Positions 1 to 64,000 of a stretch of DNA of 64,000 bases are shown piece by piece; the stretch's first letter is position 1, and every line of letters starts with the position of its first letter. The stretch spans positions 1 through 64,000 of IMG/VR virus record IMGVR_UViG_3300000062_000001. The stretch is one strand, 5' to 3'. This stretch comes from a virus. The notes below the pieces were generated by a model. That model ran no database searches. It was not told the origin of the DNA and worked only from the letters and a program-made list of their open reading frames with translations. Position numbers and translations under genes: made by a program.

Positions 1-657
1 AAGGATGATATGACTGCTTTTCAAAGAACTGTAATAGGTAGGACAATGATGACTTTTAGGAAATATTTAGTACCCACCATGATTAACAGGAGATGGCAGA
101 AATCTCAATACAACCAGAATCTCGAAGCTATGACTGAAGGATTTTATCGTACCTTTTTCAGGAAATTTACAAGTCTTGGTAATGTATTATCCAATAGGCA
201 AGCATTTAAAAAAGAATGGGATGGGTTTACAACTACAGAAAGGGCTAATATTCTCAGAACTATAGCTGATATAGGATTGTTTGGAATAACAGCAATACTG
301 TCAAGTATCTTACTCGGGGCTTGAGGAGATGATGATGATTGGGAAAAGAAAATGACAATGTTTGTGTTGTTAAGATTACAGCAAGAACAGGGAGCATTAA
401 TTCCTAGTCCTACAGCTATAAAAGATAACTGGAAGCTATTACAATCTCCTGCTGCTGCTATAACATGGTTTGAGAATGTGAGTACAGTAATATATAGATT
501 TGCTAGACCTTGAACTTGAGGAGAAGAGTATGAAACTGGGAAGTACAAAGGTCAAAATAAGGCGTGGAGAGAAACAAAGAGGGCTCTTCCAGCTGTTAGG
601 ATGGTAGATGTAATAGAAGATCCCAGTACTCAAATACAGTTTTTACAGCAGTGGTAA
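1..657 (+). CDS. 3' end of a large late protein, 5'-truncated by the window edge; readable only with TGA as sense
   Basis: Frame 1 is open from nt 1 to TAA 655-657 if TGA at 322, 511 and 517 are read through. Track ORF 10..324 is only its first piece. Hydrophobic segment IADIGLFGITAILSSILLGA. Confidence 0.6.
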
Positions 658-693
658 ATTGGTTTAGAAGCTAAAAAAAAGGAAGTGAAAAGT

Positions 694-1926
694 ATGAATA
701 ATTGAAATACACTAGGGCCATTAAAACAGGCTGAATTGTATAAAATATATTTTAAAGCTGGTTATAGGGACTTGAGTAAAATTAAGTCCCATTATAACTC
801 TTTTGCTACAGGTGGGGATCTTGATGATGAGACTCAAAAAAGGTATAATTCTCAACCTGCTGATAATACAAGAATGGTTGCCAAACCATTACCAAGTCTT
901 GAGGACAGGGAGGCTATTGAGAAGAGAAAATACTTTGACAGGTTTATGGAATCTTATAATAGAAGCTACATTAGACCTAACAAGAAGGGGGCTATTGAAC
1001 AAGGAATGTCTCCCAGTGAAGCTATGAGGGTATATGGAGCTGATAATTTTATTAACAGGGCTATGGCTAACCCAAAAGTTGATCAGGCTGTGGGGAATAT
1101 TAGTGAAGCAGCAGATGTCAGTATGATGGTTACTGGTGTAGGAGAATTGGGATATTTAGGTTTAAAAGGATTACAACAAGTAGGTAGACAAGGGATTAAA
1201 AGAGTTGCTCAGAAATCTCCAAGATTTATATCTTTAGCTCCTGAAAATAGACCTTTAACAAGGGGAGAGTTTAATAGATTATTACCAGAATATCAGGGAG
1301 GTTCAAGGGGGAGATTATCTGAAGTGTATTATCCAGATTATCCAGAAAGAAGATTTACTGGAGATCCATTTTTAAGGAGTCCCGAATATATAGAGTATAA
1401 AAATCTTCCTCTTCAACAAAATTATTTACCAGAAAAGGACTTTAAGACAGTGCAAGATCTTGTTGGCACAAGTGCTTACACTAATCCCAGTAGTTCTTAT
1501 TATCGTCCACAGGCAGCTGACAGGCTTCAAAGTATAGTTGTTGGTAATCAAGGTGGAAAAGGACAAATGGTAAGGCGTTTTGAGTTAGTAAAAGACCATA
1601 ATAAAGTTGGAGCAGATACATGAAATGGATTAGAGTCTTCATTAGCTTCTGGTCAACCATGAGAACCCAACAGGCATATGTCCTTTTCTTTAGGAAGCAA
1701 AGGAGATTCTAGGTTTGGTCCTCATAGAATATTGACCAATTTTAATGAAAATACATCTATATTTCCTACGTTTAGATATATTGGTTGACGTAGTGAAATG
1801 GAATTAATACCAAGCAGAAATCTTAAATATAAGGTAAATAAGAAAGTGAAAAATACTGAAGGTGGGTTTGATTGATTAGTTGATATAATAAATCCACACA
1901 AGTATGGGGGGGTATTAAGAAGGTAA
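694..1926 (+). CDS. hypothetical late protein, 410 aa with 5 in-frame TGA
   Basis: ATG 694, TAA 1924-1926. Track ORF 736..1623 is the central piece in the same frame. In-frame TGA at 703, 1621, 1660 and two more downstream. No TAA or TAG in frame. Confidence 0.6.
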
Positions 1927-2163
1927 TTAGGAATTATAATAAGCGAAATCCTTTTTCTTATATTCTGCTACTTCATAAAAATCATTGTCTTCTGGCACTC
2001 TACTTCGATTATAATTAGCTTGACGCATAAATAGTCTTGTAAACATTTCTACATGATCGGGATTGTTCATATCTATTCCTGCCTTTAATAAGGCTTCTTT
2101 TACGCTTGGTAGGGTTATTGCTTCTTCATAAGTAAGCAATTTATAGGGCATATTGTTGTTCAT
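1927..2163 (-). CDS. hypothetical protein
   Basis: Uninterrupted 78-aa ORF, last gene of the minus-strand train, converging on the plus-strand gene ending at 1926. Confidence 0.5.
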   Translation of the reverse strand: MNNNMPYKLLTYEEAITLPSVKEALLKAGIDMNNPDHVEMFTRLFMRQANYNRSRVPEDNDFYEVAEYKKKDFAYYNS

Positions 2164-2196
2164 GTTACAAAGTTTTAAATTATTAAATTAAAAATT

Positions 2197-2385
2197 ATGA
2201 AAGATAAAATTAAGGAAAATAAAATTACACAAAAGGAATTATATGAAAAAGCTCTGGCTACAATAAGTGAGGCAAGAAAAGAGGAATTAAGAAGTATGAA
2301 ATTTGCTACAAAGGATCTTCCAAAGACTTATGATGAGTATAAAAAGCGTCTTGTATCAAAAGGGTATCTTCCTGAAGATTTCTAA
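2197..2385 (+). CDS. hypothetical protein, conflicts with 2306..2572
   Basis: 62-aa ORF with natural-looking charged composition. It is a lone plus-strand ORF overlapping the 3' end of 2306..2572 by 80 nt, so only one of the two may be real. Confidence 0.3.
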   Translation: MKDKIKENKITQKELYEKALATISEARKEELRSMKFATKDLPKTYDEYKKRLVSKGYLPEDF

Positions 2386-2572
2386 CACAACATTCTTCTT
2401 TATATCCTTTTATAAAATCTTCTATTCCTTCATCTAGAGCAGTGTTTATAAATAATGCCCTCTCTTTATTATCAAGATTTGCACACATCTTTGAAGCATT
2501 AGCCTTTATTTCTCTTGCTTCCTCATAGGCTTTACATCTTAATTCTTCAGGAGTTAATACTGGCCTATTCAT
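2306..2572 (-). CDS. hypothetical protein
   Basis: 88-aa ORF co-oriented with its neighbours. Its C-terminal 26 aa overlap the plus-strand ORF 2197..2385. Confidence 0.4.
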   Translation of the reverse strand: MNRPVLTPEELRCKAYEEAREIKANASKMCANLDNKERALFINTALDEGIEDFIKGYKEECCVRNLQEDTLLIQDAFYTHHKSLEDPL

Positions 2573-2700
2573 ATACCTATATCTTTAATAATTAACAAAG
2601 ATAAGTATATTATTATTTATGTTATTAATTATCAAATTAAAAAAATTATGAAATTATTAAACAAAGATAGAAGACCATAATATAAAAGAAATTTAAGCAT

Positions 2701-2740
2701 GGGGGAAGATTAAATAATGGGAAGGGGCATTAATCTCCCC
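2701..2740 (-). terminator. stem-loop spanning the stop codon of 2730..3026
   Basis: gggggaagattaa (2701-2713) pairs with ttaatctcccc (2730-2740), with one bulged A. Confidence 0.35.
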
Positions 2741-3026
2741 TCCCAAAATCTTTATCAATAGTATTAAGACATATATTCTGCATATATTTTTCATTCCAGT
2801 CAGACAATTGTTGCCTTTTTACAGGATCAGTTTCAGTTTGAAGGGCTTTTGTATTTCTAATATGTTGAGCCCAATTTTCTAAGGTATCAGGTATAATATC
2901 TTCATCTTCAGAAACAGGTTTATCTGTAAGATGTTTATATCGCATTTCTTCTTTTGAAATATTACCCCATACAATAAGAAGAATAATACTAAGGAGTAGA
3001 ACTGATATTATTAATGCTGCTATCAT
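2730..3026 (-). CDS. small membrane-anchored protein
   Basis: 98-aa ORF with an N-terminal hydrophobic helix, MIAALIISVLLLSIILLIVW. Confidence 0.55.
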   Translation of the reverse strand: MIAALIISVLLLSIILLIVWGNISKEEMRYKHLTDKPVSEDEDIIPDTLENWAQHIRNTKALQTETDPVKRQQLSDWNEKYMQNICLNTIDKDFGRGD

Positions 3027-3064
3027 GTTATTAAATTTTTTAAAGTTATAATTTTTTTTAAAGT

Positions 3065-3097
3065 AAGGGCAGGGGGTTTAATTAACCTTCTGCCCTT
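3065..3097 (-). terminator. GC-rich stem-loop downstream of 3104..3433
   Basis: aagggcag (3065-3072) pairs with ctgccctt (3090-3097). The U/A runs flanking it allow bidirectional function. Confidence 0.4.
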
Positions 3098-3103
3098 TTT
3101 TCA

Positions 3104-3433
3104 TTAATCTTTTTTATCAGGTCCCATATAAAATTCTACAACAGTGTACTCTAATTCTTCAGCTCTATAAGGACAATTAGTTATTATATATCCTAATGCT
3201 GAACTATCACTTCTAAGACCAGGCACTACTATAGTACTTTCTTCTTCACTAATTATAGTGAAAAATTGTTTTGGTCTTATATATTCTGCTATAAGAGCAT
3301 ATTCATCTCTTTGAAAAGCATATTTTGATAATATACTATTATTTAATAATTGTGTAGGAAATCTTTCATTGCAAATAGGGGAATATTTCTCAACAAAATC
3401 TTGATTACTTATTTCATTCATTCCTGTTGTCAT
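3104..3433 (-). CDS. hypothetical protein
   Basis: 109-aa ORF whose ATG overlaps the TGA stop of the upstream gene (ATGA). Confidence 0.55.
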   Translation of the reverse strand: MTTGMNEISNQDFVEKYSPICNERFPTQLLNNSILSKYAFQRDEYALIAEYIRPKQFFTIISEEESTIVVPGLRSDSSALGYIITNCPYRAEELEYTVVEFYMGPDKKD

Positions 3434-3855
3434 TGCTTTGCTATATTTAAATATTGATTATAAATACCTTTTATTACATCATCTCCTACAGGTTTAGGTC
3501 TAATAGCATCTCTTAAAATACATGTTTCCAAAGTACAATGCATATATTTTATTTCAAACTTATGCCCAAGTTTTTCAGCAGTTTCTTTCCACTTATTAAT
3601 AGTAGTTTGAGAAAAATTGATACCATCAATGATTACAGAATATCCAACTTCTAATGCTATAATAGCATCTTCATATTCCATTTCTCTAATCATTTCTTCA
3701 TGATGATGGCTATAATTACCTATCATTTCTCTCAGGTCATCCCTATTAATTCTTACAAAGTCTTTATTATTTTTACAATACTCCTTAGCCCAAGTAGTTT
3801 TACCCGATGCTGGAAGTCCTTGCATTACTAAAATTTTCTGATTATTCCTGTCCAT
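3430..3855 (-). CDS. polynucleotide 5'-kinase-like P-loop kinase (T4 Pnk kinase-domain type)
   Basis: GLPASGKTTWAKEY Walker A followed by FVRINRDDLRE, the same layout as the T4 Pnk kinase domain (GSGKSTWA...INRDDYR). Ends with TGA. Confidence 0.7.
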   Translation of the reverse strand: MDRNNQKILVMQGLPASGKTTWAKEYCKNNKDFVRINRDDLREMIGNYSHHHEEMIREMEYEDAIIALEVGYSVIIDGINFSQTTINKWKETAEKLGHKFEIKYMHCTLETCILRDAIRPKPVGDDVIKGIYNQYLNIAKQ

Positions 3856-4426
3856 GTAGCCCCTTTATTCTTAACAAAGTAGGATCAATTCCTTTACCCA
3901 GTCCTTTGCTTATGTCTTCCAGAGACAACCACACTAACATTTTCTTAGGGATCTTTTTGAACTTCTTGTATAGTACAAAATCATGAGTTTTTACATCCTC
4001 TTTTTCCTGCAACTCTTTCCATTTACTTTTAGTTACAGTAATAATTCTATTTTTTACTGCAGCAATATAAACTCTTTCAGTAGTTTTACCTTCTTTAATT
4101 GTGCATTTAACAAGGTCTCCTATAGATAGTTCATCCCCCTTTTTTTCTGTGGGTTCTATAGATTTAACTACCTTGGGGTATTTTTTAAAGAATTCAGAAA
4201 AGAATCTTTTATTAATTATTATATTCCAAAAAGGAGTGCCCTCCCCATATTTATTTGTAGCCGACCATGTAAATCCTTTATTACTTTGTGAAGCATCAAT
4301 TTCATTTTGAAATATAGTTACATCTCTTGTATTACCCTGATCTACCTGGTGCCAAAGCATTCTTTCTGCTATTTCTATAGGGAATTCTTGTAGTCCTCCT
4401 ATTAAATCTTTTTCTGTTATATTCAT
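3842..4426 (-). CDS. hypothetical protein
   Basis: 194-aa uninterrupted ORF in the minus-strand gene train. Confidence 0.55.
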   Translation of the reverse strand: MNITEKDLIGGLQEFPIEIAERMLWHQVDQGNTRDVTIFQNEIDASQSNKGFTWSATNKYGEGTPFWNIIINKRFFSEFFKKYPKVVKSIEPTEKKGDELSIGDLVKCTIKEGKTTERVYIAAVKNRIITVTKSKWKELQEKEDVKTHDFVLYKKFKKIPKKMLVWLSLEDISKGLGKGIDPTLLRIKGLHGQE

Positions 4427-4574
4427 TTATTTTATATTAATATTTACATTTTCACATATCATCCAATGAATTTCACTAAGATTATAGTCGTGTGTTCTAA
4501 AGAACCAGTCTTCTATATCTTCATAATCTGTATTATTTTCTTCAGGAATTGTATAGATATCTATATTACCTGTG

Positions 4575-5333
4575 TTATAATTTAATATTATTATCTTCAT
4601 TCATTTTTTTTATTTTTCTTAGTGTTAATTTTTTGCCAAATAAGGTAGCATTTACTTCATAACCTAACTTATGTGCTACTTCTCTAAGTTTCTGTTCATT
4701 TGTAACTTCAGGTTTAGTAAGTTCTTCTTTTAATTTCTCATACTCTTTTAATAAATCTGATTTCAGTTTTAGATATTCAGTTTCAAGTTCAAGTTTATGT
4801 TCATTATAAGCTGTATGAAGATTTTCTTCAATACTGTTCTTATTAGCAATAATTCTTATATATTCATCATAAACACTTTTATATTTCTTTTCAAAATACT
4901 CCTTAACTTTTGATTCAACAGCCCCAAAATTTTCAACAGTTTCAATTTCTTCAGAACTTAATAATACTTTGGGGTAAAAACAACAATTAATATTTGAAGA
5001 CTCTTTTAAATAACTATGAAGATAGCTCTGTATAACACTAATAGAAACAGTCCTATTATGTCTATAGCATTCTGTTATAAACTTAATTATATCTGTAGCT
5101 GTACTACGTAATTTTTGGTCATCAAATACAATAGGTGAGAAGTTATTTATCTTTTGCTTTACTATTACAGGGCTTTTTTCACGTATTTGTGTATTAAGTT
5201 CATAAATAATATCATTCAATTTGTTTTCTATCTTCTTTTTTTCTGTCGCCATACTTTCCTGGCCTTCTTTAAGATTTTTTATAGTATCTCTCATAGAATC
5301 AAGTTCACTTAAACTCATTTTTACATCTGCCAT
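4575..5333 (-). CDS. hypothetical coiled-coil protein
   Basis: 252-aa ORF, rich in K/E heptad-like stretches. Confidence 0.55.
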   Translation of the reverse strand: MADVKMSLSELDSMRDTIKNLKEGQESMATEKKKIENKLNDIIYELNTQIREKSPVIVKQKINNFSPIVFDDQKLRSTATDIIKFITECYRHNRTVSISVIQSYLHSYLKESSNINCCFYPKVLLSSEEIETVENFGAVESKVKEYFEKKYKSVYDEYIRIIANKNSIEENLHTAYNEHKLELETEYLKLKSDLLKEYEKLKEELTKPEVTNEQKLREVAHKLGYEVNATLFGKKLTLRKIKKMNEDNNIKL

Positions 5334-5345
5334 AATATATGTTTT

Positions 5346-5930
5346 TTAAATATACTCTCTCTTAATAAATTCTTCCTGTAAAGGTATAGCTAATTCTCTA
5401 GCACTTGAATGAGCATTACTTGCACATCTTAATTTAAAGAAATGGTTCCAGTCACTACTATAACAAGTCATTACTAATTCTGTTTTAAGAGCATTAGATA
5501 ATACCTGTCTTGCTTGTTGAGGTTGCCAGCCTTTTTCAAGTAATTCAAAATAATATTTTTCAGAATCATAAAGAGAATCATAAAATGCTTTAGTTGCATT
5601 GTAAGGTTTTTGTAAATCCTCTCTTAATTGGGTTTCTGTTATCCATCCTGGTAAAATAAAAGTAATTTCATTACCAAATTTATCTTTATTGTATGAACAG
5701 TACCTCGTACTCTCTTGTGCAAAAGCATTACCTTTACTACCTCTATTCCTTACAAATTCGTGTGATATGTCTCTTGAAGTAATAAACAATACACTATGTC
5801 TTTTCTCATGATATTCAGTTGGTTCACACCAATATTGTAAATCATCTTCCCAACCATTTTCTATAATTTGTCTGTAATTCAAGATAAGATATACGAAATC
5901 TTCCTGAACATTTTCATTTCCTCTAATCAT
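5346..5930 (-). CDS. thyX: FAD-dependent thymidylate synthase ThyX, C-terminal fragment
   Basis: SVLFITSRDISHEFVRNRGSKGNAFAQESTRY matches the ThyX signature (RHR...S.RY). The ATG overlaps the stop of the HNH ORF. Confidence 0.7.
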   Translation of the reverse strand: MIRGNENVQEDFVYLILNYRQIIENGWEDDLQYWCEPTEYHEKRHSVLFITSRDISHEFVRNRGSKGNAFAQESTRYCSYNKDKFGNEITFILPGWITETQLREDLQKPYNATKAFYDSLYDSEKYYFELLEKGWQPQQARQVLSNALKTELVMTCYSSDWNHFFKLRCASNAHSSARELAIPLQEEFIKREYI

Positions 5931-6555
5931 ATTCTTCTGTTAATTTTTTAACAGTCCATTTACAAGTGGACAATCTATACCTTACAATGTTATAAGGTAT
6001 TTTCAAGTATTCTGAAAGTGTAGCTAATGTATAGTTTATACCTTCGTGTACAATGTAGTGATTCTTTCTTGTATTGTTATTTTGAATTGTTCTATTAACC
6101 CATCTACAATTTTCTGGACAATAATTACCATCATTATCTATCCTATCTATGGTTAATCCTTTACTATATGAATTAGTAATAGACCACAGATAAAATTCCT
6201 TGAAATCACTTAACCACTGATTACACATTAAAATACCTCTACCACCATAGTTAGAATAACTAATTTCATTTGGATTCAAACACCTCTTCTTCATGTTTTT
6301 CCATATAGAATATAAGGGGTGTTTTTCTAAACCATGTTTCAGTTGAGTTTCTTTAGCTCTTTGTCTTTGGTAACAACCACAAGATTGTGTTTTACCTAAT
6401 AATAAAAGTGATAGTTGAGTTTCAACAATATTACCACATTCACACATACAGGAAAACATTCTTCTTGGTTTATTACTACTTATAATCGGACTTATTTCTT
6501 TAATTATTTCTAATCTTCCAAATTTATCCCCTTTGTTAATTTCTTTTCTTTTCAT
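5923..6555 (-). CDS. HNH homing endonuclease inserted within thyX
   Basis: LTIDRIDNDGNYCPENCRWVNRTIQNNN HNH-type motif plus an N-terminal Cys cluster. Lies exactly between the two thyX fragments. Confidence 0.75.
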   Translation of the reverse strand: MKRKEINKGDKFGRLEIIKEISPIISSNKPRRMFSCMCECGNIVETQLSLLLLGKTQSCGCYQRQRAKETQLKHGLEKHPLYSIWKNMKKRCLNPNEISYSNYGGRGILMCNQWLSDFKEFYLWSITNSYSKGLTIDRIDNDGNYCPENCRWVNRTIQNNNTRKNHYIVHEGINYTLATLSEYLKIPYNIVRYRLSTCKWTVKKLTEEYD

Positions 6556-6609
6556 TGTTTCTAAATTTTAATTTCTACAAAGGTACAACAAATTATCGGA
6601 TTTTCCAAA

Positions 6610-6864
6610 TTAAATTGTTAATAATTTTTGTTTGAACTCTTTTTCATACACATCTCTTGGAACTTTCAAATAAACTGTACCATGTTCTAACATAGCACCA
6701 TGCTTATTATCTTTAAGCATTTCAATCATCTTAATATAACTATCATTAGTTATTTTATCCTCTGATTTGTAACATACTCTAGCTATTCTTTCAATATGTT
6801 TATACATACCTACTACTTCAGGTTCTTGAGTTAAAATTTCATATTTTGGTTTAATCAATTTCAT
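6610..6864 (-). CDS. thyX: ThyX, N-terminal fragment
   Basis: IARVCYKS...KHGAMLEH corresponds to the N-terminal ThyX helices (H.S.LEH region). The ORF stops after 84 aa. Confidence 0.65.
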   Translation of the reverse strand: MKLIKPKYEILTQEPEVVGMYKHIERIARVCYKSEDKITNDSYIKMIEMLKDNKHGAMLEHGTVYLKVPRDVYEKEFKQKLLTI

Positions 6865-6865
6865 T

Positions 6866-7132
6866 TTAATATTGTTTAAAATTTAACTCCTTATTACTAC
6901 TAAAAGGATGTACACACATCATTGTAAGTAATCTAGGAAGATTATGTATAATTTCTAAATCGTCTTTATCCCACCATGCATTTTTTTCATCTTCTTTTAC
7001 TTGATATATATATTCTATCGATGCCCTATAAACTGGTTCTTTTTCTGTTGATATATAAGAAGTAATTTCTGATACAATAGCAATACTACCATTGAGTGTT
7101 TTTACAAAATCTAAAGGTTTAATTAATTGCAT
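6866..7132 (-). CDS. hypothetical protein
   Basis: 88-aa ORF, 1 nt from the next gene. Confidence 0.5.
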   Translation of the reverse strand: MQLIKPLDFVKTLNGSIAIVSEITSYISTEKEPVYRASIEYIYQVKEDEKNAWWDKDDLEIIHNLPRLLTMMCVHPFSSNKELNFKQY

Positions 7133-7167
7133 ATTTTAAGTATTTTGCTTGTTTATATTTAATCATT

Positions 7168-7557
7168 TTATATATCAAAATCTAGTTCTCTTATTTCTAA
7201 TCTTCCTGATTTTATCAGTTCATCTCTTACATTCTCAAAAGCGTTTCTGTATTCCTGCATACGATATATACTATAGGAATCTATATTATGGGAATCTATA
7301 TTTGCTTTATTATAATTATCTTTTACAATATATTTTGCTAAATATTCTACTGAATTTCTAAAAGCTGCTGAAACATGATTCTTTTGTTTCCAAACTGCTC
7401 TCCCCTTTTCTGTAGTAAATCTTTTCCCATCTATAAATATAGAATAAGCCTTGTTGTTTTTATTACTATTATTAATACTAGAAAGGGAAAAAACTTTCTT
7501 TACAAAAGTATCTATATTATCAGAGGTCCATTCAAATTCAAAATTAGTTGTGTTCAT
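7168..7557 (-). CDS. hypothetical protein
   Basis: 129-aa ORF in the gene train. Confidence 0.5.
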   Translation of the reverse strand: MNTTNFEFEWTSDNIDTFVKKVFSLSSINNSNKNNKAYSIFIDGKRFTTEKGRAVWKQKNHVSAAFRNSVEYLAKYIVKDNYNKANIDSHNIDSYSIYRMQEYRNAFENVRDELIKSGRLEIRELDFDI

Positions 7558-7558
7558 T

Positions 7559-7948
7559 TTATAATATTTTTCTTAAATAATCATCATTCCAAGTGGACTC
7601 TTTAGTATGTCCATCAATCCAATCCCATGTTTGTTGTGCTTTTATAATATTACAGTCTGAATAATATATGGTCCATAATAACATTTCCCAATAAGTGTCA
7701 TCAGCATCTAACCAAAACATTATTTGCCATTTACCAAACAATGTTAAATTCCACTGGGGGGCAAATTCAAATCTTGGGGTGTTATATTTATCCTTCCACA
7801 TTATGTCCCTATAACATAAATGAATCCATTTTTTAGGTCTAAAAATAGGAAGTCCCATAGCACACCCACCAATATAAGACCTTAATTTAGGTCTTATAAA
7901 AAGTTTCCTTACTTTATTATAAGTTTTATATAATTTAATATTCATCAT
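7559..7948 (-). CDS. hypothetical protein
   Basis: 129-aa Trp-rich ORF in which all Trp are TGG. Confidence 0.5.
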   Translation of the reverse strand: MMNIKLYKTYNKVRKLFIRPKLRSYIGGCAMGLPIFRPKKWIHLCYRDIMWKDKYNTPRFEFAPQWNLTLFGKWQIMFWLDADDTYWEMLLWTIYYSDCNIIKAQQTWDWIDGHTKESTWNDDYLRKIL

Positions 7949-8198
7949 TCATATATTGCCAAAAAGATCCTTTTGTAATAGCTTCTCCTATGTTACTTTC
8001 AGTAAATAATTGTTCTTCATTTAATTCTTGTTCACTATCATCTATATTATTAATAATATAAAAAAGTTTTTCATTAGAATTATATGAAATTTCTTTGTTA
8101 CTTCTGAATCCCCCATTAAGTTCTATAAAACATTCTATAGAATTATCCATAGATATTTCTTTTAACATATCTACAGATGTAATTTTTTTATAATCCAT
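7935..8198 (-). CDS. hypothetical protein
   Basis: 87-aa acidic ORF. Confidence 0.5.
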   Translation of the reverse strand: MDYKKITSVDMLKEISMDNSIECFIELNGGFRSNKEISYNSNEKLFYIINNIDDSEQELNEEQLFTESNIGEAITKGSFWQYMNDEY

Positions 8199-8206
8199 AC
8201 TTTATA

Positions 8207-8875
8207 TTATATTTCTAAATAAAGTGGAGGATATGCTATATTGTAACTTTCATTAAGTATACTTACATTAGCTCCTATAGTATATCCATAATCTATTAAT
8301 TCATGGTCTCCTGAGTGTATATGACCACAAAATGTATATTTAGGTCTAACTTCTTCAATTCTGTTTGTTAATACAGGATTACCAACATTCTCTTTAGAAG
8401 CTATCTCAAGTATCTTCCCCATACCTCCTAAATAAGGAGCATCATGTGTTAATAGTATATCTAAATTCTCAGGAATTTCATTATACTTTGTTTTTAATTC
8501 ATCATTATTTCTCATGAACGCCCAATTTCCAAATTGTTTGCAATATGGGGTTCCAAAAATATGATATTCATTATTATTCCTTGCAGTATAAATTGTACTG
8601 TGATGATGTAGATATTCAACATGATTGGAGAATTTCATTTGACTTCTTACAAATGAATATTCGAGTATAAAATCATGATTTCCTGCTATAAATATAACAT
8701 GATTAATAGGTTGGTCTTCTATCCAAGACATAAAATCATTTTCTAACCATTCTATACCTTTGTTTATATTTGTTTGTATATTTAAAGGAAATATATCCCC
8801 ACAAATTAACATTAATTCTGCTTCTTCTACAGGTATGAATTTACCATGTAAATCACTAAGTACTGCTATTTTCAT
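8207..8875 (-). CDS. calcineurin-like metallophosphoesterase
   Basis: Ordered motifs DLHG, GDIFP, GNHD, HDAP and GHIH. Confidence 0.75.
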   Translation of the reverse strand: MKIAVLSDLHGKFIPVEEAELMLICGDIFPLNIQTNINKGIEWLENDFMSWIEDQPINHVIFIAGNHDFILEYSFVRSQMKFSNHVEYLHHHSTIYTARNNNEYHIFGTPYCKQFGNWAFMRNNDELKTKYNEIPENLDILLTHDAPYLGGMGKILEIASKENVGNPVLTNRIEEVRPKYTFCGHIHSGDHELIDYGYTIGANVSILNESYNIAYPPLYLEI

Positions 8876-9920
8876 TTATAATTTTTTCTTTTATCATTAT
8901 ATTTTTAATTTCTTGTATTAAATAAGATATATCTGAATTATTATTAATAATATAATCAGGAACAATTTGTTCTAATTCAGTTTCAGATTGATGATTAGAT
9001 TGATTTTCTTTTAAATACTTATTATACTCTAATTCCCAATCTTCTCTAAATCTTCTCTTCAAAACTTCAACACCATCTTCTATTTCATATAATTCTTCAG
9101 TAGGATTATCATTAATCAACATGTCATCAGCATATTTACAAGCTTCTTGAATAATATTTCTATCATATCTACTAATCTTAATAATCTTACCACCTCTATC
9201 TTTAATAGCTTTAGTTTCATTTAAAAATCTCACATCAGATATAAGCCATTTAGGATATGAATTACATATTTCACATGCATTATCTGAATCTATAGCACAG
9301 GCAACATCACCACAATCTCCTAATTTATAATCCTGCATTAACATATTAATATGGATGTCAAGATGTATTTTATCTCTAAATAAATCAGTTCCTATGTATT
9401 GAAGTAATTCTCTATAAGTAGGTAAGTAATAATATTTTTCTATTGGATAAAAATTAGCATCCTCCCAAACCATTTTAGTTGAATATTCATCTAAATCTGT
9501 TTTTGTTCTAAATATATTTGTATAAGTATTATATTTATCATTCCATATTAATTTCCAACATCCTAACCATTCAGGTACTTTACTATTTTTAAAATTTATA
9601 TCTTCAAATTGTTTCATTGTACAACCTGTTATAATACAAACTATTTGTTTAAGTTTAGTAGCAAATGCTTTTTGTTGCCATTGAGAATTATCTTTTATAT
9701 ATCCAACCCCATTAACACCCAATTCACAACATTCTGAATAAATATTGTAAAGAAATGAAGAGTCTTTTCTTTTTAAAGAATCTGATACAAATTGGATATC
9801 CCTCTTTTTATCTTTATGTGTAGAATAATATGAAGTATTATAGTAAATATCTAATAACTGCCATATTTTTACACAGGTGTCTTTTCCACTCTGTGCTTGT
9901 CCGACCATTCCGTAAATCAT
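8856..9920 (-). CDS. dNMP kinase-like protein (T4 gp1 type) with large insertions
   Basis: GQAQSGKDT P-loop, LLQYIGTDLFR and ISDVRFLNE...GGKIIKISR, arranged as in phage dNMP kinases. Confidence 0.55.
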   Translation of the reverse strand: MIYGMVGQAQSGKDTCVKIWQLLDIYYNTSYYSTHKDKKRDIQFVSDSLKRKDSSFLYNIYSECCELGVNGVGYIKDNSQWQQKAFATKLKQIVCIITGCTMKQFEDINFKNSKVPEWLGCWKLIWNDKYNTYTNIFRTKTDLDEYSTKMVWEDANFYPIEKYYYLPTYRELLQYIGTDLFRDKIHLDIHINMLMQDYKLGDCGDVACAIDSDNACEICNSYPKWLISDVRFLNETKAIKDRGGKIIKISRYDRNIIQEACKYADDMLINDNPTEELYEIEDGVEVLKRRFREDWELEYNKYLKENQSNHQSETELEQIVPDYIINNNSDISYLIQEIKNIMIKEKIINENSST

Positions 9921-9937
9921 ATTTTTAACTGTTTAAT

Positions 9938-10001
9938 AACTATGTAAAATAACCATATTAATACTTCATTAATAGTATAGATATGGTTATTTTACATAGT
10001 T
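9938..10001 (-). terminator. 21-bp perfect inverted repeat (strong hairpin) between two genes
   Basis: aactatgtaaaataaccatat (9938-9958) is the exact reverse complement of 9981-10001, with a 22-nt loop. Confidence 0.5.
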
Positions 10002-10008
10002 AATATTA

Positions 10009-10326
10009 TTATTTTGTTCCTGTTAATTTTTTATATTCTTCGTATTGTTCTAATTGTTCTGCATCTAGTTCTTCTTCTTTAGCAGGAAAAAATCTAAAGT
10101 ACACAAAACCTATTAAACTACATATAATAAAATATATAAAGAGTGCTAGAAATATCCAGTGTTCTTTAGGAAAATAAAATATTATGTGTAGTAAAAATAC
10201 TGTAAAAAACGGCCAAGTCATCATTCTGGCCATTCTTGGTAAGTATATATAGTATCCTGTAAAGGGTATTGGAACATTTCTGTTCAATGCAAAATTTCTA
10301 ACTAAAAATTGTCTTATTTTCTTCAT
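10009..10326 (-). CDS. membrane protein
   Basis: 105-aa ORF with two hydrophobic helices. Confidence 0.5.
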   Translation of the reverse strand: MKKIRQFLVRNFALNRNVPIPFTGYYIYLPRMARMMTWPFFTVFLLHIIFYFPKEHWIFLALFIYFIICSLIGFVYFRFFPAKEEELDAEQLEQYEEYKKLTGTK

Positions 10327-10554
10327 TTATAATAATTCTATATTTTCTATTTCAACTATAGTAAAATTAGGACCTATATTTCTAATAACTTCTCCTATAA
10401 TAGGTCCTTCTAATTTATCTTCTAGAAATTCTAAATCATTTTCTGTACAATTTGATATATCAAAAATAATTTCCCCTTTTACATCTAGTATTACTTGGCA
10501 TCTATATTCTTTAGTTACTAAATTTTCATTATAAGGTGCTTTTGATTCTATCAT
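10327..10554 (-). CDS. hypothetical protein
   Basis: 75-aa acidic ORF abutting its neighbours. Confidence 0.5.
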   Translation of the reverse strand: MIESKAPYNENLVTKEYRCQVILDVKGEIIFDISNCTENDLEFLEDKLEGPIIGEVIRNIGPNFTIVEIENIELL

Positions 10555-11222
10555 TATGACAAACTATTTCTATATTTAACAAAATCCATTGTTTTTAATT
10601 TAGTAATTAATCTTTCCCCATTTCTCATTAGTAGTCCTTGAGGAGTTTTAAGAACTAATCCTTCTGAATTGTTTGATAATTCTGAGATAACAGACTTAAA
10701 TCCTTTTTCAGTGAAAGCAATTGCTTCTGGAATGGTCATGTACCCCATTAATGGAACTACAGGAATTTGAAAATCTATAGCCACGTCTTCTACATTTCTT
10801 CTATCTAACCACCATTTTCCTACAGCTACATCAAAGAGTATAAACTCTATCTTATCTTTCTGTTGATAATAATAATTATTGCTAAACTGTATTTTAAAAC
10901 CATGCCCTTCCCCAAATAAAATTGTACTTGGACAATCAGCACCAAAATGAGTTTTAAATTTTTCTACAGTAAAAGTATTAACTAAATATGTTAACAAATG
11001 CTTTGGAATAATGGCTTGGTTTGTTCTTCCTTTAAACTCAACAGCCTCATTATTTTTATCATAAATGATTCTAATATTAGTACCATCTATTTTCTCTGTA
11101 CATTCCCATTCATTTTTATTTAGATATTTAAACTCTTCTGTGGTATATTTTGAAGGTATTATAATACCTTTATCATCCCTCATAAAAAGAGTTTGTATCT
11201 TGGGGTACTTTTCTATGTTCAT
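10554..11222 (-). CDS. ATP-dependent RNA ligase-like nucleotidyltransferase
   Basis: Motif I EKIDGTN, motif III ILFGEGHG, FILFDV, motif IV EGLVLK and motif V ITKLK, in canonical order. Confidence 0.65.
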   Translation of the reverse strand: MNIEKYPKIQTLFMRDDKGIIIPSKYTTEEFKYLNKNEWECTEKIDGTNIRIIYDKNNEAVEFKGRTNQAIIPKHLLTYLVNTFTVEKFKTHFGADCPSTILFGEGHGFKIQFSNNYYYQQKDKIEFILFDVAVGKWWLDRRNVEDVAIDFQIPVVPLMGYMTIPEAIAFTEKGFKSVISELSNNSEGLVLKTPQGLLMRNGERLITKLKTMDFVKYRNSLS

Positions 11223-11519
11223 TTACTTAATATTTAAATTTTCATTTATATATTTCACACCATACCTTCCACAACATAACTCAGGGCTTGATATGTGCCC
11301 TCTAACATGTTTAGCTGGTCTTGACCAACAAGCTGGCATATAGATATTACCTTCAAAATCTAAGAAAGCATATACTACTCTTTGACCATTACTATAATGT
11401 CGAATAATTTTAATATACTTTTTGCCTATACTAAATGTATATGATACTTTAAAAGGGACTTCATAAAAATTATCTGTTAACCAACTTATAAATTGATTTA
11501 TTTCTGTTTCTGTTATCAT
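11223..11519 (-). CDS. hypothetical protein
   Basis: 98-aa ORF. Confidence 0.5.
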   Translation of the reverse strand: MITETEINQFISWLTDNFYEVPFKVSYTFSIGKKYIKIIRHYSNGQRVVYAFLDFEGNIYMPACWSRPAKHVRGHISSPELCCGRYGVKYINENLNIK

Positions 11520-11528
11520 AATAAATAT

Positions 11529-13496
11529 TTAATGTGCCCAGATAGGTGTTATCACAGGCACTGCTTTTAATTCAATTGTTTTACAATAATAATTTCCTGC
11601 GTTTTCCATACATCTTTTTAAATTTTCTGCAACCATTTTAGAGAGTTCTTTTGGACACTCAAGTAAAATCTCATCGTGGACAGCATTAACTAATAGTACT
11701 TCATTAAAATAATTATTTTCTACTATCCATTTAAATAAATGAACCTGAGCTATTTTGGTCACTTCTGCACTGCATCCCTGGACTGGATAATTCTGAGCTT
11801 TTCGCTGCATTTCTCCTTTATATGTATAAAACTTTTTTACTATTTCCTTTTTAACAGGAGAATCCTTATAATCATCCCAAAACCCCTCCTCATGTATAGC
11901 AAAATTTGCTTCATTATACTCATCCATAAAGCTAAAATAATATCTCCTTCCAGTTTTACCAGAAATGAGTATATAACCCCTTTTTATAGCTTCTGAACCA
12001 ACCCTATCAAAATATTTTTTAAGTTCAGGAAAGGCTTTAAAATAGGCTTTATACGCACTGTCTCCAACTGCTTTAGAAACATTAGCATTTTTAGCTATAG
12101 TATCTCCATTACCTCCGTAATTTATCGAAAACCCAGCAGTTTTAGCCAGGTATCTTAAATCAGGTCTTGATTTTTTAACCTCTTTCTCTTCTAAATCATT
12201 TAATTCTCCAGGAAAGCAAAGCTTTGCTACAAAACTATGCATATCAGTTCTACCTGAGTTATAAAATTCAAGTAAATTAGGTTCTAAACAAGTATTAGCT
12301 AGAATTATTTGTTCTTGACCACTGTAATCAGCATTAACTAAAATGTTATTTTTAGATTGTGCAGTGAAACAGGCTCTAAATATTTGTTCCTCATCGTCTT
12401 CTGTTGTGGGTAGATTTTGTAAATTTGGGTTCTTAGAAGACATTCTTGAAGTATCCTGTAATTGAATATATTCACTATGTACTCTTCCTGTAATTTTATT
12501 AATGTGATTTAAGAAATCAATTCCATATGTAGTAATTGCTTTTTCTGTAGCTTTATATTCTAAATATAACTTTACAAATGGATAATCTTTCTCATATTTC
12601 TTTATTACAGGCGCCTCTATAGATTTTTTCATAAGACCTGTTTCTTTATCAGCAACTAGTATATCTAGTCCCAATGTTTCAAAAATTGGTATAACCTGTT
12701 TAGATGATGCCCAATTAATATTTATAGATCTTTTTTCAGGTTCAAATAAATCCATTTGAGGATTTATATATTGAGGTAAATTATTAATTATCCACTCATT
12801 TAATTTATCAAGACTTACTTTAGCTTTTTTAAGATTCTTTTTATAAACTTTAGTCCATTTATCAGCATCTAAATAGATACCACAATTCTCCATGTAGGAC
12901 AATGCTATAACATATTTATTCTCTATATCAATAGCTATAGTACATCTATCTTTTAATGCTTCCTCAAGTTGATAAAGATAAACATCTTCTAAATATTCTA
13001 CGTCTTCTGCACAATATATAAGAACCCTATTAGTTAATCCTTCTTTATGAATGTATTGTCTATTAGTTTTATCTAATTCATAATTACAGTATTTTTTAAC
13101 AAGATTATATAAACTTTGCCAAGGATGATCACTATAATTATATAGAACTAAATCAGCCAAAAACACATCCCACACATTATTAATAATAATACCTCTTTTT
13201 AATAAGAATCTAATATCAAATTTAGCATTACAGAGAATTTTTAATCTTAGATTATCTTCAAGAATTTCTTTGTAATTATTAATGTCTATAGTAGTACAAT
13301 CTACAATAACTTGAAATTCTTTACAACCTAACTGTAATGTTAGAATAGTATCTGTTAAAGGACTTAATCCTGTAGTTTCTGTATCTACTCCTATTATATC
13401 TAATGATTTCAATAAGTGAATAGACTCTTTTACAGATATTATTGTATAACAATTCTCTTTATACAGTTTCTTCTGATTTGTTACTAGATATATCAT
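11529..13496 (-). CDS. polA: family A DNA polymerase with 3'-5' exonuclease domain
   Basis: Exo I GVDTETTGL, motif A DYSGQEQI, motif B RYLAKTAGFSINYG, motif C VHDEILLE. 655 aa with no in-frame TGA. Confidence 0.9.
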   Translation of the reverse strand: MIYLVTNQKKLYKENCYTIISVKESIHLLKSLDIIGVDTETTGLSPLTDTILTLQLGCKEFQVIVDCTTIDINNYKEILEDNLRLKILCNAKFDIRFLLKRGIIINNVWDVFLADLVLYNYSDHPWQSLYNLVKKYCNYELDKTNRQYIHKEGLTNRVLIYCAEDVEYLEDVYLYQLEEALKDRCTIAIDIENKYVIALSYMENCGIYLDADKWTKVYKKNLKKAKVSLDKLNEWIINNLPQYINPQMDLFEPEKRSININWASSKQVIPIFETLGLDILVADKETGLMKKSIEAPVIKKYEKDYPFVKLYLEYKATEKAITTYGIDFLNHINKITGRVHSEYIQLQDTSRMSSKNPNLQNLPTTEDDEEQIFRACFTAQSKNNILVNADYSGQEQIILANTCLEPNLLEFYNSGRTDMHSFVAKLCFPGELNDLEEKEVKKSRPDLRYLAKTAGFSINYGGNGDTIAKNANVSKAVGDSAYKAYFKAFPELKKYFDRVGSEAIKRGYILISGKTGRRYYFSFMDEYNEANFAIHEEGFWDDYKDSPVKKEIVKKFYTYKGEMQRKAQNYPVQGCSAEVTKIAQVHLFKWIVENNYFNEVLLVNAVHDEILLECPKELSKMVAENLKRCMENAGNYYCKTIELKAVPVITPIWAH

Positions 13497-13752
13497 TATT
13501 TTTAAATTCTATAATATGATTACCTCTATAAAAATGAATCTTCTTTATCTTTCTTCTTTTAGGATCAATAGTTAATATTTCCCCTTGAGTAATTTTACCC
13601 CCACTTTCAGGTAACAATTGCAACCTTACATCCTCAATCATCTTACTTCTTAGATACCCGACATCAAAATCTAACTTGGCTATATCATCCTTGAAATACT
13701 TAATACCCCAACCATGTCTTGACATAGCTATAGTGCCTGGTTTTATTTCCAT
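13459..13752 (-). CDS. hypothetical protein
   Basis: 97-aa ORF overlapping the polA start by 38 nt. Confidence 0.45.
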   Translation of the reverse strand: MEIKPGTIAMSRHGWGIKYFKDDIAKLDFDVGYLRSKMIEDVRLQLLPESGGKITQGEILTIDPKRRKIKKIHFYRGNHIIEFKNNDISSNKSEETV

Positions 13753-14174
13753 AATATTCCATTTTTAAAATCTAGTTTCCATCCAAGATATTTAAACACG
13801 TGTGTAGCTAATATTCCTTTAATATTCTTATTAATATCTTCAAAATGATTTAGGAGTCTTTTAATATTTGTTACACTCGCCTGTAATTCAAAATCATCTG
13901 TTCCTATTGTAACAGGTATTATTACAGATTTTCCTTCCATACTTCCTCCTACACTTTCTAATTCATATACTTCAGGTACAGATTCAATTGAATATGTAGA
14001 AGAGATCTCTTTAAAAAATTCTTCATCAATTATTGAAAGGTTGGCCCCACTGTCTAATATAAAACTATAACTTGTATTAAAAATATTTATATCTATAACT
14101 GGTATAGTATAATTATTAAATATTTCCTTATTAAAGTCTATTTTATATTCATAATTTACATTTATATTCTCCAT
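13743..14174 (-). CDS. retropepsin-like aspartic protease domain protein
   Basis: FILDSGANLSIID (the D-S-G-A catalytic motif), plus a C-terminal GILATHVF...LDFKNGIL flap-like region. Confidence 0.5.
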   Translation of the reverse strand: MENINVNYEYKIDFNKEIFNNYTIPVIDINIFNTSYSFILDSGANLSIIDEEFFKEISSTYSIESVPEVYELESVGGSMEGKSVIIPVTIGTDDFELQASVTNIKRLLNHFEDINKNIKGILATHVFKYLGWKLDFKNGILWK

Positions 14175-14359
14175 TCGCTACCTATTTATTTGTTGAGAAA
14201 ATCCTATAGCTTTATAATCTGAAGGAGTTTCTTCTATAACAGATTGATAGTGCCTTAAAAGTATTCCAAATAGATAATACTTCTTTTCTTCTATACAAAA
14301 CCTATTTTTTTCTACCTCAAAATCTCTCGTTGTTATTACTTTCCACATTTATTTGTAAT

Positions 14360-15017
14360 TTATTGACACATAGAATAGCCACAAGCAATACACTTAGCAC
14401 AACCATTCTCTTTTATTAGTTTTTCTCCACAATCAGGGCAAACTTCTATACTTACCTCTTTGTTATATTTATTCAGAACTCTACTTATTACAGACACAAA
14501 AGATACTATACTGTCATTAATTTTCTTTGCTACTTTAATAATAAACTTAATATCTGCTCCATGTCTTAATAACATAGATGTATATAATGCACAGGCTTTC
14601 TCTAAATCACTGTTCCCCTGGTTATTTAAATTATTAATAGTAAATTCTTCACTCTTAAACTGATAATGATTCTTTTTAATTTTAATAATTTCCCCTGAAC
14701 ATTCTTTAGGTAAATCTGTATTAACATCAAGTATATATGCAAAAATTTCATAGGGTTTTCCTTCTAATAATCCTATTATAACTGCATATTTTACACCATT
14801 ATATTTACTAATATGTAAATTGGCTTCTAATTTTCTTGGTCTTTTGGGAGCATTATAAGATTTAAAAGTAGCAGTATTTGTATTATTTACTAATATACCA
14901 CTTCTACAGTTATCTCTGTATACTGTTACCCCCTTAATTCCTAATTTATTAGCTTTAGTATAAATATCAGCTACTACATCTTTACTTATGGTTTCAGGAA
15001 GATTAATTGTTGAACTT
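14360..15017 (-). CDS. nrdJ: class II ribonucleotide reductase, exon 2
   Basis: The frame is open from 15017 and encodes SSTINLPETISKDVVADIYTKANKLGIKGVTVYRD... ending CPDCGEKLIKENGCAKCIACGYSMCQ. Track ORF 14360..14575 is only its tail. Confidence 0.8.
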
Positions 15018-16082
15018 CAATTTCATCTATATTTTCATATAGTTTGGACTATATCATCACCCTTAACTTAATAGTAGGGCGTTGGACGCTAATTCTGGTT
15101 ATTAAGAGGACTTTACCTCTCCAGTAGTCTCTGAACCTTTTCATAGTGTACTATGAACTTGGCTGCTGATTAGCATGATTACTAATTAATTTACAAATAT
15201 TAATAAAATATTCTTGAGTAAAGTGCATTTTCATAAGATTTATGTCTTTATAAAGCCATTGTATATTACCTTCAATATAACCTTTAGATGAATCAATTCT
15301 ATCTAAAGATGCTATATGTTTATTTACATTGTTTTTATCTCTTTGGCTTCTATTAATATAAATATCTAATCCTGTTAAATTACACTTACACTTTTGATTA
15401 ATGAAAATAGTTTCCAGATATTCTGGAGAAACAGTAAACTCTATACCTCTATTTTGCGCATTTTTAAAAAGTCTATTATATTCTCCTTTAGATATGTGAT
15501 ATGTAATCATATTATGTCTTTTAGGTTTTTTATCACTTTGTAAAAAACAATTGTTACATTTAGGTAATCTGTTCTTTCTACTAAAGGTACTATGACCTGT
15601 ATGATAAATATGTCCACAATCACATTGAACTTTATAAAAAGTATTTCCTTTATATTGGTAATGCTCTCCTATAATAGTCAAATTTAATACCTTATATCCT
15701 ATTTTATATTTTCCAGACTCAATTCTTCTTTTCTTTTGAGAACAACTTCTACAAGATTTAGAAAAATTAGCTCTATTTATATAATCTTTGTGATATACCT
15801 GCGTTTTACCACAAGAACATTTTAGGGTATAACACTCTTTTCCATTAATACTAAATGGCTCTGATACTACAGACCATTCATTTACGGTACTTCCTATTGA
15901 TAAATCTCTATTCATACTTTTGTATTTTAATTGTTAAAAACATAAAGGTAAGTAAAATATTTGACATATACAATAGATTTACAAAATATTTTATATTATA
16001 CTTTATAATTAATAATTTTAGCTTTCCAGCAATTCATCCAATTTTCATTAATAGATTACTCTATTATGCCACAAGTTCTTTT
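15018..16082 (-). mobile_element. group I intron in nrdJ
   Basis: Core elements, given as minus-strand sense: P gaattgctggaaag (16022-16035), Q aatcagcagcc (15161-15171), R ggttcagagactac (15124-15137), S gatgatatagtcc (15046-15058). P1 pairs exon gccaU with intron GUGGC, P10 pairs aacuu with exon 2 aaguu, and a G precedes the 3' splice site. The spliced frame is continuous at 897 codons. Confidence 0.85.
15151..15915 (-). CDS. intron-encoded HNH homing endonuclease
   Basis: SLDRIDSSKGYIEGNIQWLYKDINLMK HNH motif and repeated CxxC zinc knuckles. Lies between the P and Q elements, and its 3' end overlaps Q. Confidence 0.75.
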   Translation of the reverse strand: MNRDLSIGSTVNEWSVVSEPFSINGKECYTLKCSCGKTQVYHKDYINRANFSKSCRSCSQKKRRIESGKYKIGYKVLNLTIIGEHYQYKGNTFYKVQCDCGHIYHTGHSTFSRKNRLPKCNNCFLQSDKKPKRHNMITYHISKGEYNRLFKNAQNRGIEFTVSPEYLETIFINQKCKCNLTGLDIYINRSQRDKNNVNKHIASLDRIDSSKGYIEGNIQWLYKDINLMKMHFTQEYFINICKLISNHANQQPSS

Positions 16083-18115
16083 ATGGCTGAAGTTATATAT
16101 TTCTGAATTAATGCTTGCGTTTCAAGTCTTACATTATAATCCAAATCAGCTGATGATTGTTTATAATAAGGTGATTGCTCATAGGCTAATTGCACATTCT
16201 CTTTAGATATGTGATTACTCATTACTTCATTGTAATCCCAAGTCTTATTCATCCACTCTTTTAATCCAGGATGAATTACTAAATATTCTTTAAACCCTAC
16301 TCCATTTTGGTCAATAAAATCAGGTTTTTCATCAGTGTTACACTTCTTTCTTCTAGTGTAATGTGGTTGAAACATTGGTTCAATTCCTGAAGTACAATTT
16401 CCTGCCAGAATACTTAGGCTTCCTGTGGGTCCTAAAGTTGAAATTCCTGCATTTCTCCTACCATATTTAACCATTCTATTAACCTGATTAGGGTATTCAT
16501 TTAGTATAAATTTATACCACTTATTAACTGGTTGGGCATTAGTACTCCCGTCTATATAAGAATATTCTTTCATTCTGTTCCATAAAGGAAAAGCCCCCCT
16601 AAGAATAGCCATATCAATAGAAGCATCAAGTTCAGCTTCTAATTTGAGCCTAAACAATTGATCAGTAATTTCTTTATCACCATAAGGTAATCCTAACATA
16701 GCTAACATATCAGCATAACCTGTTATCTCATTACCTATTCTTCTACCTTTTAAACCTATTTCTCTGATCTTCCACCAAAGTTTAAACTCATCAGAAGAAT
16801 TAATTATTCTTTGTAAATCATCACAATCCATTAATCCTGAAAATCCTTGAGAACAAGGTTTATTTATATAGTCTTGATATTTAGGATTAATCTTAATGAG
16901 TATTCTATCAACAGCTTCTATTTCTAGATCTACTAAATTATCTGCTAATACAGTACATTCATAGAATATTTTATAAGCTAATTCTAAATCTAATCCAGCC
17001 TCTTTAGTATAAGGGTTTTTTATTAATGATTTAAGATTCACACACATTAATTTACAAGCCTCGCTTGCTGCAAGGGGTAATTCACTGCAAGGATTTGTGC
17101 AACAGGGAGTTAACTCTTTGTATACACTCGTAGGATCATAATTTAATACATTATTCCAAAACAAAATTCCAGGTTCTGCATAACCCCAAGCACTATTAAT
17201 GATCTTATTCCAAAGTTCCTTAGCTTTAATTCTTTTATAATATTTTATAGTACTTTTATCAGAAAGTTTATATGTATACAACTTATTATATTCAATAAGC
17301 TCGAAAAATTCTTTTACACTTGTACCTTCTAATTTAGCTAAATCTATTGGTAAAACCCCATTATCCTTGCAAGGAAATGTTAAATAATAATCTTTATCTT
17401 CCTCTACAGCATCTAAAAAATCTTTATTTAACTTAATAGATAAATTAGCTCCTGTTATTTTAGTTAAATCATTTTTAATAGTAATGAATTCTTCTATGTC
17501 TGGGTGATTAATATCCATTGTAATCATTAAAGCTGCTCTCCTTCCTCCCTGACCTATCACATCAGTTATTTTAGAGTATAAATCAAGAAAGCTTACTGCT
17601 CCAGTACTACTATTAGCAGCATTATTTACACTAGCTCCACCAGGTCTTAAATTACTAATATCAAAGCCTACACCTCCCCTTCTCTTGCTTATTTGAGCTA
17701 TACTTTTAGTAGTATTAAATATACTTTCTATATTATCTTCAGGAGGATCAATTACAAAACAATTACTTAATGAAACTGGTTTATTGGCTCCTAGTCCTGC
17801 TAGTACTGAACCTCCTGGTATAATATATTTAAAATCTTTAAATAATTTATATATATAATCATACACACCGTCTTCATGCTCAAATGTTAAATATCTATCT
17901 TGACCATACTGAGAAAGCCTTGAATAATCTCCATCACACTCCTCTATATAGTTTTTTTCTATTCTTGTAAATTCCTTGGCCAATCTTTGCCAAAGATCTT
18001 TTGGAGTTTCTGTAGGGTTATTGTTTTTATCTTTATGAGAGTACTTTTTTAGAAATACATCTGTTGCTAGAGTATCTCCTTTAAAATATTCTAATACTTG
18101 TTCTTCTACATTCAT
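16083..18115 (-). CDS. nrdJ: class II (B12-dependent type) ribonucleotide reductase, exon 1
   Basis: VSLSNCFVID and CCTNPCSELPL active-site motifs. The track ORF runs 19 nt into the intron before its stop. Confidence 0.85.
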
Positions 18116-18348
18116 ATATTATTTAAAATTGTTTCTAATATTTTTTTAAATTCACTATGATTTATTCTCTCTTTCTTTTCACAAAGCATATTTAAATGTT
18201 TTCCTGTAGTTCTAGACCATATATTTTCAGAAACATAAAATTTTTGATATACAGCAAACGCTACTATTGTTTTATATGAAAAATAAAAAGAAGCATAATT
18301 TACAGTAACTTTATTAAAATTATTGCAAAGATTATCTAAAGAAATCAT
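18112..18348 (-). CDS. hypothetical protein
   Basis: 78-aa ORF ending in TGA, in an ATGA overlap with the nrdJ start. Confidence 0.5.
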   Translation of the reverse strand: MISLDNLCNNFNKVTVNYASFYFSYKTIVAFAVYQKFYVSENIWSRTTGKHLNMLCEKKERINHSEFKKILETILNNI

Positions 18349-19508
18349 ACTTGGACAACACGTTTATTAATTACATTCTTAGCAGTATTTAAAATAGTAC
18401 CTATACTCTTTATACTGCAAGAATCTATGACATTATATATTCTTCTGTCTGATATACTAAGATCTTTAATATACTCTTCATTCTCTTTAATTAATTCCTT
18501 TAAATTTTCTACAGAAGATTTAAAATAATCTACATCATAATTTAGTAATAAATCGGGTTTATAATCTGTTTCAGTGCACATAATAAACATTTCTGAAACT
18601 CTCATTTTTGCAGTATCTGATGTTGGTACTGACCTCACTTTGGATGGATTTACTAAAACTACAACCTTAGTATCCCCAAATGATCCATAATTATATTTTT
18701 TGCTGGCTGCATGAAGGCCCTTACTACAATCTATTTGGTTGTTAAGATCTACCTCACTTTCTTCTATTTTGTATACTGAACCAATTCTAATGTCCATAGA
18801 ACGTGTGTGGGCATCAGTGTATTTATTTGACTCATGTTTATCTAGACTTTTATATGCCTCTTCTAAAGTAGATATATACATCCACTCTTTTCTTCTACAT
18901 ATATCTTTATGTTTTATAATGGGTTCATAGTTCTGCTTAGGGGATCCATAATCTTTATAATCTTTATAAATCACATAATTTGCTGGAGATTTTTTCCATA
19001 ATTTTACTTTAACATAAAAGTCTGAAACAGTTTTAATATAACTATCTTCATTACTTTTCTTAACAATGCTTCTGTAAAGAACTAAATTACCAGACGGTGT
19101 GAGTTGTATACCATTATTTTTTATAAATTTATATAGATCCTCTCTACTTTGTGGAATAGGATTTAATGCACACCAATACCAAAAATTAATTAAAGCTTTT
19201 AATTCCTTACCTTTAAGATATAAAAATTTATGTGCTAATTCTTTTGGGATAGCTAAATTTATTCCTTTCAGATATAAACAACCATTTTTTGTATCAAATA
19301 ACTTTGAGTCTAGTTTATCTAAACTCTTATTTACATCTATTTTTTGTTGAGTATCTGTATCTAAAGTTTTTATTATAGCATCTTCTAATTCGTTTCTATT
19401 AGATTTTATGAGGTCCATAAATTTTTCCTTAGTAACCTCTGTGAAAACAAAAATTTTGCCATTATTTATAATGGTGGCAGAACCATTACTGAAAAATCCT
19501 TTATTCAT
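18345..19508 (-). CDS. hypothetical protein
   Basis: 387-aa ORF ending in TGA, in an ATGA overlap. Confidence 0.55.
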   Translation of the reverse strand: MNKGFFSNGSATIINNGKIFVFTEVTKEKFMDLIKSNRNELEDAIIKTLDTDTQQKIDVNKSLDKLDSKLFDTKNGCLYLKGINLAIPKELAHKFLYLKGKELKALINFWYWCALNPIPQSREDLYKFIKNNGIQLTPSGNLVLYRSIVKKSNEDSYIKTVSDFYVKVKLWKKSPANYVIYKDYKDYGSPKQNYEPIIKHKDICRRKEWMYISTLEEAYKSLDKHESNKYTDAHTRSMDIRIGSVYKIEESEVDLNNQIDCSKGLHAASKKYNYGSFGDTKVVVLVNPSKVRSVPTSDTAKMRVSEMFIMCTETDYKPDLLLNYDVDYFKSSVENLKELIKENEEYIKDLSISDRRIYNVIDSCSIKSIGTILNTAKNVINKRVVQV

Positions 19509-21723
19509 CTTGTTTTATATTATAATATTCATTATTTAACCTTACTTTTTTAAGTTTACAATATTCTACTATTAGATCTTTTGCTCCAGGAATTATTTCT
19601 GAAGAATATGAATATAATTTATAATTAAAGTGTTTCAAAACATCCCAAAATTTTAATATATCTAATACTTTCTCTATTTCAAAATAATCACTATTATATA
19701 GATGATATTCCTCCGCTAATTTTAAAAGCTCTTCCTCTAAATCAGATGGGAAATCTGTTCTTATTGTACAATTTTTACACAGTGTATCAAATTTCTCCAA
19801 CATTGTAAAATGATTCTTACTAAATATATTAATAGCATTTTTGCTTATTAATGCATGGGGGGTAGTTGTATTAAAAATTTCCATACATCTTTTCCTAAAT
19901 TGTAAAACTGTTATTAAATTCTTTATATGGTGACTTTTCTCGAATTTATCCATATGAATGAAATATTTGTTATCTTTTATAAGAGTTAAATCTTTTTGTT
20001 TAATAATAATAGGTTTGTAGTGTTTGCGTTGTATGGGAAACCACAATTTAAAAAATCTATATTTTTTTTGTTCATATTCATCTGGTAAAATATAAATATA
20101 ACATCTCTTAATTGTTTTTAAATCTATTACATTAGATTCAAAAACTAATTTATCATTGGGGCCAACCGTAGGAGGTCTTCCTATTTTACATGATAAAAAT
20201 CCATCAGTCTTTATAGTAAGCTTTTGTGCTTTCTTCTTTTTATTATTCTCCTTTATTACAGCTTCAAATGTTGCAGGAATTACCACATCTTCCCAAGACT
20301 CAGTATATGTATTTAAAAACTCTTTTTCGTACTCTTCATAAATTGATATATATTCATCAAGATCTGAATGGGGAGGGGATTGAAACATAGATTCATAACT
20401 TACATCATTAAAAGCAGTTAAATCTTTTTGTTTACCAAGGTTATAGCCTTTGTATATAAATAGAATAGAACTATATGTATTTGTTAAGTATCTATATTTC
20501 TTAGTTTTCTTTATATGTTGTTTACTATTTTTTAAAATTATTACTTTATCATATTTAAGAAAATTTAATATATGGGGGTGTGGAACACAAGAGGAAGGAG
20601 CCATTGCCACCGCATAATTATGTAAAAATCCAAGTCTATTAGGGCTATAAAATAATGGTAGAGAAAACATTTTCTTTCTAAATATTTCTGGCATATGATT
20701 TACTACAGAAATACCTGAATGTGGTTCTAAATATGAAATATTTATAGTTATAGAAGGTGTTATTTCATAAGCAGTCTTAATAAAAGAAGATTGCTTAAAG
20801 TATACTTTAATGTCTTTACATTCTGTTATACGTTTATTTTGTTCAACTACTAATAAGTTAGCTACTTCCTCAATTTTCTTTTTAAGTATTTCTATGGACT
20901 CTTTTGTGTAAATAATATCTTCTCTCGATTGTATAGGTTCTACTCCTTCATCTAATCCTATTTTTATTGCTATTGGACAGTTTATTATTGACATTCCTAG
21001 TTTACTATAATCTAATGGATAATAAACTTTACCCAGCAAAATATGTAACCGTGAGTCTTCATTTAAAGTTGAATATGCCCACTTTTCATGATCAAATATT
21101 TGATAATCTCCTTCTGCATCATAGTACACATTATGTAGATATGCTATTTGACTTTTAATTTTATCTTGAAAACAATTTAAATCTCCATTGTTTATATATA
21201 CTTTAATTAATGTTCCTGAAGGTTCTAATGTTGACTCAGAATTTAATAAAGTTATTTGACTACCTTTTTCATGTTTATATATCATATATTTATATAATAT
21301 ACCATCATGAACAGTGTCTATAAAGAAACTAGATACATCATAGGCTAGTGCAGTTTTTGCCCCTAGACCAAAACATCCTATAAAATCATTAGATTTTCTT
21401 TTAGTGGATGCCCCGTAAAGAGCTACTACATTATTCATTCTATGTGGAGATATCCCAACACCCGAGTCTTTCACATAAAAATATTGTTTATGATTTTCGT
21501 CTGAACTAATACCTGTTAAGACAGGGTCTTTACTCCCACTCTCTTCATTTGCATCTATAGCATTAGATATATATTCTCTAATTAAAGAACCGATGGGATC
21601 TTTATATAATCCTGATGTAACCATTCTGATTAATGTGCTGGAATCTGATGTATCTATTGACATCAATATAGCTTTTTGATCTAACAAATCTACTACATCA
21701 TTCAATTTTTCATTAAGTATCAT
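19501..21723 (-). CDS. GHKL-superfamily (Hsp90-like) ATPase domain protein
   Basis: N-terminal Bergerat-fold motifs REYISNAIDA, VKDSGVGIS and GCFGLGAKTA. 740 aa. Confidence 0.6.
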   Translation of the reverse strand: MILNEKLNDVVDLLDQKAILMSIDTSDSSTLIRMVTSGLYKDPIGSLIREYISNAIDANEESGSKDPVLTGISSDENHKQYFYVKDSGVGISPHRMNNVVALYGASTKRKSNDFIGCFGLGAKTALAYDVSSFFIDTVHDGILYKYMIYKHEKGSQITLLNSESTLEPSGTLIKVYINNGDLNCFQDKIKSQIAYLHNVYYDAEGDYQIFDHEKWAYSTLNEDSRLHILLGKVYYPLDYSKLGMSIINCPIAIKIGLDEGVEPIQSREDIIYTKESIEILKKKIEEVANLLVVEQNKRITECKDIKVYFKQSSFIKTAYEITPSITINISYLEPHSGISVVNHMPEIFRKKMFSLPLFYSPNRLGFLHNYAVAMAPSSCVPHPHILNFLKYDKVIILKNSKQHIKKTKKYRYLTNTYSSILFIYKGYNLGKQKDLTAFNDVSYESMFQSPPHSDLDEYISIYEEYEKEFLNTYTESWEDVVIPATFEAVIKENNKKKKAQKLTIKTDGFLSCKIGRPPTVGPNDKLVFESNVIDLKTIKRCYIYILPDEYEQKKYRFFKLWFPIQRKHYKPIIIKQKDLTLIKDNKYFIHMDKFEKSHHIKNLITVLQFRKRCMEIFNTTTPHALISKNAINIFSKNHFTMLEKFDTLCKNCTIRTDFPSDLEEELLKLAEEYHLYNSDYFEIEKVLDILKFWDVLKHFNYKLYSYSSEIIPGAKDLIVEYCKLKKVRLNNEYYNIKQDE

Positions 21724-21748
21724 TTAATTTTGTTTATAATTTATAGAT

Positions 21749-22780
21749 TTATGAATATAATAATTTTAAACCATTGTTTTGGTATACTTGATATTCATAG
21801 TCATATTTTTTACAGTAATCGTGCCAGTACATTTCTTGTAAATATATCTTCCAATTTTCATATGTATAAGGTATAATAGTATTAGCAGCTACATGATAAT
21901 CCTGGAATCTTTGAACTTTTCTTTCATACCTACTTGCTACTATAAATTCTAGCATTTCCACTTTAAAATCTTTAAAATATTCATCAGAGGAAATTACTTC
22001 TTTTACCAGCCAATGATAAAGATATTGTTGAATTTGATATTTCCATTTATAAAAACTATCCTGAAATTCATGCAGAATTGAAGAGGTTGTTTTAATATCA
22101 TACAATTTTATTACTTTAGTAGAATGGTTAACTATTATCAAATCTAACATTGCCTTTACAATAGTTTGAAAATCTGATGTGGAACCATCTATAGTATGTT
22201 TGTACGGAGCAACTAGTTTTTGTTGATATAAAAACTCTACATCAGGTAAATCTCTTAATTTAAATATATCTTTTGTCCATTCTCCGTGAATTATTTCGCT
22301 ACATAAATTAGTGGCCTCTTCATACAGTTTTTTAGATATAACAATCTTATTGGGGTTCTTTATACAATAACTATAATATGTTTCCCCCCCCTCTATAACT
22401 TTATTTAGCTTAGTTTCATCTTTCCAGTTACCACCAAAACCAAATAATTTTATAACACTTAGTAAAGAATCTATTTTAGCCAAAGGTGTGTTACCTGAGC
22501 TATTAGATTTAACTATATAATCTATAATAGGTCTTATACCATCAGTTATATCCCCATTTGTCATGATAACATAGTTCTTATTAAAATTTGCTTTATCTGT
22601 AATTAAACTATCTACAATAGAACCAAATAGTAAAGATGGACTATCCTCCTTTTCTTTATCTATAAGACTTTTAGGTCCTTTTCTTGCATATTTGGCTATT
22701 TTGGAATAAGAGTAATAAGGCAAACTCCTGTATTCTGGCTCTGATATGTCTAAAGATAATTTTTCAAAACTCTTCCTCAT
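21749..22780 (-). CDS. PD-(D/E)XK (RecB/Cas4-like) nuclease
   Basis: MLDLIIVNH...IKLYDIKTT core (D...D.K) and an N-terminal YSYSKIAKY motif. Confidence 0.5.
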   Translation of the reverse strand: MRKSFEKLSLDISEPEYRSLPYYSYSKIAKYARKGPKSLIDKEKEDSPSLLFGSIVDSLITDKANFNKNYVIMTNGDITDGIRPIIDYIVKSNSSGNTPLAKIDSLLSVIKLFGFGGNWKDETKLNKVIEGGETYYSYCIKNPNKIVISKKLYEEATNLCSEIIHGEWTKDIFKLRDLPDVEFLYQQKLVAPYKHTIDGSTSDFQTIVKAMLDLIIVNHSTKVIKLYDIKTTSSILHEFQDSFYKWKYQIQQYLYHWLVKEVISSDEYFKDFKVEMLEFIVASRYERKVQRFQDYHVAANTIIPYTYENWKIYLQEMYWHDYCKKYDYEYQVYQNNGLKLLYS

Positions 22781-23099
22781 CTTCTCTTATATAACCATTA
22801 TCAATATCCTCATAATCCGTATCTTCAAAATCATTTTCTAGTAAAGAGTCATAATTTGAGGTATATCTATAATCAAAATTATCCACAAGATTCATCATAT
22901 CAAATGCTTCATCTTTGAGTTCTATTAATTTGAAGAAATCATTATCTGATAATCTATGTTGAATATCTTCTTTCTGATAAATACTAAATAGTAATTCATA
23001 TAATGATTGGTAATCATTTTCATTGTGAAATCTATGGGCTATAATGTGATCTTTAGGATAACATTCTTTTATACAGATGTACTTATCTAATTGTTGCAT
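22764..23099 (-). CDS. acidic hypothetical protein
   Basis: 111-aa ORF ending in TGA. Confidence 0.5.
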   Translation of the reverse strand: MQQLDKYICIKECYPKDHIIAHRFHNENDYQSLYELLFSIYQKEDIQHRLSDNDFFKLIELKDEAFDMMNLVDNFDYRYTSNYDSLLENDFEDTDYEDIDNGYIREDEEEF

Positions 23100-23569
23100 A
23101 AAATATTTTTTATTATATTAATACTTTCTTTTATATTCTTAATGTTTCTTGGCTCAAAAAAGTATATTTCTCTATCAGACTCTTCTCCTATACCAGTTAA
23201 TTTATTTCTTGTCATATAATGAAAAAATAGTTTTCTTTTATAAGGATATACATCATTTTGAAATCCTTTTGTTTCCATAATAATAATTACTTTATTGTCT
23301 ATATAAGAGAAATCTGGAGTATAGGACATACTTTTCATAGCTACAGGATCCCCATCTTTTTTTATTTGAAGAGCCATCCCCTTTGGAGTAGATTGATAAT
23401 AATGTAAAGCAGGAATAAATGTGGGTACTAAATACAATTTATATTCTTCATACTTAAATTTTAAGCCAGCTTCTTTTAATAAAACTGCACATTTACCTTC
23501 AAGTTGACTTTTATATTTAATTCCATCTATTATTGTTTCTTTAGCATTTCTAACCTTTTTATTTTCCAT
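23087..23569 (-). CDS. T7 endonuclease I-like Holliday junction resolvase
   Basis: SQLEGKCAVLLKEAGLKFKYEEYK and YTPDFSY...IIMETKGF parallel the T7 gp3 motifs (SKQLES..GIKFEYEE and YTPDF...VETKG). Confidence 0.7.
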   Translation of the reverse strand: MENKKVRNAKETIIDGIKYKSQLEGKCAVLLKEAGLKFKYEEYKLYLVPTFIPALHYYQSTPKGMALQIKKDGDPVAMKSMSYTPDFSYIDNKVIIIMETKGFQNDVYPYKRKLFFHYMTRNKLTGIGEESDREIYFFEPRNIKNIKESINIIKNILCNN

Positions 23570-23915
23570 TCTTTTTCTTCTTCTTTCTAAAAGCTGCCCT
23601 TCTTATATCTCTTAATACCGTTGCAACTTTAATTATGTCTTCTTTGGTTCTAAAGAAGGCATATGCTTGGTATTCATTCTTTGAAATAAGCTTCATATTT
23701 TCGTCTGGTACTTTACATATTTTACCAGATAATATATCAAAATACCAAAGTTCTTTAGCTTTGGAAATATGGTCTTTATATAAACTATCATAATGAAAGG
23801 CCAACATTCTAGCTAATATATTGTGTGACCATAAAGGAGTATTTTTTATGTGTGATCCTACAGTACTTGATTCTGCAAGTTTTTTTAAATCATTAAGTGG
23901 TTTTTTCTGTTCCAT
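23559..23915 (-). CDS. hypothetical protein with basic tail
   Basis: 118-aa ORF. Confidence 0.5.
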   Translation of the reverse strand: MEQKKPLNDLKKLAESSTVGSHIKNTPLWSHNILARMLAFHYDSLYKDHISKAKELWYFDILSGKICKVPDENMKLISKNEYQAYAFFRTKEDIIKVATVLRDIRRAAFRKKKKKNGK

Positions 23916-23929
23916 AATTTATTTATTAA

Positions 23930-23961
23930 AAAGTAAGGTATTAAATTAATAATACCTTACT
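23930..23961 (-). terminator. 12-bp perfect hairpin
   Basis: aagtaaggtatt (23930-23941) pairs with aataccttactt (23950-23961). Confidence 0.45.
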
Positions 23962-23976
23962 TATGTTATTAAAATA

Positions 23977-24285
23977 TTATTTTAAATAACCCCTTAAAAT
24001 GTCAGAACCTCTCAAAAAGTAATCAATAGCTTGTTGGATAGGATCTGTTGTCCTATAACTTCCAACTTTTTGTGTTATTGTTCTTTTGATAGGCCCTCTA
24101 TTTAATTTAGTATTAGCTTTACCAGTACATTTACAAGGGCTTACTTTACAGATAGTTTCATTAAGTTTACTAGTTGTAAAATGTGTCCAGTTTCCCTCAG
24201 CTCTTACTTGGGCCTTAATTGCTGGATCTTTCATTAAGGACTGTAATGTTTCTTTAGCTTCTTTGTAACCTAATTGTTTGTTCAT
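23977..24285 (-). CDS. hypothetical protein
   Basis: 102-aa ORF. Confidence 0.5.
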   Translation of the reverse strand: MNKQLGYKEAKETLQSLMKDPAIKAQVRAEGNWTHFTTSKLNETICKVSPCKCTGKANTKLNRGPIKRTITQKVGSYRTTDPIQQAIDYFLRGSDILRGYLK

Positions 24286-24287
24286 TT

Positions 24288-25292
24288 TTATTTATTAATT
24301 AATTGATTTATTACTATTTTAAATACTTCTACTCCATGATTTTTACATGTATCTGAAGGATCTTTTGATTCATATTCCCAAGGAATCTCTATAAAGTTAA
24401 AATTATATTTTTCACATAACTGTTCACTATATGTTTGACCAACAAGATCATTATCATACAATACATAAATATTTTTAAATCTGTTTATTAATTGTCTTAC
24501 AACATGGGGTTTTGGTAAATGCGATTCACTTTGTAAAGCTACACTTGGAATTCCTGTATTAGCCCATAAACATACAGCATCTTTTCTGGAAGAGGTAATA
24601 ATTAATTTATCTCCCTGTTTGGGTAATTTATCCCATAGATCCCATACACTACTGTTATGATTGTTTAACCATTTATAATGTATAGAGTATGGTTGATAAA
24701 TTTTAAAACTTTCTTTATCATCTTTAAATTCAACAAAACTATAGGCTAATTTATCAGGCCTAACTATATGTTTTGTTAAATTTCCTTTCCCATCTGTTTT
24801 GAATATAAAAAGAGTCTGTATGGGGTATATATTAGCCCATTTAAGCCACTTTTCTGAAATTCCATAGGAAGCCCAATATTCAATATCATATGGCTTAAAA
24901 TCCCTTATTTTAACCTTTAAATCAATAAAAGTTTTTGTAGCTCTTTTATCTACTTTTAAAGGTTCAGAAATTTTAGTTATGGGTTTGTATGTAATATTGT
25001 ATCCTTTAAAATCATGGATTAACATATCTATAATATCATTATAGGGTATACGAAAATATTCCTGTAATAGTTTTATTATACTGCCTTTATTCCCTGTAAC
25101 AAAATCCTTATAAAATATATTTCCATCTTTTCCGTAAAAGAATCCAAAACTAGGATTTTTTTCTCTCCTTAAAGGACTTAGTATCATATAAGGAACTTTC
25201 TCTACTCCAAAGTATTTCTGTACAATATCTTCATCTGATATTTTACTATAAAGGTCTTTTAAAGTAATACTTGAAGATCCTTTAGCAAACAT
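24288..25292 (-). CDS. DnaG-like primase (degenerate zinc-finger region plus Toprim)
   Basis: SPLRREKNPSFGFF...YKDFVTGNKGS resembles the CHC2 primase finger without its Cys residues. Toprim-like IITSSRKDAVCL and VLYDNDLVG (DxD). Confidence 0.65.
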   Translation of the reverse strand: MFAKGSSSITLKDLYSKISDEDIVQKYFGVEKVPYMILSPLRREKNPSFGFFYGKDGNIFYKDFVTGNKGSIIKLLQEYFRIPYNDIIDMLIHDFKGYNITYKPITKISEPLKVDKRATKTFIDLKVKIRDFKPYDIEYWASYGISEKWLKWANIYPIQTLFIFKTDGKGNLTKHIVRPDKLAYSFVEFKDDKESFKIYQPYSIHYKWLNNHNSSVWDLWDKLPKQGDKLIITSSRKDAVCLWANTGIPSVALQSESHLPKPHVVRQLINRFKNIYVLYDNDLVGQTYSEQLCEKYNFNFIEIPWEYESKDPSDTCKNHGVEVFKIVINQLINK

Positions 25293-25302
25293 AAATGTTT
25301 AA

Positions 25303-26187
25303 TTAGCCCCAGGGTAATTCGTCTTCTGATCCTCCTTGATTGAAAGAGACTGTAGGAGTTTCTACAAATTCTTTGAAATCTATAGAATATTCTACATTAC
25401 TGAGCCTATCTTTTTGTCCATTCATATGAGTCTCAAATCTACTTTGACATCCAAAATCTTTACCTTTAGCAAAGAAAGAGTTTAGAATATTTTGATATTT
25501 TTTATTATCATTATTAGTAGTTACTGTAAACATAACTTTAACAAAGTTCCCAGGCCTTAATCCAAGAATATCTTTCAATGGAGCTACATTCCCTTTAGTA
25601 ATCTTTTTAATTTCATCCGCTGAAAATCCTGCTAAACATTCTTTTAGTTCGTCTCCAGTTTTATTAACCATTACATTATCTTGCATCTTTCTCATATTAT
25701 TAATACTGAGGTATGCAATTACAAATTTAACAAGTTCTTCTTCGCCCACCATAGATGGTCTATAAGGCATAAGGAAGCCTGTTAATTCTGTACCATCATT
25801 AGCCTGGGGAACTCCTTTTTCTTCAAGAATTTCCTTTGTAACCCATGATGTTTGCCCATAATCATTAATAACTTTTACTTTAGTTCCAGCAGCATTCTTT
25901 TGTGGTGTTGGCCTCATAAAGAAGCTGAGCTTACTAATAGGAGCATCATTATTAAATTCTTTAGACACTTGGACTATAATATCAACTCTTGCATAGTCTA
26001 AACCATTCTTATCTTTTCCAGTATAGTCTGCTACTTTCTCTACAGTCCTTCCGTATATTTTACTTAATTCACTAGCTGTAGGGTTTACAGCTAAAACAGT
26101 AACAGGAGCGATTCCTGTGTACAATTTTACTTTTCCACCTTCTCCACCATTTACAGTTACACTGTCATTACCTTTTGCAAATGCCAT
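25303..26187 (-). CDS. possible single-stranded DNA-binding protein
   Basis: Position between primase and recombination ATPase, plus an acidic-aromatic C-terminal tip GGSEDELPWG. Support is weak. Confidence 0.35.
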   Translation of the reverse strand: MAFAKGNDSVTVNGGEGGKVKLYTGIAPVTVLAVNPTASELSKIYGRTVEKVADYTGKDKNGLDYARVDIIVQVSKEFNNDAPISKLSFFMRPTPQKNAAGTKVKVINDYGQTSWVTKEILEEKGVPQANDGTELTGFLMPYRPSMVGEEELVKFVIAYLSINNMRKMQDNVMVNKTGDELKECLAGFSADEIKKITKGNVAPLKDILGLRPGNFVKVMFTVTTNNDNKKYQNILNSFFAKGKDFGCQSRFETHMNGQKDRLSNVEYSIDFKEFVETPTVSFNQGGSEDELPWG

Positions 26188-26192
26188 AATTT

Positions 26193-26417
26193 TTAATTAA
26201 ATTTAAATGTGTTATCTTCTTGTTCTTTACCTTTCTCTGTTTTTGTGTAGACACTATTAATGTCTTCATACATTTTCTTTGTTGTTTTGAGAGTTTCTAT
26301 TTCTTTTAGGTGCTCTTCAATTTTAAATTGTAACATTTGAATCTTATTTTCTATATTAGAAATAAGCTTCTGATTACTTTTAATTGTTGATAATTGAAAA
26401 TTATTCAATTGTGTCAT
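26193..26417 (-). CDS. hypothetical coiled-coil protein
   Basis: 74-aa ORF. Confidence 0.45.
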   Translation of the reverse strand: MTQLNNFQLSTIKSNQKLISNIENKIQMLQFKIEEHLKEIETLKTTKKMYEDINSVYTKTEKGKEQEDNTFKFN

Positions 26418-26418
26418 T

Positions 26419-26703
26419 TTAAAAAACTTTTATTAAATTGTTATCTTTATCATGTAAATATACTATATTATATTTTCTTACCAAATGTTCAATTGCTGCA
26501 CTATAAACATTGTAGAACACATTTGATTGTACTCCATTAATTATCATAGTGGGTTGTTTTATTGCTTCAGCTAAATAAGTATCTATATCTGGATCTTTAT
26601 CCGTTTTGATATCTGTAAGAAACTCTTTAGCTAATTGCATAGCTTGGTTTATATGTATATTAGTATTATTCTTTATGATATTAATTATTTCTTCTCTTGT
26701 CAT
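26419..26703 (-). CDS. hypothetical protein
   Basis: 94-aa ORF. Confidence 0.5.
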   Translation of the reverse strand: MTREEIINIIKNNTNIHINQAMQLAKEFLTDIKTDKDPDIDTYLAEAIKQPTMIINGVQSNVFYNVYSAAIEHLVRKYNIVYLHDKDNNLIKVF

Positions 26704-27401
26704 TAAATTTTGTAATAACTTCTAATAGTTTTATCTACTAAAGCTAAACTATTAGGTATTCTAAAATCCTTAAACATTCCTATTGGCGTTTTAGCGCTAC
26801 TCCTATTCTTTCTTGTTTCAAAGGTAAATTCACATGTGCCATCCCCATCATCTTCTACATGTGTAAATAGACATATAGGAAAGAATCCTTCAGGAGGGAC
26901 TCTTTTAGACTTTTTACCTATAACTGATAAAGCCTTTGTTTCTTTACCATCTATATCTGTTATCAATTCAGTATGACCAAATATATACGCAATTTGATCA
27001 TTTCTTAATTCTTGATTACACAGAATAGTTAATTCAAGTACATCATTGGCTACATCTCTCCAATTATCGAAACTCAATTTCTTTCTATCATTAAATTCCT
27101 TATATGATAAATAACAATTTAATGTATCAAAAGCTATTGATTTAATTTCAGGATTTTTAGCTGCAAATAATACTAAATTTTTAATATCTTTAAATTCATC
27201 TATTTCTATGTAGTTCTTATTTTCTTTACACCACATTCCTGCTGGAAAGGGCAATTCCTTTTTATCTAGATTAACTATAATATGTGCTTTAGGATTCATA
27301 CCTGAGTAATTATCCATATCATATTTACCATCTAGATTAATTATAGTTGAGGTAGATTTACCATCTCCAGATGGTCCAAATATACCACACAATTTGCTCA
27401 T
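26703..27401 (-). CDS. RecA-fold P-loop ATPase (AAA_24/Sak4-like)
   Basis: GIFGPSGDGKST Walker A at the N-terminus, with size and context typical of phage recombination ATPases. Confidence 0.5.
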   Translation of the reverse strand: MSKLCGIFGPSGDGKSTSTIINLDGKYDMDNYSGMNPKAHIIVNLDKKELPFPAGMWCKENKNYIEIDEFKDIKNLVLFAAKNPEIKSIAFDTLNCYLSYKEFNDRKKLSFDNWRDVANDVLELTILCNQELRNDQIAYIFGHTELITDIDGKETKALSVIGKKSKRVPPEGFFPICLFTHVEDDGDGTCEFTFETRKNRSSAKTPIGMFKDFRIPNSLALVDKTIRSYYKI

Positions 27402-27422
27402 ATATTTAATTATTTTATTAAT

Positions 27423-27878
27423 TTACCATGAAGATTCATAATATATATCAAATGGACATTGCTCATAGTCCTCTATTACTTGTTTTAATATTTTTATAGT
27501 GTTATCAATTTCTTTAAAATACCACTCATCATACTCTGTATTACCAAAGAAAAATCCTTCTCGAGTGGGCAGTAATTCTTTTGCAAGAGAATGGTTTTCT
27601 TTAATTGATATACATATTGCTAACAAATCTTTTATATGTTTAACATTTACCAAATGTCTTTCACAATTATCAACCCCGTTTTGTACATTGTCTACAAACC
27701 ATTTATGTAAGGCATTAAACTTTCTCCAATCATGTAAAGACTCTTCTATAGCATTTATTTTATTTGTATTAATATTAAATTTTTTACCTTTAATTTTTAA
27801 AGAGAACTTAATATCTTTAGGGTCTATGTATTCAGCCCCAATATAAGTACTTTTTATTAACCAATGATCCAATCCCAT
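27423..27878 (-). CDS. hypothetical protein
   Basis: 151-aa ORF. Confidence 0.5.
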   Translation of the reverse strand: MGLDHWLIKSTYIGAEYIDPKDIKFSLKIKGKKFNINTNKINAIEESLHDWRKFNALHKWFVDNVQNGVDNCERHLVNVKHIKDLLAICISIKENHSLAKELLPTREGFFFGNTEYDEWYFKEIDNTIKILKQVIEDYEQCPFDIYYESSW

Positions 27879-27879
27879 T

Positions 27880-28113
27880 TTAATTTAATTTATTATAGTA
27901 ATCATTTATTTTATTATCTTTAGGTAAAGGCAACTCTTCAAAATAATTAACATCCCCATAAAATAATAATGGACAAGTTTCATTACCTCTTCCTTCTCTA
28001 TTCTCTATTATTTGAATAAATCTTACATTATCTTTTAATTTAGTTATATCATATCCTTTATAAGATTTAACCTCATGTTTTGAAGGATTATATATACCTA
28101 TTAAAGTATTAAA
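27880..28113 (-). CDS. DnaB-like replicative helicase, exon 2
   Basis: Encodes FNTLIGIYNPSKHE... after the proposed 3' splice site. The ATG of track ORF 27880..28116 is assigned to the intron, and its G is the terminal intron G. Confidence 0.7.
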   Translation of the reverse strand, partial: FNTLIGIYNPSKHEVKSYKGYDITKLKDNVRFIQIIENREGRGNETCPLLFYGDVNYFEELPLPKDNKINDYYNKLN

Positions 28114-29317
28114 CATTTTGTTATCTTAGAGGCTCTTTATCCCCTAATTCTACATTTTCATTTTGTTATATATGTAGTTCAGACTATATCATCACTATAA
28201 AATATAGTGTCTCACGCTCGTGTTTTTTCATCTTATATTTCTACTTAGATTACTAAATTAGTCGTTGAACCTTTTTATTGTTTCCAATAAACTTGGCTGC
28301 TGATTATCTTCTTCAAGACTTTCCAGCAATTCATGAGATTTTACAAGGACTTTAACACTTGTAAATTAATTTTATAATACATAGATTCTAATAATTCTGG
28401 AAAAATAATTGAAACAAATTTTTTAAAATCTTTTATTGATAAATAAATAGAATTATTATTAAATTTAGTAAAAGTAAGATTGAATCTTTCTTTCATAAAA
28501 TTTATAAGTAATTTTATTTCTAAATCATTAAAACAGCATGTAGCTATTGATACTGAATTAGATTGTTTTGAACCATCATCCATAAAAAAATATGTTAATG
28601 ATACTTCATCAAAATTATCTAAATATTCTTTAGTTATACATTTCTTGTTATTAAGATATAATTGATTATAAATTTTTAAATAATATGGATTTGCAGAACA
28701 ATTTATCCAATATCCTTCATAATATATTCCATTTCTTGAATCTGGTGTATTCCTTTTTCTATATTTAAATTTTGCACCCAATGATTTTAAAATTTCATAT
28801 TTATGATAAGCATATTCTTGTTGTTTTATTCCATGTCCACAAACAAAATCTGGATTTATACAGTTTTTACCTATTCTAAGAGAACTATCTCCTAATAAAG
28901 TTCCATATAACATACTTTTTTGATAAGGAGTAGCCTCTATCATTTTAGCAATATTATAATTTTCTCTATAAAAAGAGTTCTTTATTCTCGCTGCATATAT
29001 CCCACTTTCTTTAACATTAAACTTTTCTGCTATTTCTTTATCCGTTAAACCTTTTTCAACTAACTGTTTCAATTCTGTAATTGGGATTTTTCTCCCTAAA
29101 CCTTGTTTATAATTGGATGGAAAATTATTTTTCTTTCTCCAAGTTCTTATAGATTCATGGTGTTTACCAATTTCTTTTCCTATACGAGCATCACTATACC
29201 CTTTTTGATATAACTCGTTAATTATTAATTCTTTTTCTATTGTATTCATTTTACTTTTATTTAAGTATTTTTACAAATATAAGTAAAATATTTTTAATTT
29301 ACAAATTTTTTTACCCT
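28114..29317 (-). mobile_element. group I intron in the helicase gene
   Basis: Core elements, sense strand: P gaattgctggaaag (28319-28332), Q aatcagcagcc (28295-28305), R ggttcaacgactaa (28258-28271), S gatgatatagtct (28181-28193). P1 pairs exon aaggaU with GUCCUU (28345-28350), and P10 pairs uuaaa with exon 2 uuuaa. The spliced frame is continuous (292 + 77 codons). Confidence 0.8.
28341..29249 (-). CDS. intron-encoded LAGLIDADG homing endonuclease with N-terminal HTH repeats
   Basis: LLGDSSLRIG and FFMDDGSKQ dodecapeptide motifs, plus two HTH-like repeats (YSDARIGKEIG and LTDKEIAEKFN). Confidence 0.8.
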   Translation of the reverse strand: MNTIEKELIINELYQKGYSDARIGKEIGKHHESIRTWRKKNNFPSNYKQGLGRKIPITELKQLVEKGLTDKEIAEKFNVKESGIYAARIKNSFYRENYNIAKMIEATPYQKSMLYGTLLGDSSLRIGKNCINPDFVCGHGIKQQEYAYHKYEILKSLGAKFKYRKRNTPDSRNGIYYEGYWINCSANPYYLKIYNQLYLNNKKCITKEYLDNFDEVSLTYFFMDDGSKQSNSVSIATCCFNDLEIKLLINFMKERFNLTFTKFNNNSIYLSIKDFKKFVSIIFPELLESMYYKINLQVLKSL

Positions 29318-30193
29318 ATCCTTACAAGTTCCTTTATTATCAGCTAATCCATCTGAAGTAGGAGCTAATCTTCCCAATTTAAAAGAATCATTACTTTCTT
29401 TATCAAGACTTTGTTGTTGAATATTACATATAGTCCACTTATAAACATTCCTAAGATATACACAATCATAACTACTGAATCTTCCAATAGTGTTGTATAA
29501 AGTACTTTTTTCTCCCCCCATACTTTTTTCTGGGGTAAGAAGTGATATATGATCTACTATAAGAATATTGTATTGATTAGGACTATTAAAAGAATACTTA
29601 TCAATAACTCTTTTCTTGGTTATTTCCCCTGTAGTGTTATCTACCCAATTCATGTCCTTATAAGAAACTGTGCCCGTTTGATTTGAAACGTTAATACACT
29701 CTTTATAAATTCCTGTAGGGTGCCTTATATGTTCATAAACTGTAAGATGTCTATCTATATAGTCTAAAAATCCTGTAAAATTAGAATTTGACATCTTATC
29801 TAGTACTTCAGTTCTTAGGGGATTGTTTACATTCAAACTATTCAATTCAATATCTGGTACTCTAGTACCAAAGGTTATATATAACCACCATCCTATTATT
29901 CTATCCCATAATTGATTTATTCCCATCTCTAAACTAAAATATAAGATTCTAGGTTCAATTTTCCCAGGATTAAGGTAGGAATATAATAGTGGTTGTAAAC
30001 AGAACATGTATAATGCAAGCTGACTTTTGCCAGCCTTTTGACTACCTGTTATACCATAATACTTGGCTTGTTGAATGCCTGGAAATACACTTGTATATCT
30101 TTCAAATGGGCAGGGAATACAGTTTATTTCTCCCCTCTCTACTCTTTCTTTATTCTCCTTATAATTACTGATTCTATCTCTCCATATACTCAT
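29318..30193 (-). CDS. DnaB-like replicative helicase, exon 1
   Basis: Walker A GSQKAGKSQLAL and Walker B ILIVDHISLL. The track ORF continues 8 codons into the intron. Confidence 0.7.
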
Positions 30194-30738
30194 TATACAA
30201 GTGTGTTTTCATAATCATTTTCACTCTCTTCTTTGGACCTAAGCATACATATTTCAGTATATAGATCACTTTCTTTATCTCTATCAGAATTATTCTTTAG
30301 AATGAAGTATTTTAATAATCTCATTAAAGTATTATACTCCATTCTATTTAAATAATTTTTAGTAGCCTGGATTACTTCTTCTTTGGTAATATTATTATCC
30401 CCAAATAACATGAAGAATCTTGATAATTTATCTTTTACTTCCTTTGGGTTACATTTCCATCTATAAGGAGTACCTGGTTTCAACCCTTTAGGGTATAATG
30501 CGGTTATTTCTTTAGTTAATTCATCAAGATCTATACCTGTAGAGGTATAAGTAAAGATATCCTTTAATAACTCTCTTCCTCCCTCAGTTACTTTATTATC
30601 ATCATTAATCAAATCACTGTCTTTTAGGAATTGTATATCTCTGATAATTGACCCTCCTACAGATTCACAATAACATAACAAGAAGAATTGATAAAGGGTT
30701 AATCCTTGTAATTCTTTTGTATCAAATTTAAATAACAT
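30193..30738 (-). CDS. hypothetical protein
   Basis: 181-aa ORF abutting the helicase start. Confidence 0.5.
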   Translation of the reverse strand: MLFKFDTKELQGLTLYQFFLLCYCESVGGSIIRDIQFLKDSDLINDDNKVTEGGRELLKDIFTYTSTGIDLDELTKEITALYPKGLKPGTPYRWKCNPKEVKDKLSRFFMLFGDNNITKEEVIQATKNYLNRMEYNTLMRLLKYFILKNNSDRDKESDLYTEICMLRSKEESENDYENTLV

Positions 30739-31216
30739 TTTTTTGTTGTCGTTTAAGGGTTTTTATAGTGTTTAAAGATATTCCTAACTTTTTAATTAAC
30801 CTCTTATATTTGTATATTTCTGTAGCTGTAAAGATTTTTCCAGTAAATATAATAGTATCACTAACTATTAAATTTGTACGTCCATACCATATTTTAGACC
30901 CCCTAGGAATTATGAATTGACCTGTTACAGTGGGGGTGTATGTATATAATCTATCCATAGTTAGACAAGAGTGAAATCCTTCTTCTATAAATAAAATGTT
31001 TTTGTCTACATTCAACCAGGCCATTCTCTCTACACCATCTAAATACCCAGCAGAATCTTGTCTAAAGCTAATTTCTGAATGATATCTTTTATTAGGAATA
31101 TATTTAAAACATTCATAATAACTATAGAAATTCTCTCCCCATTTTTTACATGCTTTATATACAATAATATCTTCTTTAGCAATTGTATATTTTCTATTTT
31201 CTATTCTTATACACAT
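30728..31216 (-). CDS. hypothetical protein
   Basis: 162-aa ORF. Confidence 0.5.
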   Translation of the reverse strand: MCIRIENRKYTIAKEDIIVYKACKKWGENFYSYYECFKYIPNKRYHSEISFRQDSAGYLDGVERMAWLNVDKNILFIEEGFHSCLTMDRLYTYTPTVTGQFIIPRGSKIWYGRTNLIVSDTIIFTGKIFTATEIYKYKRLIKKLGISLNTIKTLKRQQKNVI

Positions 31217-31218
31217 AA

Positions 31219-32469
31219 CTAATTTTTTATATATTTAATATAGTTTTTGTCCATATGTTCTAAAATATTGTTCAAAAATTCTTCATCCCTGGTTCCTTTA
31301 TAATAAAATATATGTATTTCAGGATTTTCTGCTCTTAATACTCTTCCAAATTTCTGAATAAATGGCAGTTCAGTCCCATCTAATTGAACTATTATACCCA
31401 TTTCAATATTACTAAGATTCATACCTTCTTTTAACATACCTACACAAAAAAGTGAATTCCTTTTTCCAGATTGAAATTTTTCAATTCTTTCTTCCACATC
31501 TTTTATTTTACTATGTACAACAGTATCATTATTACATCCTAATTTATTACATTGATCAATAGATGTACAAAAACATATAAATCTTTTATACACCGAAATA
31601 CTATTTAATAACACAGCAACGTCCATAGTCTTAGATTCTCCTAAAAATATTTTTCTTTCCGAAGCAGTTCTTAACCACTTGTTCAAAATAAGTTGTTTTC
31701 CTATTAAACGGTACTTTCTTTTCCAATAATCTACTTGTTCATTAATATATAAATACTTTTCATATTGTGTACATTTTATATATAATGATTTGTAAGTATT
31801 TTTTTGTGTAAAGTATTTATACCTATCATTATAATCACAATATACTATTTTAGTACCCTTACCATTAATTACTATTACCTGGTTGTGTTTAGTATTATCT
31901 AAAGTTAATTCGTGTATAAATATTTTAGGTTCAGGCAGTATTTCTGATTCAATAGCTTCTTTAGTTGTTATTTTAAAAGAATCAAATTTATAATTTTTAA
32001 ATATTGTTTCTAAAGATATTTTAATAGAATTTTTTAATGTAGCTGATAGGAATAACATTTTCTGAGATTCTATAGCAGATAAACTTGTTAATCTATTAGG
32101 ACTTAAATGATGTGCTTCATCACAAATAACTAGATCCCATTCGGTTTCAACAAGTTTATGTACTGAAGCATAACAATAGAAATAAGTATTTCCGAGTAAA
32201 TGTTCATAATCATGCTTTTTATACTCTTCTATCCAATTATTCCTATGTGCCCTTTCTGCTATTAATACTAAGGTTCTAGGAGGAAGTAATTGAATTTCTC
32301 TAGTTAATTCTCCGTTATCATATTTTAAAGGTATGTCCTCACACATACTCTCCTGGACCTTTATAGCCATTAAGGATTTACCTACTCCTGTAGCTGCTTC
32401 TATAATAATAGCATCTGCTTTAGAATCTAATACCTCTTGACTAATATTTTCTCTTGTTATCTTTTTCAT
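31219..32469 (-). CDS. superfamily 2 DEAH-type helicase
   Basis: Motif I AATGVGKS, motif II ICDEAHHL, motif III LSATL, motif VI QKFGRVLR. Confidence 0.8.
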   Translation of the reverse strand: MKKITRENISQEVLDSKADAIIIEAATGVGKSLMAIKVQESMCEDIPLKYDNGELTREIQLLPPRTLVLIAERAHRNNWIEEYKKHDYEHLLGNTYFYCYASVHKLVETEWDLVICDEAHHLSPNRLTSLSAIESQKMLFLSATLKNSIKISLETIFKNYKFDSFKITTKEAIESEILPEPKIFIHELTLDNTKHNQVIVINGKGTKIVYCDYNDRYKYFTQKNTYKSLYIKCTQYEKYLYINEQVDYWKRKYRLIGKQLILNKWLRTASERKIFLGESKTMDVAVLLNSISVYKRFICFCTSIDQCNKLGCNNDTVVHSKIKDVEERIEKFQSGKRNSLFCVGMLKEGMNLSNIEMGIIVQLDGTELPFIQKFGRVLRAENPEIHIFYYKGTRDEEFLNNILEHMDKNYIKYIKN

Positions 32470-32476
32470 TATTTAT

Positions 32477-32782
32477 TTATTCAAATTCCTCATATTTTGG
32501 ACAAGGAAAATATATTTTCCAATAAGTCGATCCTGAATCCCAATCTTCATAATGCATTAACCATTTACCATTAGTAAATACAACTAAACCTCTTATTGTA
32601 GAGGGGTATTTATCAGAATTATACTTAATACCTTTTAATGTGTTTATGAAAGATTTATAGACTTCTTCTGATGAATGGGGTAATAATTTTGCAATTAATA
32701 CATCATTTCTGTAAATTTTTGAATAATGTATTATATTATTTCCACCAATATATGATCTTATTTCTCTAAAAATTGTAGTCAT
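32477..32782 (-). CDS. hypothetical protein
   Basis: 101-aa ORF. Confidence 0.5.
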   Translation of the reverse strand: MTTIFREIRSYIGGNNIIHYSKIYRNDVLIAKLLPHSSEEVYKSFINTLKGIKYNSDKYPSTIRGLVVFTNGKWLMHYEDWDSGSTYWKIYFPCPKYEEFE

Positions 32783-32784
32783 TA

Positions 32785-33336
32785 TTAATCTATTTGGTAT
32801 GATATAGCTTTCAAATAATTATATTCTTTAAGAATTTTTTCTTTATAATCAGACCCTGCTTTAGAATTATGAATAAATATTGCTCTGTCTATAGATTTGG
32901 TAGGATTATCCTTTTTATTAACTACTTCAAACATTTCTGTAGCTTTATCTATATCAAATCTATGTTCATCTTTGTATTTATCATATCCTATCACTTCGTT
33001 CGCTCTATCCATAAATCCATTCTTAGGCATTATTTGATATAAACCACCTGCTTTAGATTTAGGATTAATAGCGTTAGGATTATGATTACTTTCAACTCTT
33101 ATAATAGCTAATTTTAATAGAAACCAATCTCTATCGAATCTTATAGAATCAATAGTCATTAAATCTAACTGTAAATTACAATAATCTATTTCTTCTTGAA
33201 GTATTTTACAATTTGTTTTCAAAATACTAATTTGTTTATGAAAATAGAATAAATTTACTAATAAAAATGTAACTATGAAGGTTACATTTATTGTTAAAAT
33301 AAGATTATTTTTAATTATATTTAATATTTCTTTCAT
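32785..33336 (-). CDS. membrane-anchored lytic transglycosylase (SLT domain)
   Basis: N-terminal TM helix, then RVESNHNPNAINPKSKAGGLYQIMP (the ES...GL.QI motif). Confidence 0.6.
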   Translation of the reverse strand: MKEILNIIKNNLILTINVTFIVTFLLVNLFYFHKQISILKTNCKILQEEIDYCNLQLDLMTIDSIRFDRDWFLLKLAIIRVESNHNPNAINPKSKAGGLYQIMPKNGFMDRANEVIGYDKYKDEHRFDIDKATEMFEVVNKKDNPTKSIDRAIFIHNSKAGSDYKEKILKEYNYLKAISYQID

Positions 33337-33344
33337 TGTAAAAA

Positions 33345-33788
33345 TTATTTTATTAGTTTTAATGCTTCATATAATCCTGCTTCAAGAGCATCTTCATAAG
33401 TCTCATAATCTGTTACTAAAAAAAGTACCATACCTCCTAAAAGTTCATCATATTCCTCACAAAAATATTCATTATGACTTTCTTTAATAACAGTTATAAA
33501 ATGATTATGTGTTGTTCTTAACCATTTTTGTAATAGGAATTGAGTAGGAGCTTGGTATTCCCAAATATTGAGAAATTCATGTAAACGTATTTCAGGTTCT
33601 CCTGGGGCATAAGAAGCATGCGTAAAATATTCTTGAATTAATCCTTTAGAATTATATCCATAAAAAGTAGCAATATTAAATCCTTTTTCTTTTGCTAATT
33701 TGGCAGTTTCAAATGATATTAACTGTTCTTCCATATTCTCTTTTTCCCTATTAAATATATTGGAAAAATTATAACTGCAAGAGGCCAT
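33345..33788 (-). CDS. hypothetical protein
   Basis: 147-aa ORF. The internal Met (MEEQLISF) at 33734 would remove most of the 70-nt overlap with 33719..33964. Confidence 0.5.
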   Translation of the reverse strand: MASCSYNFSNIFNREKENMEEQLISFETAKLAKEKGFNIATFYGYNSKGLIQEYFTHASYAPGEPEIRLHEFLNIWEYQAPTQFLLQKWLRTTHNHFITVIKESHNEYFCEEYDELLGGMVLFLVTDYETYEDALEAGLYEALKLIK

Positions 33789-33964
33789 ACCATTACTACT
33801 AGTGTTGTTACTATTGCTTGTGCCACCCCGTAAATGAAGTAATCATTAACAGTATTTAAACTCATTGAAAATAAGTTCTCTTCTGTTGTAAAAGTATTAT
33901 ATAATATATAGATATAATATATAATTCCTATAATAAATCCTATGATAAAATATAAAAGTACCAT
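33719..33964 (-). CDS. small membrane protein
   Basis: 81-aa ORF with two or three hydrophobic helices. Confidence 0.4.
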   Translation of the reverse strand: MVLLYFIIGFIIGIIYYIYILYNTFTTEENLFSMSLNTVNDYFIYGVAQAIVTTLVVMVWPLAVIIFPIYLIGKKRIWKNS

Positions 33965-33987
33965 TTTAGTTTAATTTAATTAAATTT

Positions 33988-34025
33988 AAAAAGGGGTGGG
34001 CGTATATAATAATACACCCCCCCCC
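33988..34025 (-). terminator. intrinsic terminator
   Basis: On the minus strand, GGGGTG...CACCCC-type GC stem (33993-34003 and 34014-34025) followed by a U run (plus-strand aaaaa at 33988-33992). Confidence 0.6.
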
Positions 34026-34046
34026 ATCCAAAACACACATCACACT

Positions 34047-34394
34047 CTAACTCTTTTTTTCAGCCTCGTTTTCAGAGAAGAATTCTTTATATAAATCTAA
34101 ATATAGATCTAATTCTTCTTTTAATATATAAATTTCTCTTTTAAATTCAGCCATTTTAATGAAACTTTGAGATATTTCTTCTCTAGTCATTTCTTTCTTA
34201 CCTGCATTTACATCTGTATCAAGTGTTAATGAGAATTTAATGTCTTCTATAGCATTATTTTTCTTATTAATACTTAATGCAAGGGCCTCAATTTTTTGTA
34301 ATTGAAAATTTCTTTCAGCTGTTTTAATATAACTTTCAGCCTTTTCGTTCATTTCTGAACTATTTGTTAATAATTGGTATGCAAAACTTTTCAT
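34047..34394 (-). CDS. hypothetical coiled-coil protein
   Basis: 115-aa ORF. Confidence 0.5.
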   Translation of the reverse strand: MKSFAYQLLTNSSEMNEKAESYIKTAERNFQLQKIEALALSINKKNNAIEDIKFSLTLDTDVNAGKKEMTREEISQSFIKMAEFKREIYILKEELDLYLDLYKEFFSENEAEKKS

Positions 34395-34395
34395 T

Positions 34396-34971
34396 TTAAT
34401 ATTCTATTAAGTTATTAATTAATTTTAATTTTTCTTTTATTATCTTTTCAAAATCATCAGGAGTTTCTTTTGAGATAAATGGTGTTGGGACTGTCTCAAT
34501 TAAGGCTAATGTATTATCGTCTTCACATAAAAGATCTTGTGTAGGACTACAACAACAGTTGTTAGATACATTTTCTATTACTAATAAATTTTCTTCATTA
34601 TCAAATGTATATGTTTGATTATAATTAAGTGTTTGTACCTTTTCATAAAGTAGAGTACAAAGATTATACTCCCTGCTGTCATAGCTAGGCGTTATAAATT
34701 TACCATCACTTGAGTTCCAGTGAGAATAAAGTTGATTATATACCCAAAAAACTATATAATAAGATGTATTATTGTTATAATATATATCCCCTATTTGTAC
34801 ATCATCCCTTTCTATATTACATATATATTTATTCGATTTTTGTAACCACTTAAGATCAGTATTAAAATGCTCTTTGCTTTTAAAAGAGAATAACTCTTTT
34901 ATTTTTTCTTTATCATCAAGGAAATTTAATATACTCCCTCTAGTAACTATAATTGTATAAACTGTTTTCAT
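34396..34971 (-). CDS. hypothetical protein
   Basis: 191-aa ORF. Confidence 0.5.
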   Translation of the reverse strand: MKTVYTIIVTRGSILNFLDDKEKIKELFSFKSKEHFNTDLKWLQKSNKYICNIERDDVQIGDIYYNNNTSYYIVFWVYNQLYSHWNSSDGKFITPSYDSREYNLCTLLYEKVQTLNYNQTYTFDNEENLLVIENVSNNCCCSPTQDLLCEDDNTLALIETVPTPFISKETPDDFEKIIKEKLKLINNLIEY

Positions 34972-34980
34972 GTTGTTGTG

Positions 34981-35286
34981 TTAATCATTAGTACTTATTA
35001 TTAACACTATTCCTATCCCTATCCCGAATAAAAGACAAAGAACACTAGCACCTACTAATTCAGAGGATAACTCTCTAATTCGTATTTCAACTAAATTAGT
35101 GTTAGTATTAATAGCGTATATTACATGGTCTTTAATGACTACATTATATGTTGTAGTATCTTTTTTAGCCAAAGTTAATAATTCTATTGTGGTTATTTTC
35201 TCTGGGTCTGTAACTTTAATAGGTTCTCCACAAGAGAATAATCCTAATAAAATTATTCCTAATATCAATGTTATTAATTTTTTCAT
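34981..35286 (-). CDS. putative lipoprotein with C-terminal hydrophobic segment
   Basis: Signal peptide with lipobox, LLGLFSCGEP. Confidence 0.5.
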   Translation of the reverse strand: MKKLITLILGIILLGLFSCGEPIKVTDPEKITTIELLTLAKKDTTTYNVVIKDHVIYAINTNTNLVEIRIRELSSELVGASVLCLLFGIGIGIVLIISTND

Positions 35287-35320
35287 AATATGATGTTTTT
35301 AATTATTTAATTATTTAAAG

Positions 35321-35688
35321 TGGAGGTGCAGAGATTCGAACTCTGGTCTTACAATATTTCTTTATTAAAACTTTTACATGTTTATTCAGTTTATTAACTG
35401 ACAAAATAGGGCTGAATGGTTTTAACATTCAACTTCCACCAATTAGTTTTTATTTAGAGATAAACTAACAAACTGTCTCCTGCTCCAATTTTTATATCTT
35501 AGGTATGATATTACTATTTCCTGTTTCTAAGCATAGATGCTCAACTACTATGCAGCTAATCTATAAGCTGTCTGAGTAGAAGGAGTTAAATTAATAACCT
35601 TGCCTTTTATAGTTTACTATTTTAAGGTATAGTTACCTTTACATGATTTTAATACTTACTCTATTATAATCTAACCCATACCACCCCC
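35321..35688 (-). ncRNA. ssrA: tmRNA (ssrA-like transfer-messenger RNA)
   Basis: The 5' GGGGGUG pairs with the 3' CACCUCC, including a G3:U70 wobble (the alanine identity pair). T-arm CAGAG-UUCGAAU-CUCUG preceded by GAC. P2 pairing UUAUAAUA/UAUUGUAA. Candidate resume codon GGC at RNA position 85 (35604). Tag frame GKVINLTPSTQTAYRLAA followed by TAG TAG (35545-35550), which sits inside hairpin GCATAG...CTATGC. 368 nt, CCA not encoded. Confidence 0.8.
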
Positions 35689-36070
35689 ATGAAATTTAAA
35701 AATAAAGTAAATGCTCTAACTAACTGAGCTATGCAGATTAGTATATCCATAGGTGTTATCGTTTAATCACTATGCTTCTACATCTCGACCATTATTACTA
35801 ATCCCCACAAAGATTTGCACTTCGGACCTTTTACTTTATAAAAAACTATCTAACCCACATTTGTTAGAGTGGAATATTAATACTATTATTCACATATTGT
35901 CTAATATGTAAAATCAATGACTACTTAATTCATCCATAGGGATATTAATACATTACAATAAACAACATCTGCTAACTACAGATTAATACAAACAATTATC
36001 GTTTCCTGTCTCACAGCTCAATTAAAGTTTATAATATGTTTATCTTCATTTAGATAGTTTAAATGATTAA

Positions 36071-36098
36071 GGGATATAATACAGTGTACTATATCCCC
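36071..36098 (-). terminator. hairpin directly after the stop of 36105..36383
   Basis: gggatata (36071-36078) pairs with tatatccc (36090-36097). Confidence 0.4.
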
Positions 36099-36104
36099 AT
36101 TATT

Positions 36105-36383
36105 TTAAACCCAACCAAATTCCTTTTTTAATACTTTCAATTCTTTTGCTCCATCTTCAAGGTTTAAAAGAGTATTCTTTGCATTAACTATAGCTAATGA
36201 ATCTAATGGATAAGTTGTTTTAAGATCTTCATATGTAGCTCTAGCTTTCACTACTGATTGTTCTGTAGCTAAGAGATCCGATTGTAACTGTAATTTTGCT
36301 TCTGCTACTTTGAAGGTTATGTCCTGTTGGTTTATCACATCCTGTGATAACACTTCTCCTGTTTTGTAATTGATTTTCAACAT
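36105..36383 (-). CDS. hypothetical protein
   Basis: 92-aa ORF with natural composition. Overlaps the 3' end of 36241..37242 by 143 nt. Confidence 0.5.
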   Translation of the reverse strand: MLKINYKTGEVLSQDVINQQDITFKVAEAKLQLQSDLLATEQSVVKARATYEDLKTTYPLDSLAIVNAKNTLLNLEDGAKELKVLKKEFGWV

Positions 36384-37242
36384 TTCTTTCTTGTTTTAAA
36401 TTATTATTTTCAATTGGTTCTTTTATTTTTTGACAAAGTACTTTATTTAATTCAGTAACTGAATCTTTCTTTTTAAAAGTATACTTACTTTTAAAATCTT
36501 CAACATTACAATATTGTAATGCCTTGTGTTCAGTTCTACTAAAAGTTAAATAGAATCCATTTTTCTCATCTTTTTGAGTAATTATTAAATATATATTATG
36601 ATCTAGATTAATAAAATTATCTTCAGAAACATCTGTTCCATCAATCCATTTTATATTATTAAAATAAGTATTGAAATAATTTGCGAATTCTTTCCATTCT
36701 TCTTTTAAAATTTTTATTGAATGTAATTTTCTATTTTGATCTATATCTTCATTTACTACAGCACATAGTTTCTTTTCAAATAGTAATTTATGTACTTTCC
36801 ATCCAAAAAATGAATTAAAACTACATTCTATAGTATTAATCTCTAAATCTTTAACATAATAATTTTTATTACTATTTATTGATTCATATAGACCTTCCCA
36901 AAATTGTTCTCTAGCCATATATTTAATCATTAATAAGTCTATATCTCTATTAAATATTATAATATCTCCTCGGTTAAATGTAAATTTCTCTATAAATTTT
37001 TTAGAAGTAATAAAATTTTTTTGAGAACGACTATAAGTATCTGTAAATAGATAATGGTAACTAAATTTAAGATCATCAATATCTATATATATTATTACTT
37101 TAGAACAAATTTTACTTTCAAAAAGATTATGAGTTAATTTTATAGCATTATTTTTACATTTGAAATCAAAATTTTTTACCCAGAAGTCATAAAACTCTGA
37201 ATAATCTTCTCTCTTAACTACTATTTTATATAAACTAGTCAT
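36241..37242 (-). CDS. hypothetical protein (3' end uncertain)
   Basis: 333-aa ORF whose last ~47 aa lie in the overlap and look low-complexity. Confidence 0.5.
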   Translation of the reverse strand: MTSLYKIVVKREDYSEFYDFWVKNFDFKCKNNAIKLTHNLFESKICSKVIIYIDIDDLKFSYHYLFTDTYSRSQKNFITSKKFIEKFTFNRGDIIIFNRDIDLLMIKYMAREQFWEGLYESINSNKNYYVKDLEINTIECSFNSFFGWKVHKLLFEKKLCAVVNEDIDQNRKLHSIKILKEEWKEFANYFNTYFNNIKWIDGTDVSEDNFINLDHNIYLIITQKDEKNGFYLTFSRTEHKALQYCNVEDFKSKYTFKKKDSVTELNKVLCQKIKEPIENNNLKQERNVENQLQNRRSVITGCDKPTGHNLQSSRSKITVTIGSLSYRTISSES

Positions 37243-37257
37243 TGTAATTAATATTTA

Positions 37258-37899
37258 TTAAAAGTTATTATAAAACCATTCTTCAAAATGCTCTCCTTTA
37301 GTTTTAAGCACAGCTTTTTCTTGAAATAAAGCAGTTCCAAAGCCATTAATATAAGCACTTTTTAACTCATCTTTACTAAAACTATCTTTAATAGCTTTAA
37401 TAGTGATTTCATTGTTTTTATCAACTTTAATTTTGTTAATTTTAAATTGTTTGAAATTGCCGCATTCATTTCTATTGCTACAATTACAAGTTGTATCACT
37501 ACAAATTTCTTCAAACTCAATCATTACTTCATCAATACCACCTTGCTCACAATACTTTTTAACAAATGATTGTGATGGTGTTGGTAAATTTAATGCTTGG
37601 TTTGTTAATGCCACAACCTTTTTACAATAACCATTTTTGTAATTTTCAATGCATCTATCTAAATCGTCTATAGTTACCTCGAAAATACATTTATCATAAT
37701 GAAATAATGTGAGATCTTCAAGAATAATATCTCCTACTTTTATTTCTTCATCAGTAATGAAGCAAAGATGCTGTGATATATCTGGTTCAGTCCTTATTAT
37801 ATTAAATCCAATTTGTAATTTACCATTTGAATCAATATAAATTGTACTTCTCCCTTTAGTAGGTAGACTAACTACTTCTGCACTTTTAAATGTATTCAT
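37258..37899 (-). CDS. hypothetical protein
   Basis: 213-aa ORF. Confidence 0.5.
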   Translation of the reverse strand: MNTFKSAEVVSLPTKGRSTIYIDSNGKLQIGFNIIRTEPDISQHLCFITDEEIKVGDIILEDLTLFHYDKCIFEVTIDDLDRCIENYKNGYCKKVVALTNQALNLPTPSQSFVKKYCEQGGIDEVMIEFEEICSDTTCNCSNRNECGNFKQFKINKIKVDKNNEITIKAIKDSFSKDELKSAYINGFGTALFQEKAVLKTKGEHFEEWFYNNF

Positions 37900-37929
37900 C
37901 TGAATTTTATTTTTAAGATTAATACTTAT

Positions 37930-38127
37930 TTATAATTTAATTCCACACAAAGGACAATAATTTATACATGCTAAAACTTCATCATTTATTGAACTATCGC
38001 AAAAAAATGCGTCATAATTTAATATTAAATCTTTGTTTTTCATATATAATGTTATTCTACAACGGTCTTTAGATTCATCAACAGGTATATCATTAATAGC
38101 TGAATATCCTTCACAAAATTTACACAT
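37930..38127 (-). CDS. small zinc-ribbon protein
   Basis: CKFC...CPLC pairs at both ends of a 65-aa ORF. Confidence 0.5.
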   Translation of the reverse strand: MCKFCEGYSAINDIPVDESKDRCRITLYMKNKDLILNYDAFFCDSSINDEVLACINYCPLCGIKL

Positions 38128-38148
38128 ATCTTTAATATTTAATGTTAA

Positions 38149-38385
38149 TTATAATAAACGGCGTAACCTATGCCTTATGGCATTTTCACTCTTAATATTT
38201 GTCATCAAATAATTTTCAAATGCTATACTCAATTCAGCATTTACAACTTTATTATTGATGTCATTATTACTACAATATTCATCAACTTTAGCAATGAATC
38301 TTCCATCATTCCATATATTAACTTCTATAAATATAGAAACAATATCTTCGATGTTTTGTTCTGTTAATTTTACTGATGTATCCAA
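38149..38385 (-). CDS. hypothetical protein
   Basis: 78-aa ORF. Confidence 0.45.
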   Translation of the reverse strand: MDTSVKLTEQNIEDIVSIFIEVNIWNDGRFIAKVDEYCSNNDINNKVVNAELSIAFENYLMTNIKSENAIRHRLRRLL

Positions 38386-38396
38386 TACATTTAGTT

Positions 38397-38786
38397 TTAA
38401 TTTAATGATTTTATTATAATAATATCCTCTTCTATAGATTCATCATATACTGGACTAGTATTCATAATATCAAATAGTAAAAAAGTTGGAAATATTCCTT
38501 TACCTCTATTTTTGTAATTGTCCTTATAAGAAGCTTTGAGAATATTCTCAATTTTATCCCAGGATTTAGGATTAATAAATATTTGAGATACAGATAGCAT
38601 AATGTTGTTATTAAAAGTCTCTGCTAGATTTTTAAAATCAATATCTAAACATTTGTATACATCAGCCATACATTTCACACCCCTCTTTGTGTATCCCCTT
38701 TTAATATGAAATAAGTTATGAGTTCTCTTACTAATAGGGTAATTAATTAGTTTATCATAGTCAATACTATATAATAATTCTTTCAT
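38397..38786 (-). CDS. hypothetical protein
   Basis: 129-aa ORF. Confidence 0.5.
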   Translation of the reverse strand: MKELLYSIDYDKLINYPISKRTHNLFHIKRGYTKRGVKCMADVYKCLDIDFKNLAETFNNNIMLSVSQIFINPKSWDKIENILKASYKDNYKNRGKGIFPTFLLFDIMNTSPVYDESIEEDIIIIKSLN

Positions 38787-38800
38787 GATATATATTTATT

Positions 38801-38983
38801 TTAATGAAGTATATTAATACCAATTAACATATATATTCCTAATATTACAGGAATAATCAATATACTAGCAATTATTATTATTTTATATAATGATTCTTGT
38901 TTCTTAGACCAACTTGTTTTTAATCTTGCTACAAAGTAACAAAATAATAAAGTTAATATACAAAAAAATAAATAGGTTTTCAT
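38801..38983 (-). CDS. small two-helix membrane protein
   Basis: 60-aa ORF with two hydrophobic segments. Confidence 0.4.
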   Translation of the reverse strand: MKTYLFFCILTLLFCYFVARLKTSWSKKQESLYKIIIIASILIIPVILGIYMLIGINILH

Positions 38984-39952
38984 AATTTTAATTATTAATA
39001 ATGAATATTTTTAATTTTAATTTAATAAATAAAACTATTATCACATCTTCTGTGGTATGCAGTGGATGTAAATCCTCTGTTATCATATTCATCTTGTATT
39101 CTCAAGACTATAATAGTTTTAATATTGTATTTTACAGCAAAAACTATAAATGAGTCAATTTATATAATGTTATTATTTATATAAAATGACTCTATATTAT
39201 TTTCATTTAGAAGTCTTGCATCTTCTCCTTATCATATCTAATAAGTCTAATGTAAATTACTAATAATATATTTTAGATATAGAACCATGTTTTCCCCAAG
39301 AACTAGGGAAGTTATTTAAGTTTTTATTTGTAGAGCTCTCGCTTTAAAGAAGCTCTCTATAATAACCTTGTTAAGATAATGCACCAGTCATTATACCAGT
39401 CTTTCCATTTCTTAACTCATAACGATTTTCTCATTATGAAACTTATATTGACAATTGTATTATTTGATAAAATAATACCTTACAAAGATAAGTAAGATTT
39501 CAACTTTTATTTTAAGTGGTTTAAGTCAAACAATAGCCTACTTTGACTCAACAAGTTGGTTCTTTCAAATCTATTGTTTAATCATCAGATTATTTTCCAC
39601 TAAAAAGACCTATAAGCAGTTCAGAAATTTAATTTATGGGATGCTTATAGATACATTTATTTTAGAGGTTGGCGATGGTGTTATAATTCAACCAGAACTC
39701 CTGTTACAGTATCTCCTGTAATCCACCAACCTTGTATTTTATTCATCATACAAAACTATCTTGTACGATATAGTTAAATCTTATTAATTAGCTAAATTAA
39801 CAATACTTATTCAATACCTTTCTCAAGGGTATTTACTTTTTACATAAAGTTGGATAGTTCAACTAATCATTTTCTTTACCATCATTAACAGGAGCCTGAA
39901 TAACCTATTAACTAGGACTTGTTTTTTAGGTAATGAGAATTCACAAGTAACC

Positions 39953-40306
39953 TTATTCTACATATTTTCCACACGGGAGACCATCATCAAATTGATAGTC
40001 TTCCATTAATTGTTTATAATTTATAAAAGCAAGATCTGTTAAAATTCCATGCTTGTCGTAAGAAGTTATTTGATAATAATCATCTTGTTTGTTTGTTATC
40101 CACCTATCTCTAAATGATGAAGCATCATCTATTGTAAAGGGAACAAGTTTTCTTTCTGGTTTTAATCTGTAATTTTTAGGGGATGCTTCGAAATTTAAGT
40201 TGTGGCAATCGTACCAAACTCCAGTATTATCTCTATATTGTACCCTTTTACCTCCTGCAAAAGCAATAATAATTGGTAATAGTGCAAGAGCACGTTTTGG
40301 TGTCAT
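39953..40306 (-). CDS. hypothetical protein
   Basis: 117-aa ORF. Confidence 0.5.
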   Translation of the reverse strand: MTPKRALALLPIIIAFAGGKRVQYRDNTGVWYDCHNLNFEASPKNYRLKPERKLVPFTIDDASSFRDRWITNKQDDYYQITSYDKHGILTDLAFINYKQLMEDYQFDDGLPCGKYVE

Positions 40307-40317
40307 AATAATTATAT

Positions 40318-40503
40318 TTAATTAGTTAATAATTTAAGTACTATACAAATTAATATTATAACTGCTAAAGATATAATATTAAATTTAAATGATTCTTCAT
40401 CCTTTGTTACATTAACAGTCAATTGTGGTTTGAATATTTGAAGAGTAGTATAACAAAGTAAGAAGATAAAAGTAACTCCTAATATTATAAATTTAGTTTC
40501 CAT
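40318..40503 (-). CDS. small membrane protein
   Basis: 61-aa ORF with two hydrophobic helices. Confidence 0.4.
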   Translation of the reverse strand: METKFIILGVTFIFLLCYTTLQIFKPQLTVNVTKDEESFKFNIISLAVIILICIVLKLLTN

Positions 40504-40510
40504 AATAATA

Positions 40511-40687
40511 TTAATTAAACGGTAGTATAAAATAACTTTTATATCCAGCTTTAGGATTAAGTTTTTGCTTAGTTCTAAATAGTTCTGAAGCCTTATTTAA
40601 AGCTTTAGAATGAGTATCAGTTAATATCTGATTGATAGGATGAATTTTATTCTTGTCATCTCTAAAATATACATTATATTCTTTCAT
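40511..40687 (-). CDS. small hypothetical protein (below the track cutoff)
   Basis: Hand-translated 58-aa ORF, MKEYNVYFRDDKNKIHPINQ...YFILPFN, which fills the gap in the gene train. Confidence 0.35.
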   Translation of the reverse strand: MKEYNVYFRDDKNKIHPINQILTDTHSKALNKASELFRTKQKLNPKAGYKSYFILPFN

Positions 40688-40726
40688 TTTATGAGTGTTT
40701 TATTAACAATTAAAATTAAGATTAAA

Positions 40727-40766
40727 ATATACCCAAGAGTATATATAAGTATAAACTTGGGTATAT
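40727..40766 (-). terminator. 11-bp perfect hairpin followed by a U-rich tract
   Basis: atatacccaag (40727-40737) pairs with cttgggtatat (40756-40766), immediately after the stop of 40779..41135. Confidence 0.55.
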
Positions 40767-40778
40767 AATTAATTAAGA

Positions 40779-41135
40779 CTAACCTTCAAATACATTTTCA
40801 TTCCCTGCACCATTAGGGGCTGTGAAGAAAGCGCCTGTTTTTGCATTTTGGATTACTGGAGTATCCAGATTAGGCCTTTGACCTACCACTGCGGTTTCAT
40901 CTTTTGCTGATGACATGATTGACATTGGTATGTACTGACCACTTTTATTCTTGCCCTCAAAGTAGCATATTTTTCTACCTTCAGTGCTTTTAGAAGCCCT
41001 CCAATTTGAGAATTTAATTGCTTCATAGCCTTTGAGTACATCTCTCATTGTACCTGAGCCAGCTATATTGCTCATTGCATCTGGGTTAGACGATGTGACT
41101 GCTGCACCTTTTGATCCTAAATCGAAATTAAACAT
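40779..41135 (-). CDS. hypothetical Gly/Ala/Ser-rich protein, apparently its own transcription unit
   Basis: 118-aa ORF bracketed by a tRNA upstream and a strong hairpin downstream. Confidence 0.55.
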   Translation of the reverse strand: MFNFDLGSKGAAVTSSNPDAMSNIAGSGTMRDVLKGYEAIKFSNWRASKSTEGRKICYFEGKNKSGQYIPMSIMSSAKDETAVVGQRPNLDTPVIQNAKTGAFFTAPNGAGNENVFEG

Positions 41136-41193
41136 GATAAATAAAAATTAAATTGTTAATAAAATGATTCAATAATGTAGTAACTACTACATC

Positions 41194-41265
41194 GTAGCGG
41201 AGGTTAGAATCGAACTAACTACTTCAAGATTATGAGACTTGATTTCTACCATTGAATTACTCCGC
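41194..41265 (-). tRNA. tRNA with anticodon CAU (Met, or Ile2 if lysidine-modified)
   Basis: Hand-folded cloverleaf. T-arm GUUAG-UUCGAUU-CUAAC, anticodon loop CUCAUAA, D-loop with GG, six acceptor pairs plus a U:U at 1:72. Confidence 0.7.
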
Positions 41266-41472
41266 ATTATTAAAAAGGAACTAACATACTTAAGTAATGT
41301 TGCTCTTCTACCAAAAAATGAAATTTTTATGCTAGTTCCTTAATGTGTGTAAATTCAAAGGAGAGTTAAATCACATTCCTCCTCTTCATTTATATCATCT
41401 TCGTAATGACGATTTACCAATGCTGTTTCTCTAAAATAACTATCCATTGATAGAATTCTTTCGATAGTTTTT

Positions 41473-41754
41473 CTAGACATAATTTGCAGGTTTAGTATTA
41501 CTGTAAATAAATCTCATATTGTTCTCTTTAGCAAACTTTATTTCTGCTTTGGAGATAGGAAAAGTTATTAATTCCATCAAGCTTTTCTCTTGTATTAAAT
41601 CTCTTTTAGGATGATTTAATCTGAAGAACTTTCTATCCTGTTTCTTATGCAGGATATCACTCTTAATAGAGTCAGTTATTATTATTGAATTTCCTCTTTT
41701 GATTTGCCTTCTTGTACTTTGCATAGTTACTGAATTTAGTGCGTTTAACATCAA
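41473..41754 (-). CDS. hypothetical protein
   Basis: 93-aa ORF. Confidence 0.45.
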   Translation of the reverse strand: MMLNALNSVTMQSTRRQIKRGNSIIITDSIKSDILHKKQDRKFFRLNHPKRDLIQEKSLMELITFPISKAEIKFAKENNMRFIYSNTKPANYV

Positions 41755-41986
41755 ATATATCTAAAGCTAATGAAACTATAAAGCCCATAGCTAATAAGCA
41801 TGTAATTGCTGTTAGAATATCTAAGAATATCATTTTGTGGGCTTATTTAAGTTTTTAAGAAACCATTTCTGTATTGCATTAACAGAATACCATAGAACAA
41901 ATCCAAATGTTATTCCTATAAGAACAGACGCAAGTATAAAAAATATTGTTGCAATAGTAATCATAATTGTTTAAGTTATTAAAGAA

Positions 41987-42025
41987 ATATACCTACTATC
42001 ATTGTTTATAAAATAGTAGGTATAT
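41987..42025 (-). terminator. 12-bp perfect hairpin
   Basis: atatacctacta (41987-41998) pairs with tagtaggtatat (42014-42025), after the stop of 42046..42525. Confidence 0.5.
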
Positions 42026-42045
42026 TAATTAAGTTTTACATAAAT

Positions 42046-42525
42046 TCATTTGTAATATTGTATCTTAATATTAGTACCTTTGATACTGATATTATTTACA
42101 GTTAATTCTCCTGATTCTACAATTACTTGAACAATGTTTGTATTTTTAGATACATTAACCATTGTTTTAGTAGTGAGATCAATTTGATGAGCTTCTGGCA
42201 TGGTATTTTCATCCCAGCGTGGGCTGTTTTTTCTACCTGGTGCAATAGCAGTAGTCATACTATGATTGACAAATAACATTGATTTGTACTTGGTTATAAA
42301 TATTTTATTGTTATAGTAAACCATTTCTATACTTGCTGCACTTCTGGTTATTCCAGTTTGTTCCTGAATTTTAGCTGCTGCTATTTCAAAAGCATATCTT
42401 AAATTATTAGGACACCTTTTGATGGTCTCTGCTAATATTTCAAATTCGGCTGTAGAGTATTGTGGACCTCTTTTAGGTCTTTTTTCCTCTCGTTCCTGGG
42501 AGTAATCAAAATTAATTGTTTCCAT
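42046..42525 (-). CDS. hypothetical protein
   Basis: 159-aa ORF ending in TGA. Confidence 0.5.
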   Translation of the reverse strand: METINFDYSQEREEKRPKRGPQYSTAEFEILAETIKRCPNNLRYAFEIAAAKIQEQTGITRSAASIEMVYYNNKIFITKYKSMLFVNHSMTTAIAPGRKNSPRWDENTMPEAHQIDLTTKTMVNVSKNTNIVQVIVESGELTVNNISIKGTNIKIQYYK

Positions 42526-43006
42526 TGTATAAATATTTTAGTGTGTTAGTATGTGTGTATTTATTAGTATTCTCCTGGAGTATAATTCTTACGAATATAT
42601 TTCCATACAAATATTCCTATGATTATCCACAAGAATAAGGTGTAACCAAACTCATCATTTAGTTGTATTGATTGTAATGTTGTCATGTTGTGTAATGTTA
42701 ATGTTAATATACAAATTCAATGTTCATCCAATGAGGAATATATTCATTAGGATAAGTCCTAAAGAACCCTCTTAGAGCATGTTCAAGAGATAATCCTGAT
42801 ATTGTCAAAACTCTCTTTCTATTAGTAGTAATCCTGTATCTTTTAATCATGATGTATAAATATTTGATGTGTAATTGATAATTATGTAGGAATTAATCTT
42901 TGAATTTGATACTAATTAATAGTTAATAATAGTAATAATAGTGTATTGAATATATTTTAAGACTGTCCACATGTCTGATGATTGACACATGGACAGCTAT
43001 TCTGGT

Positions 43007-43363
43007 TTACTTTACGAGCTTTTTGAAGTCTGAGAAGCTGATGGATGGGGAGGAAGTGTAGAGGATATAATACACCTCATTATCTTCATCTTGCATCTCT
43101 TTAACAAACAATTCTGATGCAGACCAGACTTCATCTTCATCCAATAAATCAGCACCTTTCTCAATTGATTCACTGAGACTTTCACTGGTTATCATATATA
43201 CAGGCTCTTCATTAGCTATAAAACTAATATACCACCTGTCCCCAGTAGCACATTTTTTAAATCTGGTCTTGACCTCATCACAGGTCATTGATTCCATGAA
43301 AGCAACTAGGTTTAGGTCTTTACTCTTAGGAGCAGCTTGATTGTTATTCGGTAAATTTTTCAT
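43007..43363 (-). CDS. acidic hypothetical protein, first gene of the minus-strand block
   Basis: 118-aa ORF next to the divergent intergenic region. Confidence 0.5.
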   Translation of the reverse strand: MKNLPNNNQAAPKSKDLNLVAFMESMTCDEVKTRFKKCATGDRWYISFIANEEPVYMITSESLSESIEKGADLLDEDEVWSASELFVKEMQDEDNEVYYILYTSSPSISFSDFKKLVK

Positions 43364-43764
43364 TGGTAGAAAGTTTATTAATGAGACTTAAAAATTATGG
43401 TAGGGCCCTATGACCCCAACCCAAGAACTAGGAAGGGGGGGTTTAATGGACAATGTCATCCTTACACACCCCCAACTGTTTTTTTAAATTATTCTCTTCA
43501 TTACTCACTCCAATTTTTAAAAATTTATACATATCCCATCCCCCAAGTCCTTGAATATAAAAAGGTAGGGGGCTTGTTTTTAAATCCCAAAAAGAGAGGG
43601 GAGGAGAAGCAGAAAAAGTCTGGTTGCAAATTAATCCTGTAACTATACTTAGAGTATAGATTTAAGCTCCAAAATAAACTGTATTGAGGTCAAAAAAGGT
43701 CAGATTATGAGCCACAATCATAAGAATGAAATGTTAATAAAAGTTAAAGTTTTCATAGTATAAA

Positions 43765-43805
43765 ATAGTTAACCCACTATAGTAGTTATAGTTAACCTCT
43801 AGTAG
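43765..43805. repeat. tandem imperfect direct repeat ATAGTTAACC..CT.TAGTAG in the divergent intergenic region
   Basis: atagttaacccactatagtag (43765-43785) and atagttaacctctagtag (43788-43805). Related atagtt words recur at 43838-43855. Confidence 0.4.
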
Positions 43806-43851
43806 ATATAAAACTTTTTATAATATATATATATTAAAATAGTTTAAATAG

Positions 43852-43882
43852 TTGCATATTTCAATAATTATACATACCTTTG
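43852..43882 (+). promoter_or_regulatory. candidate Bacteroidota-type promoter (-33 TTG, -7 TAnnTTTG)
   Basis: TTG at 43852-43854, a 20-nt spacer, then TACCTTTG at 43875-43882. It lies about 520 nt upstream of the first plus-strand ORF. Confidence 0.3.
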
Positions 43883-44404
43883 CATTGTCTATATTTTGAT
43901 GGAGAAATATCTCCCCCTTTAATTAGATTTGCAAAAGGGGTAGAAGTTGGGTTGTAACTCCTGTATGATGATTACAGAAATAGGGAGTGAGTTGTCCCCA
44001 ATAAGACACAAATTGCTTAGATATAAACTGGTTCTCTCACCAATCCATTGAGAAAAGGTACAGGTAAAGAGAGCTAGGGGTATAAACAGGGGGTATGAAT
44101 ATGTATAGGGACCTGAACAAGACAAGAACTATACTGAGCTTCATATCTATATAAGACGGGCCAGGGAAATTCTAAGTTAAATTGGGCATAGAGAAATCTA
44201 TTTATATCTGGAAATCATCTAAAGATATAACACTATAGCAGTCATAATGCTATTAAATAGTGGCTTAGCTCCAAACTTTTTTAATTAAAGGCTTGGTCTT
44301 AGGAAAATCTATATCCTTTTGTGAAGGATTAAAACCCTAATATATGTATTGAGTATTAAAGAATTAAAAGAATATTTTGATTAAAATTAAATATAGAGAT
44401 TAAA

Positions 44405-44719
44405 ATGAGTAAAGAGAGATTAAAAAAGTCTAGGGAGAAGTTAACTTCTATAGATGAAAGTAGAAAAGATTTAAGAGTTATAGTAGAAATGAATATATCT
44501 TCTACAGAGATTAAAGGTATGTTAGTTGATGAAGAAGATAAGGGTAATATATTTGAGTTTGAGATTGGATATCACTATTATGAAAATTATGATGAAGATG
44601 GTAAGTTGATAGCTGCTGGTATAACTAATTCATATGGATCAAACTTGAATGAAATTAATCAAGCTGATCCAAGATTAAATGAAATTATATTAAGGACTTT
44701 AGAGGTTAAATATGAGTAA
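44405..44719 (+). CDS. hypothetical protein
   Basis: 104-aa ORF, first gene of the plus-strand block, with no TGA. Confidence 0.55.
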   Translation: MSKERLKKSREKLTSIDESRKDLRVIVEMNISSTEIKGMLVDEEDKGNIFEFEIGYHYYENYDEDGKLIAAGITNSYGSNLNEINQADPRLNEIILRTLEVKYE

Positions 44720-44966
44720 TACTAAAAAGGAATTTAGTAAAGGATTAACTGTATTCTTAATTGCTTTTGGTATAGCATGTATAGTTGCTAGTTATGTATT
44801 AGCTTTTATGAATAATACTTCAGTTAATGAGGGTGTAACTATAGCTGTAATCAGTCAGATATTAGTGACACAAGTGTCCTATTTTACTTATCAATATAAG
44901 TTAAAGGATTCAAGGAATAGGAATGGTGTAGATGAATATGGTGTACCATATGATACAGGTAGTTAA
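44712..44966 (+). CDS. small two-helix membrane protein
   Basis: 84-aa ORF with two hydrophobic helices. Confidence 0.5.
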   Translation: MSNTKKEFSKGLTVFLIAFGIACIVASYVLAFMNNTSVNEGVTIAVISQILVTQVSYFTYQYKLKDSRNRNGVDEYGVPYDTGS

Positions 44967-45057
44967 AATAATTTATAGTATTTAACATTATTTAACTAAA
45001 AATATTTGGTAGATATAAAAATTATATTTACTTTTGTATCAAATAAAAATTAAAAGT

Positions 45058-45258
45058 ATGAGTAGAATTAAGAATTGGTTTAAAGAAGAATTGGGGTTAA
45101 AGATTATAGTGGTGTTAAGTGCAATTGGTTTAGTAACTTTGATTACTTTGTTTGTTACTTCTGATACTAATGATAATACTAAGAAAACTAGTATAGAGGT
45201 TGTAGAGACAGTTGAGGTAACAGAAACAGTTGCTGTTGATAGTTTGATTGTGAATTAA
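45058..45258 (+). CDS. small membrane-anchored protein
   Basis: ATG at 45058, in frame with the track ORF that starts at TTG 45034. One TM helix. Confidence 0.45.
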   Translation: MSRIKNWFKEELGLKIIVVLSAIGLVTLITLFVTSDTNDNTKKTSIEVVETVEVTETVAVDSLIVN

Positions 45259-45304
45259 AATTATTTGTTATAAGGACTGGGGGATACCTGGTCCTTTAAA
45301 TTAT

Positions 45305-45375
45305 GGGTTTGTGTTGTAAGAGTAGCAAATTAGTCTTCAAAACTAAGAGTCAGGGAGCGTAGCCTTGCAAACCCG
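45305..45375 (+). tRNA. opal suppressor tRNA, anticodon UCA (reads UGA; Trp identity inferred)
   Basis: 71-nt cloverleaf. Acceptor GGGUUUG/CAAACCC, D-stem UUGU/GCAA, anticodon stem UUAGU/ACUAA, loop CU-UCA-AA (anticodon 45337-45339), 4-nt variable loop, T-stem CAGGG/CCUUG, discriminator G. The T-loop AGCGUAG is non-canonical. Confidence 0.75.
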
Positions 45376-45400
45376 CAGTAATTAATTAATAATTAATAAG

Positions 45401-46000
45401 TTGAAAAATAATGCTATTTGGAGAGAACAGATTTTAGAGTTAAGGAATCAAGGTAAATCCTATAGGATGATCACTAAGATTCTTAAATGTTCATCATCTA
45501 CAGTTGCTTATAACTGTAATAAAGAGGTTGAAGAGAAAGTCAAGAGTAGAATGGCTTATAGAAGGGGTGATAACAAATTGACTTGGAAACTAAAACTACA
45601 AAAGCAAGTAAGTAGTTTTAATTATAGAAAGGCTGGGAAAGGACACGGGGAATATAACAAGGATTGGAATAAAAAATTAAGGACATCATATTCTACATTT
45701 ATGAATAGGGGAAGTAAAAATACTAGTAAGGTTTCATACAAAGCAGTTATAGAAAAATTTGGTTTAAGGACCAGATGTTATTTAACAGGTAAGAAAATTG
45801 ATTTAACTAAGGATGATTATTCTTTTGATCATATAGTTCCTGTAGCTAAAGGTGGAGAAAATACATTGGATAACTTAGGTATTACTATACCTATAGTTAA
45901 TAGATCTAAGACAGATTTAACTAAAGATGAATATATAGAGTTGTGTAAAAAAATATTAAAGTATAATGGATATTCAGTTACAAAGAGAAAGAATAGTTAA
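45401..46000 (+). CDS. HNH endonuclease with N-terminal HTH
   Basis: FDHIVPVAKGGENTLDNLGITIPIVNRSK HNH core. TTG start, immediately downstream of the suppressor tRNA. Confidence 0.7.
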   Translation: MKNNAIWREQILELRNQGKSYRMITKILKCSSSTVAYNCNKEVEEKVKSRMAYRRGDNKLTWKLKLQKQVSSFNYRKAGKGHGEYNKDWNKKLRTSYSTFMNRGSKNTSKVSYKAVIEKFGLRTRCYLTGKKIDLTKDDYSFDHIVPVAKGGENTLDNLGITIPIVNRSKTDLTKDEYIELCKKILKYNGYSVTKRKNS

Positions 46001-46253
46001 TGCAGTTAAAGGAGGATACAACTTTAAGGCTATAAAGTTAAGATGTGGTAATCCTTCAGGAAAAGTTATAGCAGAAATTATTAAGGAAGTAGATCCTTAT
46101 ATGTATAGTATATTAAATGATACAGTTGCTCTTAAAAGGTATAGGGATAAATTATATGAGAAGTATTTAGAATCAGAATATAATATATCCACATATAAAA
46201 GTGAAACTACAGGATTAACCTATCGTGTTAAGAAAGACCCAATTTATGATTAA
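45966..46253 (+). CDS. hypothetical protein
   Basis: 95-aa ORF. Confidence 0.5.
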   Translation: MDIQLQRERIVNAVKGGYNFKAIKLRCGNPSGKVIAEIIKEVDPYMYSILNDTVALKRYRDKLYEKYLESEYNISTYKSETTGLTYRVKKDPIYD

Positions 46254-46255
46254 AA

Positions 46256-46585
46256 GTGGTAATGAAGGAGTATAAAATAAACTGGTATAAAGTAAGACAT
46301 ATAAACAATGAATATGGTTGTTATATCTTAGCTGAAGGAGTAAGGGACGCTAAAAGAAGATTTAAAGACAATGAATTGAACAATTTTCCTACAATAAGTG
46401 GATTAAAATATGATAGAATAGAGGAATATTGGAATAAGGAATATTTAGCAGCTTTTAATGAGTATTATAAAGAAGATAATATACTAGTAACAATTTGGGA
46501 TGAATTAACTCTTGAAGATGAAAGAAGGGCTATAAATATGTGGAAACAAGAACTTAGGTATAGATATATAAAAGAAAGAGAATAG
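46256..46585 (+). CDS. hypothetical protein
   Basis: 109-aa ORF. The likely ATG is at 46262. Confidence 0.5.
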   Translation: MVMKEYKINWYKVRHINNEYGCYILAEGVRDAKRRFKDNELNNFPTISGLKYDRIEEYWNKEYLAAFNEYYKEDNILVTIWDELTLEDERRAINMWKQELRYRYIKERE

Positions 46586-46587
46586 TT

Positions 46588-46869
46588 ATGAAGGAAAGAA
46601 TTTATGTTGTATGGCATATTAATAATGGAAAACATTACAATAAAACTTATAAAGAAGCTGAATGGAATGGTTGTGCTTACTGAGTTACAGCTTCTAATAG
46701 GGGAATAGCTAAAGATAGAGCAATACAACATTTCTTTATAGATAACTGTCCATTAGATTATATCAATACTTTTTCTAATATGACCGTGGAGGAATTTTTT
46801 GATAAGAAAAATTTAAAAGTGTCTTATATAAAAAAATATGATTATTTAAATTATGGATTAGATATTTAA
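46588..46869 (+). CDS. hypothetical protein, first gene containing an in-frame TGA
   Basis: ATG 46588, TGA 46681-46683 in frame, TAA 46867-46869. Reads ...EAEWNGCAY-W-VTASNRGIAKDR... Confidence 0.5.
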
Positions 46870-46881
46870 AAAAGTTGATAA

Positions 46882-46953
46882 GGTTGTTTAGTATAACGGA
46901 TAATATATTTCTCTTCTAAAGAAATGATGGTGGTTCGATTCCATCAACAACTA
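46882..46953 (+). tRNA. tRNA-Arg (anticodon UCU)
   Basis: 72-nt cloverleaf. Acceptor GGUUGUU/AACAACU, anticodon stem UUUCU/AGAAA, loop CU-UCU-AA, T-arm GGUGG-UUCGAUU-CCAUC. Confidence 0.8.
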
Positions 46954-46968
46954 CAAAATAAATTAATT

Positions 46969-47295
46969 ATGAGAATAATAGAAAGAAATGGGTTCCCAAT
47001 ACCTAAGGGGTATATAGGTATAACATTATGGCCATTTGGGATATATGTGATACCTAATATAAAGAATAGTTATACTGTGAATCATGAAAAGATTCACTGG
47101 GCACAGCAGAAGGAATTACCTGTGTTATTTTATGTACTGTATGGATTATTTTATATAGTTAACTTATGTAGATACAAGTTTGATACAAAGAAAGCTTATT
47201 ACGCAATTCCTTTTGAGATAGAAGCATATATTCAAGAAGATAATACAGAGTATTTACAAGAAAGATATGATTATGCATGGCTTAAATATATATAA
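46969..47295 (+). CDS. small HExxH motif protein (putative zinc metallopeptidase-like)
   Basis: NHEKIHWAQQKE contains HExxH. Start moved to ATG 46969 because the track start at 46924 lies inside the tRNA. Confidence 0.4.
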   Translation: MRIIERNGFPIPKGYIGITLWPFGIYVIPNIKNSYTVNHEKIHWAQQKELPVLFYVLYGLFYIVNLCRYKFDTKKAYYAIPFEIEAYIQEDNTEYLQERYDYAWLKYI

Positions 47296-47300
47296 TAAGT

Positions 47301-47585
47301 ATGGACAGAATAAATATTAGTGACTTAACTTCAGAAAGATATTTAACTTGGTGTAAGAAATATAAGAAGGAGTTGTTAAATGAAGATGGTTTTAAGAGGA
47401 AATTATTTCATAAGTTACACACTTCTGGTAATGGATATAAATTGATAGTATTTATTATAATAAAAGGTGTTCAAGTTCCTCTTCTAGAGATTATTGGTGG
47501 GGATGTAAATGTGTTAGAAGTATTTGATTATTTAGAAAATCATAGCTTAATAGAATTGTTTAAAAATTATAATAGGGAGAAATAA
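47301..47585 (+). CDS. hypothetical protein
   Basis: 94-aa ORF. Confidence 0.5.
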   Translation: MDRINISDLTSERYLTWCKKYKKELLNEDGFKRKLFHKLHTSGNGYKLIVFIIIKGVQVPLLEIIGGDVNVLEVFDYLENHSLIELFKNYNREK

Positions 47586-47586
47586 T

Positions 47587-47952
47587 ATGGATAAATATAA
47601 ATTGTGTGAAGAATATCAAGATGCTTCTATAGACAGTGAATATAATAATATACCTACTTACTGATGTAACTTTTGTAAGTCTTTAGCAATAGGATATTTT
47701 AGTAGTTCAATTGCTGGGGCCCCTACAAATTATTGTATGCACTGTGGGAGTACAGATGTTATTAAGGGGGATATATTTGAATGGGTTAAAATAACTAAAC
47801 CAAAGAAGAGAATATTTAAAAATTTAGTAGAGTACGAAGAATACAAAGCTAGAGTAACAAAGCAAAGAAATTACTTGGCTAAACGTCAGAGTGAAGCTAT
47901 AAGTAAAGAGATTAAAGAAGAGTTAGAATCTTTATATGTTTGAAAAGTATAA
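47587..47952 (+). CDS. zinc-ribbon protein, 121 aa with 2 in-frame TGA
   Basis: ATG 47587, with TGA at 47662 and 47941 in frame. W-CNFC...CMHCG cysteine pairs. Track ORF 47737..47943 is an internal piece. Confidence 0.5.
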
Positions 47953-47983
47953 TAAATAGAAGTTAAATTAAAATTAAATTAGA

Positions 47984-48322
47984 ATGGAAGAAAAAGAGAT
48001 GAAAGGAACAGAGGCTAAAATTAAACAGATGAATACTGTTCCACAAAGTCAACAGAAGTTAACTTATGAACAACTTACAGAGGTAGCTAATCAAGCACAT
48101 CAACAGGCAGAGATGTGGCAGAAAAGGGCTTATGAAGCTGCTTCAAAAAACAGTAGATTGGATATATTGTTTGGTGCATTGGACATGGCTCTTAAATATG
48201 AACAGGCAGGCCTGCATCCTTTTATTAGTATTAATAAGATGGCATCAGAATTAGAGGATATTTTATATCCTTCCAAAGAGATGGGAGAAGAGGAACCACA
48301 ACCTGAACAATCTGGAGAATAA
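47984..48322 (+). CDS. hypothetical protein
   Basis: 112-aa ORF. Confidence 0.5.
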   Translation: MEEKEMKGTEAKIKQMNTVPQSQQKLTYEQLTEVANQAHQQAEMWQKRAYEAASKNSRLDILFGALDMALKYEQAGLHPFISINKMASELEDILYPSKEMGEEEPQPEQSGE

Positions 48323-48327
48323 TAATT

Positions 48328-48714
48328 ATGGCAAAAGGTAATTCAGTTATTATTATTGATGCTAATAAACTGGACTTTTACAAAAACTTTCTTGATTTTC
48401 TCAGACCTATAAGTCCTATAAACAAGTTAAGGAATAAACAGTTATTAATATTAGCTGCTCTTCTTTATAAGAGGAATGATATCTCCAGTAAAGTGGTAGA
48501 TGCTGCTTTGATACCTAAGATATTATTCTCTACAGATGTAAGGGACTCTATAATTAAAACATGTAGCATATCTTTAATGAATTATTATGGGGTTATAGCA
48601 GTATTTAAAAAGCTTGGTATTATTGTTAATGGGGATATAAGTAAGAAAGTTATTCCAGAATTAGAGAATGATAAATTTACTTTAGTAATAGCTTTTAATA
48701 TTAAGGATGAATAA
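48328..48714 (+). CDS. hypothetical protein
   Basis: 128-aa ORF. Confidence 0.5.
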   Translation: MAKGNSVIIIDANKLDFYKNFLDFLRPISPINKLRNKQLLILAALLYKRNDISSKVVDAALIPKILFSTDVRDSIIKTCSISLMNYYGVIAVFKKLGIIVNGDISKKVIPELENDKFTLVIAFNIKDE

Positions 48715-48958
48715 TCTTGAAAAAGTATTTTCAGATGTGGCAGATAAACATAATACTTCTACAGATGTTGTTGAGGGGATTTATAATTCAATGTGAGCAT
48801 TTATGCGTAAAACTATAAAGGAATTACCTGATTTAAAAGGTGTATCAGAGGATGATATAAGTGACTTAAAAACGAATTTTTATATACCTAATTTGGGTAG
48901 GTTTTTTATAGACACTGAAAGAGTTAAGAAGAAAAGAAAATTTAAAAAATTACTATAA
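48707..48958 (+). CDS. hypothetical protein, 83 aa with 1 in-frame TGA
   Basis: ATG 48707, TGA 48794-48796 in frame, TAA 48956-48958 overlapping the next ATG. Confidence 0.45.
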
Positions 48959-49371
48959 TGATTATATTAAAAGATATTAAACCTTTAGGGGATAGTGTTA
49001 TCACTACAGGTAATAGATATAAGGAAGAGTTCACTTCAGGGGGCCTTTTGGATCCTTCAAAGTCGGGACAATTCAAACCCTACCAAACAGTGCTATATAT
49101 TTCAGAACAAGCTTCAATAAGAGGTATAAATGTTGGGGACATTGTAGCAGTAAACTTGTTTAATTACGCAAGACCTGTACAGAGGAAAGATTCATTGAAA
49201 AATGATGTAGATGAATATTATAATGCTTCTTATGCATATCATATTCCTACTATGGATATTAATAGTAAAGAATGTCTTGATTTGAGAATTTGTGATATTA
49301 AGTGTGTTATACTTGATATGACAGATACTGAGGACACTAAAACTAAAAAGAGTAAATTAATATTGAACTAA
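48958..49371 (+). CDS. possible GroES/gp31-like co-chaperonin
   Basis: DIKPLGDSVITT...TSGGLLDPSKSG...NVGDIVAV follows the Cpn10 pattern (KPLGDRV...GG...GD.V). Confidence 0.4.
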   Translation: MIILKDIKPLGDSVITTGNRYKEEFTSGGLLDPSKSGQFKPYQTVLYISEQASIRGINVGDIVAVNLFNYARPVQRKDSLKNDVDEYYNASYAYHIPTMDINSKECLDLRICDIKCVILDMTDTEDTKTKKSKLILN

Positions 49372-49420
49372 TTAATAGCCTTGCTTTAATTAATAGGGCA
49401 GGGCTTTTTACTTTAAAACT

Positions 49421-49663
49421 GTGGAAAACATAATAGAAGGAGTAGAAGATATATATTTGATGCCCCCTAAGTTTTATTTAGAGGTAGAAGATGTGATAGA
49501 TATTGAAAATATAATGCTTAGGGCTGCATTAAGACATGTAAAAGGTTTACCAGATACATTAGAGAGTGATAGAATAGAAGCAGAAATAGCAGAGTATAAA
49601 AAGGCTGTGATGCAAAATGAAACTTACATAAATGAATTTTTAGATGAAATTAATAGAATTTAA
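49421..49663 (+). CDS. hypothetical protein
   Basis: 80-aa acidic ORF with a GTG start. Confidence 0.45.
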   Translation: MENIIEGVEDIYLMPPKFYLEVEDVIDIENIMLRAALRHVKGLPDTLESDRIEAEIAEYKKAVMQNETYINEFLDEINRI

Positions 49664-50171
49664 AAACAATGAACTGACTATTGCAGATGAAGCTTATCAT
49701 ATCAGAGTATTCAAGACTCTTTGGGACAGAGATATTACCAAGGATAAGTCTAGAGCTTTGAGTACTTTTGGGTTTATGTACTTCTATCATCATCCCAATA
49801 GTGATTATAATTATATTATTGATGATGATGAAAAGATACAAGCCATACAAGAAGGGCTTGGAATTGATAACTTAAAATTTTTACAGGATAAAAATTATTT
49901 AAAAGCTGTAGAAGTTTACAAGAAAATGGTGGTTACTACTTCTAGTAAAATACTTGAAACTAACAGAAATAGGATGGAAAAACTTGGTAAATTTCTTGAC
50001 GATTTAGTAATAACAGATGAGAATATGAATAAATACACTAAAGCTATATCAGATATTAATAAATTAGGTGTAGAAATAGCTATGGCTGAGAAAGAGATAT
50101 TCAGGGATATAGAGGAACAGACTGCTAAGGTAAGAGGCAAAGTTGAATTAACAGTAGGAGATATGCTCTAA
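49644..50171 (+). CDS. hypothetical protein
   Basis: 175-aa ORF upstream of terL. A small-terminase role is possible by position only. Confidence 0.5.
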   Translation: MKLIEFKNNELTIADEAYHIRVFKTLWDRDITKDKSRALSTFGFMYFYHHPNSDYNYIIDDDEKIQAIQEGLGIDNLKFLQDKNYLKAVEVYKKMVVTTSSKILETNRNRMEKLGKFLDDLVITDENMNKYTKAISDINKLGVEIAMAEKEIFRDIEEQTAKVRGKVELTVGDML

Positions 50172-50428
50172 TGGAATTAGAACAATTAATAGATAGAATA
50201 AACTTAAAGATATCTGGATTGAATACATTACAGATTGAAAAATCTTTAGATGGTACCTGTATTTATTTGTGTAAAGTTAGATATCCCACAGAAGAAAGAA
50301 TATTACTAGGTGTATTTAGGTATGAAAATAAGGAAATATCTGTAGTAGATTATCTATTACAGATATTAATGACGCAGGTTTATAAACAATGGGAAAATTA
50401 TGACTTGGTTAAAGAGAATTATGAATAG
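50171..50428 (+). CDS. hypothetical protein
   Basis: 85-aa ORF. Confidence 0.5.
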   Translation: MELEQLIDRINLKISGLNTLQIEKSLDGTCIYLCKVRYPTEERILLGVFRYENKEISVVDYLLQILMTQVYKQWENYDLVKENYE

Positions 50429-50543
50429 TAACATGGGTATCTGAGGTTTAAGATGTCCTACATGTAATAGTACAGAAGTTACTGAATTAGAGCACAACAC
50501 TTATATATGTTTATGTTGTAATAAGATATGGAAGAAATTATAA
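50421..50543 (+). CDS. 40-aa zinc-ribbon peptide with 1 in-frame TGA
   Basis: MNSNMGI-W-GLRCPTCNSTEVTELEHNTYICLCCNKIWKKL, with two CxxC pairs. Confidence 0.35.
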
Positions 50544-52861
50544 AAACAAATAGTTATCAAACTAAGATAACTCAAGAATTGTTAGATAGTTTAGGAAAGG
50601 AGGTTCAAGAGGATCTCCTTTTTTATATTAATAATGTACCTTTTATACAGAGATTAATCTCTCCTTCTAGGAAGTATGCTAAAGACTTACAGAGAGATGA
50701 ACGGGGAAGAGTTTTTGTAGACATATCTAATCCTCACATATTAGAGAATATGGATTACTTTAGGGAATCTGCTATTCATTTTCAGAAATATGGGTGTTAT
50801 ACAAAACTTAAAATTAATACCAGTCCTAAATCTGAATATATGAAATGATTTAATAGAGAGTTAGACAGATGTTGAAATGGTATGATTAGAGAAAGTGATG
50901 GGGAATGAATACCTGGAGATTTATATTGGTATCTTAATTATACTATAATGAAACAAACTATAGATAAGAAATTAAAAGATGGTAGAATTATAGAGACTAG
51001 AACTGTGGATATTCCTAAAATGTGAGAAGGTGTTTATTGAAGATTTCATTATTTATATCAATGTAGATCTAGTAAAGCACATGGAGCAGAGGTGTCAAGT
51101 CGTGGAAAATCAAAAAGTTATGTTTTAGCTGCCATGTTATCAAAAATGATTTCTTTGGGTATAGATAATACTTTGTCTAAAAATAGAGCATCTTTAGCTG
51201 TAGCATCTAATAAGGATTATCTAACAAAAAGAGGTCAAGGAGTTCTTGAAAAATTTGAAGATAATATGGATTTTATTACTAAAAATACTCAATTTCCTTC
51301 TAATTTTTCTCAGGCCTCTTTATCTACTATGCAGTGAACTTGTGGTTGAGAGGATCAAGAAAAAATTAAAAGGGGCCCTCAAAATACATTAGCTGGTATA
51401 GCTATAGCTGATGATCCAGATAAATCTCGTGGGTCAAGGGTGGATTTACTTGTAGGGGATGAATTTGGGTGCTTTCCAAACTTTAGTGATTGGTGGGGGG
51501 CATCTATGCCTTCTGTACAAGACGGGGAAAAAATATTTGGATTATTATATGTTACGGGTACAGGAGGAACTGAGGGCACAGATTTTAGTGGTGCATTATC
51601 AATGATTTATTCTCCAGCTTCAAGAAATGTTTTGGGGGTTCCAAATGTGTATGATAGTGGTAGTAAGGGATTAAAAAACACAGTATTCTTTTTTCCTGCT
51701 TATGTTAACTACAATCCTTATTATGATGAAAACGGTGTGTCAGATGTAATAGGGGCTATGGTCAGTGAATTAAAACAACGCTATATTATTAAATATGAAT
51801 CTAATGATCCACTAGAACTTACTAAAAGGAAGGCTGAATTTGCATTTACTTTAACAGATGCAATAATGCGTAGAGATGGGACTATCTATCCAGTTGCTGA
51901 TTTAAATGATAGAATATTTGAACTTGATAATAATCCTGATATACTTAATAGAATGTATCAGGGTAGGCTTAATATGAATGATGGTGCAGTTTCATTTGTG
52001 CCAGATTTAGATTGTAAAGCTATACAAGAATTTCCACACACTAATAATAAAATGGAAGGTTCTGTATATATTAAAAATATGCCCGAAAAGAATAGTGATG
52101 GTAAAGTTCCTTGAGGTAGATATATTGCTGGGTTAGATCCTATAGAAATTGATGGAGAAGCACAAAGTCTATCTTTATTATCCGTATATGTGTTAGATTT
52201 ATGAACAGATGACATTGTAGCAGAATATACAGGAAGATATTTACATACAGAAGATGCCTTTGAAATAGCTAGAAGATTGCTTTTATTTTATAATGCAGAG
52301 TGTTTATATGAAAATAATAAGAAGGGATTTTATTCATATATGTTAAAATATAATTCATTAATGTTGTTGTCTACTACTCTGGATTATTTAAAAGATAAGA
52401 ATTTAGCTAAAGAAAGTTATGGAAACTCTTCATATGGATTTACTGCTACCGCTCCTATAAAGAGTTTAATCAGAAGACATGTTAGGGATTATTTACTAAA
52501 ACCCCATGAATTGTTTGTACAGACTACTGAGGGTGAAGAGACACAAGTTACTGTAAGTAACATTAAAAGAATTTGTTTTAGAGCGTTATTAAAGGAATTG
52601 AGTATGTGAAATGCTGATGGCAACTTTGATAGACATGATGCTTTGGGTGCTTTAATGTTGCTAAGAGAAGCTAAATTAATTTATTACCAAGGCGGAACAG
52701 GGCAGGATAGAACCAATGACAGGGAGTATTTAGGTAATGATAATTTCTTTACAGTTAACTATGATGAAAGAATTAAAAGAGAAACTGATGTTGTAAGGAT
52801 AATGAGGGAGATTGATAAGAAAAACGGTTGAAATACTTATTTAAATACTTCTGAAGTATAA
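50528..52861 (+). CDS. terL: terminase large subunit, 777 aa with 11 in-frame TGA
   Basis: Five track ORFs (50528, 51092, 51440, 52277, 52643) share one frame and are separated only by TGA. Walker A SSRGKSKS, Walker B VDLLVGDEFG, nuclease motif YIAGLDPIE. Confidence 0.8.
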
Positions 52862-52941
52862 ATGTTTCAATTTCTTTAATAGATATACAAGTAATTAAAT
52901 TTATAATTAAATTTGTATTTTAAAATAGTAATAGATAAATT

Positions 52942-55338
52942 ATGGAATATTTTAATGGTTTACCACCTCAAAAACTCTCCTATAGGAAAAAGAATAGGGA
53001 GTGGAGGGTTAAATGTGTGGATTGAGCAGACAGGAATTATCTGTTACATAATTCATACACTAGAAAGTCTTATAAGAATAAGGTTATAAATTATAATCTT
53101 ATAAATGGCATCCTTGACATGGAAGATGTTATGGCTGTCCTTAACCCTAATAATATAGTATCTTCATTATCTCCTGAAAGAATTCAGCATTACCCTATTA
53201 TGAACTCTAAACTAAATATTCTTAGGGGAGAAGAGTGGAATAGAAGATTTGATTACAGAGTAACTGTAACAAATCCTAATGCTATTACAGAGATACAAAG
53301 GGAAAAAATGGATTCTTTAATACAGGATTTACAATCTTGAATTACAGCAGATGCTCAAACTGAGGAAGATGCTCAGAGAGAGCTTGAGAAAATATCAGAT
53401 TATTATAAATTTACTTGAAAAGATATAAGGGAAGTAAGAGCTAGTTACTTCTTAAGACATTACAGCCGTGAATTAGATTTTGATTTAAAGTTTAATCATG
53501 GTTTTATGGATGCTATGATTTGTGGAGAAGAGATATATCAATGTGATATACAGGGTGGAGAACCTACTTTTGAAAAGATAAATCCTAAAAAGATTAAAGT
53601 TATTAGAAGTGGATTCAGTAATAAGATAGAAGATGCAGATATGGTTCTTTTGTGGGACTATTGATCTCCTGGTAAAATACAAGATGCGTTTTATGATGTG
53701 CTATCTCCTAAAGATGTGAAAGAGATAGAAGAAATGGCTGCTAATTTTGTATCTGATTCCATGGAAAACTTTGATGAAACAAGGAATTTTACTCTTATAG
53801 ATCCAGCAGGTGAATCTTATGGTGAGGGGGCTATTTTAGAGGGGAGATTAGCAATGTTTGGCGCCCCAATGTATGGTTTTAGTAACTATGTGGATAATCT
53901 TGGCAACATTAGAATTTTAAGATTATATTGAAAATCCTATAGAAGAATAAAGAAGGTTAAATCCTATCATCCTGAAACTGGGGAAGAAGAGTATAATTTC
54001 TACCCTGAAGATTATATTTTGAATAAAGATATGGGTGAAGAGGAGACTATATTATATATTAATGAAGCTTGGGAAGGTACTAAAATTGGTAAGGATAAGT
54101 ATGTAAATATGAGGCCCAGAATAGTTCAGTATAATAGATTGTCAAGTCCTTCGAGATGTCATTTTGGTATTGTAGGATCAGTTTATAATTTAAATGAATC
54201 TACCCCATACTCTTTAGTTGATACAATGAAATGGTTTAATTATTTATATGATGTTATTAGTGATAACTTACTGAAGTTAATCTCTACTAACTGAGGTAAA
54301 ATAATTAAGATGGATTTAGCAACTGTACCACAAGGTTGAGAAGTTGATAAATGAATGTATTATGCCAAGATAAATCATTTAATGGTTACTGACAGTTTCA
54401 AGGAAGGTAATAAAGGGGCTGCTATGGGAAAATTGGCAGGACTTATGAATAACCAATCCTCTGGAGTAGTAGATGCTGACCAAGGTAATTCTATTCAATA
54501 TTATATGAATCTTCTGGAATGAATTAAGCAGTCCATGTCTGAGATGGTTGGTATAACCAGACAAAGAGAGGGGGCTATATCTAACAGAGAAACTGTTGGA
54601 GGAGTTGAAAGGTCTGTATTACAATCCAGTCATATTACTGAGTATTTGTTCATGACTCATGAAAATGTTAAGAAGAGAGCTCTTGAATGTTTCATAGAAA
54701 CGGCTAAAGCTGCCATGAAAGGTAAGTCTTTAAAGTTTCAATATATTCTATCAGATGGTACTGCAAAAATTGTAGATATAGACGGGGATGAATTTTGTGA
54801 GAATGATTATGGTATTACAGTAGAAAATTCTAAATTTACTCAGGACCTTATAACAAAATTGGAAGGCCTTGCTCAAGCAATGGTACAAAATCAAATGATG
54901 AGTGCCAGTAGTTTAATCAAGATCTTTTCTGATTCTTCTACAGCTGAAATTATGAGAACTATTCAAGAGGATGAAAGGAATTTACAAGAAAGACAATCTG
55001 AACAACAAGAAGCTCAGAACCAGTTAATGCAACAAGAAATGGAAATGAAATCTGCTGTTGAAAATAGAAGACTTGATGTTCAGGAACAAGCTAATATAAG
55101 AGATAATGAAACTAAATTAATTATAGCTGGTTTATCTCAACAAAGTAATGAAGAGGGTTTAACAGAAGAACAACCCTTTGATTTACAAAAGAAGCAAGAC
55201 TTAGAAGAGAAAATTAGACAATTTGATGCTAAATTAAGTTTAGATAGGGAGAAATTTAATTTTGATAAAGACACAACTAAAGAAGAGTTGAAGTTAAAAA
55301 ATAAACAGATTAATAAACAATCTAACATGAAAAAATAA
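52942..55338 (+). CDS. portal protein, 798 aa with 9 in-frame TGA
   Basis: ATG 52942. Track ORFs 53119, 53698, 54019 and 54535 are in the same frame, joined through TGA only. The size, the position after terL and the C-terminal Q/E-rich coiled coil fit a portal. Confidence 0.7.
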
Positions 55339-56423
55339 TGGCAAGTAATAAATTAGAATTTGTACGTTCACATACAGCCCCTCCTACAGTTGAGGGCGCT
55401 GGCTGGGTGGATTTAAATTTCACTCCTCCAGTTGTGAAACAATGGACAGCCCAGGGCTGGGTTCCTCTAGGAAGTGGTGGTGTTCCAGAGCCCTGTCGTG
55501 TTCCTCCTGGAACTGCTGATGGGCAAGTACCTGTTTGGGATCAAACAACGCAAAAATATGTACCTGAAATTCTTTCAATACCAGGTAGTGAAATCTTTCC
55601 TCCTGGAAGTATATATAATTATTCTTCAAATTTAGCTTGATTACCTTCTAATATGGATGTGTCGGGAATGTCAGCTATGGATGTACTTACCCAAATTCTT
55701 TTTGGTTTTAATAATCCTGCTTTCACTTCTTTTAGTCTCTCTGGTAATACTACTTTAGAAGTAGGAGCAAGTATCCCAGCAACTAAAACTTTTACTTGGG
55801 CTGCTACTTATATGGCTAATATTAAACCTAACAGTACAATAATTAGAAATATAACTGATGCTGTCACTTTATTTTCAAATATTACTATAGGTAATCCTTC
55901 TGGTACAGGAACCTCAGGATCTTATTCTGGATCTTCTGCTGTACTTACAAAAAACAGTCCTACATCTGTAGTATTTAGAATAAGCCAAGAAAACACAAGA
56001 GATGTGGTATTTACAAGGGATTATTCAGTAAATTGGTTGTGGCCTATTTATTGAGGCGCTTGAGAGCAATATAATAATGCATGAAGCGCTGGTGGTGGTA
56101 CAGCGTCAAGTATTGTACCTACTTCTTCTGATATTATAGATGATAATAAGGTTTTATCAAATGTTGTCAATGGTCAAGTTTTTAATATGCCTGATGTTAC
56201 AGGTGGGGCTATACGATTTGTAGCTATTCCAGAGGAGCTCCCACAACTTAGAATGATGGTAGATAATAATAACACTATGCCTATAGTATTGAATGGGGGC
56301 TATGACCCAACTTCCCCCATGACTGTACCAATAACTAATAGTTTTGGACTTTCTCATAATTACAAAATTTATTGGACAGCAAATGTTTTAAATGGGTCTG
56401 TTCCTATGAGATTGGTAGTTTAA
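55338..56423 (+). CDS. tail/structural protein, 361 aa with 4 in-frame TGA
   Basis: Track ORFs 55338, 55653 and 56187 share one frame. GC-richer Pro/Gly-rich N-terminus. Shares the DVLT.IL.G...FTW domain with the next gene. Confidence 0.6.
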
Positions 56424-56458
56424 TTTATAATATTTCTTTAACTTTTAATTAAATTTTT

Positions 56459-57865
56459 ATGGCAATTGATTTTAATCAAACAGTAAAATTAACTGGGGGT
56501 ATTTCCCCCACAAGTCCACTTGATACTTATGCTTCACACTTTGAAGATTTTGGTTATGGTGGTTACAGAACAGTAGCAGATATAGCTGAAAGAGACGCTA
56601 TAACTCCAGCTAGAAGAAAAGGTGGCATGTTAGTTAATGTGCTTAGTGATGGTAAAAAATATGAACTTGATGGGGATTTAACTACTTGAACTGAGTTAAT
56701 TCTAAGTGGAAATACAGATTTTAAAACTGAATTAGATTTAACATATGCAAACGCCGCTGCTGGGGTTTATAATATAAGTCAACTTCTTCTTAATGGGGTC
56801 GTTTATTACCCTGCAACGTTCACTACAGCAGAATGGACTGAGGTAAGAAATAAATTAAGAGGTCAAATGATCTCAATGCGCTTTCTTGATTCTGATCCGA
56901 CAGCAGAGAACCCTATTCGTATTAGTCTTGGGTCCTCGGATGTAGCTGTGACACTTCTTAATAATATTCCACTATTGACTAGTGATATTCTTGTTAGTCC
57001 AGTTGTATTTTATAGTTGTCATATTCAGACATCTTATGCTAGTTTTATAATGTTAAAAACAGCTCCTATTACAGGTGGTGGGGATATATTTCCATCAACA
57101 CCTGCAACTACTAATTTTACAGTAGGAGATTTTCCAGCTGGTAGTACAATAGGAGATAGGTCTTTAATAGATGTGTTAACAGACATATTAGTTGGTTATC
57201 CTCAACCCACCCTGACAAGTCTTAACTTCACAGGTAGAGTTGCTACTATTGAAGTAGGTTCAGTTATTGCTGCTAATAGAAACTTTACATGGTCTATGGC
57301 CAATGCAGATAATATGGATTCTGCGAGCATAAGTATTTCTGGTCCTGGTGGAGTAGTTCAGGGAACGGGTATTACTGGAGTAAATGGAGCTAACACTTAC
57401 CTCTCCACAACTCCTGCAATCAATACTACAGATACTCCTGCAACTTATTCATTTGGTATCTCAGGTACAAATACCAAAGGTGCCACTATAACAGGTTCGG
57501 GCGTAAATGTAGCAACACAATATAGATTTGGATATGCAGCTTTGGCTACTGATGGTGGTTTAGTTACAGCAACTGATATTAATGATTTATTATCTGCAAC
57601 AGGAACTCTTAGAGCTACTCCTGTAACTAATATAAGTTTCCCAGCAAATCCAGTCAGTCCTTATAAATACTTTGTGGCTCCTGCATCTTTTCCATTGACC
57701 ACAGATAACTTTAAAGAGGGCAGTGCTTCAGGCTTCCCATATGCTATGGTTAAAGTAGCTGATAATGTCCCTGTAGTTAGAAATGCAAACGCTACAGTGA
57801 ATTACCAAGTTTGAAGATCTGCTAATGCAGTGAATGGGGCGACAGTGCTCTATGTAGTAGCTTAA
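56459..57865 (+). CDS. tail fibre protein, 468 aa with 2 in-frame TGA
   Basis: Track ORFs 56459 and 56867 share one frame. The N-terminal module VKLTGGISPT...GYGGYRTVADIAERDAITPARRKGGML is paralogous to the N-terminus of 57922. Confidence 0.6.
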
Positions 57866-57921
57866 TAATAATCTATAATAAAGGGGATTAATTTCCCCTT
57901 TATTTCAATTAAAATAATAAT

Positions 57922-58578
57922 ATGGCAGATATAATAGGAACAGTAAAATTAACAGCTCAAATATCTCCTACTGACACTTTAGACAGTTTTCCTACCCATT
58001 CAGAAATTTGAGGGCAGGGTGGATATGGTTCTGTTACTGATATAGCTGAATTACATAATATAACTCCTCAACGTAGGAAAGAGGGGATGTTACGATATGT
58101 CCTTACTGAAGATACAACCTATCAGTTAAAGGGGGGCATAGACAACATAAACTGGGTGGAAGCCTCTTCTACAGGAGGTGGTGGTGTAGATCCTGTACCA
58201 ATAGGAACATTTATGTTCGGTATATTGGATATAAGTATGGCTCTGCCAGCTGGACTAATTAGGTGTGATGATGGTACAGTTTATAATAAAATAGATTTTC
58301 CTGAATTAGTTACTTTAATAGAGAATGAATCTTTCTTTCATAGTATAGATGCAAACACATTTGAATTTGTGAATATTCTAGATGAAGAGACTTGAATTAA
58401 GGCTAAAAGAATAAAAATTGGTGGTTCTGGTAGTGATATTGATGTAGTACAATCTACAGGACAATCCACAGAAGATGTGATGTCTCAAAAGGCTGTTACT
58501 GATGAATTAGATAAAGTAGAGCAATTAATAGGTGATATAAATACTGTGTTGGATTATGTTAATGGTTTAATAATATAG
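57922..58578 (+). CDS. tail fibre protein paralogue, 218 aa with 2 in-frame TGA
   Basis: ATG 57922. N-terminal module VKLTAQISPT...W-GQGGYGSVTDIAELHNITPQRRKEGML, with a C-terminal coiled-coil-like end. Confidence 0.6.
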
Positions 58579-58580
58579 AT

Positions 58581-59339
58581 ATGGCAACAGCGGATAAATT
58601 AGAATACTTAATAGTTGGTGTTGAGGATGCATGATTAGCTTGTCAGGAATTAGGAGCCACTTTACCTCCAATTAATCCTTTAACTGGTGGCAGAGATATA
58701 GACCTCTTGGGGGCTACTATAAGAAGCACTAATACAAGACCAGATTGATTACCCCCTGGCTATATGCAATTATTGTATTTAGAAAGTACAAGATCACAAC
58801 ATGTGGACACTGATATATTAAGTACTAATGGAGTGCATCAAATAGTATTAGATGTATTAATACCTTCTACAGTAACATCGAATACATCGATAGTTGGTTC
58901 AAGGGGTGATTCTCCTACAAGAAGATTTGGTAATTTATATATGACAGGAAGTCCAATACATATAGGTGCTTACGTTGGTCAATCAAGTAATATTATGGGT
59001 TATACTCCAACTATAGATGAAAGATTTACACTTGATTATATAGTAGATGAGCCTAATCAACATTTTGAAATGTCTATAAATGGTATATCAATTGGTAACG
59101 ATACATATAATGGTAGTGCTATTACAGGTTATCCACTGTTTATATTTGGCGCGAATTTAAATGGTAATGTTACTGAAAGAAGTGCTACCAGATTATATAG
59201 TTGTAAAATGTATATAGATGGTATATTGGTAAGAGATTTATGACCAGTATTAAATGATCAGAATGAGCCTTGTTTGTATGATAAAATAAGTTTAAGGACA
59301 TTTCTTCCCATTGGATCTGGTATAAAATTTGGATTTTAA
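58581..59339 (+). CDS. structural (tail-associated) protein, 252 aa with 3 in-frame TGA
   Basis: ATG 58581, with track ORF 58764..59243 as the internal piece. Confidence 0.55.
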
Positions 59340-59359
59340 CTATAATACAATAATATAAT

Positions 59360-61819
59360 ATGGCAAATAAAATAACATATAAAAGTAGAGTAGAGGACTA
59401 TCTTACATTCTCAGGTTTTCCATTAGTTGGGACCAAGGGAATTATATACATAGACAAAGAGCATACTAAAAGTTATTTGTGAAATGGAACAGAATATGTA
59501 AGTGATAGTGGATCAGGAGAAGACCTTGCAGACAGAGTAGAGGCTCTTGAGGAAGTAACTAAGATCCCTATGAGACAGGGAATAGAATATTCAGGGACTT
59601 ATAGTATATATGTACAACTTTATGATGAAGTCAATCCAGATGATCCAGGGGATATTTGAACCCCTGAAGGAAATGATAGCAACCCCGACCCAACACAATA
59701 TGATACTGCATTAAGAACTCTTTATGGAGTAGTTGAATTTTTAAGAAAAAGGGATTTCTTTGGTGCTGCTGTACGAGTAAATTTTTCTGAAGGAGATTAT
59801 ACTAATACTTTTGTAACAGGTACTTCACCTACTTGGTCTTTTGATACAAGTGCGCTTGCTGGCTCTAATATAACGACATTAAATCTACTACCACAGGTTA
59901 TATCTTGAACTAGTGCTGAAAGTACTATTATACAAGGGGCTAGGTCTACATTACAGTCTTTAACCTTGTCTTACAGATACTTGACTGTAAAAAGAGCAAC
60001 TACTACAGGAAATGTGGATGTGTCAAATGGAAGTAGGCTAACATTATCAAATTGTATTATATTATCTGGACCAAACCTTAATATAAGTGGAAGTAGTTCA
60101 TCAATAGAAGTAAATGGATGTAGGTTTTATAGTACTAACCCAATTGTGGTTAATGGTGGAACACTTCTTTTTGTAGGTGCGGCTTCTCAACTTTTAGCTA
60201 CCCCTTATACTCTAGCATCTGGAAGGGCTTTTATAGAATTAACAGATGGCGTCTTGGATATAGGTAATATTGGTTTTAATCCTACTAGTATTTCAAGAGT
60301 TACAGGAAATAAAGTAAACGCACTTGGTAATTCTAGTATTTATGCAACAGGGGATCCTACAGATTTGAATTTACTTCTTAGTAAAATACCTGGAAGTACA
60401 TTAGGTAATTTAGGTTTTGGAAGTTCATTTTTTAATCCCACTGTTATTAATGGATTTTCACAAGATGATACAGACCCTGCGAATCCTTTATTGTTATGAA
60501 ACGGATTACCTGTTACTGGAAATATAGGCTCAGCAGAAATAGCAACAACAACAACAACAGGAATAGTTAAAATAGGAAATGGTTTAGATATAAATATAGA
60601 AGGAAATCTTAGTTCTAAATGATGTCAAGATGAAGAACTTTTATTCATTTCGCAGGATTCAAGAACTCGTAATACATCTGCTTTATATAATAAAAATATA
60701 TACATTCCAATATCTAATACTACTACTCTTGAGATATTTGATACTGTTACAAATACTACAAGAGAGAAAGTGTTATTACAAAACCCTTCTTCTTTAGAAA
60801 CTTGTGTTATTGGGAATGGTAATTTATATATACCAAATCAAATTTCTTCCCCTAGGTCAATTGAGATATTCAATTTAACACAAGAAACATCTCGGGTAGT
60901 TAATGTTCCCACAATGCCTATTAATTTAAAGTGTTCATTAATATATGATGATAATTTATATCTTTTAGGAGATCGAACTCATTTAACAATATTTAATCTT
61001 ACTTCTGAAACTAGTAGAGATGTAACTTATTCAGCTGGTGGACATCGCTCTTTCTGTAAAATTATTGGAACTAAATTATATGCATTTGAAACAGTTAACC
61101 CAAGTGTGGATATTTTTGATCTTGTAACAGAGACAACAGAAACTGTAGCATTGCAGGGATCGGGCACTATTAAAACAGGAGATGCTTATGAGGATAAGTT
61201 TTATATTGTTCGGAACAATAGTACTCAAATAGAAATATTTGATATAAATACTAAAACTTCTAGACTTTTACCAATACTAGTAAGTAGTCAATATAATTCT
61301 GTAGTAGTATACAAAGGTAAATTATATGTGTACCCTGTATTTGTAGTAAATGGGTTACAAATAATTGATTTACATTCTGAGACTAAGAAGACAATACCAA
61401 TAACAGGAACTTTAACAGCTAATACAGTACAAGCATTAAATAATAAGATATACTCTTTTGGGACAAATGTGAATGTGTACACATTAGAAGGAGCCTTTTT
61501 TACAGAGGACACTAATTCAGTTAAATCTACAGGAAATGGAATGCCTGGTAGTCCTTTAAAGATTGAGTTGGCCCCTCATGTATTTAAGCCTATGATTGTT
61601 GATTTGACAAGTCAATTAGATGGTGTGTTGGAAACTTTTGTAATACCTTCTTTTATTACTTCTGATATGTATAAAGCTTTGTGATATCATGGTAGTAGAT
61701 TAAAAGAGAATGGTCAGTATACTATAAATTATATTAATCATGAATTAACTACTTTAATGCCTAATGCACCCGTGGCATCTGCTGGTGCAGGGCTTGAACT
61801 AGAAGTTTGAACATGGTAA
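59360..61819 (+). CDS. large tail fibre/receptor-binding protein, 819 aa with 7 in-frame TGA
   Basis: Track ORFs 59966 and 60770 share the frame of ATG 59360. Beta-helix-like region, a TTTTTGIVKIGNGL motif, then six ~47-aa repeats of the type IEIFD..T.TSR.V. Confidence 0.65.
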
Positions 61820-61837
61820 TCTACTAAATCATATAAT

Positions 61838-62200
61838 ATGTTAGAATCATTATTAACATCCTTGGTTCCTGCTGTAATATTATCTGTAGTCACTTTTATG
61901 ACCACTAAAAGAAAATATCAAGCTGAATCTAAGGGACTAGAAAAAGTAAATGATGATCTATCTCAGGAAATATACAGAAAGCTTCTTGATGACGTAAATA
62001 ATAGAATTGAGAAGCTTACTACTGAGATGAGATTAAATGAACAACATTATTTGGCCAGAGAGGTTGAATATAAAAACACTATTAAAGCAGCGAATGAAAA
62101 AATCAATGCTTTAGAGAGTAAAATAAACAGACTTACAAGACACGTATGTTTAGTATCCACATGTGCAGATAGAGTATATTTTGATGAAATGTCTGATTAG
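61838..62200 (+). CDS. membrane-anchored coiled-coil protein (spanin- or holin-like, by position)
   Basis: N-terminal TM helix LVPAVILSVVTFM followed by a coiled coil. First gene of the putative lysis cassette. Confidence 0.45.
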   Translation: MLESLLTSLVPAVILSVVTFMTTKRKYQAESKGLEKVNDDLSQEIYRKLLDDVNNRIEKLTTEMRLNEQHYLAREVEYKNTIKAANEKINALESKINRLTRHVCLVSTCADRVYFDEMSD

Positions 62201-62202
62201 TT

Positions 62203-62823
62203 ATGAAAAGTATAGGAACATATATCATTCTATTTGCTACAGTGTGAGCAATAGGATGTACAGCTTACTTTAGAAATAAAGTTAAAAAGAACACTGCTCA
62301 AATAGAAATTTTAGTAAATAATAATAAGGCTTATGAGCTGGAAAATTTGAATTTATCATCAGAAAAAGGGATTTACAAAATGACTATTGATGAACTTAGT
62401 CAGAGTAGAGATAGTATTGTTAATCTCCTTGACCAAACAAGAAAAGAACTTGGTATCAAAAACAATGAACTTAACTTAGCTCTATCTTTTAAAACTGTTA
62501 TAAAAGAAACTAGAGTTGATACTGTGACTTTTATGGTAAGAGACTCTATTTCTACATGTGATTTTGATCAATTAATAGTATTTAATGATTACACAAGATT
62601 AAATATATCTTTAAGAAATAATATAGTTAAAGCTGATTTGGACTTGTCTGACAGATATCAATTGTTTGACTACTCTACTAGAGAGTGAAAGGAGCCTAAA
62701 TTTATGAAAAGACTTATTAAATTTAAATGGGGTAAATATACTATAGATAAAGTTGAGCTTGTTAATGACAACGATCTAAATAAGATATTAGATTTAAAAG
62801 TAATTAAAATAATAGATAAATAG
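62203..62823 (+). CDS. putative lipoprotein (outer spanin-like, by position), 206 aa with 2 in-frame TGA
   Basis: Signal peptide IILFATV-W-AIGC has a lipobox, and one TGA lies inside the signal peptide. Track ORF 62347..62688 is internal. Confidence 0.45.
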
Positions 62824-62824
62824 T

Positions 62825-63238
62825 ATGCAACTTAGTAAGAATTTTTCTTTATCTGAAATGGTTTATTCAGAAGTGGCAAAAAAGAAAGGTATAGATAATA
62901 CTCCTTCTCCACAAATAATTGATAATTTAAAAAAACTTTGTGAAGAATGTTTACAACCAGTAAGAGATAAACTAAAGAAACCTATTACTATTAATAGTGG
63001 TTATAGGTGCTCTGCCCTTAATAAAGCTGTTGGGGGGGCTAGTAGTAGTCAACATGTTTTGGGAGAAGCTGTAGACATTACTGTGGGTACTAAAACTGCG
63101 AATGAAGACTTGTTTACTTTAATAGTAAAAGATAAATCTATAACATTTGATCAACTTATAGATGAGAGTAATTATAGTTGATTGCATTTATCATACAAAA
63201 ACAAGAATAATAGACGACAAGTATTACATTTAAAATAA
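62825..63238 (+). CDS. peptidase M15 family endolysin, 137 aa with 1 in-frame TGA
   Basis: SGYRCSALNKAVGGASSSQHVLGEAVDI (the SGYR...GG..SQH..G.A.D zinc-peptidase signature). Continues through TGA 63179 to W-LHLSYKNKNNRRQVLHLK. Confidence 0.8.
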
Positions 63239-63350
63239 TAAACAGCTATAATATAAAAGTAAACTACATTATACTTTTATTAATACATATTGTATTATAG
63301 AATATTTTAAGTTACTTTGTAATAATTTTTAATTAAAGGGAGAAATAATT

Positions 63351-64000
63351 ATGGATGGAATAACACTAGATAATATTACAGAGGAATCTGCGGATTCCCT
63401 GGATTTATTTTCTGGTAAATTAGGTGATTTGAAATTACTGAGTTTATCAGAAGAAGATGATGACCTTATAGAAGGTACAATACACACAAATACACAAGAT
63501 AAAGACGAGAGTCAAAAAGATAGCTCTGTTGATGTTGCTAATAAGTCTAAAGATTTGGATGATAAGCAGCAGGAGAAAGTAGATGGAGGAGAAAATCAAG
63601 TAGGGGGTGCTGATTCAAATAATCAAAGCGTTTCTCCCAATCTCTATTCTTCCATTGCTAAAGATTTAATAGAAGAAGGCATCCTTACGCTTGATGATGT
63701 AGAAGTAGATAAAATTGATAGTCCTGATAAGTTAGCTGCTGTGTTTAAACAACAAGTAGAAAACTTATTAGATGATAGGCAAAAGAGAGTTTTAGAGGCT
63801 TTAGATAATAAAGTTCCTGTAGATTTAGTTAAACAATATGAAAATATTATTAGTAATCTTTCTAATATTACAGATGAACAACTTACAGAAGAATCTAATA
63901 TAGCTCTCAGAAAAGATGTTATATACAATGATTTGATTACAAGAGGTTTTTCAGAAGAAAGGGCTAAAAGAGAGATTAAAAAATCTATAGATAGTGGTTC
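63351..64000 (+). CDS. acidic late protein, 3'-truncated by the window edge
   Basis: ATG 63351, open to the window end (216 codons). It is absent from the track because it has no stop. The antisense track ORF 63644..63928 is its shadow. Confidence 0.55.
   Translation, partial: MDGITLDNITEESADSLDLFSGKLGDLKLLSLSEEDDDLIEGTIHTNTQDKDESQKDSSVDVANKSKDLDDKQQEKVDGGENQVGGADSNNQSVSPNLYSSIAKDLIEEGILTLDDVEVDKIDSPDKLAAVFKQQVENLLDDRQKRVLEALDNKVPVDLVKQYENIISNLSNITDEQLTEESNIALRKDVIYNDLITRGFSEERAKREIKKSIDSG

Follow-up and report, generated by a model that had tools for sequence, protein, structure and literature searches.

The stretch of viral DNA analysed here (the window, 64 kb) encodes an opal suppressor tRNA, two further tRNAs, a tmRNA and three enzymes of the kind that can heal and seal RNA. 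This raises the question whether these elements work together as one toolkit for taking over translation, as the original prediction proposed, or whether the phage carries a change of genetic code to which the remaining elements were added separately.

Lineage and recoding of the late genes

The window spans the first 64 kb (the left 60%) of the genome of a crAss-like (Crassvirales) phage. The genome is complete, and its record comprises 106,389 bases with 81-bp direct terminal repeats. Its TerL is 45-50% identical to those of crAss-like phages (cr108_1, IAS virus and Bacteroides crAss-like phages), and the hallmarks of Crassvirales are present, with TerL matching phrog_6681 and the portal phrog_6547; for both proteins, full-length matches to phage families were obtained only when TGA was read through. 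The two ORFs at the left genome end match no family (Table 1).

Table 1 Features of the window, with strand and supporting evidence
Feature	Coordinates	Strand	Remarks
Two ORFs, left genome end	10-657 and 685-1926	+	3 and 5 in-frame TGA, respectively, to be read through
Early/replication block, standard code	1927..43363	-	no in-frame TGA
Stand-alone T4-Pnk-like 5'-kinase domain, 141 aa	3430..3855	-	AAA_33 5.5e-17, phrog_505 1e-32
Calcineurin-like metallophosphoesterase, 222 aa	8207..8875	-	PF00149 2.9e-10, metal-binding motifs complete
Rnl2-like RNA ligase, nucleotidyltransferase domain only, 222 aa	10554..11222	-	PF09414 5.7e-19
One-piece tmRNA	35321..35688 (Rfam match 35318-35688)	-	Rfam RF00023
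tmRNA tag ORF	35545-35604		18-residue tag
tRNA(CAU)	41194..41266	-	ARAGORN and Rfam
Non-canonical opal suppressor tRNA(UCA)	45305..45376	+	ARAGORN at lowered threshold and conserved homologue
Late (structural) block, TGA=Trp	46588..64000, on to about 96160 in the genome	+	
tRNA-Arg(UCU)	46882..46954	+	ARAGORN and Rfam
TerL	50528-52861	+	11 in-frame TGA
Portal	52942-55338	+	9 in-frame TGA

TGA stands for Trp in the late genes only, and the early and replication genes use the standard code. The late rightward block contains about 120-150 in-frame TGA codons, the first of them at 46681, and most of its plus-strand ORFs include at least one, with termination only at TAA or TAG. The early minus-strand block has no in-frame TGA, and just four of its 54 ORFs end in a TGA stop, each backed by a TAA or TAG one to six codons further on. 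In the early genes Trp is written 148 times as TGG and never as TGA, amounting to 13.3 Trp per 1000 codons; the late genes hold 88 TGG and 121 TGA, together 13.6 per 1000 codons. Counting the late TGA as Trp thus restores the Trp frequency and makes it equal in early and late genes. When homologues are compared at the TGA sites, W is the top residue, above stops (which come from recoded relatives), Y and F.

A non-canonical suppressor tRNA

The opal suppressor tRNA(UCA) is real, but non-canonical. Its cloverleaf stems and anticodon loop are canonical, with an acceptor stem of 7 bp, the anticodon loop CUUCAAA and discriminator G73, and CCA is not encoded. The elbow is the unusual part, since the T-loop reads AGCGUAG and the D-loop AAGAGUA, in place of the T-loop UUCRANY and the D-loop GG of canonical tRNAs, and it is because of this elbow that standard tRNA finders miss the gene: ARAGORN with default settings did not detect it, and RF00005, the tRNA model of Rfam, gave no match to it even at E<=10. 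With the ARAGORN threshold lowered to 95% or 90% (-ps95/-ps90), it appears as the sole additional match in the whole 106-kb genome.

The closest relative, G001, which is recoded too and whose TerL is 62% identical, carries a homologue at the corresponding position (L001:4604-4676), and this is its single tRNA. In the comparison of the two sequences the T-loop is conserved as AGCRUAG while the flanks diverge. All 21 base pairs are kept, three of them with double-sided (compensatory) changes, and 42 of 42 cells of the alignment are paired, against 32-52% in slid controls. The covariation statistics are weak, with the observed values reached in 51 of 500 shuffles, because the unusual tRNA rests on two sequences only.

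The suppressor gene sits 5.2 kb upstream of TerL, as in relatives: among the TerL loci that are interrupted by TGA and for which 3.5 kb or more of the upstream region is available, six out of six have a tRNA(UCA) 3-5.4 kb upstream, and standard-code TerL loci have none at any position (0/9 among those with comparable upstream sequence). The canonical suppressors found in relatives have A1-U72, where the present tRNA has G1-C72, a point against the explanation favoured below. The part of the original prediction that concerned the installation of a late genetic code has good support, with TGA=Trp limited to the late genes and, heading the late strand, a tRNA(UCA) that tracks recoding in relatives.

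The two other tRNAs are consistent with plain codon supplementation. The tRNA-Arg(UCU) is an ordinary supplement for AGA, the dominant Arg codon (72-75%) that this AT-rich phage overuses. The tRNA(CAU) is an elongator-type molecule in which U1 and U72 are mismatched, and it may be either a tRNA-Met or a tRNA-Ile2 carrying lysidine; in the second case it would correspond to AUA, which is abundant in this phage (54% of Ile codons). The suppressor, the tmRNA and both tRNAs all lie inside 12 kb around the early/late strand-switch region, a grouping for which a common purpose could be the cause.

The tmRNA and its possible link to opal read-through

The tmRNA is a real and complete molecule of the Bacteroidota type. 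It was missed by ARAGORN at default settings and matches RF00023 with 57.3 bits (cut-off 47, E 8e-20) over model positions 1-374. Its acceptor, GGGGGUG/CACCUCC, contains the G3:U70 pair of alanine identity, the T-arm has a GUUCGAAUC loop, and the resume codon GGC together with its upstream context agrees with Bacteroidota tmRNAs. The tag ORF encodes GKVINLTPSTQTAYRLAA, with a hydrophobic end of the LAA degron type followed by UAG UAG, and has no UGA in frame. The gene has drifted to 31% GC, yet G3:U70, the T-arm, the resume context and the LAA end have been retained, which argues for selection. Since the phage genome has no PF01668 match at E<=1, SmpB would have to be supplied by the host, and with it the tmRNA would most likely free ribosomes stalled at the 3' ends of mRNAs in the infected cell. 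No tmRNA is present in the five related genomes, two recoded ones included, blastn against 50,697 phage records returned nothing similar, and our literature searches turned up no tmRNA described for a crAss-like phage.

The load on such a tmRNA may stem either from read-through of opal codons or from mRNA decay in general, and a specific coupling to the suppressor is possible, if somewhat doubtful. That the tmRNA should buffer the side effects of read-through, as had been proposed, is mechanistically plausible by analogy with E. coli, where, according to Ueda 2002 as cited in PMC3985003, read-through by suppressor tRNAs is a source of substrates for trans-translation.

A narrower explanation than the full toolkit builds on this link alone: the tmRNA would be kept because opal suppression makes ribosomes run through UGA stops of the host and on to the ends of mRNAs, and the UGA-free tag frame with its tandem UAG stops would keep rescue and tagging working while UGA is read through. 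In its favour are the UAG UAG end of the tag, the existence of bacterial tmRNAs whose tag frame ends in UGA (6 of 108 sampled, one Bacteroidales MAG included), the features retained at low GC content and the published tie between read-through and trans-translation. A UGA-free tag is, however, the norm, since the tag frame of most tmRNAs is closed by UAA or UAG, as in 15 of the 16 that have G-start tags. Both recoded relatives, moreover, do without a tmRNA, as do three other related genomes, and a suppressor was found at none of nine IMG/VR loci that have a tmRNA motif and also carry tRNAs, a biased sample. We consider this explanation unlikely on the whole. If it were true, the tmRNA and the suppressor, whose altered elbow may separate it from host tRNAs, would form a two-RNA module of "code change plus clean-up" that is undescribed for recoded phages.

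Kinase, phosphoesterase and ligase

The kinase has the P-loop GLPASGKT, the INRDDLR motif and the catalytic Asp and Arg. T4 Pnk is the best match to it in the PDB (1ly1, E 1.3e-10), and it also matches phrog_8238, a family of kinase-ligase fusions. No 3'-phosphatase domain is fused to it, and the adjoining ORFs are without a family match. For the phosphoesterase the nearest solved relative is MPPED2 (E 4.9e-16), and the PDB search at E<=0.01 returned nothing besides, with Pnkp not among the matches; homologues occur in cr55_1, cr1_1, cr50_1, cr108_1 and G003. A role of this enzyme in RNA healing is conceivable.

In the ligase, motifs I, III, IV and V are present (KIDG as motif I, FGEG, FILFD, EGLVLK and KLK) and are invariant across an alignment of 27 sequences. 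The predicted structure (pLDDT 88) covers the nucleotidyltransferase domain only, like 1s68, and the C-terminal domain of T4 Rnl2 is not in the protein (222 aa vs 319-334 in T4 Rnl2). A fold search ranks T4 Rnl2 best (2hvr and 1s68, E 1.5e-10) and places T4 Rnl1 at ranks 41-46 with E about 1e-5; PF09414 is the sole family match, which leaves the ligase outside the Rnl1 family. Its homologues number more than 1300, and many of them lie on contigs about 100 kb long; IAS virus has a homologue that is 48% identical. The gene adjoins PolA, as it does in cr116_1, whose TerL is uninterrupted, and the ligase and the phosphoesterase are both common in crAss-like phages that use the standard code, as judged from an uninterrupted TerL.

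Every element on the original list, from the suppressor, tRNA-Arg(UCU), tRNA(CAU) and tmRNA to a kinase, a phosphoesterase and a ligase with intact motifs, is indeed present. The description of the last three as a three-gene set does not hold, as they are spread over 7.8 kb, separated by thyX pieces, an HNH endonuclease, a dNMP kinase and small ORFs, and lie among replication genes, 24-32 kb from the tmRNA. Nor do they share a phyletic pattern in the three related genomes G001, G002 and G003, where the kinase is confined to G001, the phosphoesterase is found in G003 and the ligase is missing from all three. Of the elements listed, the suppressor and the kinase are all that the recoded G001 possesses; G002, likewise recoded, carries the suppressor along with three tRNAs, and G003, with the standard code, has the phosphoesterase. 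The full combination is shared by no related genome that we examined, and the claim that the co-occurrence itself stands out, in the sense of exceeding chance, is not borne out. The kinase and the ligase could jointly repair RNA; as a co-inherited tRNA-repair set tied to recoding, however, the kinase, the phosphoesterase and the Rnl2-like ligase are not supported.

A T4 Pnk-type kinase and an RNA ligase do mend tRNA in T4. In an integrated toolkit the suppressor, the tmRNA, the tRNAs and such a repair pathway would be co-adapted, so as to install the code, clear the ribosomes stalled through read-through and mend tRNAs cut by nucleases. The presence of every part with its motifs intact, the location of the RNA genes within 12 kb of the strand-switch region and the UGA-free tag frame ending in UAG-UAG are all compatible with this, as is the production of tmRNA substrates by suppressor tRNAs (PMC3985003). 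Against it stand the different parts held by each of the relatives, the abundance of the ligase on contigs of about 100 kb, the occurrence of ligase and phosphoesterase in phages with an uninterrupted TerL, the Rnl2-like rather than Rnl1-type ligase and the distance between the repair genes and the tmRNA. Taken together, these points make the toolkit improbable, and the proposal that an RNA repair pathway protects the tRNA pool as one of its components is likewise not supported, the genes being dispersed and inherited separately, the ligase of the Rnl2 kind, and the phosphoesterase widespread and nearest to MPPED2.

Overall interpretation

The explanation that we favour, and consider probable, is that of a two-code crAss-like phage which switches code by means of its own tRNA(UCA), the other elements being add-ons with separate histories. 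The switch would be the tRNA(UCA) that heads the rightward block. No release factor or TrpRS gene was found in the phage genome, and the tRNA, once made and charged (presumably with Trp, by the host TrpRS), would render the late mRNAs translatable. The kinase, the phosphoesterase and the ligase would belong to a module of nucleic-acid metabolism. The weakest alternative, that the tRNA(UCA) is a chance cloverleaf and the phage relies on a host suppressor or on a host code with TGA=Trp, could appeal to the missing elbow sequence, the missing Rfam match and a single-sequence fold z-score of only -1.3, but it is very improbable given that the fold of one of the phage's genuine tRNAs is no better by this measure (z -0.9), that no other extra ARAGORN match exists in the 106 kb, that the homologue in G001 is conserved with compensatory pairs amid diverging flanks, that the position agrees with that of the canonical suppressors of relatives, and that a host with TGA=Trp would not require the early genes to avoid TGA.

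Comparison with known systems

In T4, Pnkp and Rnl1 repair tRNA and so act against the anticodon nuclease PrrC. The present phage resembles this system in a kinase that is close in its motifs to the kinase domain of T4 Pnk and in the presence of an ATP-dependent RNA ligase, and differs from it in that no 3'-phosphatase is fused to the kinase, the ligase is Rnl2-like with T4 Rnl1 distant in fold, and the genes are dispersed. In the bacterial Pnkp/Hen1 repair system, the Pnkp of Clostridium thermocellum is a single protein with a kinase, a metallophosphoesterase and a ligase domain. The phage genome encodes enzymes of these three classes too, but in three separate, non-adjacent genes with differing phyletic patterns, and with a phosphoesterase nearest to MPPED2; no Hen1 was noticed in it.

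Phage-encoded tmRNAs are known from the mycobacteriophage Bxz1 group and from Bacillus phage G (Hudson et al. 2014, PMC4131195; phage G, PMC12484599). As in those phages, the genome of a lytic phage contains a full-length ssrA-like gene but no smpB of its own; unlike in them, the tmRNA here is of the Bacteroidota type, with a GGC resume codon and an 18-residue tag, and belongs to a Crassvirales genome of 106 kb in which UGA is recoded. The logic for a link between suppressor and tmRNA comes from the tagging of suppressor read-through products by SsrA in E. coli (Ueda et al. 2002, cited in PMC3985003), which concerns the host's own tmRNA, so that a similar use of a phage tmRNA would be an analogous case.

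Recoding of stop codons in late genes by crAss-like and other gut phages with their own suppressor tRNAs has been described by Yutin et al. 2021 (PMC7886860), by Borges et al. (preprint 10.1101/2021.08.26.457843) and for the zeta crAss-like phage Lera (PMC12386605); in two of these three papers the term tmRNA has no occurrence. An RF1 or TrpRS "code change module" is absent in the present phage, and its suppressor differs from the published ones in the non-canonical elbow by which it escapes default tRNA finders. Divergent or non-canonical suppressor tRNAs have been proposed, in two of the three papers, as a possible explanation for recoded phages without a detectable suppressor. In other respects the phage is like the published recoded gut phages, with TGA=Trp in structural genes only, replication genes in the standard code, TGA shunned as a stop, a phage-encoded tRNA(UCA) and an AT-rich genome.

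Late-gene recoding in a crAss-like phage genome

The viral record, rated complete, is 106,389 bases long and has direct terminal repeats of 81 bp; the window, bases 1-64000, has a GC content of about 27-35%, and the whole genome one of 30%. The phage is crAss-like (Crassvirales), its TerL being 45-50% identical to those of cr108_1, cr116_1, IAS virus and Bacteroides crAss-like isolates, and we infer that its host is most likely a member of the Bacteroidota. Its closest relative, G001 (locus L001), is a 105.8-kb contig with 62% TerL identity whose late genes are also TGA-recoded, and a TerL search of metagenome contigs for closer relatives yielded nothing beyond a 3-kb fragment and the contig from which G001 derives. 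The features discussed below are collected in the table.

Features of the phage genome
Feature	Position	Strand	Description
Early genes	1927-43363	-	DNA polymerase A, ribonucleotide reductase, rIIA/rIIB-like, primase, Sak4-like annealing protein, helicases, dNMP kinase, ThyX
Late genes	about 43.4 kb onward	+	TerL, portal, structural proteins; recognisable only with TGA read through
Left-end ORFs	10-657; 685-1926	+	3 and 5 in-frame TGA to be read through; no family match
Kinase	3430-3855		141 aa; AAA_33 and phrog_505 matches; best solved relative T4 Pnk (E 1.3e-10)
Phosphoesterase	8207-8875		All calcineurin-type motifs present; closest solved relative MPPED2
Ligase	10554-11222		PF09414 match; motifs I, III, IV and V present
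HNH and LAGLIDADG endonuclease ORFs	5923-6555; 15151-15915; 28341-29249	-	Beside or between pieces of thyX, ribonucleotide reductase and DnaB-like helicase
tmRNA	35318-35688	-	Rfam RF00023, full model, 57.3 bits (cut-off 47)
ORF-free stretch	38983-39953		About 1 kb; no ORF of at least 60 aa on the coding strand
RAGATH-34-like weak match	39490-39614	-	27.5 bits (cut-off 60.7), E 1.3
tRNA(UCA)	45305-45376	+	Perfect 7-bp acceptor stem, 4-bp D stem, perfect 5-bp anticodon stem, loop CUUCAAA, discriminator G73
HTH and HNH endonuclease ORF	45401-46000	+	Immediately downstream of tRNA(UCA)
ORF beside tRNA-Arg(UCU)	46924-47295	+	Listed start overlaps the 3' end of the tRNA

To follow the use of TGA across the two blocks, ORFs were called with TAA and TAG as the sole stops and in-frame TGA codons were counted per block. 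The minus-strand block contains none, whereas most ORFs of the plus-strand block, from 46588 to about 96160, contain TGA, with 11 in TerL, 9 in the portal and a maximum of 23, reached by a 1389-aa protein. Late ORFs stop at TAA or TAG only; four of the 54 early ORFs end in TGA, each with a TAA or TAG 1-6 codons further on. Where TerL and portal have TGA, the commonest residue in homologues is W, followed by stops (in recoded relatives) and then by Y and F. The frequency of Trp is nearly equal in the two gene classes if TGA is counted as Trp: per 1000 codons it is 13.3 in early genes (148 TGG, 0 TGA) and 13.6 in late genes (88 TGG plus 121 TGA). Together, these observations lead us to conclude that TGA encodes Trp in the late genes. 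A host that natively uses code 4 is unlikely, because the early genes write Trp as TGG only. The phage genome contains no release factor, TrpRS or Pth2 gene.

Several smaller features accompany this layout. The two left-end ORFs stand outside the main late block, and the ORF-free stretch of the early block encloses the weak RAGATH-34-like match. The three endonuclease entries on the minus strand are probably intron or homing-endonuclease insertions. A scan for promoters and terminators gave a result not above that of shuffled sequence.

A divergent opal suppressor tRNA upstream of TerL

Default ARAGORN and the Rfam tRNA model, applied genome-wide, report two tRNAs only and miss the suppressor; with its threshold relaxed to 95% or 90%, ARAGORN reports a single additional gene, tRNA(UCA). 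Its elbow is unusual, with a T-loop AGCGUAG and a D-loop AAGAGUA. Single-sequence folding does not discriminate here, as an authentic tRNA from the same genome scores no better than tRNA(UCA). G001 has a homologous tRNA(UCA) of the same non-canonical type (20129-20201, minus strand), which is its sole tRNA gene and lies 5.3 kb upstream of TerL, the distance in this phage being 5.2 kb. The two copies have the anticodon arm, the T arm and the odd T-loop (AGCRUAG) in common, and their flanks have diverged. All 21 of 21 pairs are kept in both copies, three of them with changes on both sides (7:66 G-C/A-U, 10:25 U-A/G-U and 12:23 G-C/A-U) and two with a change on one side, while slid controls gave 32-52% pairing and zero double changes.

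Recoding and the position of the gene are cleanly associated. Among 30 related IMG/VR loci, every TGA-interrupted TerL with at least 3.5 kb of upstream sequence (6/6; L001, L002, L003, L011, L016 and this phage) has a same-strand tRNA(UCA) 3-5.4 kb upstream, and the loci with an uninterrupted TerL, nine of which have comparable upstream sequence, have a tRNA(UCA) at no position. Of the non-canonical form, the searched collections yielded two copies only: three pattern scans of IMG/VR found G001 alone, a blastn search of 50,697 phage records returned no meaningful match, and four other pattern matches were rejected as chance hits lacking a cloverleaf.

In both copies the D-loop can be read as A18 G19 and the T-loop as A54 G55 C56 ... 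U58, in which case A18:G55 and A54:U58 may replace the usual G18:psi55 and T54:A58 contacts. Bacterial tRNA-Trp has A1-U72; so do the four canonical suppressors of relatives, this phage's tRNA(UCA) has G1-C72, and all six suppressors carry G73. We infer the amino acid carried by tRNA(UCA), along with the expression and processing of the RNAs. The ORF immediately downstream, with its HTH and HNH domains, may be a homing endonuclease beside a tRNA gene.

The two tRNAs found by default are of a more ordinary kind. Of the Arg codons 72-75% are AGA, and of the Ile codons 54% are AUA. A role in codon supplementation suits tRNA-Arg(UCU). tRNA(CAU), whose 11:24 pair is of the elongator type, whose anticodon stem lacks a G-C run and which has a U1/U72 mismatch, may be either a tRNA-Ile2, reading AUA after lysidine modification, or an elongator Met. 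The ORF overlapping tRNA-Arg(UCU) more likely starts at the in-frame ATG at 46969.

A solitary tmRNA of Bacteroidota type

The tmRNA has the ends GGGGGUG/CACCUCC with G3:U70 and A73, a canonical T arm and the conserved AUAAACAUGUA block, and its tag frame opens at GGC (35604), encodes GKVINLTPSTQTAYRLAA and closes with UAG UAG. The Bacteroidota tmRNAs compared share the 5' start GGGGGUG and the resume codon GGC, with a nearly identical upstream context (AAACUAUAAAA-GGCAA in the phage versus AAACUAUAAAU-GGCAA in a Sphingobacteriales MAG), carry tags such as GENNYALAA and GNTQFAMAA, and measure 369-397 nt, the phage tmRNA 368-371 nt. In the alignment, the likeness is limited to this type-specific start, the resume context and the length. 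The GC content of the phage tmRNA is 31%, versus 44-50% in Bacteroidota, and its identity to them only 45-51%, which we read as suggesting that it has been in the phage under selection for a long time and was not captured recently. As to its origin, no bacterial genome matched in an exact 24-nt scan, and none of the 120 tmRNAs, of many phyla, that a looser scan retrieved resembles it outside the tRNA-like domain. An attP remnant is ruled out by the full length, the intact tag and the scanned neighbouring ORFs (a 333-aa one included), which have no family match.

Phage tmRNAs are known from mycobacteriophages (PMC4131195) and phage G (PMC12484599); for crAss-like phages, none turned up in our literature searches. 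Five related viral genomes, of which two are recoded, lack a tmRNA, no similar sequence occurred in 50,697 phage records, and the phage genome contains no smpB.

A link between the tmRNA and the opal suppressor is plausible. Read-through by suppressor tRNAs is an accepted source of trans-translation substrates (Ueda et al. 2002, cited in PMC3985003), and in favour of the link, the phage tag frame is free of UGA and ends in a tandem UAG. Where an opal suppressor is active in the cell, a UGA-ended tag such as that of the Bacteroidales MAG locus L093 (GENNYALAA) would be read through. However, 102 of 108 sampled bacterial tag frames end in UAA or UAG and six in UGA, a UGA-free tag being the norm, and recoded relatives manage without a tmRNA. 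The two genes lie 9.6 kb apart on opposite strands. An IMG/VR scan with the tmRNA 3' motif found a suppressor in none of nine tRNA-bearing loci, a result that is uninformative to weakly negative since the sample is biased, being dominated by prophage ends at the host ssrA.

RNA-repair-type genes

The kinase retains the P-loop and the INRDD-R motif and has no phosphatase domain. Against solved structures, the phosphoesterase matched MPPED2 alone at E<=0.01, and neither Pnkp nor lambda phosphatase. The predicted structure of the ligase (pLDDT 88) best matches T4 Rnl2, followed by archaeal Rnl3 and REL1, with T4 Rnl1 far lower; the Rnl2 C-terminal domain is absent. In the genome, thyX pieces, an HNH endonuclease, a dNMP kinase and small ORFs lie between the three genes, whose homologues are distributed differently. 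That of the kinase occurs in G001 only, a genome with no tmRNA and no Rnl or phosphoesterase homologue. Phosphoesterase homologues are found in the standard-code relative G003 and in cr55_1, cr1_1, cr50_1 and cr108_1. The ligase has no homologue in G001-G003 (G002 being a further recoded relative) and homologues at 48% identity in cr116_1 and IAS virus, lying in cr116_1 directly downstream of the polymerase I genes, the same arrangement as here; more than 1300 ligase homologues were found, many on contigs of about 100 kb. Ligase and phosphoesterase are thus recurrent genes of crAss-like phages, and the three genes do not form a co-inherited unit. Kinase and ligase may repair RNA; that the genes serve to process nucleic-acid ends as part of the replication module is no less likely.

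Discussion

The original prediction, in which suppressor, tRNAs, tmRNA and repair genes jointly form a translation-takeover toolkit, is only partly supported. Installation of a late genetic code holds, with TGA = Trp confined to late genes and a tRNA(UCA) present, by a mechanism that was already known. The proposed part of the RNA-repair genes found no support, given the scattered trio and its differing distributions, and these genes should not be read as belonging to a recoding kit. The tmRNA in a recoded crAss-like phage makes it testable whether stop-codon reassignment in the infected cell creates a ribosome-rescue problem that phages must solve.

Late-gene TGA = Trp has been described in crAss-like phages (PMC7886860; preprint 10.1101/2021.08.26.457843), and the present phage belongs to this known kind of recoded crAss-like phage. 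Two of its features are unusual: a suppressor tRNA that has a rebuilt elbow and goes undetected by standard finders, and a solitary Bacteroidota-type tmRNA. Both main surveys found many recoded genomes without a suppressor tRNA, about two thirds of the TGA-recoded genomes in that of Borges et al. (preprint 10.1101/2021.08.26.457843), and both proposed missed divergent tRNAs as the reason (PMC7886860; preprint 10.1101/2021.08.26.457843). This phage is such a case of a divergent suppressor escaping detection; together with its closest relative, it provides a concrete, comparatively supported hidden suppressor with a rebuilt T-loop/D-loop elbow, and argues for relaxed, synteny-guided suppressor searches upstream of TerL.

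Follow-up and report, generated by a model that had tools for sequence, protein, structure and literature searches.

A group I intron in the replicative helicase gene of a crAss-like phage with its endonuclease ORF inside the P1 loop

The replicative helicase gene of a crAss-like phage, located on the minus strand of the stretch of viral DNA analysed here (64,000 nucleotides, from now on the window), is interrupted by a group I intron (28114..29317, minus strand, 1204 nt). The complete coding sequence of a LAGLIDADG homing endonuclease is contained in the loop of the P1 helix of this intron, and the guide sequence that pairs with the exons is found within the last codons of the endonuclease. 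The boundaries of the intron, its guide, its fold and the architecture that it has in common with a whole family of introns were established by the present analysis, and catalysis, homing and regulation are inferred. Taken as a whole, we are highly confident that this is a mobile group I intron, one in which endonuclease synthesis and helicase splicing are likely kept apart. The layout is already known and common in phage introns, and we present the window as a clear example of it and not as a new mechanism; its main value is a correction of annotation together with a well-supported example. Open reading frames (ORFs) located in P1 that overlap P1 or P2, and the impairment of splicing by translation of the endonuclease, have been described before (PMC3073962; PMC3984707). 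Core genes of crAss-like phages have also been reported to carry group I introns, identified via their endonuclease domains, in a report whose text, as far as available to us, gives no RNA architecture (Yutin et al., 2021, PMC7886860). In the open-access literature we found no paper on this helicase intron or on the P1-loop architecture in crAss-like phages.

The G+C content of the window is 29%, and the best annotated matches of its replication genes are Crassvirales phages of Bacteroides and Flavobacterium phages. The interrupted gene encodes a DnaB-family replicative helicase of the crAss-like type, on the minus strand. Exon 1 (29318..30193, minus strand, 292 codons), delimited with the ORF list and a gap-free alignment to crAss-like replicative helicases, ends in ...GGA ACU UGU AAG GAU, and its match to the Pfam domain DnaB_C is weak. 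As an ORF, this reading frame extends over 30193..29294, and its last 8 codons (RVKKFVN-stop) are absent from the relatives; the in-frame UAA stop (29294..29296, minus strand), read directly from the sequence, is located 8 codons beyond the 5' splice site. The intron starts with AGGGUAAAA and ends in ...AACAAAAUG, with the terminal G at 28114, and is followed by exon 2 (27880..28113, minus strand), which starts with UUUAAUACU and has 77 codons plus the stop. The insertion would have taken place after the invariant Asp codon of the conserved helicase motif ...K(G)T.(K/R)D.

Splicing would join 29318 to 28113, and the sequence joined in this way is an in-frame helicase of 369 aa (371-373 aa in the nearest uninterrupted relatives of the protein collection), without any gap across the junction when aligned to helicases annotated in crAss-like phages. 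Once joined, the exons encode ...NKGTCKD|FNTL... (predicted ligated junction GTAAGGAT|TTTAATAC, in a predicted spliced RNA that spans GGAACTTGTAAGGAT|TTTAATACTTTA). Among the four helicases aligned, neither the Asp that precedes the junction nor the Asn at the second residue beyond it varies. The nearest uninterrupted relative (protein P0002, locus L128; 65% identical) reads DGLADNKGTCKDFNTLFG at the junction, and its DNA, GGAACTTGTAAGGAT|TTTAA, is identical to the joined exons of the window over 20 nt. Since both the DNA and the residues of the junction are the same in a relative that has no interruption, the splice site is fixed independently of any RNA model. A preliminary description of this DNA had proposed a group I intron in a DnaB-like helicase, spliced at 29318|28113 into ...NKGTCKD-FNTL.... 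The intron is borne out by the Rfam match of the core (see below) and by the intact, conserved exons on the minus strand; the junction, by the gap-free protein alignment and the DNA identity with the uninterrupted relative, in which the residues of the predicted product are also found. An intein was considered and rejected: the frame of exon 1 meets a stop within 8 codons of entering the insert, the endonuclease has an ORF and a start codon to itself, and a ribozyme is present.

Searched alone, the region 28366..28165 matches the group I intron model of Rfam (RF00028, Intron_gpI) over its full extent (model positions 1-253) with 62.7 bits (E 4e-15), the gathering score of the model being 50. 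Scans of the whole 64-kb window with Rfam, one at the gathering threshold and another with an E-value threshold, found neither this intron, because of the speed filters of the search, nor the second one that the window contains, and no intron was returned when four crAss loci were scanned together; Rfam intron matches were obtained only from short sub-regions. A guide 1 kb away from the splice site also defeats the tools that look for P1 beside the 5' exon.

The ribozyme core, from P3 to P9.1, extends over 28126..28338 (minus strand) as drawn from the Rfam alignment and the single-sequence fold. The preliminary description had placed it wholly 3' of the endonuclease ORF, and this is where it lies, its helices running from 28338 to 28126 and the ORF ending at 28341. 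It is composed of P3 (28338-28332 with 28216-28210), P4 (28331-28323 with 28303-28295), P5 (28319-28306), P6 (28292-28274), P7 (28271-28259 with 28186-28177), P7.1 (28257-28244), P8 (28209-28193), P9 (28177-28150) and P9.1 (28147-28126), all on the minus strand. The fold of the single sequence yields P3, P4-P5, P6, P7.1, P8, P9 and P9.1, and beats 200 out of 200 shuffles. P2 is absent, and the 6 nt (GUAAAA) that separate the guide from P3 leave no room for it. The traits of the IA2 subgroup (T4-like phage introns) are extra P7.1/P7.2 helices between P7 and the 3' strand of P3, a P9.1 and a P2; the core has an insert of 40 nt that includes a P7.1-like hairpin, has P9.1, and lacks P2. As a mobile group I element, the intron would be of the phage IA type, with P7.1 and P9.1 and without P2. 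Along 13 related introns (RNAalifold), compensatory changes were found in 17 of the 35 predicted pairs, mostly in P3, P5, P9 and P9.1, helices in which most pairs have from 1 to 7 double changes each. P4 is invariant in this set; the strands of the P7 pseudoknot are invariant too, and hence uninformative on covariation. The 3' end of the intron, ...AAAAUG, has the terminal G at the splice site, as group I requires.

An intron like this one might be decayed and no longer able to splice, the helicase being made as two polypeptides or being non-functional. An ATG at 28116-28114, just ahead of exon 2, could start a fragment of 78 aa (ORF 28116..27880), as such a reading would need; the G of this ATG, though, is the terminal G of the intron. 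We regard decay as very improbable, given that the Rfam score is above gathering with all the core helices present, that P1 and P10 match the exons perfectly, that neither exon is damaged, the two being in phase and conserved across the junction, and that the endonuclease ORF is unbroken and keeps its two LAGLIDADG motifs.

Guanosine-dependent splicing is to be expected of a group I intron. In this chemistry the attack by guanosine falls just 3' of the U in the U-G pair of P1, exon 2 is aligned by P10, and the 3' splice site is set by the terminal G (PMC3984707). In the window, the internal guide GUCCUU (28345..28350, minus strand; intron position 968-973) is the 3' strand of P1 and pairs with the end of exon 1, AAGGAU (29323-29318), with the U-G at the splice site, while the adjacent UUAAA (28351..28355, minus strand) pairs 5/5 with the beginning of exon 2, UUUAA (28113-28109), to form P10. 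Along the 1204 nt of the intron, three 6-mers pair 6/6 with AAGGAU when G-U pairs are allowed; two of them are AUUUUU, without P10, and GUCCUU is the only one that begins with the G for the splice-site U-G and adjoins a 5/5 P10. By chance, an 11-nt guide made of P10 plus P1 appears anywhere in 1.9% of shuffled introns, and at one fixed position with a probability of ~1.6e-5. This unique G-initiated match, with P10 next to it, supports GUCCUU as the exon-pairing guide that the preliminary description had seen in it. The overlap with the endonuclease that was also described there is equally clear: GUCCUU overlaps the codons AAG-TCC-TTG, UUAAA-GUCCUU is encoded by the final four codons of the endonuclease (L-K-S-L), and the ORF (29249-28341) fills the P1 loop, located as it is between the splice site (29318|29317) and the guide. 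Its TAA stop (28343-28341) is 1 nt 3' of the guide and 2 nt 5' of P3, in a conserved UAAA linker.

P1, as AAGGAU/GUCCUU, would close over ~960 nt. A direct reading of the sequence indicates that it can be extended to 10 bp (UUGUAAGGAU with GUCCUUGUAA), and it then takes in the stop codon of the endonuclease. Both the Rfam alignment and the minimum-energy fold draw a local hairpin at 28363-28339 (UUUACAAG...CUUGUAAA) that ties up half of the guide, and that could compete with the long-range P1. The hairpin drawn by Rfam over the GUCCUU region might also be taken as a sign that the architecture of the intron is conventional after all, and the other intron of the window, in the ribonucleotide reductase gene, does have P1 and P2 at its 5' end. 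We find this reading the least credible of those considered here. There is no other G-initiated complement of AAGGAU within the intron, the 68 nt that precede the ORF included, the guide-P3 gap of 6 nt would have to accommodate P2, and the register of the guide is conserved among the relatives while its sequence tracks the exons (see below).

The ORF enclosed in the P1 loop (28341..29249, minus strand) encodes 302 aa plus the stop, with helix-turn-helix matches at the N terminus. It matches PF03161 (LAGLIDADG_2) with 94.2 bits (E 1e-26; cut-off 25), and the intact translation contains two LAGLIDADG motifs, LLGDSSL and FFMDDGS. The nearest solved structure is an intron-encoded endonuclease (PDB 6x1j, E 5e-8), and a pattern search of viral contigs with the endonuclease protein gave no confirmed relative. 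The candidate homing site is the intron-less sequence GGAACTTGTAAGGAT|TTTAA, taken from L128, and the enzyme presumably cuts intron-less alleles at this sequence, driving homing.

A homologous intron is found at the same site of the helicase in PhiCrAssBcn14-18 (Kehishuvirus, host Bacteroides intestinalis), with an endonuclease 41% identical that appears in the records as 'hypothetical protein' between two 'replicative DNA helicase' pieces. Its group I core was found by Rfam with 45.5 bits (E 1e-10). Exon 1 ends in CGUGAU, the guide GUCACG is located in the final two sense codons with the stop directly after, and exon 2 restarts at the equivalent position of the helicase. The two introns have in common the insertion site (after ...RD in PhiCrAssBcn14-18), the LAGLIDADG ORF, the stop at the guide and a similar TTTTACTTAnnTTTG block upstream of the ORF. 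They differ in that the ribozyme of PhiCrAssBcn14-18 is more divergent (the 45.5 bits mentioned) and its P10 weak, and its helicase is interrupted once more, at the P-loop site, by an intron with a GIY-YIG ORF. As read from the two sequences, the C-termini of the endonucleases differ (...YYKINLQVLKSL in the window, ...KYKLNVT in PhiCrAssBcn14), as would be expected if the tail were set by the RNA guide and not by the function of the protein. A tail of this kind is predicted by the 'core creep' idea (PMC3073962). In the deposited records the helicases of the window, of PhiCrAssBcn14-18 and of cr111_1 are split into pieces accompanied by a 'hypothetical protein' or an 'endonuclease', and each of them is to be annotated as a single, presumably spliced gene.

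The ribozyme core of the window resembles those of the dUTPase introns of crAss-like phages, with at most 82% identity over the aligned part. The dUTPase intron of p-crAssphage is annotated with an HNH endonuclease (BK010471), and in these introns the guides, examined by eye, occupy the same register and each fits its own exons. They come from the same phage order and share the layout of the window intron, with the ORF 5' of the core, the absence of P2 and the register of the guide, but reside in another host gene, carry another endonuclease family and have an ORF that enters the core by 130-190 nt. In viral contigs, a scan with the P4...P6 motif gave at least 120 loci; with the other loci of this analysis, they represent at least 112 distinct intron contexts. 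Among the matches listed, a P2 hairpin comes after a short P1 in many, and a second group lacks P2 and has coding sequence that reaches the linker. The ORFs of this second group, which end at the core or inside it, are endonucleases of the LAGLIDADG, HNH or GIY-YIG families, and the presence of three families in that position points to independent invasions by ORFs. The same layout appears in at least 13 other introns of viral contigs and crAss-like phages, located in other genes. Among their host genes are dUTPase, the crAss ATPase gene (L102), a second helicase interrupted at the same D|AD site (L041) and one more helicase, L075, in which the intron lies elsewhere.

The correspondence between guides and exons was evaluated in 14 introns, taking as guide the 6-mer at register -18 from P4 and allowing a 5' splice site up to 250 nt upstream of the ORF. 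With their own exons, 13 of the 14 guides gave a 6/6 P1 (with the U-G) and an open joined frame, and 9 of the 14 had also a 5-bp P10. When the guides were swapped between loci, 45 out of 162 found a P1 (28%) and 5 out of 162 also a 5-bp P10, a background that is not negligible since the procedure permits G-U pairs and several candidate sites. A first version without positional limit was discarded as too lenient (7% of the swapped guides gave a 5-bp P10). The predicted 5' splice site of L041 is ~720 nt upstream of the called ORF start, and this locus fails the restricted version. The alignment of 13 introns (A4), from which L024 was left out because a second LAGLIDADG ORF apparently interrupts its core, shows that the first base of the guide is an invariant G and the next five nucleotides are hypervariable, with the UAAA linker and P4 conserved. 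With an invariant register and guides that track their own exons, the layout is far better supported than it could be by one sequence, and the intron of the window is one instance of a widespread design. The overlap between ORF and core varies in the relatives from 0 to >200 nt. With three endonuclease families and guides matched to their exons, these introns (at least 13 besides that of the window) represent a natural compensatory set for P1 and P10 and for 'core creep'.

Endonuclease ORFs inside P1 are known from introns of other origins. The tRNA-fMet intron of Synechocystis PCC 6803 has a PD-(D/E)XK ORF in P1 with a 61 nt overlap with P1/P2 (PMC3073962, Table 1). In common with the intron of the window, this bacterial group I intron has its ORF in P1, and the 3' end of the ORF overlaps ribozyme elements; it differs in residing in a tRNA gene and not in a protein-coding one, in its endonuclease family and in having P2. 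The overlap in the window comprises the guide only (~13 nt), with the stop in the linker before P3. The LSU rDNA intron of Physarum polycephalum carries the I-PpoI ORF in the P1 loop (PMC3073962, Table 1). Beyond this location of the endonuclease ORF the two differ: the Physarum intron is found in nuclear rDNA, its enzyme is of the His-Cys box type, its ORF does not reach into the core, and transcription is not coupled to translation.

The position of the guide would have consequences for expression. Ribosomes translating exon 1 would be halted by the in-frame UAA that lies 8 codons beyond the 5' splice site, an arrangement described as typical (PMC3073962). The guide is transcribed ~970 nt after the splice site, and P1 would therefore be impossible until the full ORF has been made. 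A ribosome finishing the endonuclease ORF would in turn cover both the guide and the 5' strand of P3, which would make translation of the endonuclease and splicing mutually exclusive in each RNA molecule. A possible coupling between ribosomes and splicing, as suggested in the preliminary description, plausibly follows from this geometry, and the concept is not new.

How the phage deals with this conflict may be glimpsed in the leader of the endonuclease. A promoter-like element of the Bacteroidetes type, TTTG-N20-TATATTTG (29274..29305, minus strand), is located ~24 nt upstream of the endonuclease AUG; the consensus for the primary sigma factor of Bacteroides is TTTG at -33 and TAnnTTTG at -7 (PMC7366714). 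This pattern has 9 copies in the window versus 3.1 expected, a number reached by none of 100 shuffles. The exact 14-mer AAATATTTTACTTA occurs twice in the 64 kb, each copy 30-45 nt upstream of an intron endonuclease ORF, and a similar block is found upstream of the endonuclease ORFs of PhiCrAssBcn14, L102 and p-crAssphage; in the second intron of the window, the promoter-like element fits the consensus only with mismatches. The 14-mer was rejected as a general motif of the window, with just two exact copies and near-matches at chance level. Over the endonuclease AUG, a hairpin is predicted between UAUUUUACUU and AAGUAAAAUG (29247..29290, minus strand; -8.9 kcal/mol, z -2.8), in which the promoter-like region pairs with the start codon, and 6 of 200 shuffles fold equally well. 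Hairpins covering the start are predicted in 4 of 5 related leaders, and these hairpins, that of the window included, are AU-rich and singly weak (z from +0.6 to -2.8). In the read-through pre-mRNA, the hairpin would mask the AUG of the endonuclease. The putative promoter inside the intron could give transcripts without the 5' arm of the hairpin and without the 5' exon, and such transcripts would be translatable at no cost to the splicing of the helicase.

A different possibility is that translation of the endonuclease acts as a functional gate, in which ribosomes keep P1 and P10 open and the output of helicase is timed by the synthesis of the endonuclease or tied to it. The stop codon is 1 nt past the guide and 2 nt before P3, so that a terminating ribosome must cover both, and the same overlap recurs in many related introns, as one would expect of such a gate. 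We nevertheless consider it unlikely. In the td intron of T4 with I-TevI, the one system examined experimentally, the entry of ribosomes only harms splicing and is suppressed (PMC3073962), the hairpin over the start codon and the internal promoter-like element favour separation, and the range of overlaps in the relatives (0 to >200 nt) fits a passive 'core creep' better than a tuned switch. The promoter-like element and the predicted AUG hairpin suggest that the conflict between translation and splicing is avoided rather than turned into a positive coupling. Separation of transcripts is likely the solution to the conflict, by the same logic as in T4 I-TevI.

In that T4 system, splicing suffers markedly when ribosomes occupy the core, and translation is restrained by a hairpin that covers the ribosome-binding site (PMC3073962; PMC3984707). 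As far as the accounts of Gibb and Edgell (2010) given in PMC3073962 and PMC3984707 go, the td intron resembles that of the window in being a phage IA-type intron, in a gene of DNA metabolism, with an ORF whose 3' end contributes nucleotides to the ribozyme. According to the same accounts, ribosomes impair its splicing and the hairpin hides the start in the read-through RNA, for which the window would have a putative equivalent. The two differ, on this basis, in that I-TevI is a GIY-YIG enzyme in the P6 loop whose ORF overlaps P6a/P7, whereas the window has a LAGLIDADG enzyme in P1 whose ORF overlaps the guide. The cultured Bacteroides phages with the homologous intron make the conflict between translation and splicing accessible outside T4.

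Going one step further, and only tentatively, the arrangement may be a recurrent and selected design of a large class of phage introns without P2, crAss-like ones included, that works as a transcript-specific switch. Its parts would be the ORF in the P1 loop, a guide placed in final codons that the protein can spare, a stop within the conserved UAAA linker and a host-type promoter whose -7 box would pair with the start codon of the endonuclease. The read-through pre-mRNA would then splice without making endonuclease, and the RNA started internally would make the endonuclease and be unable to splice. If this were true, phages of Bacteroidetes would have reinvented independently the scheme of T4 I-TevI, and splicing would wait on ~1 kb of transcribed ORF.

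The window gave some other RNA candidates. A possible third intron at 13678-13689, a near-match to the 3' motif of P7, was rejected since Rfam has no match there, and ARAGORN gave no confirmation of an Rfam tmRNA call. The second intron splits the ribonucleotide reductase gene at 16083|16082 and 15018|15017 (minus strand), and its group I core was detected by Rfam in a short sub-region with 41.7 bits (E 1e-8). It has a conventional short P1 (GCCAU/GUGGC) and P2 at the 5' end, and a putative endonuclease-like ORF (15915..15151, minus strand, 254 aa) in the P5 loop. It represents an internal contrast to the helicase intron, with a related core in the same genome and the ORF in another loop. Its P10 (AAGUU/AACUU) predicts that the exons meet at ...TSAI|SSTINLPE, in a frame that then stays open as far as the stop at 14360.

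A second group I intron was located by Rfam in the ribonucleotide reductase gene of the window (15018-16082, minus strand), with a score of 41.7 bits (E 1e-8) that falls under the gathering score. Joining the flanking exons (18115..16083 and 15017..14360, minus strand) leaves the frame open as far as the stop, with a predicted spliced junction of ...TSAI|SSTINLPE and a P10 of 5 bp. The P1 of this intron is conventional (GCCAU/GUGGC), P1 and P2 both being found at the intron 5' end, and a putative endonuclease-like ORF of 254 aa (15915..15151, minus strand) is located in the P5 loop. When Rfam was run over the whole window, neither group I intron was recovered, either at the gathering threshold or at the E-value threshold. 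Nevertheless, the missed helicase intron reached 62.7 bits once a 1.7-kb region was searched alone. Real introns are hidden by the speed filters in such AT-rich DNA.

Both introns carry an exact copy of the 14-mer AAATATTTTACTTA (29280-29293 and 15949-15962, minus strand), the only two in the 64 kb, and each precedes the start of an intron endonuclease ORF by 30-45 nt. This sequence overlaps the Bacteroides-type promoter pattern TTTG-N18-22-TAnnTTTG, which is itself enriched in the window (9 found against 3.1 expected). A resembling block appeared also upstream of the endonuclease ORFs in PhiCrAssBcn14, in p-crAssphage and in the IMG/VR contig L102.

At the guide of the helicase intron, a local hairpin, UUUACAAG...CUUGUAAA (28339-28363, minus strand), is drawn by Rfam as well as in the minimum-energy fold, and it overlaps the guide's 3' half together with the endonuclease stop codon. 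The exon sequence CUUGUAA, which immediately precedes P1, is complementary to the 5' arm of the hairpin as well. The hairpin may compete with P1 or exist transiently until P1 is formed.

The helicase of PhiCrAssBcn14 (OQ221549.1, 86645-92493) is annotated in fragments, namely a small 'hypothetical protein' CDS, probably the first helicase exon, together with two CDSs labelled 'replicative DNA helicase'. Between these pieces lie a GIY-YIG gene and a 'hypothetical protein' that is the LAGLIDADG endonuclease, an arrangement that implies two introns in one gene. In phage cr111_1 (MT774387.1), a GIY-YIG insertion is found at the Walker A (P-loop) site of the helicase. Both helicase records need join() annotations. 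In L102, a related phage, an intron of the same architecture as that of the window's helicase interrupts the adjoining ATPase gene, with a LAGLIDADG_2 ORF, the guide GGCCAC, a P10 of 6 bp and a predicted spliced junction of ...FDQWRDVA|NDVIELN. At this site the ATPase gene of the window itself (compare 26703-27401, minus strand) is uninterrupted. It is separated from the helicase by a 151-aa ORF (27423-27878, minus strand) without any family match. No such ORF lies between helicase and ATPase in cr128_1, DAC15 and cr85_1, where the two genes are direct neighbours in that order and the C-terminal tail of the helicase is longer by about 40 aa.

Another feature of the window was a tmRNA-like gene (35318-35688, minus strand; Rfam RF00023). 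ARAGORN called no tmRNA at this location, and alignment across the middle of the gene was poor, with a mean posterior probability of 0.57 and a high composition bias. The tRNA-like ends are good (GGGGGUG... and ...GUUCGAAUCUCUGCACCUCCA), and the Rfam score was 57.3 bits against a gathering score of 47.

Follow-up and report, generated by a model that had tools for sequence, protein, structure and literature searches.

A full-length, one-piece tmRNA (ssrA) gene occupies positions 35321-35688 of the window (the whole stretch of 64,000 nucleotides that was analyzed) on the minus strand, and measures 368 nt without CCA. RNA positions are numbered from window position 35688 on the minus strand, which is position 1 (Table 1). 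The initial annotation had called this locus a tmRNA gene, naming Infernal with the Rfam models and ARAGORN as checks. The Rfam model RF00023 matches 35318-35688 over its full length (model positions 1-374; 57.3 bits against a gathering score of 47, E = 7.9e-20), and this is the sole tmRNA match within the 64 kb. ARAGORN agreed only in part: no tmRNA was reported in the window with default settings, and the relaxed mode (-ps) returned one at the same place (35688-35320), but with 'Tag not identified'. A profile of 53 other phage tmRNAs, searched with nhmmer, recovered the exact ends 35688-35321 (75.7 bits, E = 7e-23); the profile is sequence-only and made from low-GC phage tmRNAs, and the terminal motifs used for collecting them add to this score. 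Internal blocks also align in the profile match (CAUGUA, AAA-GGC-AA, GCUGC-UA, UGGUGGAA, UCAGCCC, and AACAUGU). Furthermore, the RNA folds more stably than expected from its dinucleotide composition (minimum-energy z-score of -3.06, with 0 of 100 dinucleotide shuffles folding as well), and P1, P2, and the T-arm are all recovered in the minimum-energy (MFE) fold. The helices and motifs first listed for the locus (acceptor stem, T-arm, P2, and AAGGUA/UACCUU) were confirmed base by base. RF00023, relaxed ARAGORN, and the phage tmRNA profile thus bear out the original call, and the locus is almost certainly a tmRNA gene.

Table 1 Elements of the phage tmRNA gene, in order along the RNA by first strand
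Feature	RNA positions	Window coordinates	Strand	Basis
Acceptor stem P1, 5' strand GGGGGUG	1-7	35682..35688	-	Sequence; invariant in phage tmRNA alignment
D-loop analogue GUAUGGGUUAGA		35670..35681	-	Rfam and phage tmRNA alignment
P2a, 5' strand UUAUAAUA	20-27	35662..35669	-	Pairs with 35349-35356; in MFE fold
P2b/P2d, 5' strand (UAUUAAAA, CAUGU)		35641..35654	-	Pairs with 35363-35370 and 35377-35381
PK1 candidate: P3 AAGGUA/UACCUU, P4 ACUA/UAGU	50-55/60-65, 56-59/70-73	35616..35639	-	Stem enumeration
Putative frame-setting hexamer AUAAAA, upstream of GGC		35605..35610	-	Identical hexamer in other phage tmRNAs
Putative tag frame, 18 codons, GKVINLTPSTQTAYRLAA		35551..35604	-	Sequence; alignment with other phage tags
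P5 hairpin	124-130/151-157, 133-135/148-150	35532..35565	-	Stem enumeration; Rfam stop-codon hairpin
Tandem stops UAG UAG, in P5 loop	139-144	35545..35550	-	Sequence, stem enumeration
PK2 region: CUUAG/CUAAG, second stem uncertain	158-162/187-191	35485..35531	-	Stem enumeration
PK3 candidate: GGAGA/UCUCU and GUUAGUUU/AAACUAAU	209-213/229-233, 220-227/240-247	35442..35480	-	Stem enumeration
PK4 region candidate: 8-bp stem GUUGAAUG/CAUUCAGC	256-263/271-278	35386..35433	-	Stem enumeration, MFE fold
P2b/P2d, 3' strand (AACAUGUAAAAGUUUUAAUA)		35363..35381	-	Rfam, MFE fold
P2a, 3' strand UAUUGUAA	333-340	35349..35356	-	In MFE fold
GAC and T-arm CAGAG-UUCGAAU-CUCUG	341-343, 344-360	35329..35348	-	Sequence, Rfam
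Acceptor stem, 3' strand CACCUCC, and discriminator A368	361-367, 368	35321..35328	-	Sequence, Rfam

The tRNA-like domain carries the features expected of an alanine acceptor. The 7-bp acceptor stem contains G3:U365, the equivalent of the G3:U70 alanine identity pair. The T-loop, UUCGAAU, conforms to the UUCRANY type. The D-loop analogue keeps GG and GA and reads UUAGAU in place of the canonical UUCGAC, the ...GAU variant being found in other phage tmRNAs too; G12, G13, G18, and A19 are invariant in both phage tmRNA alignments, and all positions that are invariant across these alignments are intact here. The 3' end reads CCUCCA-CUU, so that CCA is not encoded and must be added after transcription. 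An encoded 3' CCA is also absent from several other phage tmRNAs, and it is no strict requirement of the tmRNA family. The domain is joined to the rest of the molecule by a long P2 helix in three segments (20-27/333-340, 35-42/319-326, and 44-48/308-312), all present in the MFE fold; the first of these, P2a, comprises 8 bp including one G.U, and the last contains the conserved CAUG/CAUG pairing aligned by Rfam.

The pseudoknots are less evenly resolved. For PK1, a P3 of 6 bp and a P4 of 4-5 bp can be drawn in the layout of the Rfam consensus, from a single sequence and with very short loops; the Rfam alignment itself joins ACUA to UAGU, and its placement of AGG...CCU follows the consensus. Rfam posteriors are low across the PK2-PK4 part, where the picture is ambiguous: PK2 is not confidently drawable, and clear candidates exist for PK3 and PK4. 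The PK3 region has local similarity to other phage tmRNAs above the null. In the PK4 region, the loop of the 8-bp stem possibly pairs with UUUUG (283-287), and a hairpin UCAGUU/AACUGA (288-293/298-303) comes next; the element UUGGUGGAAGUUGA...UCAGCCC is common to this RNA and to the tmRNAs of a group of crAss-like phages (the L060 type, see below), and the stem that it encloses shows compensatory changes.

The frame proposed in the initial annotation, with resume codon GGC at RNA 85-87 (window 35602-35604), is the best-supported tag frame. U80 and A81 occupy positions -5 and -4 of GGC85, equivalent to U85/A86, which set the tmRNA frame in E. coli (PMC2481249); the AUAAAA before GGC is an identical context in several phage tmRNA tags called by ARAGORN; GGC and the terminal Ala-Ala-stop share alignment columns with the called tags of other phage tmRNAs; and, among the candidate frames, only this one ends in LAA with its stops in the P5 loop, the P5 hairpin enclosing both the end of the tag and the two stops. 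Two other readings were rejected. The +1 frame suggested by the Rfam alignment, resuming at GCA (86-88) and giving a five-residue ARLLI, has no Ala-Ala end and no U-5/A-4; the tag from relaxed-mode ARAGORN, VEHLCLETGNSNIIPKI, also lacks both, and neither reading aligns with other tags.

The tag had been described as divergent, a description that did not hold when it was set against the 40 phage tmRNA tags called by ARAGORN. Their median length is 24 aa (range 9-33), 19 of the 40 resume at GGC, and they terminate at UAA (29), UAG (11), or UGA (0), so that a tag of 18 residues with a GGC resume codon and a UAG stop is ordinary for a phage tmRNA, apart from the tandem stop, which is uncommon among the 40. 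The same comparison bears on the remark that the tag avoids TGA as its stop: the stops are indeed UAG, but this carries little information when 40 of 40 tags use UAA or UAG. The phage tag resembles an extended form of the native Bacteroides tag, GETNYALAA (bioRxiv 10.1101/2025.03.18.644028), with which it shares the leading G and the Y-x-LAA end; Bacteroides may not be the host.

The genome that bears the tmRNA is that of a crAss-like phage (Crassvirales) of 106,449 bp (ENA ERZ27245258). Its terminase large subunit (TerL) is 41-50% identical to those of classified Crassvirales, the closest being that of cr108_1 (Steigviridae, 50%), and the contig has Pfam matches to Crass_capsid, CrAss_Ring_3_4, and crAss_AuxCP; PF23898, PF25710, and PF25650 are among its Pfam matches. 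The window encodes TerL, portal, DNA polymerase A, ribonucleotide reductase, rIIA/rIIB, and a helicase. Phage genes flank the tmRNA on both sides within the one 106-kb contig, and the gene sits in the early block, which, together with the TerL and the capsid, ring, and AuxCP matches, upholds the earlier statement that it is phage-encoded.

The two blocks of this genome differ in their use of TGA. The early block on the minus strand (about 2-44 kb) contains 0 in-frame TGA in 11,900 codons read in the standard code; the late block on the plus strand contains 53 in-frame TGA against 46 TGG. In TerL and portal, the in-frame TGA codons align mostly to W, and otherwise to F, Y, or L, in cr108_1. Judged from these counts and from the alignment to W in homologues, recoding of TGA to Trp in the late genes is real, and recoding of TGA by the phage, as originally proposed, is confirmed for that part of the genome. 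Recoding of this kind in late genes has already been described for some crAss-like phages. A search for a suppressor tRNA(UCA) that covered the window and the 18 kb beyond its ends gave no candidate.

The tmRNA lies within the early, standard-code replication block and shares the strand of its genes; 35 nt separate it from the start of the gene that follows, and no terminator lies between. Its G+C content is 31%, against 25-30% for the surrounding block, and 185,579 species genomes, scanned with two patterns, yielded no similar tmRNA and no donor lineage; a recent capture of the gene thus looks unlikely. The gene could also be a passenger, an ssrA copy from a host or from another phage that is decaying and no longer functional. 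Consistent with decay, its 57-bit Rfam score is the lowest among the phage tmRNAs compared (the others score 66-82 bits), default ARAGORN fails on it, tmRNAs are sporadically distributed among its relatives, and a tRNA-like fragment directly upstream hints at a past rearrangement. (An intact tRNA at that place is unsupported by the Rfam tRNA model and by ARAGORN; there is only a D-arm-like fragment.) Decay is, however, difficult to reconcile with the integrity of every position that is invariant in the phage tmRNA alignments, with an open frame running to LAA and then two stops, with long-range P1 and P2 helices that are perfect or nearly so, and with a G+C content that has shifted to match that of the phage. 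We therefore consider a nonfunctional passenger unlikely.

Close relatives of this tmRNA were found neither among GenBank phages nor in IMG/VR, the JGI metagenomes, or the GTDB species genomes, the best identity being 62%. The tmRNA, a 20-kb flank, and the L060 tmRNA each failed to match any GenBank phage in nucleotide searches. The 333-aa protein encoded upstream of the tmRNA has no relatives in IMG/VR; the helicase, used as bait, retrieved distant crAss-like relatives only, with no tmRNA within 10 kb of their helicase; and the first 50 kb of cr108_1 contain no tmRNA. Pattern scans that required a UUAGAU or UUNGAU D-loop analogue returned 0 hits in species genomes and metagenomes. With a looser pattern, the metagenomes yielded phage-like low-GC tmRNAs, and the species genomes yielded mostly those of high-GC Actinomycetota, none of them below 50% G+C or above 52% identity to the window tmRNA. 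Scans with internal motifs for closer relatives found nothing, or the L060 type only.

These species-genome scans also bear on whether the locus is an attachment-site remnant, that is, an attP piece of a host ssrA gene in a temperate phage. Such an origin would fit a relative, L093, that encodes a tyrosine integrase, and ssrA is a common integration site (PMC9004378). The gene is, however, complete from G1 to A73 and not a 3' fragment, no integrase lies nearby, and no close bacterial counterpart emerged from the scans; the full-length Rfam match in particular essentially refutes this explanation, to which we attach hardly any probability.

From public viral and metagenome contigs, the pattern scans recovered some 80 further tmRNA loci that share the acceptor stem and T-loop, many of them adjoining phage tRNA arrays. 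Of the 53 unique sequences of other phage tmRNAs, 13 go undetected by ARAGORN with default settings. Among the roughly 80 loci, the L060-type group (L060, L061, L064, and L161 from IMG/VR; L108, L112, L118, L119, L132, L133, and L140 from metagenomes) comes from human-gut contigs of about 100 kb whose TerL proteins are 44-52% identical to that of the window, and one member has a related helicase (39%). From TerL identity and the related helicase, the group is assigned to the crAss-like phages. Their tmRNAs resemble that of the window in lying on the early strand near tRNAs and in sharing the GGGGGUG acceptor strand, the ...GAU variant, a GGC-AAR resume site (so that the tag starts with GK), the LAA end, and UUGGUGGAAGUUGA...UCAGCCC. 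They differ in that overall identity is only about 57%, in a tag of 29 aa (GKKISSALNRAKSFILGEIIEGAPVALAA) ending at one UAA instead of 18 aa with UAG UAG, and in a higher Rfam score (77 bits against 57.3). They differ also in coding: L060-type TerL reads in the standard code as one open frame without in-frame stops, so these phages show no sign of recoding, unlike the window phage with its recoded late genes.

This last difference matters for the hypothesis attached to the locus from the start, namely that the tmRNA is an adaptation to recoding that rescues ribosomes, or redirects tagging, after UGA read-through or stalling late in infection. The recoding of TGA to Trp in the late genes (53 TGA against 46 TGG, with W in homologues) and the use of UAG and not UGA to end the tag are what would be expected under this hypothesis. 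Amber-suppressor tRNAs lie near the tmRNA in two other tmRNA-bearing phage lineages, L042/L104 and L117, a co-occurrence that, without a background rate, is not evidence of enrichment. Against the hypothesis, the crAss-like phages of the L060 type have a tmRNA and yet a TerL readable in the standard code, which weakens the link; the choice of stop is unspecific, given that none of the 40 called tags uses UGA; the tmRNA belongs to the early genes, which use the standard code; a ribosome that passed UGA in A+T-rich DNA would usually be expected to meet another stop soon; and the case rests on a single genome. The link with UGA suppression is compatible with the genome, which lends it no specific support, and it is only an idea, one that we judge unlikely though less so than the other alternatives considered here. 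Its wider form, in which phage tmRNAs belong to the tool-kit of recoding phages, clearing UGA read-through and stalled ribosomes from host and early mRNAs and tagging the extended products, appears unlikely.

We favor the reading that the gene encodes a functional trans-translating phage tmRNA, which its intact elements make probable. We infer its expression, charging, partnership with SmpB, tagging, and benefit to the phage as follows. Because the gene shares the early-block strand, is followed by no terminator, and precedes the next gene by 35 nt, the tmRNA is most likely excised by host tRNA-processing enzymes from a longer transcript and then given its CCA. Host AlaRS would be expected to charge it with alanine, given its A73 discriminator and G3:U70 pair. 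No gene for SmpB or for release factors was found in the precomputed Pfam lists or in a Pfam scan of 33-50 kb, and, with no SmpB found in the phage DNA covered, the partner would presumably be that of the host. At ribosomes stalled on broken or stop-less mRNA ends, the tmRNA would accept the nascent chain, translation would switch to the GGC85 frame, add (A)GKVINLTPSTQTAYRLAA, and terminate at UAG UAG, and the LAA end would direct the tagged product to host proteases. In E. coli, LAA at the C-terminus is established as the classic degradation signal of the ClpXP type. The phage would probably gain from ribosomes being kept free during infection while host mRNA is destroyed.

That no phage SmpB was seen in the DNA covered would also fit a decoy role, with a tmRNA that soaks up host SmpB, AlaRS, or EF-Tu and so blocks host trans-translation. 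There is a precedent in mycobacteriophage DS6A, which carries little beyond the tRNA-like domain, and a molecule like that of DS6A is a strong inhibitor of tmRNA, an effect that may come from titration of SmpB (PMC4131195). The messenger part of the window tmRNA is, however, intact (the 18-codon frame, LAA, the stops in the P5 loop, U-5/A-4, a candidate PK1, and further pseudoknot-like elements), and a pure decoy needs no messenger part, which makes this role improbable, more so than decay of the gene.

As a putative trans-translating RNA, the window tmRNA shares with the bacterial one-piece molecule (RF00023, E. coli SsrA) the G3:U70 acceptor stem, the T-arm, the long P2, and a putative PK1, as well as further pseudoknot-like elements and a start-less frame that is preceded by U-5/A-4 and ends in LAA, its stops lying in the P5 loop. 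It differs in being phage-encoded, in its 31% G+C, in UUAGAU for UUCGAC, in the CCA that is not encoded, in a tag of 18 residues against 10 in E. coli and 9 in Bacteroides, in its UAG UAG stops, and in a PK2 that cannot be drawn with confidence. Phage tmRNAs are an already known kind of gene, of which public metagenomes hold crAss-like examples as well. They have been recorded in 402 of 18,146 phage genomes, or about 2% (PMC9004378), and are carried by mycobacteriophages of the Bxz1 group and Bacillus phage G (PMC4131195) and by huge phages (PMC7162821). Their benefit has only been hypothesized, either as maintenance of the hijacked translation apparatus or as tagging of host proteins (PMC9004378, PMC7162821). 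Compared with these known examples (Bxz1 group, phage G, huge phages, and the marine myophage Melnitz), the window has in common a complete ssrA gene in a lytic-type genome and no phage SmpB nearby; proximity to tRNA genes is also frequent among them. The known carriers are myoviruses, jumbo phages, and actinophages, whereas the window phage is crAss-like, of podovirus type, and has split genetic codes; furthermore, the Melnitz tmRNA is two-piece and that of the window one-piece. We found no mention in the literature of a tmRNA in crAss-like or stop-codon-recoded phages.

The interest of the gene thus lies in its crAss-like, split-code setting and in its having been missed by standard annotation. 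Because default ARAGORN misses both the window gene and about a quarter of comparable phage tmRNAs, phage tmRNAs are probably under-counted. crAss-like phages are among the most abundant groups of gut viruses, and the window gene adds a tmRNA to their accessory translation genes. If tmRNAs turned out to be enriched in recoded phages, they would offer a way to test how such phages deal with the disorder that their own code switch brings to translation; and if the tool-kit reading were true, ribosome rescue would be tied mechanistically to the code switch, with a phage-specific degradation tag.

The window phage has a split genetic code: TGA is read as Trp in the late structural block, where in-frame codons number 53 TGA vs. 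46 TGG (11 of these TGA codons in TerL and nine in the portal gene), and in the early block TGA serves as terminator in five of 64 ORFs. Across the ~82 kb examined of the 106-kb genome, Met(CAU) and Arg(UCU) were the only tRNAs seen, and no suppressor tRNA(UCA) turned up.

Coordinates of features in the window, in its contig beyond the window (L160) and in one other contig (L093)
Feature	Location	Strand	Remark
Late structural block	window 44300-64000 + 1-1926	plus	TGA used as Trp
Early block	window 2000-44000	minus	in-frame TGA: 0
rIIA- and rIIB-like genes	window 18345-21723	minus	PHROG E 6e-53 and 1e-23
LAGLIDADG homing-endonuclease ORF	window 28341-29249	minus	early block
tRNA-like 5' fragment, ...CAUAGCUCAGUUAGUUAGAGCAUUUACUUUAUUUU	window 35700-35740	minus	directly upstream of tmRNA 5' end
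92-aa ORF	window 36105-36383	minus	protein-like coiled-coil sequence
333-aa ORF	window 36241-37242		low-complexity C-terminal end
tRNA-Met(CAU)	window 41194-41266
tRNA-Arg(UCU)	window 46882-46954
crAss major capsid gene	L160 4564-9009		beyond window
Tyrosine integrase, Bacteroidetes type	L093 884-2092		Arm-DNA-bind_5, Phage_int_SAM_5; adjoins a tRNA

In the tRNA-like fragment beside the tmRNA, the D-arm is textbook and the anticodon arm, with a possible UAU anticodon, is partial; the T-arm and the 3' acceptor strand are both missing. Related phages have tRNAs with similar D-arm regions, and the fragment could be the leftover of a tRNA gene broken by arrival of the tmRNA. A possible Bacteroidetes-type -7 element, TAAATTTC (-10 to -3), overlaps it.

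Related tmRNAs occur in a group of crAss-like phages represented by L060, L061, L064, and L161 in IMG/VR and by L108, L112, L118, L119, L132, L133, and L140 in metagenomes, several of them from human gut. These ~100-kb contigs encode a tmRNA that scores well and whose 29-residue tag, GKKISSALNRAKSFILGEIIEGAPVALAA, is conserved; the gene adjoins tRNA-Ile(UAU) and tRNA-Pro and had no match among GenBank phage records. Their TerL is a single 1123-aa ORF containing a ~1.1-kb insertion that may be an intein. Mobile introns or inteins seem common in the window phage genome, which carries a LAGLIDADG ORF in its early block; the major capsid gene, on contig stretch L160, appears split into four Crass_capsid fragments, and the breaks between them hold a further LAGLIDADG ORF and TGA codons. 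In this crAss-like genome the rIIA- and rIIB-like genes adjoin ribonucleotide reductase. The 92-aa ORF overlaps the end of the 333-aa ORF out of frame; a frameshift or a wrongly called gene end may explain this.

Default ARAGORN missed 13 of the 53 unique low-GC phage tmRNAs in our comparison set (L031-L141), and an Rfam scan of six of the missed genes gave each of them 66-75 bits; surveys relying on ARAGORN alone probably under-count phage tmRNAs. Many tags in this set are long (median 24 aa), with conservation within lineages (e.g., GEEKSSFTWEDAMAFIGADYAVAA and DEMSTMTFEDLMAFVGADYAVAA). The tmRNAs of the 197-kb contig L042/L104 (Rfam, 71 bits) and the TARA contig L117 (Rfam, 66 bits) each have a CUA-anticodon tRNA, an amber suppressor, within a few kilobases, and both contigs are likely TAG-recoded phages that also bear a tmRNA. 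In L093, a 105.9-kb contig of a distant crAss-like relative with a 48% identical helicase, the tyrosine integrase is encoded beside a tRNA, which suggests that this lineage is temperate.

Follow-up and report, generated by a model that had tools for sequence, protein, structure and literature searches.

The window analysed here, a stretch of 64,000 nucleotides of phage DNA, carries a tRNA gene with anticodon UCA at 45305-45375 on the plus strand, which is detected by ARAGORN at a relaxed threshold, by the Rfam model RF00005 and by R1, a covariance model of the tRNA's own family, and is supported by covariation among its relatives. The gene lies in 142 nt of intergenic DNA that separate ORF 45034-45258 from an HNH endonuclease gene (45401-46000, +) that starts 25 nt downstream of it. 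The HNH gene has an N-terminal HTH and no TGA; it matches phrog_6050 (E=1.3e-24) and, weakly, Pfam HTH_38. On the other side, three small TGA-free ORFs (44405-44719, 44712-44966 and 45034-45258, all +) form the head of a rightward gene block upstream of the tRNA. A preliminary description of this DNA had placed the tRNA after three small TGA-free genes and directly before an HNH gene, and the ORF tables (44405-45258) and the profile match agree with it on both counts. Between the stop of ORF 45034-45258 and the tRNA, a hairpin (AAGGAC...GTCCTT) followed by TTTAAATT was read from the sequence only (45272-45296, +); it may act as a terminator or a processing element, and a terminator scan gave no call at this site.

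The encoded RNA, written element by element, reads GGGUUUG UG UUGU AAGAGUA GCAA A UUAGU CUUCAAA ACUAA in its first half and GAGU CAGGG AGCGUAG CCUUG CAAACCC G in its second. As had been proposed, these 71 nt form a cloverleaf with a UCA anticodon, and the ARAGORN drawing gives stems of 7, 4, 5 and 5 bp. The 7-nt anticodon loop (C-U-UCA-A-A) has U33 and A37; U8, A14 and the G53-C61 pair are present, and no CCA is encoded. The anticodon (positions 34-36) is complementary to UGA and is invariant in all members of the family described below. ARAGORN attaches the label “SeC” to this gene because of the anticodon only. The hallmarks of tRNA-Sec are an 8+5 or 9+4 acceptor/T helix, a long variable arm and a 6-bp D-stem; with a 7+5 helix, a 4-nt variable region and a 4-bp D-stem in the RNA at this locus, we rejected that assignment.

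The preliminary description had also expected standard scanners to miss this tRNA, which is true of default ARAGORN and of filtered cmscan, but the RF00005 score itself is good. Run on the whole window with default settings, ARAGORN reports only a tRNA-Met (41194-41266, -) and a tRNA-Arg(UCU) (46882-46954, +) and nothing at 45305-45375. Rfam at the gathering threshold finds the tRNA-Met, the tRNA-Arg and a tmRNA in the 64-kb window and misses 45305-45375, and at E<=10 on a 301-nt slice it returns no tRNA match either. ARAGORN at a 95% threshold or in mitochondrial mode detects the gene, and cmscan with lax filters on a 91-nt input aligns it with RF00005 end to end (model positions 1-71) at 43.4 bits and E=9.5e-9, the curated gathering threshold of this model being 29 bits. 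The gene is therefore lost to filters and heuristics because of its atypical T-loop, and not through poor fit to the model. As a control, 60 dinucleotide-preserving shuffles of the window gave three relaxed-threshold ARAGORN calls, none with anticodon tca. The minimum-energy fold of the single sequence is not a cloverleaf (z=-1.6), a result that we judged uninformative because the tRNA is AT-rich.

The nearest phage found, IMG/VR UViG_3300010167_000860 (locus L002), has a TerL 62% identical to that of the window and carries a sub-threshold tRNA(tca) at 4604-4675, 5.3 kb upstream of TerL, which scores 46.6 bits with RF00005. Metagenomes were scanned with the pattern CTTCAAA-N(9-12)-GGGAGCRTAGCC, in which the acceptor stem, D-stem and anticodon stem are left free. 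The scan returned 40 stretches; the AT-rich crAss-like ones (L036, L037, L068 and L071) fold as family tRNAs and score 38-45 bits with RF00005 (38-47 bits when L002 is included), and the other matches (~30) do not fold as tRNA. L068 and L071 are identical in the tRNA and were counted once, and L041 proved to be the L002 contig again. The family comprises five distinct sequences (the window, L002, L036, L037 and L068/L071), and covariation was assessed on the four that exclude the window.

The stems of this family have diverged in sequence and kept their pairing. Acceptor stems are GGGUUUG/CAAACCC, GGGUUUA/UAAGCCC, ACCCUCU/AGAGGGU, GGGCAUG/CAUGCCC and ACCCGCU/AGCGGGU; D-stems are UUGU/GCAA, GUAU/AUAU, GUUU/AAAC and GUUU/AGAC; and anticodon stems are UUAGU/ACUAA, GAAGA/UCUUC and CUAGU/ACUAG. 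All 84 stem cells of the four relatives, over 21 pairs, are paired (100%), and 10 of the 21 pairs show compensatory changes on both sides. The covariation score was reached by 0 of 500 shuffles, sliding the partner by 1-3 columns leaves pairing at only 36-51%, and RNAalifold yields the cloverleaf from the alignment unaided. We built the covariance model R1 from the four relatives, with the window sequence excluded, and ran it against the window with filters off. It matches 45305-45375 at 64.3 bits (E=8e-18), the sole strong match in the window; the tRNA-Arg of this phage comes next, with 27 bits. The locus 45305-45375 thus truly belongs to a conserved family of tRNAs.

Other searches added no members. 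With the 3-kb locus as query, BLASTN against 50,697 GenBank phages found no match; with just the tRNA as query, it found a single 18-nt stretch attributable to chance (E=7). Scans of IMG/VR for exact matches and for a D-arm pattern returned nothing. As a negative control, the T-arm pattern of the metagenome scan was run over 185,579 genomes of bacteria and archaea, and none of its 31 matches folds like a member of the family. When the neighbouring ORF 49644-50171 was used as a route to further members, homologues were found on contigs too short to reach the tRNA.

The phage is crAss-like (Steigviridae-like), with a genome of ~106 kb and a GC content of 29%; the source contig (ENA ERZ27245258 k141_1692681, 106,449 bp) is circularly permuted relative to the window. 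Its terminase large subunit, TerL (50528-52861, +), is ~50% identical by tblastn to those of Steigviridae crAss-like phages such as cr108_1, crAss001 and IAS virus, and Pfam matches to Crass_capsid, CrAss_Ring_3_4 and crAss_AuxCP lie directly past the window end. The leftward block (1927-44144, -) encodes replication and nucleotide metabolism, with Pfam matches to ribonucleotide reductase, GHKL ATPase, helicase, primase, DNA pol A, RNA ligase and Thy1. The block is in the standard code: its 63 genes contain 154 TGG codons and 0 internal TGA. Seven apparent TGA codons occur in leftward genes, most of them 1-6 codons ahead of the next TAA or TAG, so about five of these genes end in genuine TGA stops with a back-up stop behind them.

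On the rightward strand the count changes along the block. Seven ORFs between 43.4 and 46.6 kb contain 8 TGG and 0 TGA, and the 23 genes from 46.6 kb on, together with 10-1926, contain 39 TGG and 53 TGA. With TGA treated as sense, coding coverage over 52-60 kb increases to 0.98-0.99 from 0.62-0.69, and over 8-36 kb it stays the same. TerL contains 11 in-frame TGA codons, which face W, Y or F in its homologues, and the portal protein gene (52942-55338, +; phrog_6547, E=2e-123) contains nine. The late genes that follow (55338-63238, +) are likewise in code 4 and encode tail/fibre-like proteins, a lysis-region ORF and a Peptidase_M15 endolysin (62825-63238, +; phrog_894, E=1e-41; Pfam Peptidase_M15_3) with a TGA at codon 119.

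We aligned the 20 TGA codons of TerL and portal with five standard-code relatives, which gives 95 aligned residues. Tryptophan stands opposite TGA in 65 of the 95 and tyrosine or phenylalanine in 21, and glycine, arginine and cysteine in none; in the portal, seven of the nine positions face W in four or five of the five relatives. These data support TGA as a Trp sense codon in the downstream late genes only; the replication genes and the genes that precede the tRNA do not use it in this way. A Gly(UCA) assignment, as in code 25, was rejected because no G occurs among the 95 residues. We also rejected a host that itself uses code 4, since Trp is nowhere written as TGA in the 63 leftward genes, some of which stop at TGA; with the replication module in the standard code and the packaging, structural and lysis module outside it, such a host is unlikely. 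Neither a TrpRS nor an RF1 of the phage was found among its ten largest early proteins.

The first in-frame TGA had been placed at 46681, 1.2 kb downstream of the tRNA; the codon is there, but the distance is 1.3 kb. It is codon 32 of ORF 46588-46869 (+), the first in the ORF tables with an in-frame TGA. No homologue was found for this 93-aa ORF, which leaves it without comparative support as a real gene. The ORF was also considered as a paralogue of its neighbour, which would support the TGA at 46681, and the similarity is not significant. Comparative support for in-frame TGA begins with the gene at 47587-47952 (+), which has it at codons 26 and 119: its homologue in L002 (5097-5477, 41% identity) likewise has TGA at codon 26, so that the first in-frame TGA with a homologue lies at ~47662.

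That the tRNA stands ahead of the recoded genes and in the same direction, as the preliminary description held, is supported by its conserved placement in recoded relatives. Five relatives combine in-frame TGA in TerL and portal with 3 kb or more of sequence upstream (L002, L003, L004, L012 and L017); all of them carry a same-strand tRNA(tca) 3.0-5.4 kb upstream of TerL, and none was found in the unrecoded relatives L001, L008-L010 and L073-L076. The genes from tRNA to TerL in L002, L003 and L017 are nearly TGA-free, like those of the window, and in L037 a gene with three TGA codons follows the tRNA directly. TGA codons are already present in the HNH gene of L036, which lies upstream of the tRNA; a tRNA before the first recoded gene is therefore the usual arrangement and not an absolute one. 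A search of the window and of 15.5 kb of flanking sequence (L111 and L112), together 79.5 of 106.3 kb, revealed no other tRNA(UCA).

Taken together, these results lead us to put at roughly 80% the probability that 45305-45375 is a functional phage opal-suppressor tRNA, most likely a tRNA-Trp(UCA) derivative, that decodes the UGA codons of the late genes. Its expression, its charging with Trp by a host enzyme, its competition with RF2 and its role in timing are what we infer from established knowledge. The tRNA, at the head of the rightward block, would be transcribed together with it, and host enzymes would process its 5′ and 3′ ends and add CCA, since none is encoded. Host TrpRS would then charge it with tryptophan by way of G73 and of C35 and A36. 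The charged tRNA would compete with RF2 at UGA and decode at least 53 in-frame UGA codons of packaging, structural and lysis genes; the replication genes need no suppressor. Full-length terminase, portal, tail and endolysin would therefore depend on prior accumulation of the tRNA. Points against the suppressor reading include the L036 HNH gene with TGA codons upstream of the tRNA and the fact that neither TrpRS nor RF1 was found in the phage's ten largest early proteins. The role of sole suppressor would also be weakened by a second one, which the remaining 26.8 kb of the genome could hold.

The most unusual part of the molecule is its elbow. In canonical tRNAs the elbow is formed by U54-U55-C56-R57-A58 and G18-G19. 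The earlier claim of a non-canonical T-loop and a D-loop without GG was upheld on reading 45305-45375: the D-loop is AAGAGUA (A18 G19) and the T-loop is AGCGUAG (A54 G55 C56 G57 U58). The T-loop A54-G55-C56-R57-U58-A59-G60 (AGCRUAG) is common to all five distinct family members, and their D-loops, which are AAUCAGAA, AGUCAGAA or AAGAGUA, carry A18-G19 in every case. Among the canonical elbow elements G18, G19, U54, U55, C56, A58 and G53-C61, the family keeps only G19, C56 and G53-C61. By comparison with the canonical contacts, G19-C56 is retained, both partners of the G18-U55 contact are altered, to A18 and G55, and the U54-A58 reverse-Hoogsteen pair is exchanged for A54 and U58. The remodelled loops may build an alternative yet folded elbow with A18-G55 and A54-U58 contacts. 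The tRNA-Arg and tRNA-Met of the same phage have ordinary UUCGAUU-type T-loops.

Sister tRNA(UCA) genes with canonical loops score 35-43 bits under R1. Those of L003 and L004 have the T-loop UUCGAAA or UUCAAAU and the D-loop AACGGUA. Those of L118 and L119/L120 have the T-stem CAGGG/CCUUG as in the family, but with the T-loop UUCGAGU and the D-loop AAUGGUA. Enterobacterial tRNA-Trp, a sequence verified against annotated records, likewise has UUCGAGU as its T-loop. The odd-elbow family therefore looks like a derived branch of Trp-type UCA suppressors. The presence of the variant in at least five diverged phages, next to a canonical tRNA-Arg and tRNA-Met in this one, raises the idea that the coordinated remodelling is an adaptation specific to the suppressor, an idea that we hold to be rather doubtful. 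Were it correct, possible benefits would include evasion of host T-loop modification or of a tRNA-targeting defence, or tuning against RF2, and elbow-variant suppressors may then explain part of the ~65% of TGA-recoded phages without a detected suppressor. A full-text literature search for non-canonical T-loops in phage suppressor tRNAs returned nothing relevant.

The same loops also supply an argument against function. A54, G55 and U58 replace three of the most conserved nucleotides of tRNA, and the changes could impair folding, handling by RNase P or the CCA enzyme, or function on the ribosome. A T- and D-loop without the near-universal U54, U55, G18 and A58, together with an ARAGORN score below threshold, would fit a decaying or non-functional relic in a phage whose late UGA codons are decoded otherwise. 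The decoder could be another phage tRNA in the remaining 26.8 kb, as the search for UCA tRNAs spans 79.5 of 106.3 kb; wobble by the host tRNA-Trp(CCA) with RF2 impaired; or a host-encoded suppressor, an option raised by Yutin et al. (2021, PMC7886860). We consider a relic unlikely. The odd loops are kept in five distinct sequences while the stems have diverged with fully compensatory changes, and conserved loops combined with compensated stems therefore point to purifying selection on the structure and not to decay. In addition, this is the sole UCA tRNA in the part of the genome searched, and a UCA tRNA occupies the same place in every recoded relative checked.

Several features connect the tRNA with tryptophan. 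The bacterial Trp discriminator is G73, and the G73 claimed for this tRNA is found at 45375 and in all family members. From the Trp anticodon C34 C35 A36 the tRNA keeps C35 and A36 and has U at position 34; UCA-type tRNA-Trp is charged in code-4 bacteria. In E. coli, TGA suppressors are tryptophanylated, as cited by Borges et al. (bioRxiv 10.1101/2021.08.26.457843). The first pair is G1-C72 in the window, L002 and L037 and A1-U72 in L036 and L068/L071; in this the window copy departs from E. coli tRNA-Trp and the canonical relatives, which have A1-U72, although the host's rule may differ. Among ~30 reference tRNAs scored with R1, Salmonella tRNA-Trp ranks best at 38.4 bits, with an Arg tRNA at 34 and a Gly tRNA at 32 bits, 4-6 bits below it. 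This ranking lends modest additional support to a likeness to tRNA-Trp.

A functional UGA-reading tRNA might instead accept a different amino acid, the candidates being Gly (as in code 25), Arg, Cys or Gln via mischarging. U34 removes one anticodon determinant of TrpRS and so weakens its recognition, the window copy has G1-C72, and the Arg(UCU) and Gly(UCC) tRNAs stand near tRNA-Trp under R1, all of which also count against a Trp suppressor. Nevertheless, non-Trp charging is very improbable, since the TGA positions overwhelmingly face W, otherwise Y or F, and never G, R or C. The G73 discriminator and the Trp-like canonical sister tRNAs argue in the same direction, and TGA-to-Trp alone has been reported for phages of standard-code hosts (10.1101/2021.08.26.457843).

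The neighbourhood of the tRNA(UCA) gene brings a further explanation into view. In L036, a homologue of the HNH gene (46% identical) ends 11 nt upstream of the family tRNA, so the tRNA has a related HNH gene as its immediate neighbour in two lineages, on the downstream side in the window and on the upstream side in L036. This arrangement, and the confinement of the odd elbow to the suppressor among the tRNAs of this phage, could mark a tRNA-like element whose main role is not decoding, either as a homing or recognition site of the HNH enzyme or as a decoy against tRNA-targeting defences. However, the family tRNAs of L002, L037 and L071 have no adjacent HNH gene, the sequence CUUCAAA of the anticodon loop never varies, and the tRNA is found together with TGA recoding. 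A free-standing HNH gene beside a conserved gene is moreover ordinary homing behaviour and compatible with decoding, and a main role outside decoding thus has little to recommend it. A chance cloverleaf in AT-rich intergenic DNA, for which the non-cloverleaf minimum-energy fold of the single sequence (z=-1.6) and the misses by default scanners might be cited, is already refuted by covariance-model E values of 1e-8 to 1e-17, by the compensatory changes and by the 0 tca calls in 60 shuffles.

A functional suppressor at 45305-45375 would provide a comparatively supported example of the way in which the late genes of a crAss-like phage are read under another genetic code. The locus also illustrates that a suppressor tRNA can drop out of routine annotation though the full covariance model scores it well. 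Missing suppressors are a gap named by both papers on phage recoding (PMC7886860; 10.1101/2021.08.26.457843). Yutin et al. (PMC7886860) suggested that they might be “extremely divergent” tRNAs; given its good underlying RF00005 score, the tRNA described here is not. Borges et al. (10.1101/2021.08.26.457843), who used tRNAscan-SE, could detect a TGA suppressor in just 35% of code-4 phages and guessed that non-canonical tRNAs had been missed, and the odd-elbow family is a concrete example of such a missed suppressor. R1, or covariance searches run free of filters, can be used on recoded phages that seem to be suppressor-less. The elbow with A18 and A54-G55-U58, if functional, would be of interest to tRNA structural biologists and to designers of orthogonal tRNAs.

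Yutin et al. (2021, PMC7886860) described TGA-to-Trp reassignment, mostly in late genes, and putative suppressor tRNAs in crAss-like phages belonging to groups Beta, Delta and Zeta. The phage studied here shares with theirs the order, the Beta/Steigviridae-like group, the use of TGA for Trp in late genes only and a phage-encoded UCA tRNA. Unlike the suppressors of that study, the window tRNA and its four relatives have the AGCRUAG T-loop and a GG-less D-loop and go unreported by ARAGORN at default settings and by Rfam with its filters on. Borges et al. (bioRxiv 10.1101/2021.08.26.457843) proposed a late-gene and lysis timing model for code-4 gut phages, which our phage resembles in its standard-code replication genes, its recoded structural and lysis genes including the endolysin, its low GC content (29%) and the position of the suppressor within a standard-code segment upstream of the recoded genes. 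In contrast to those phages, the “code change module” of TrpRS and RF1 was not found among its ten largest early proteins.

Canonical tRNA(UCA) genes of phages, from the crAss-like L003 and L004 and from the other viral contigs L116, L118 and L119/L120, share the UCA anticodon with the odd-elbow family. They also share its anticodon loop CUUCAAA, except L003 and L004 (CUUCAAC), and its G73, except L116 (discriminator A). The T-stem CAGGG/CCUUG of the window tRNA recurs in L116 and L118-L120, where it was required by the scan pattern. The genes of L003 and L004 lie upstream of TerL as in the family, and default ARAGORN detects both, unlike the window tRNA. Bacterial tRNA-Trp (enterobacterial trpT) and the tRNA-Trp(UCA) of code-4 bacteria share with the family G73, the anticodon loop CUNCAAA and U8. 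The likeness extends to the 30-40 G-C and 31-39 U-A pairs, the GUUY-type D-stem and the best reference score under R1; the differences are U34 for C34, G1-C72 in the window, the 4-nt variable region and A18, A54, G55 and U58. The recoding arrangement has already been published for crAss-like phages and its novelty is low; that of the tRNA structure, with its conserved elbow, is moderate.

The odd-elbow tRNA, the phage tRNA(UCA) with T-loop AGCRUAG, is flanked by a related HNH endonuclease gene in two lineages, but on opposite sides. In the window, the endonuclease gene (45401-46000, plus strand) is the downstream neighbour of the tRNA, and in L036, a relative carrying a tRNA of the same family, it is the upstream neighbour (L036:42-626). 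The two HNH proteins share 46% identity, and the L036 gene contains three TGA codons and no TGG. This HNH protein looks like a free-standing homing endonuclease tied to the conserved tRNA gene.

The phage genome holds a further mobile endonuclease, an ORF with an N-terminal HTH and a LAGLIDADG_2 domain (Pfam E = 1e-26) that lies amid the replication genes at window 28341-29249 (minus strand). In L112, part of the flanking genome of the window phage, the major capsid protein gene (Pfam Crass_capsid; L112:4564-9009, approximately window-equivalent 64.6-69.1 kb and immediately beyond the window end) is called in four pieces. ORFs carrying HTH and LAGLIDADG_2 domains lie between these pieces, an arrangement that suggests intron or homing-endonuclease insertions on top of TGA recoding. 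In L002, the closest phage found, the region 10001-13221 holds a 290-aa ORF followed by the terminase large subunit gene TerL. The start of this ORF, ~60 residues, aligns with positions 1-79 of TerL from the window, and the main part of the TerL alignment begins anew at 10870, which suggests that the L002 terminase gene is split or intron-interrupted.

The divergent leftward and rightward blocks are separated by ~1 kb of largely non-coding DNA (window 43400-44400) in which runs rich in G and C stand out against a genome GC of 29%; a control or origin function is possible for this stretch. A few leftward genes end at TGA (3409-3855, 18106-18348, 18336-19508, and 42025-42525, all minus strand), each with the next TAA or TAG 1-6 codons beyond, so that if the suppressor of the phage itself caused read-through here, these proteins would gain a short tail only.

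The phage also carries a tmRNA gene (window 35318-35688, minus strand), which scores 57.3 bits against Rfam RF00023 (cut-off 47) and is called by ARAGORN at a relaxed threshold only, with no tag identified by that program. Read by eye, the tag frame ...GCT TAT AGA TTA GCT GCA TAG TAG encodes ...AYRLAA, a typical ssrA-like end, and then two TAG stops. Given phage TGA suppression, we speculate that this tmRNA might rescue ribosomes that run past host UGA stops.

Upstream of TerL in L012, a TGA-recoded relative, lies a 94-nt tRNA(UCA) (L012:3997-4090) with G73 and a long variable arm. The suppressor at this position in the L012 lineage may therefore differ in origin or amino-acid identity, since its shape is that of class II, as in Ser, Leu, or Tyr tRNAs.
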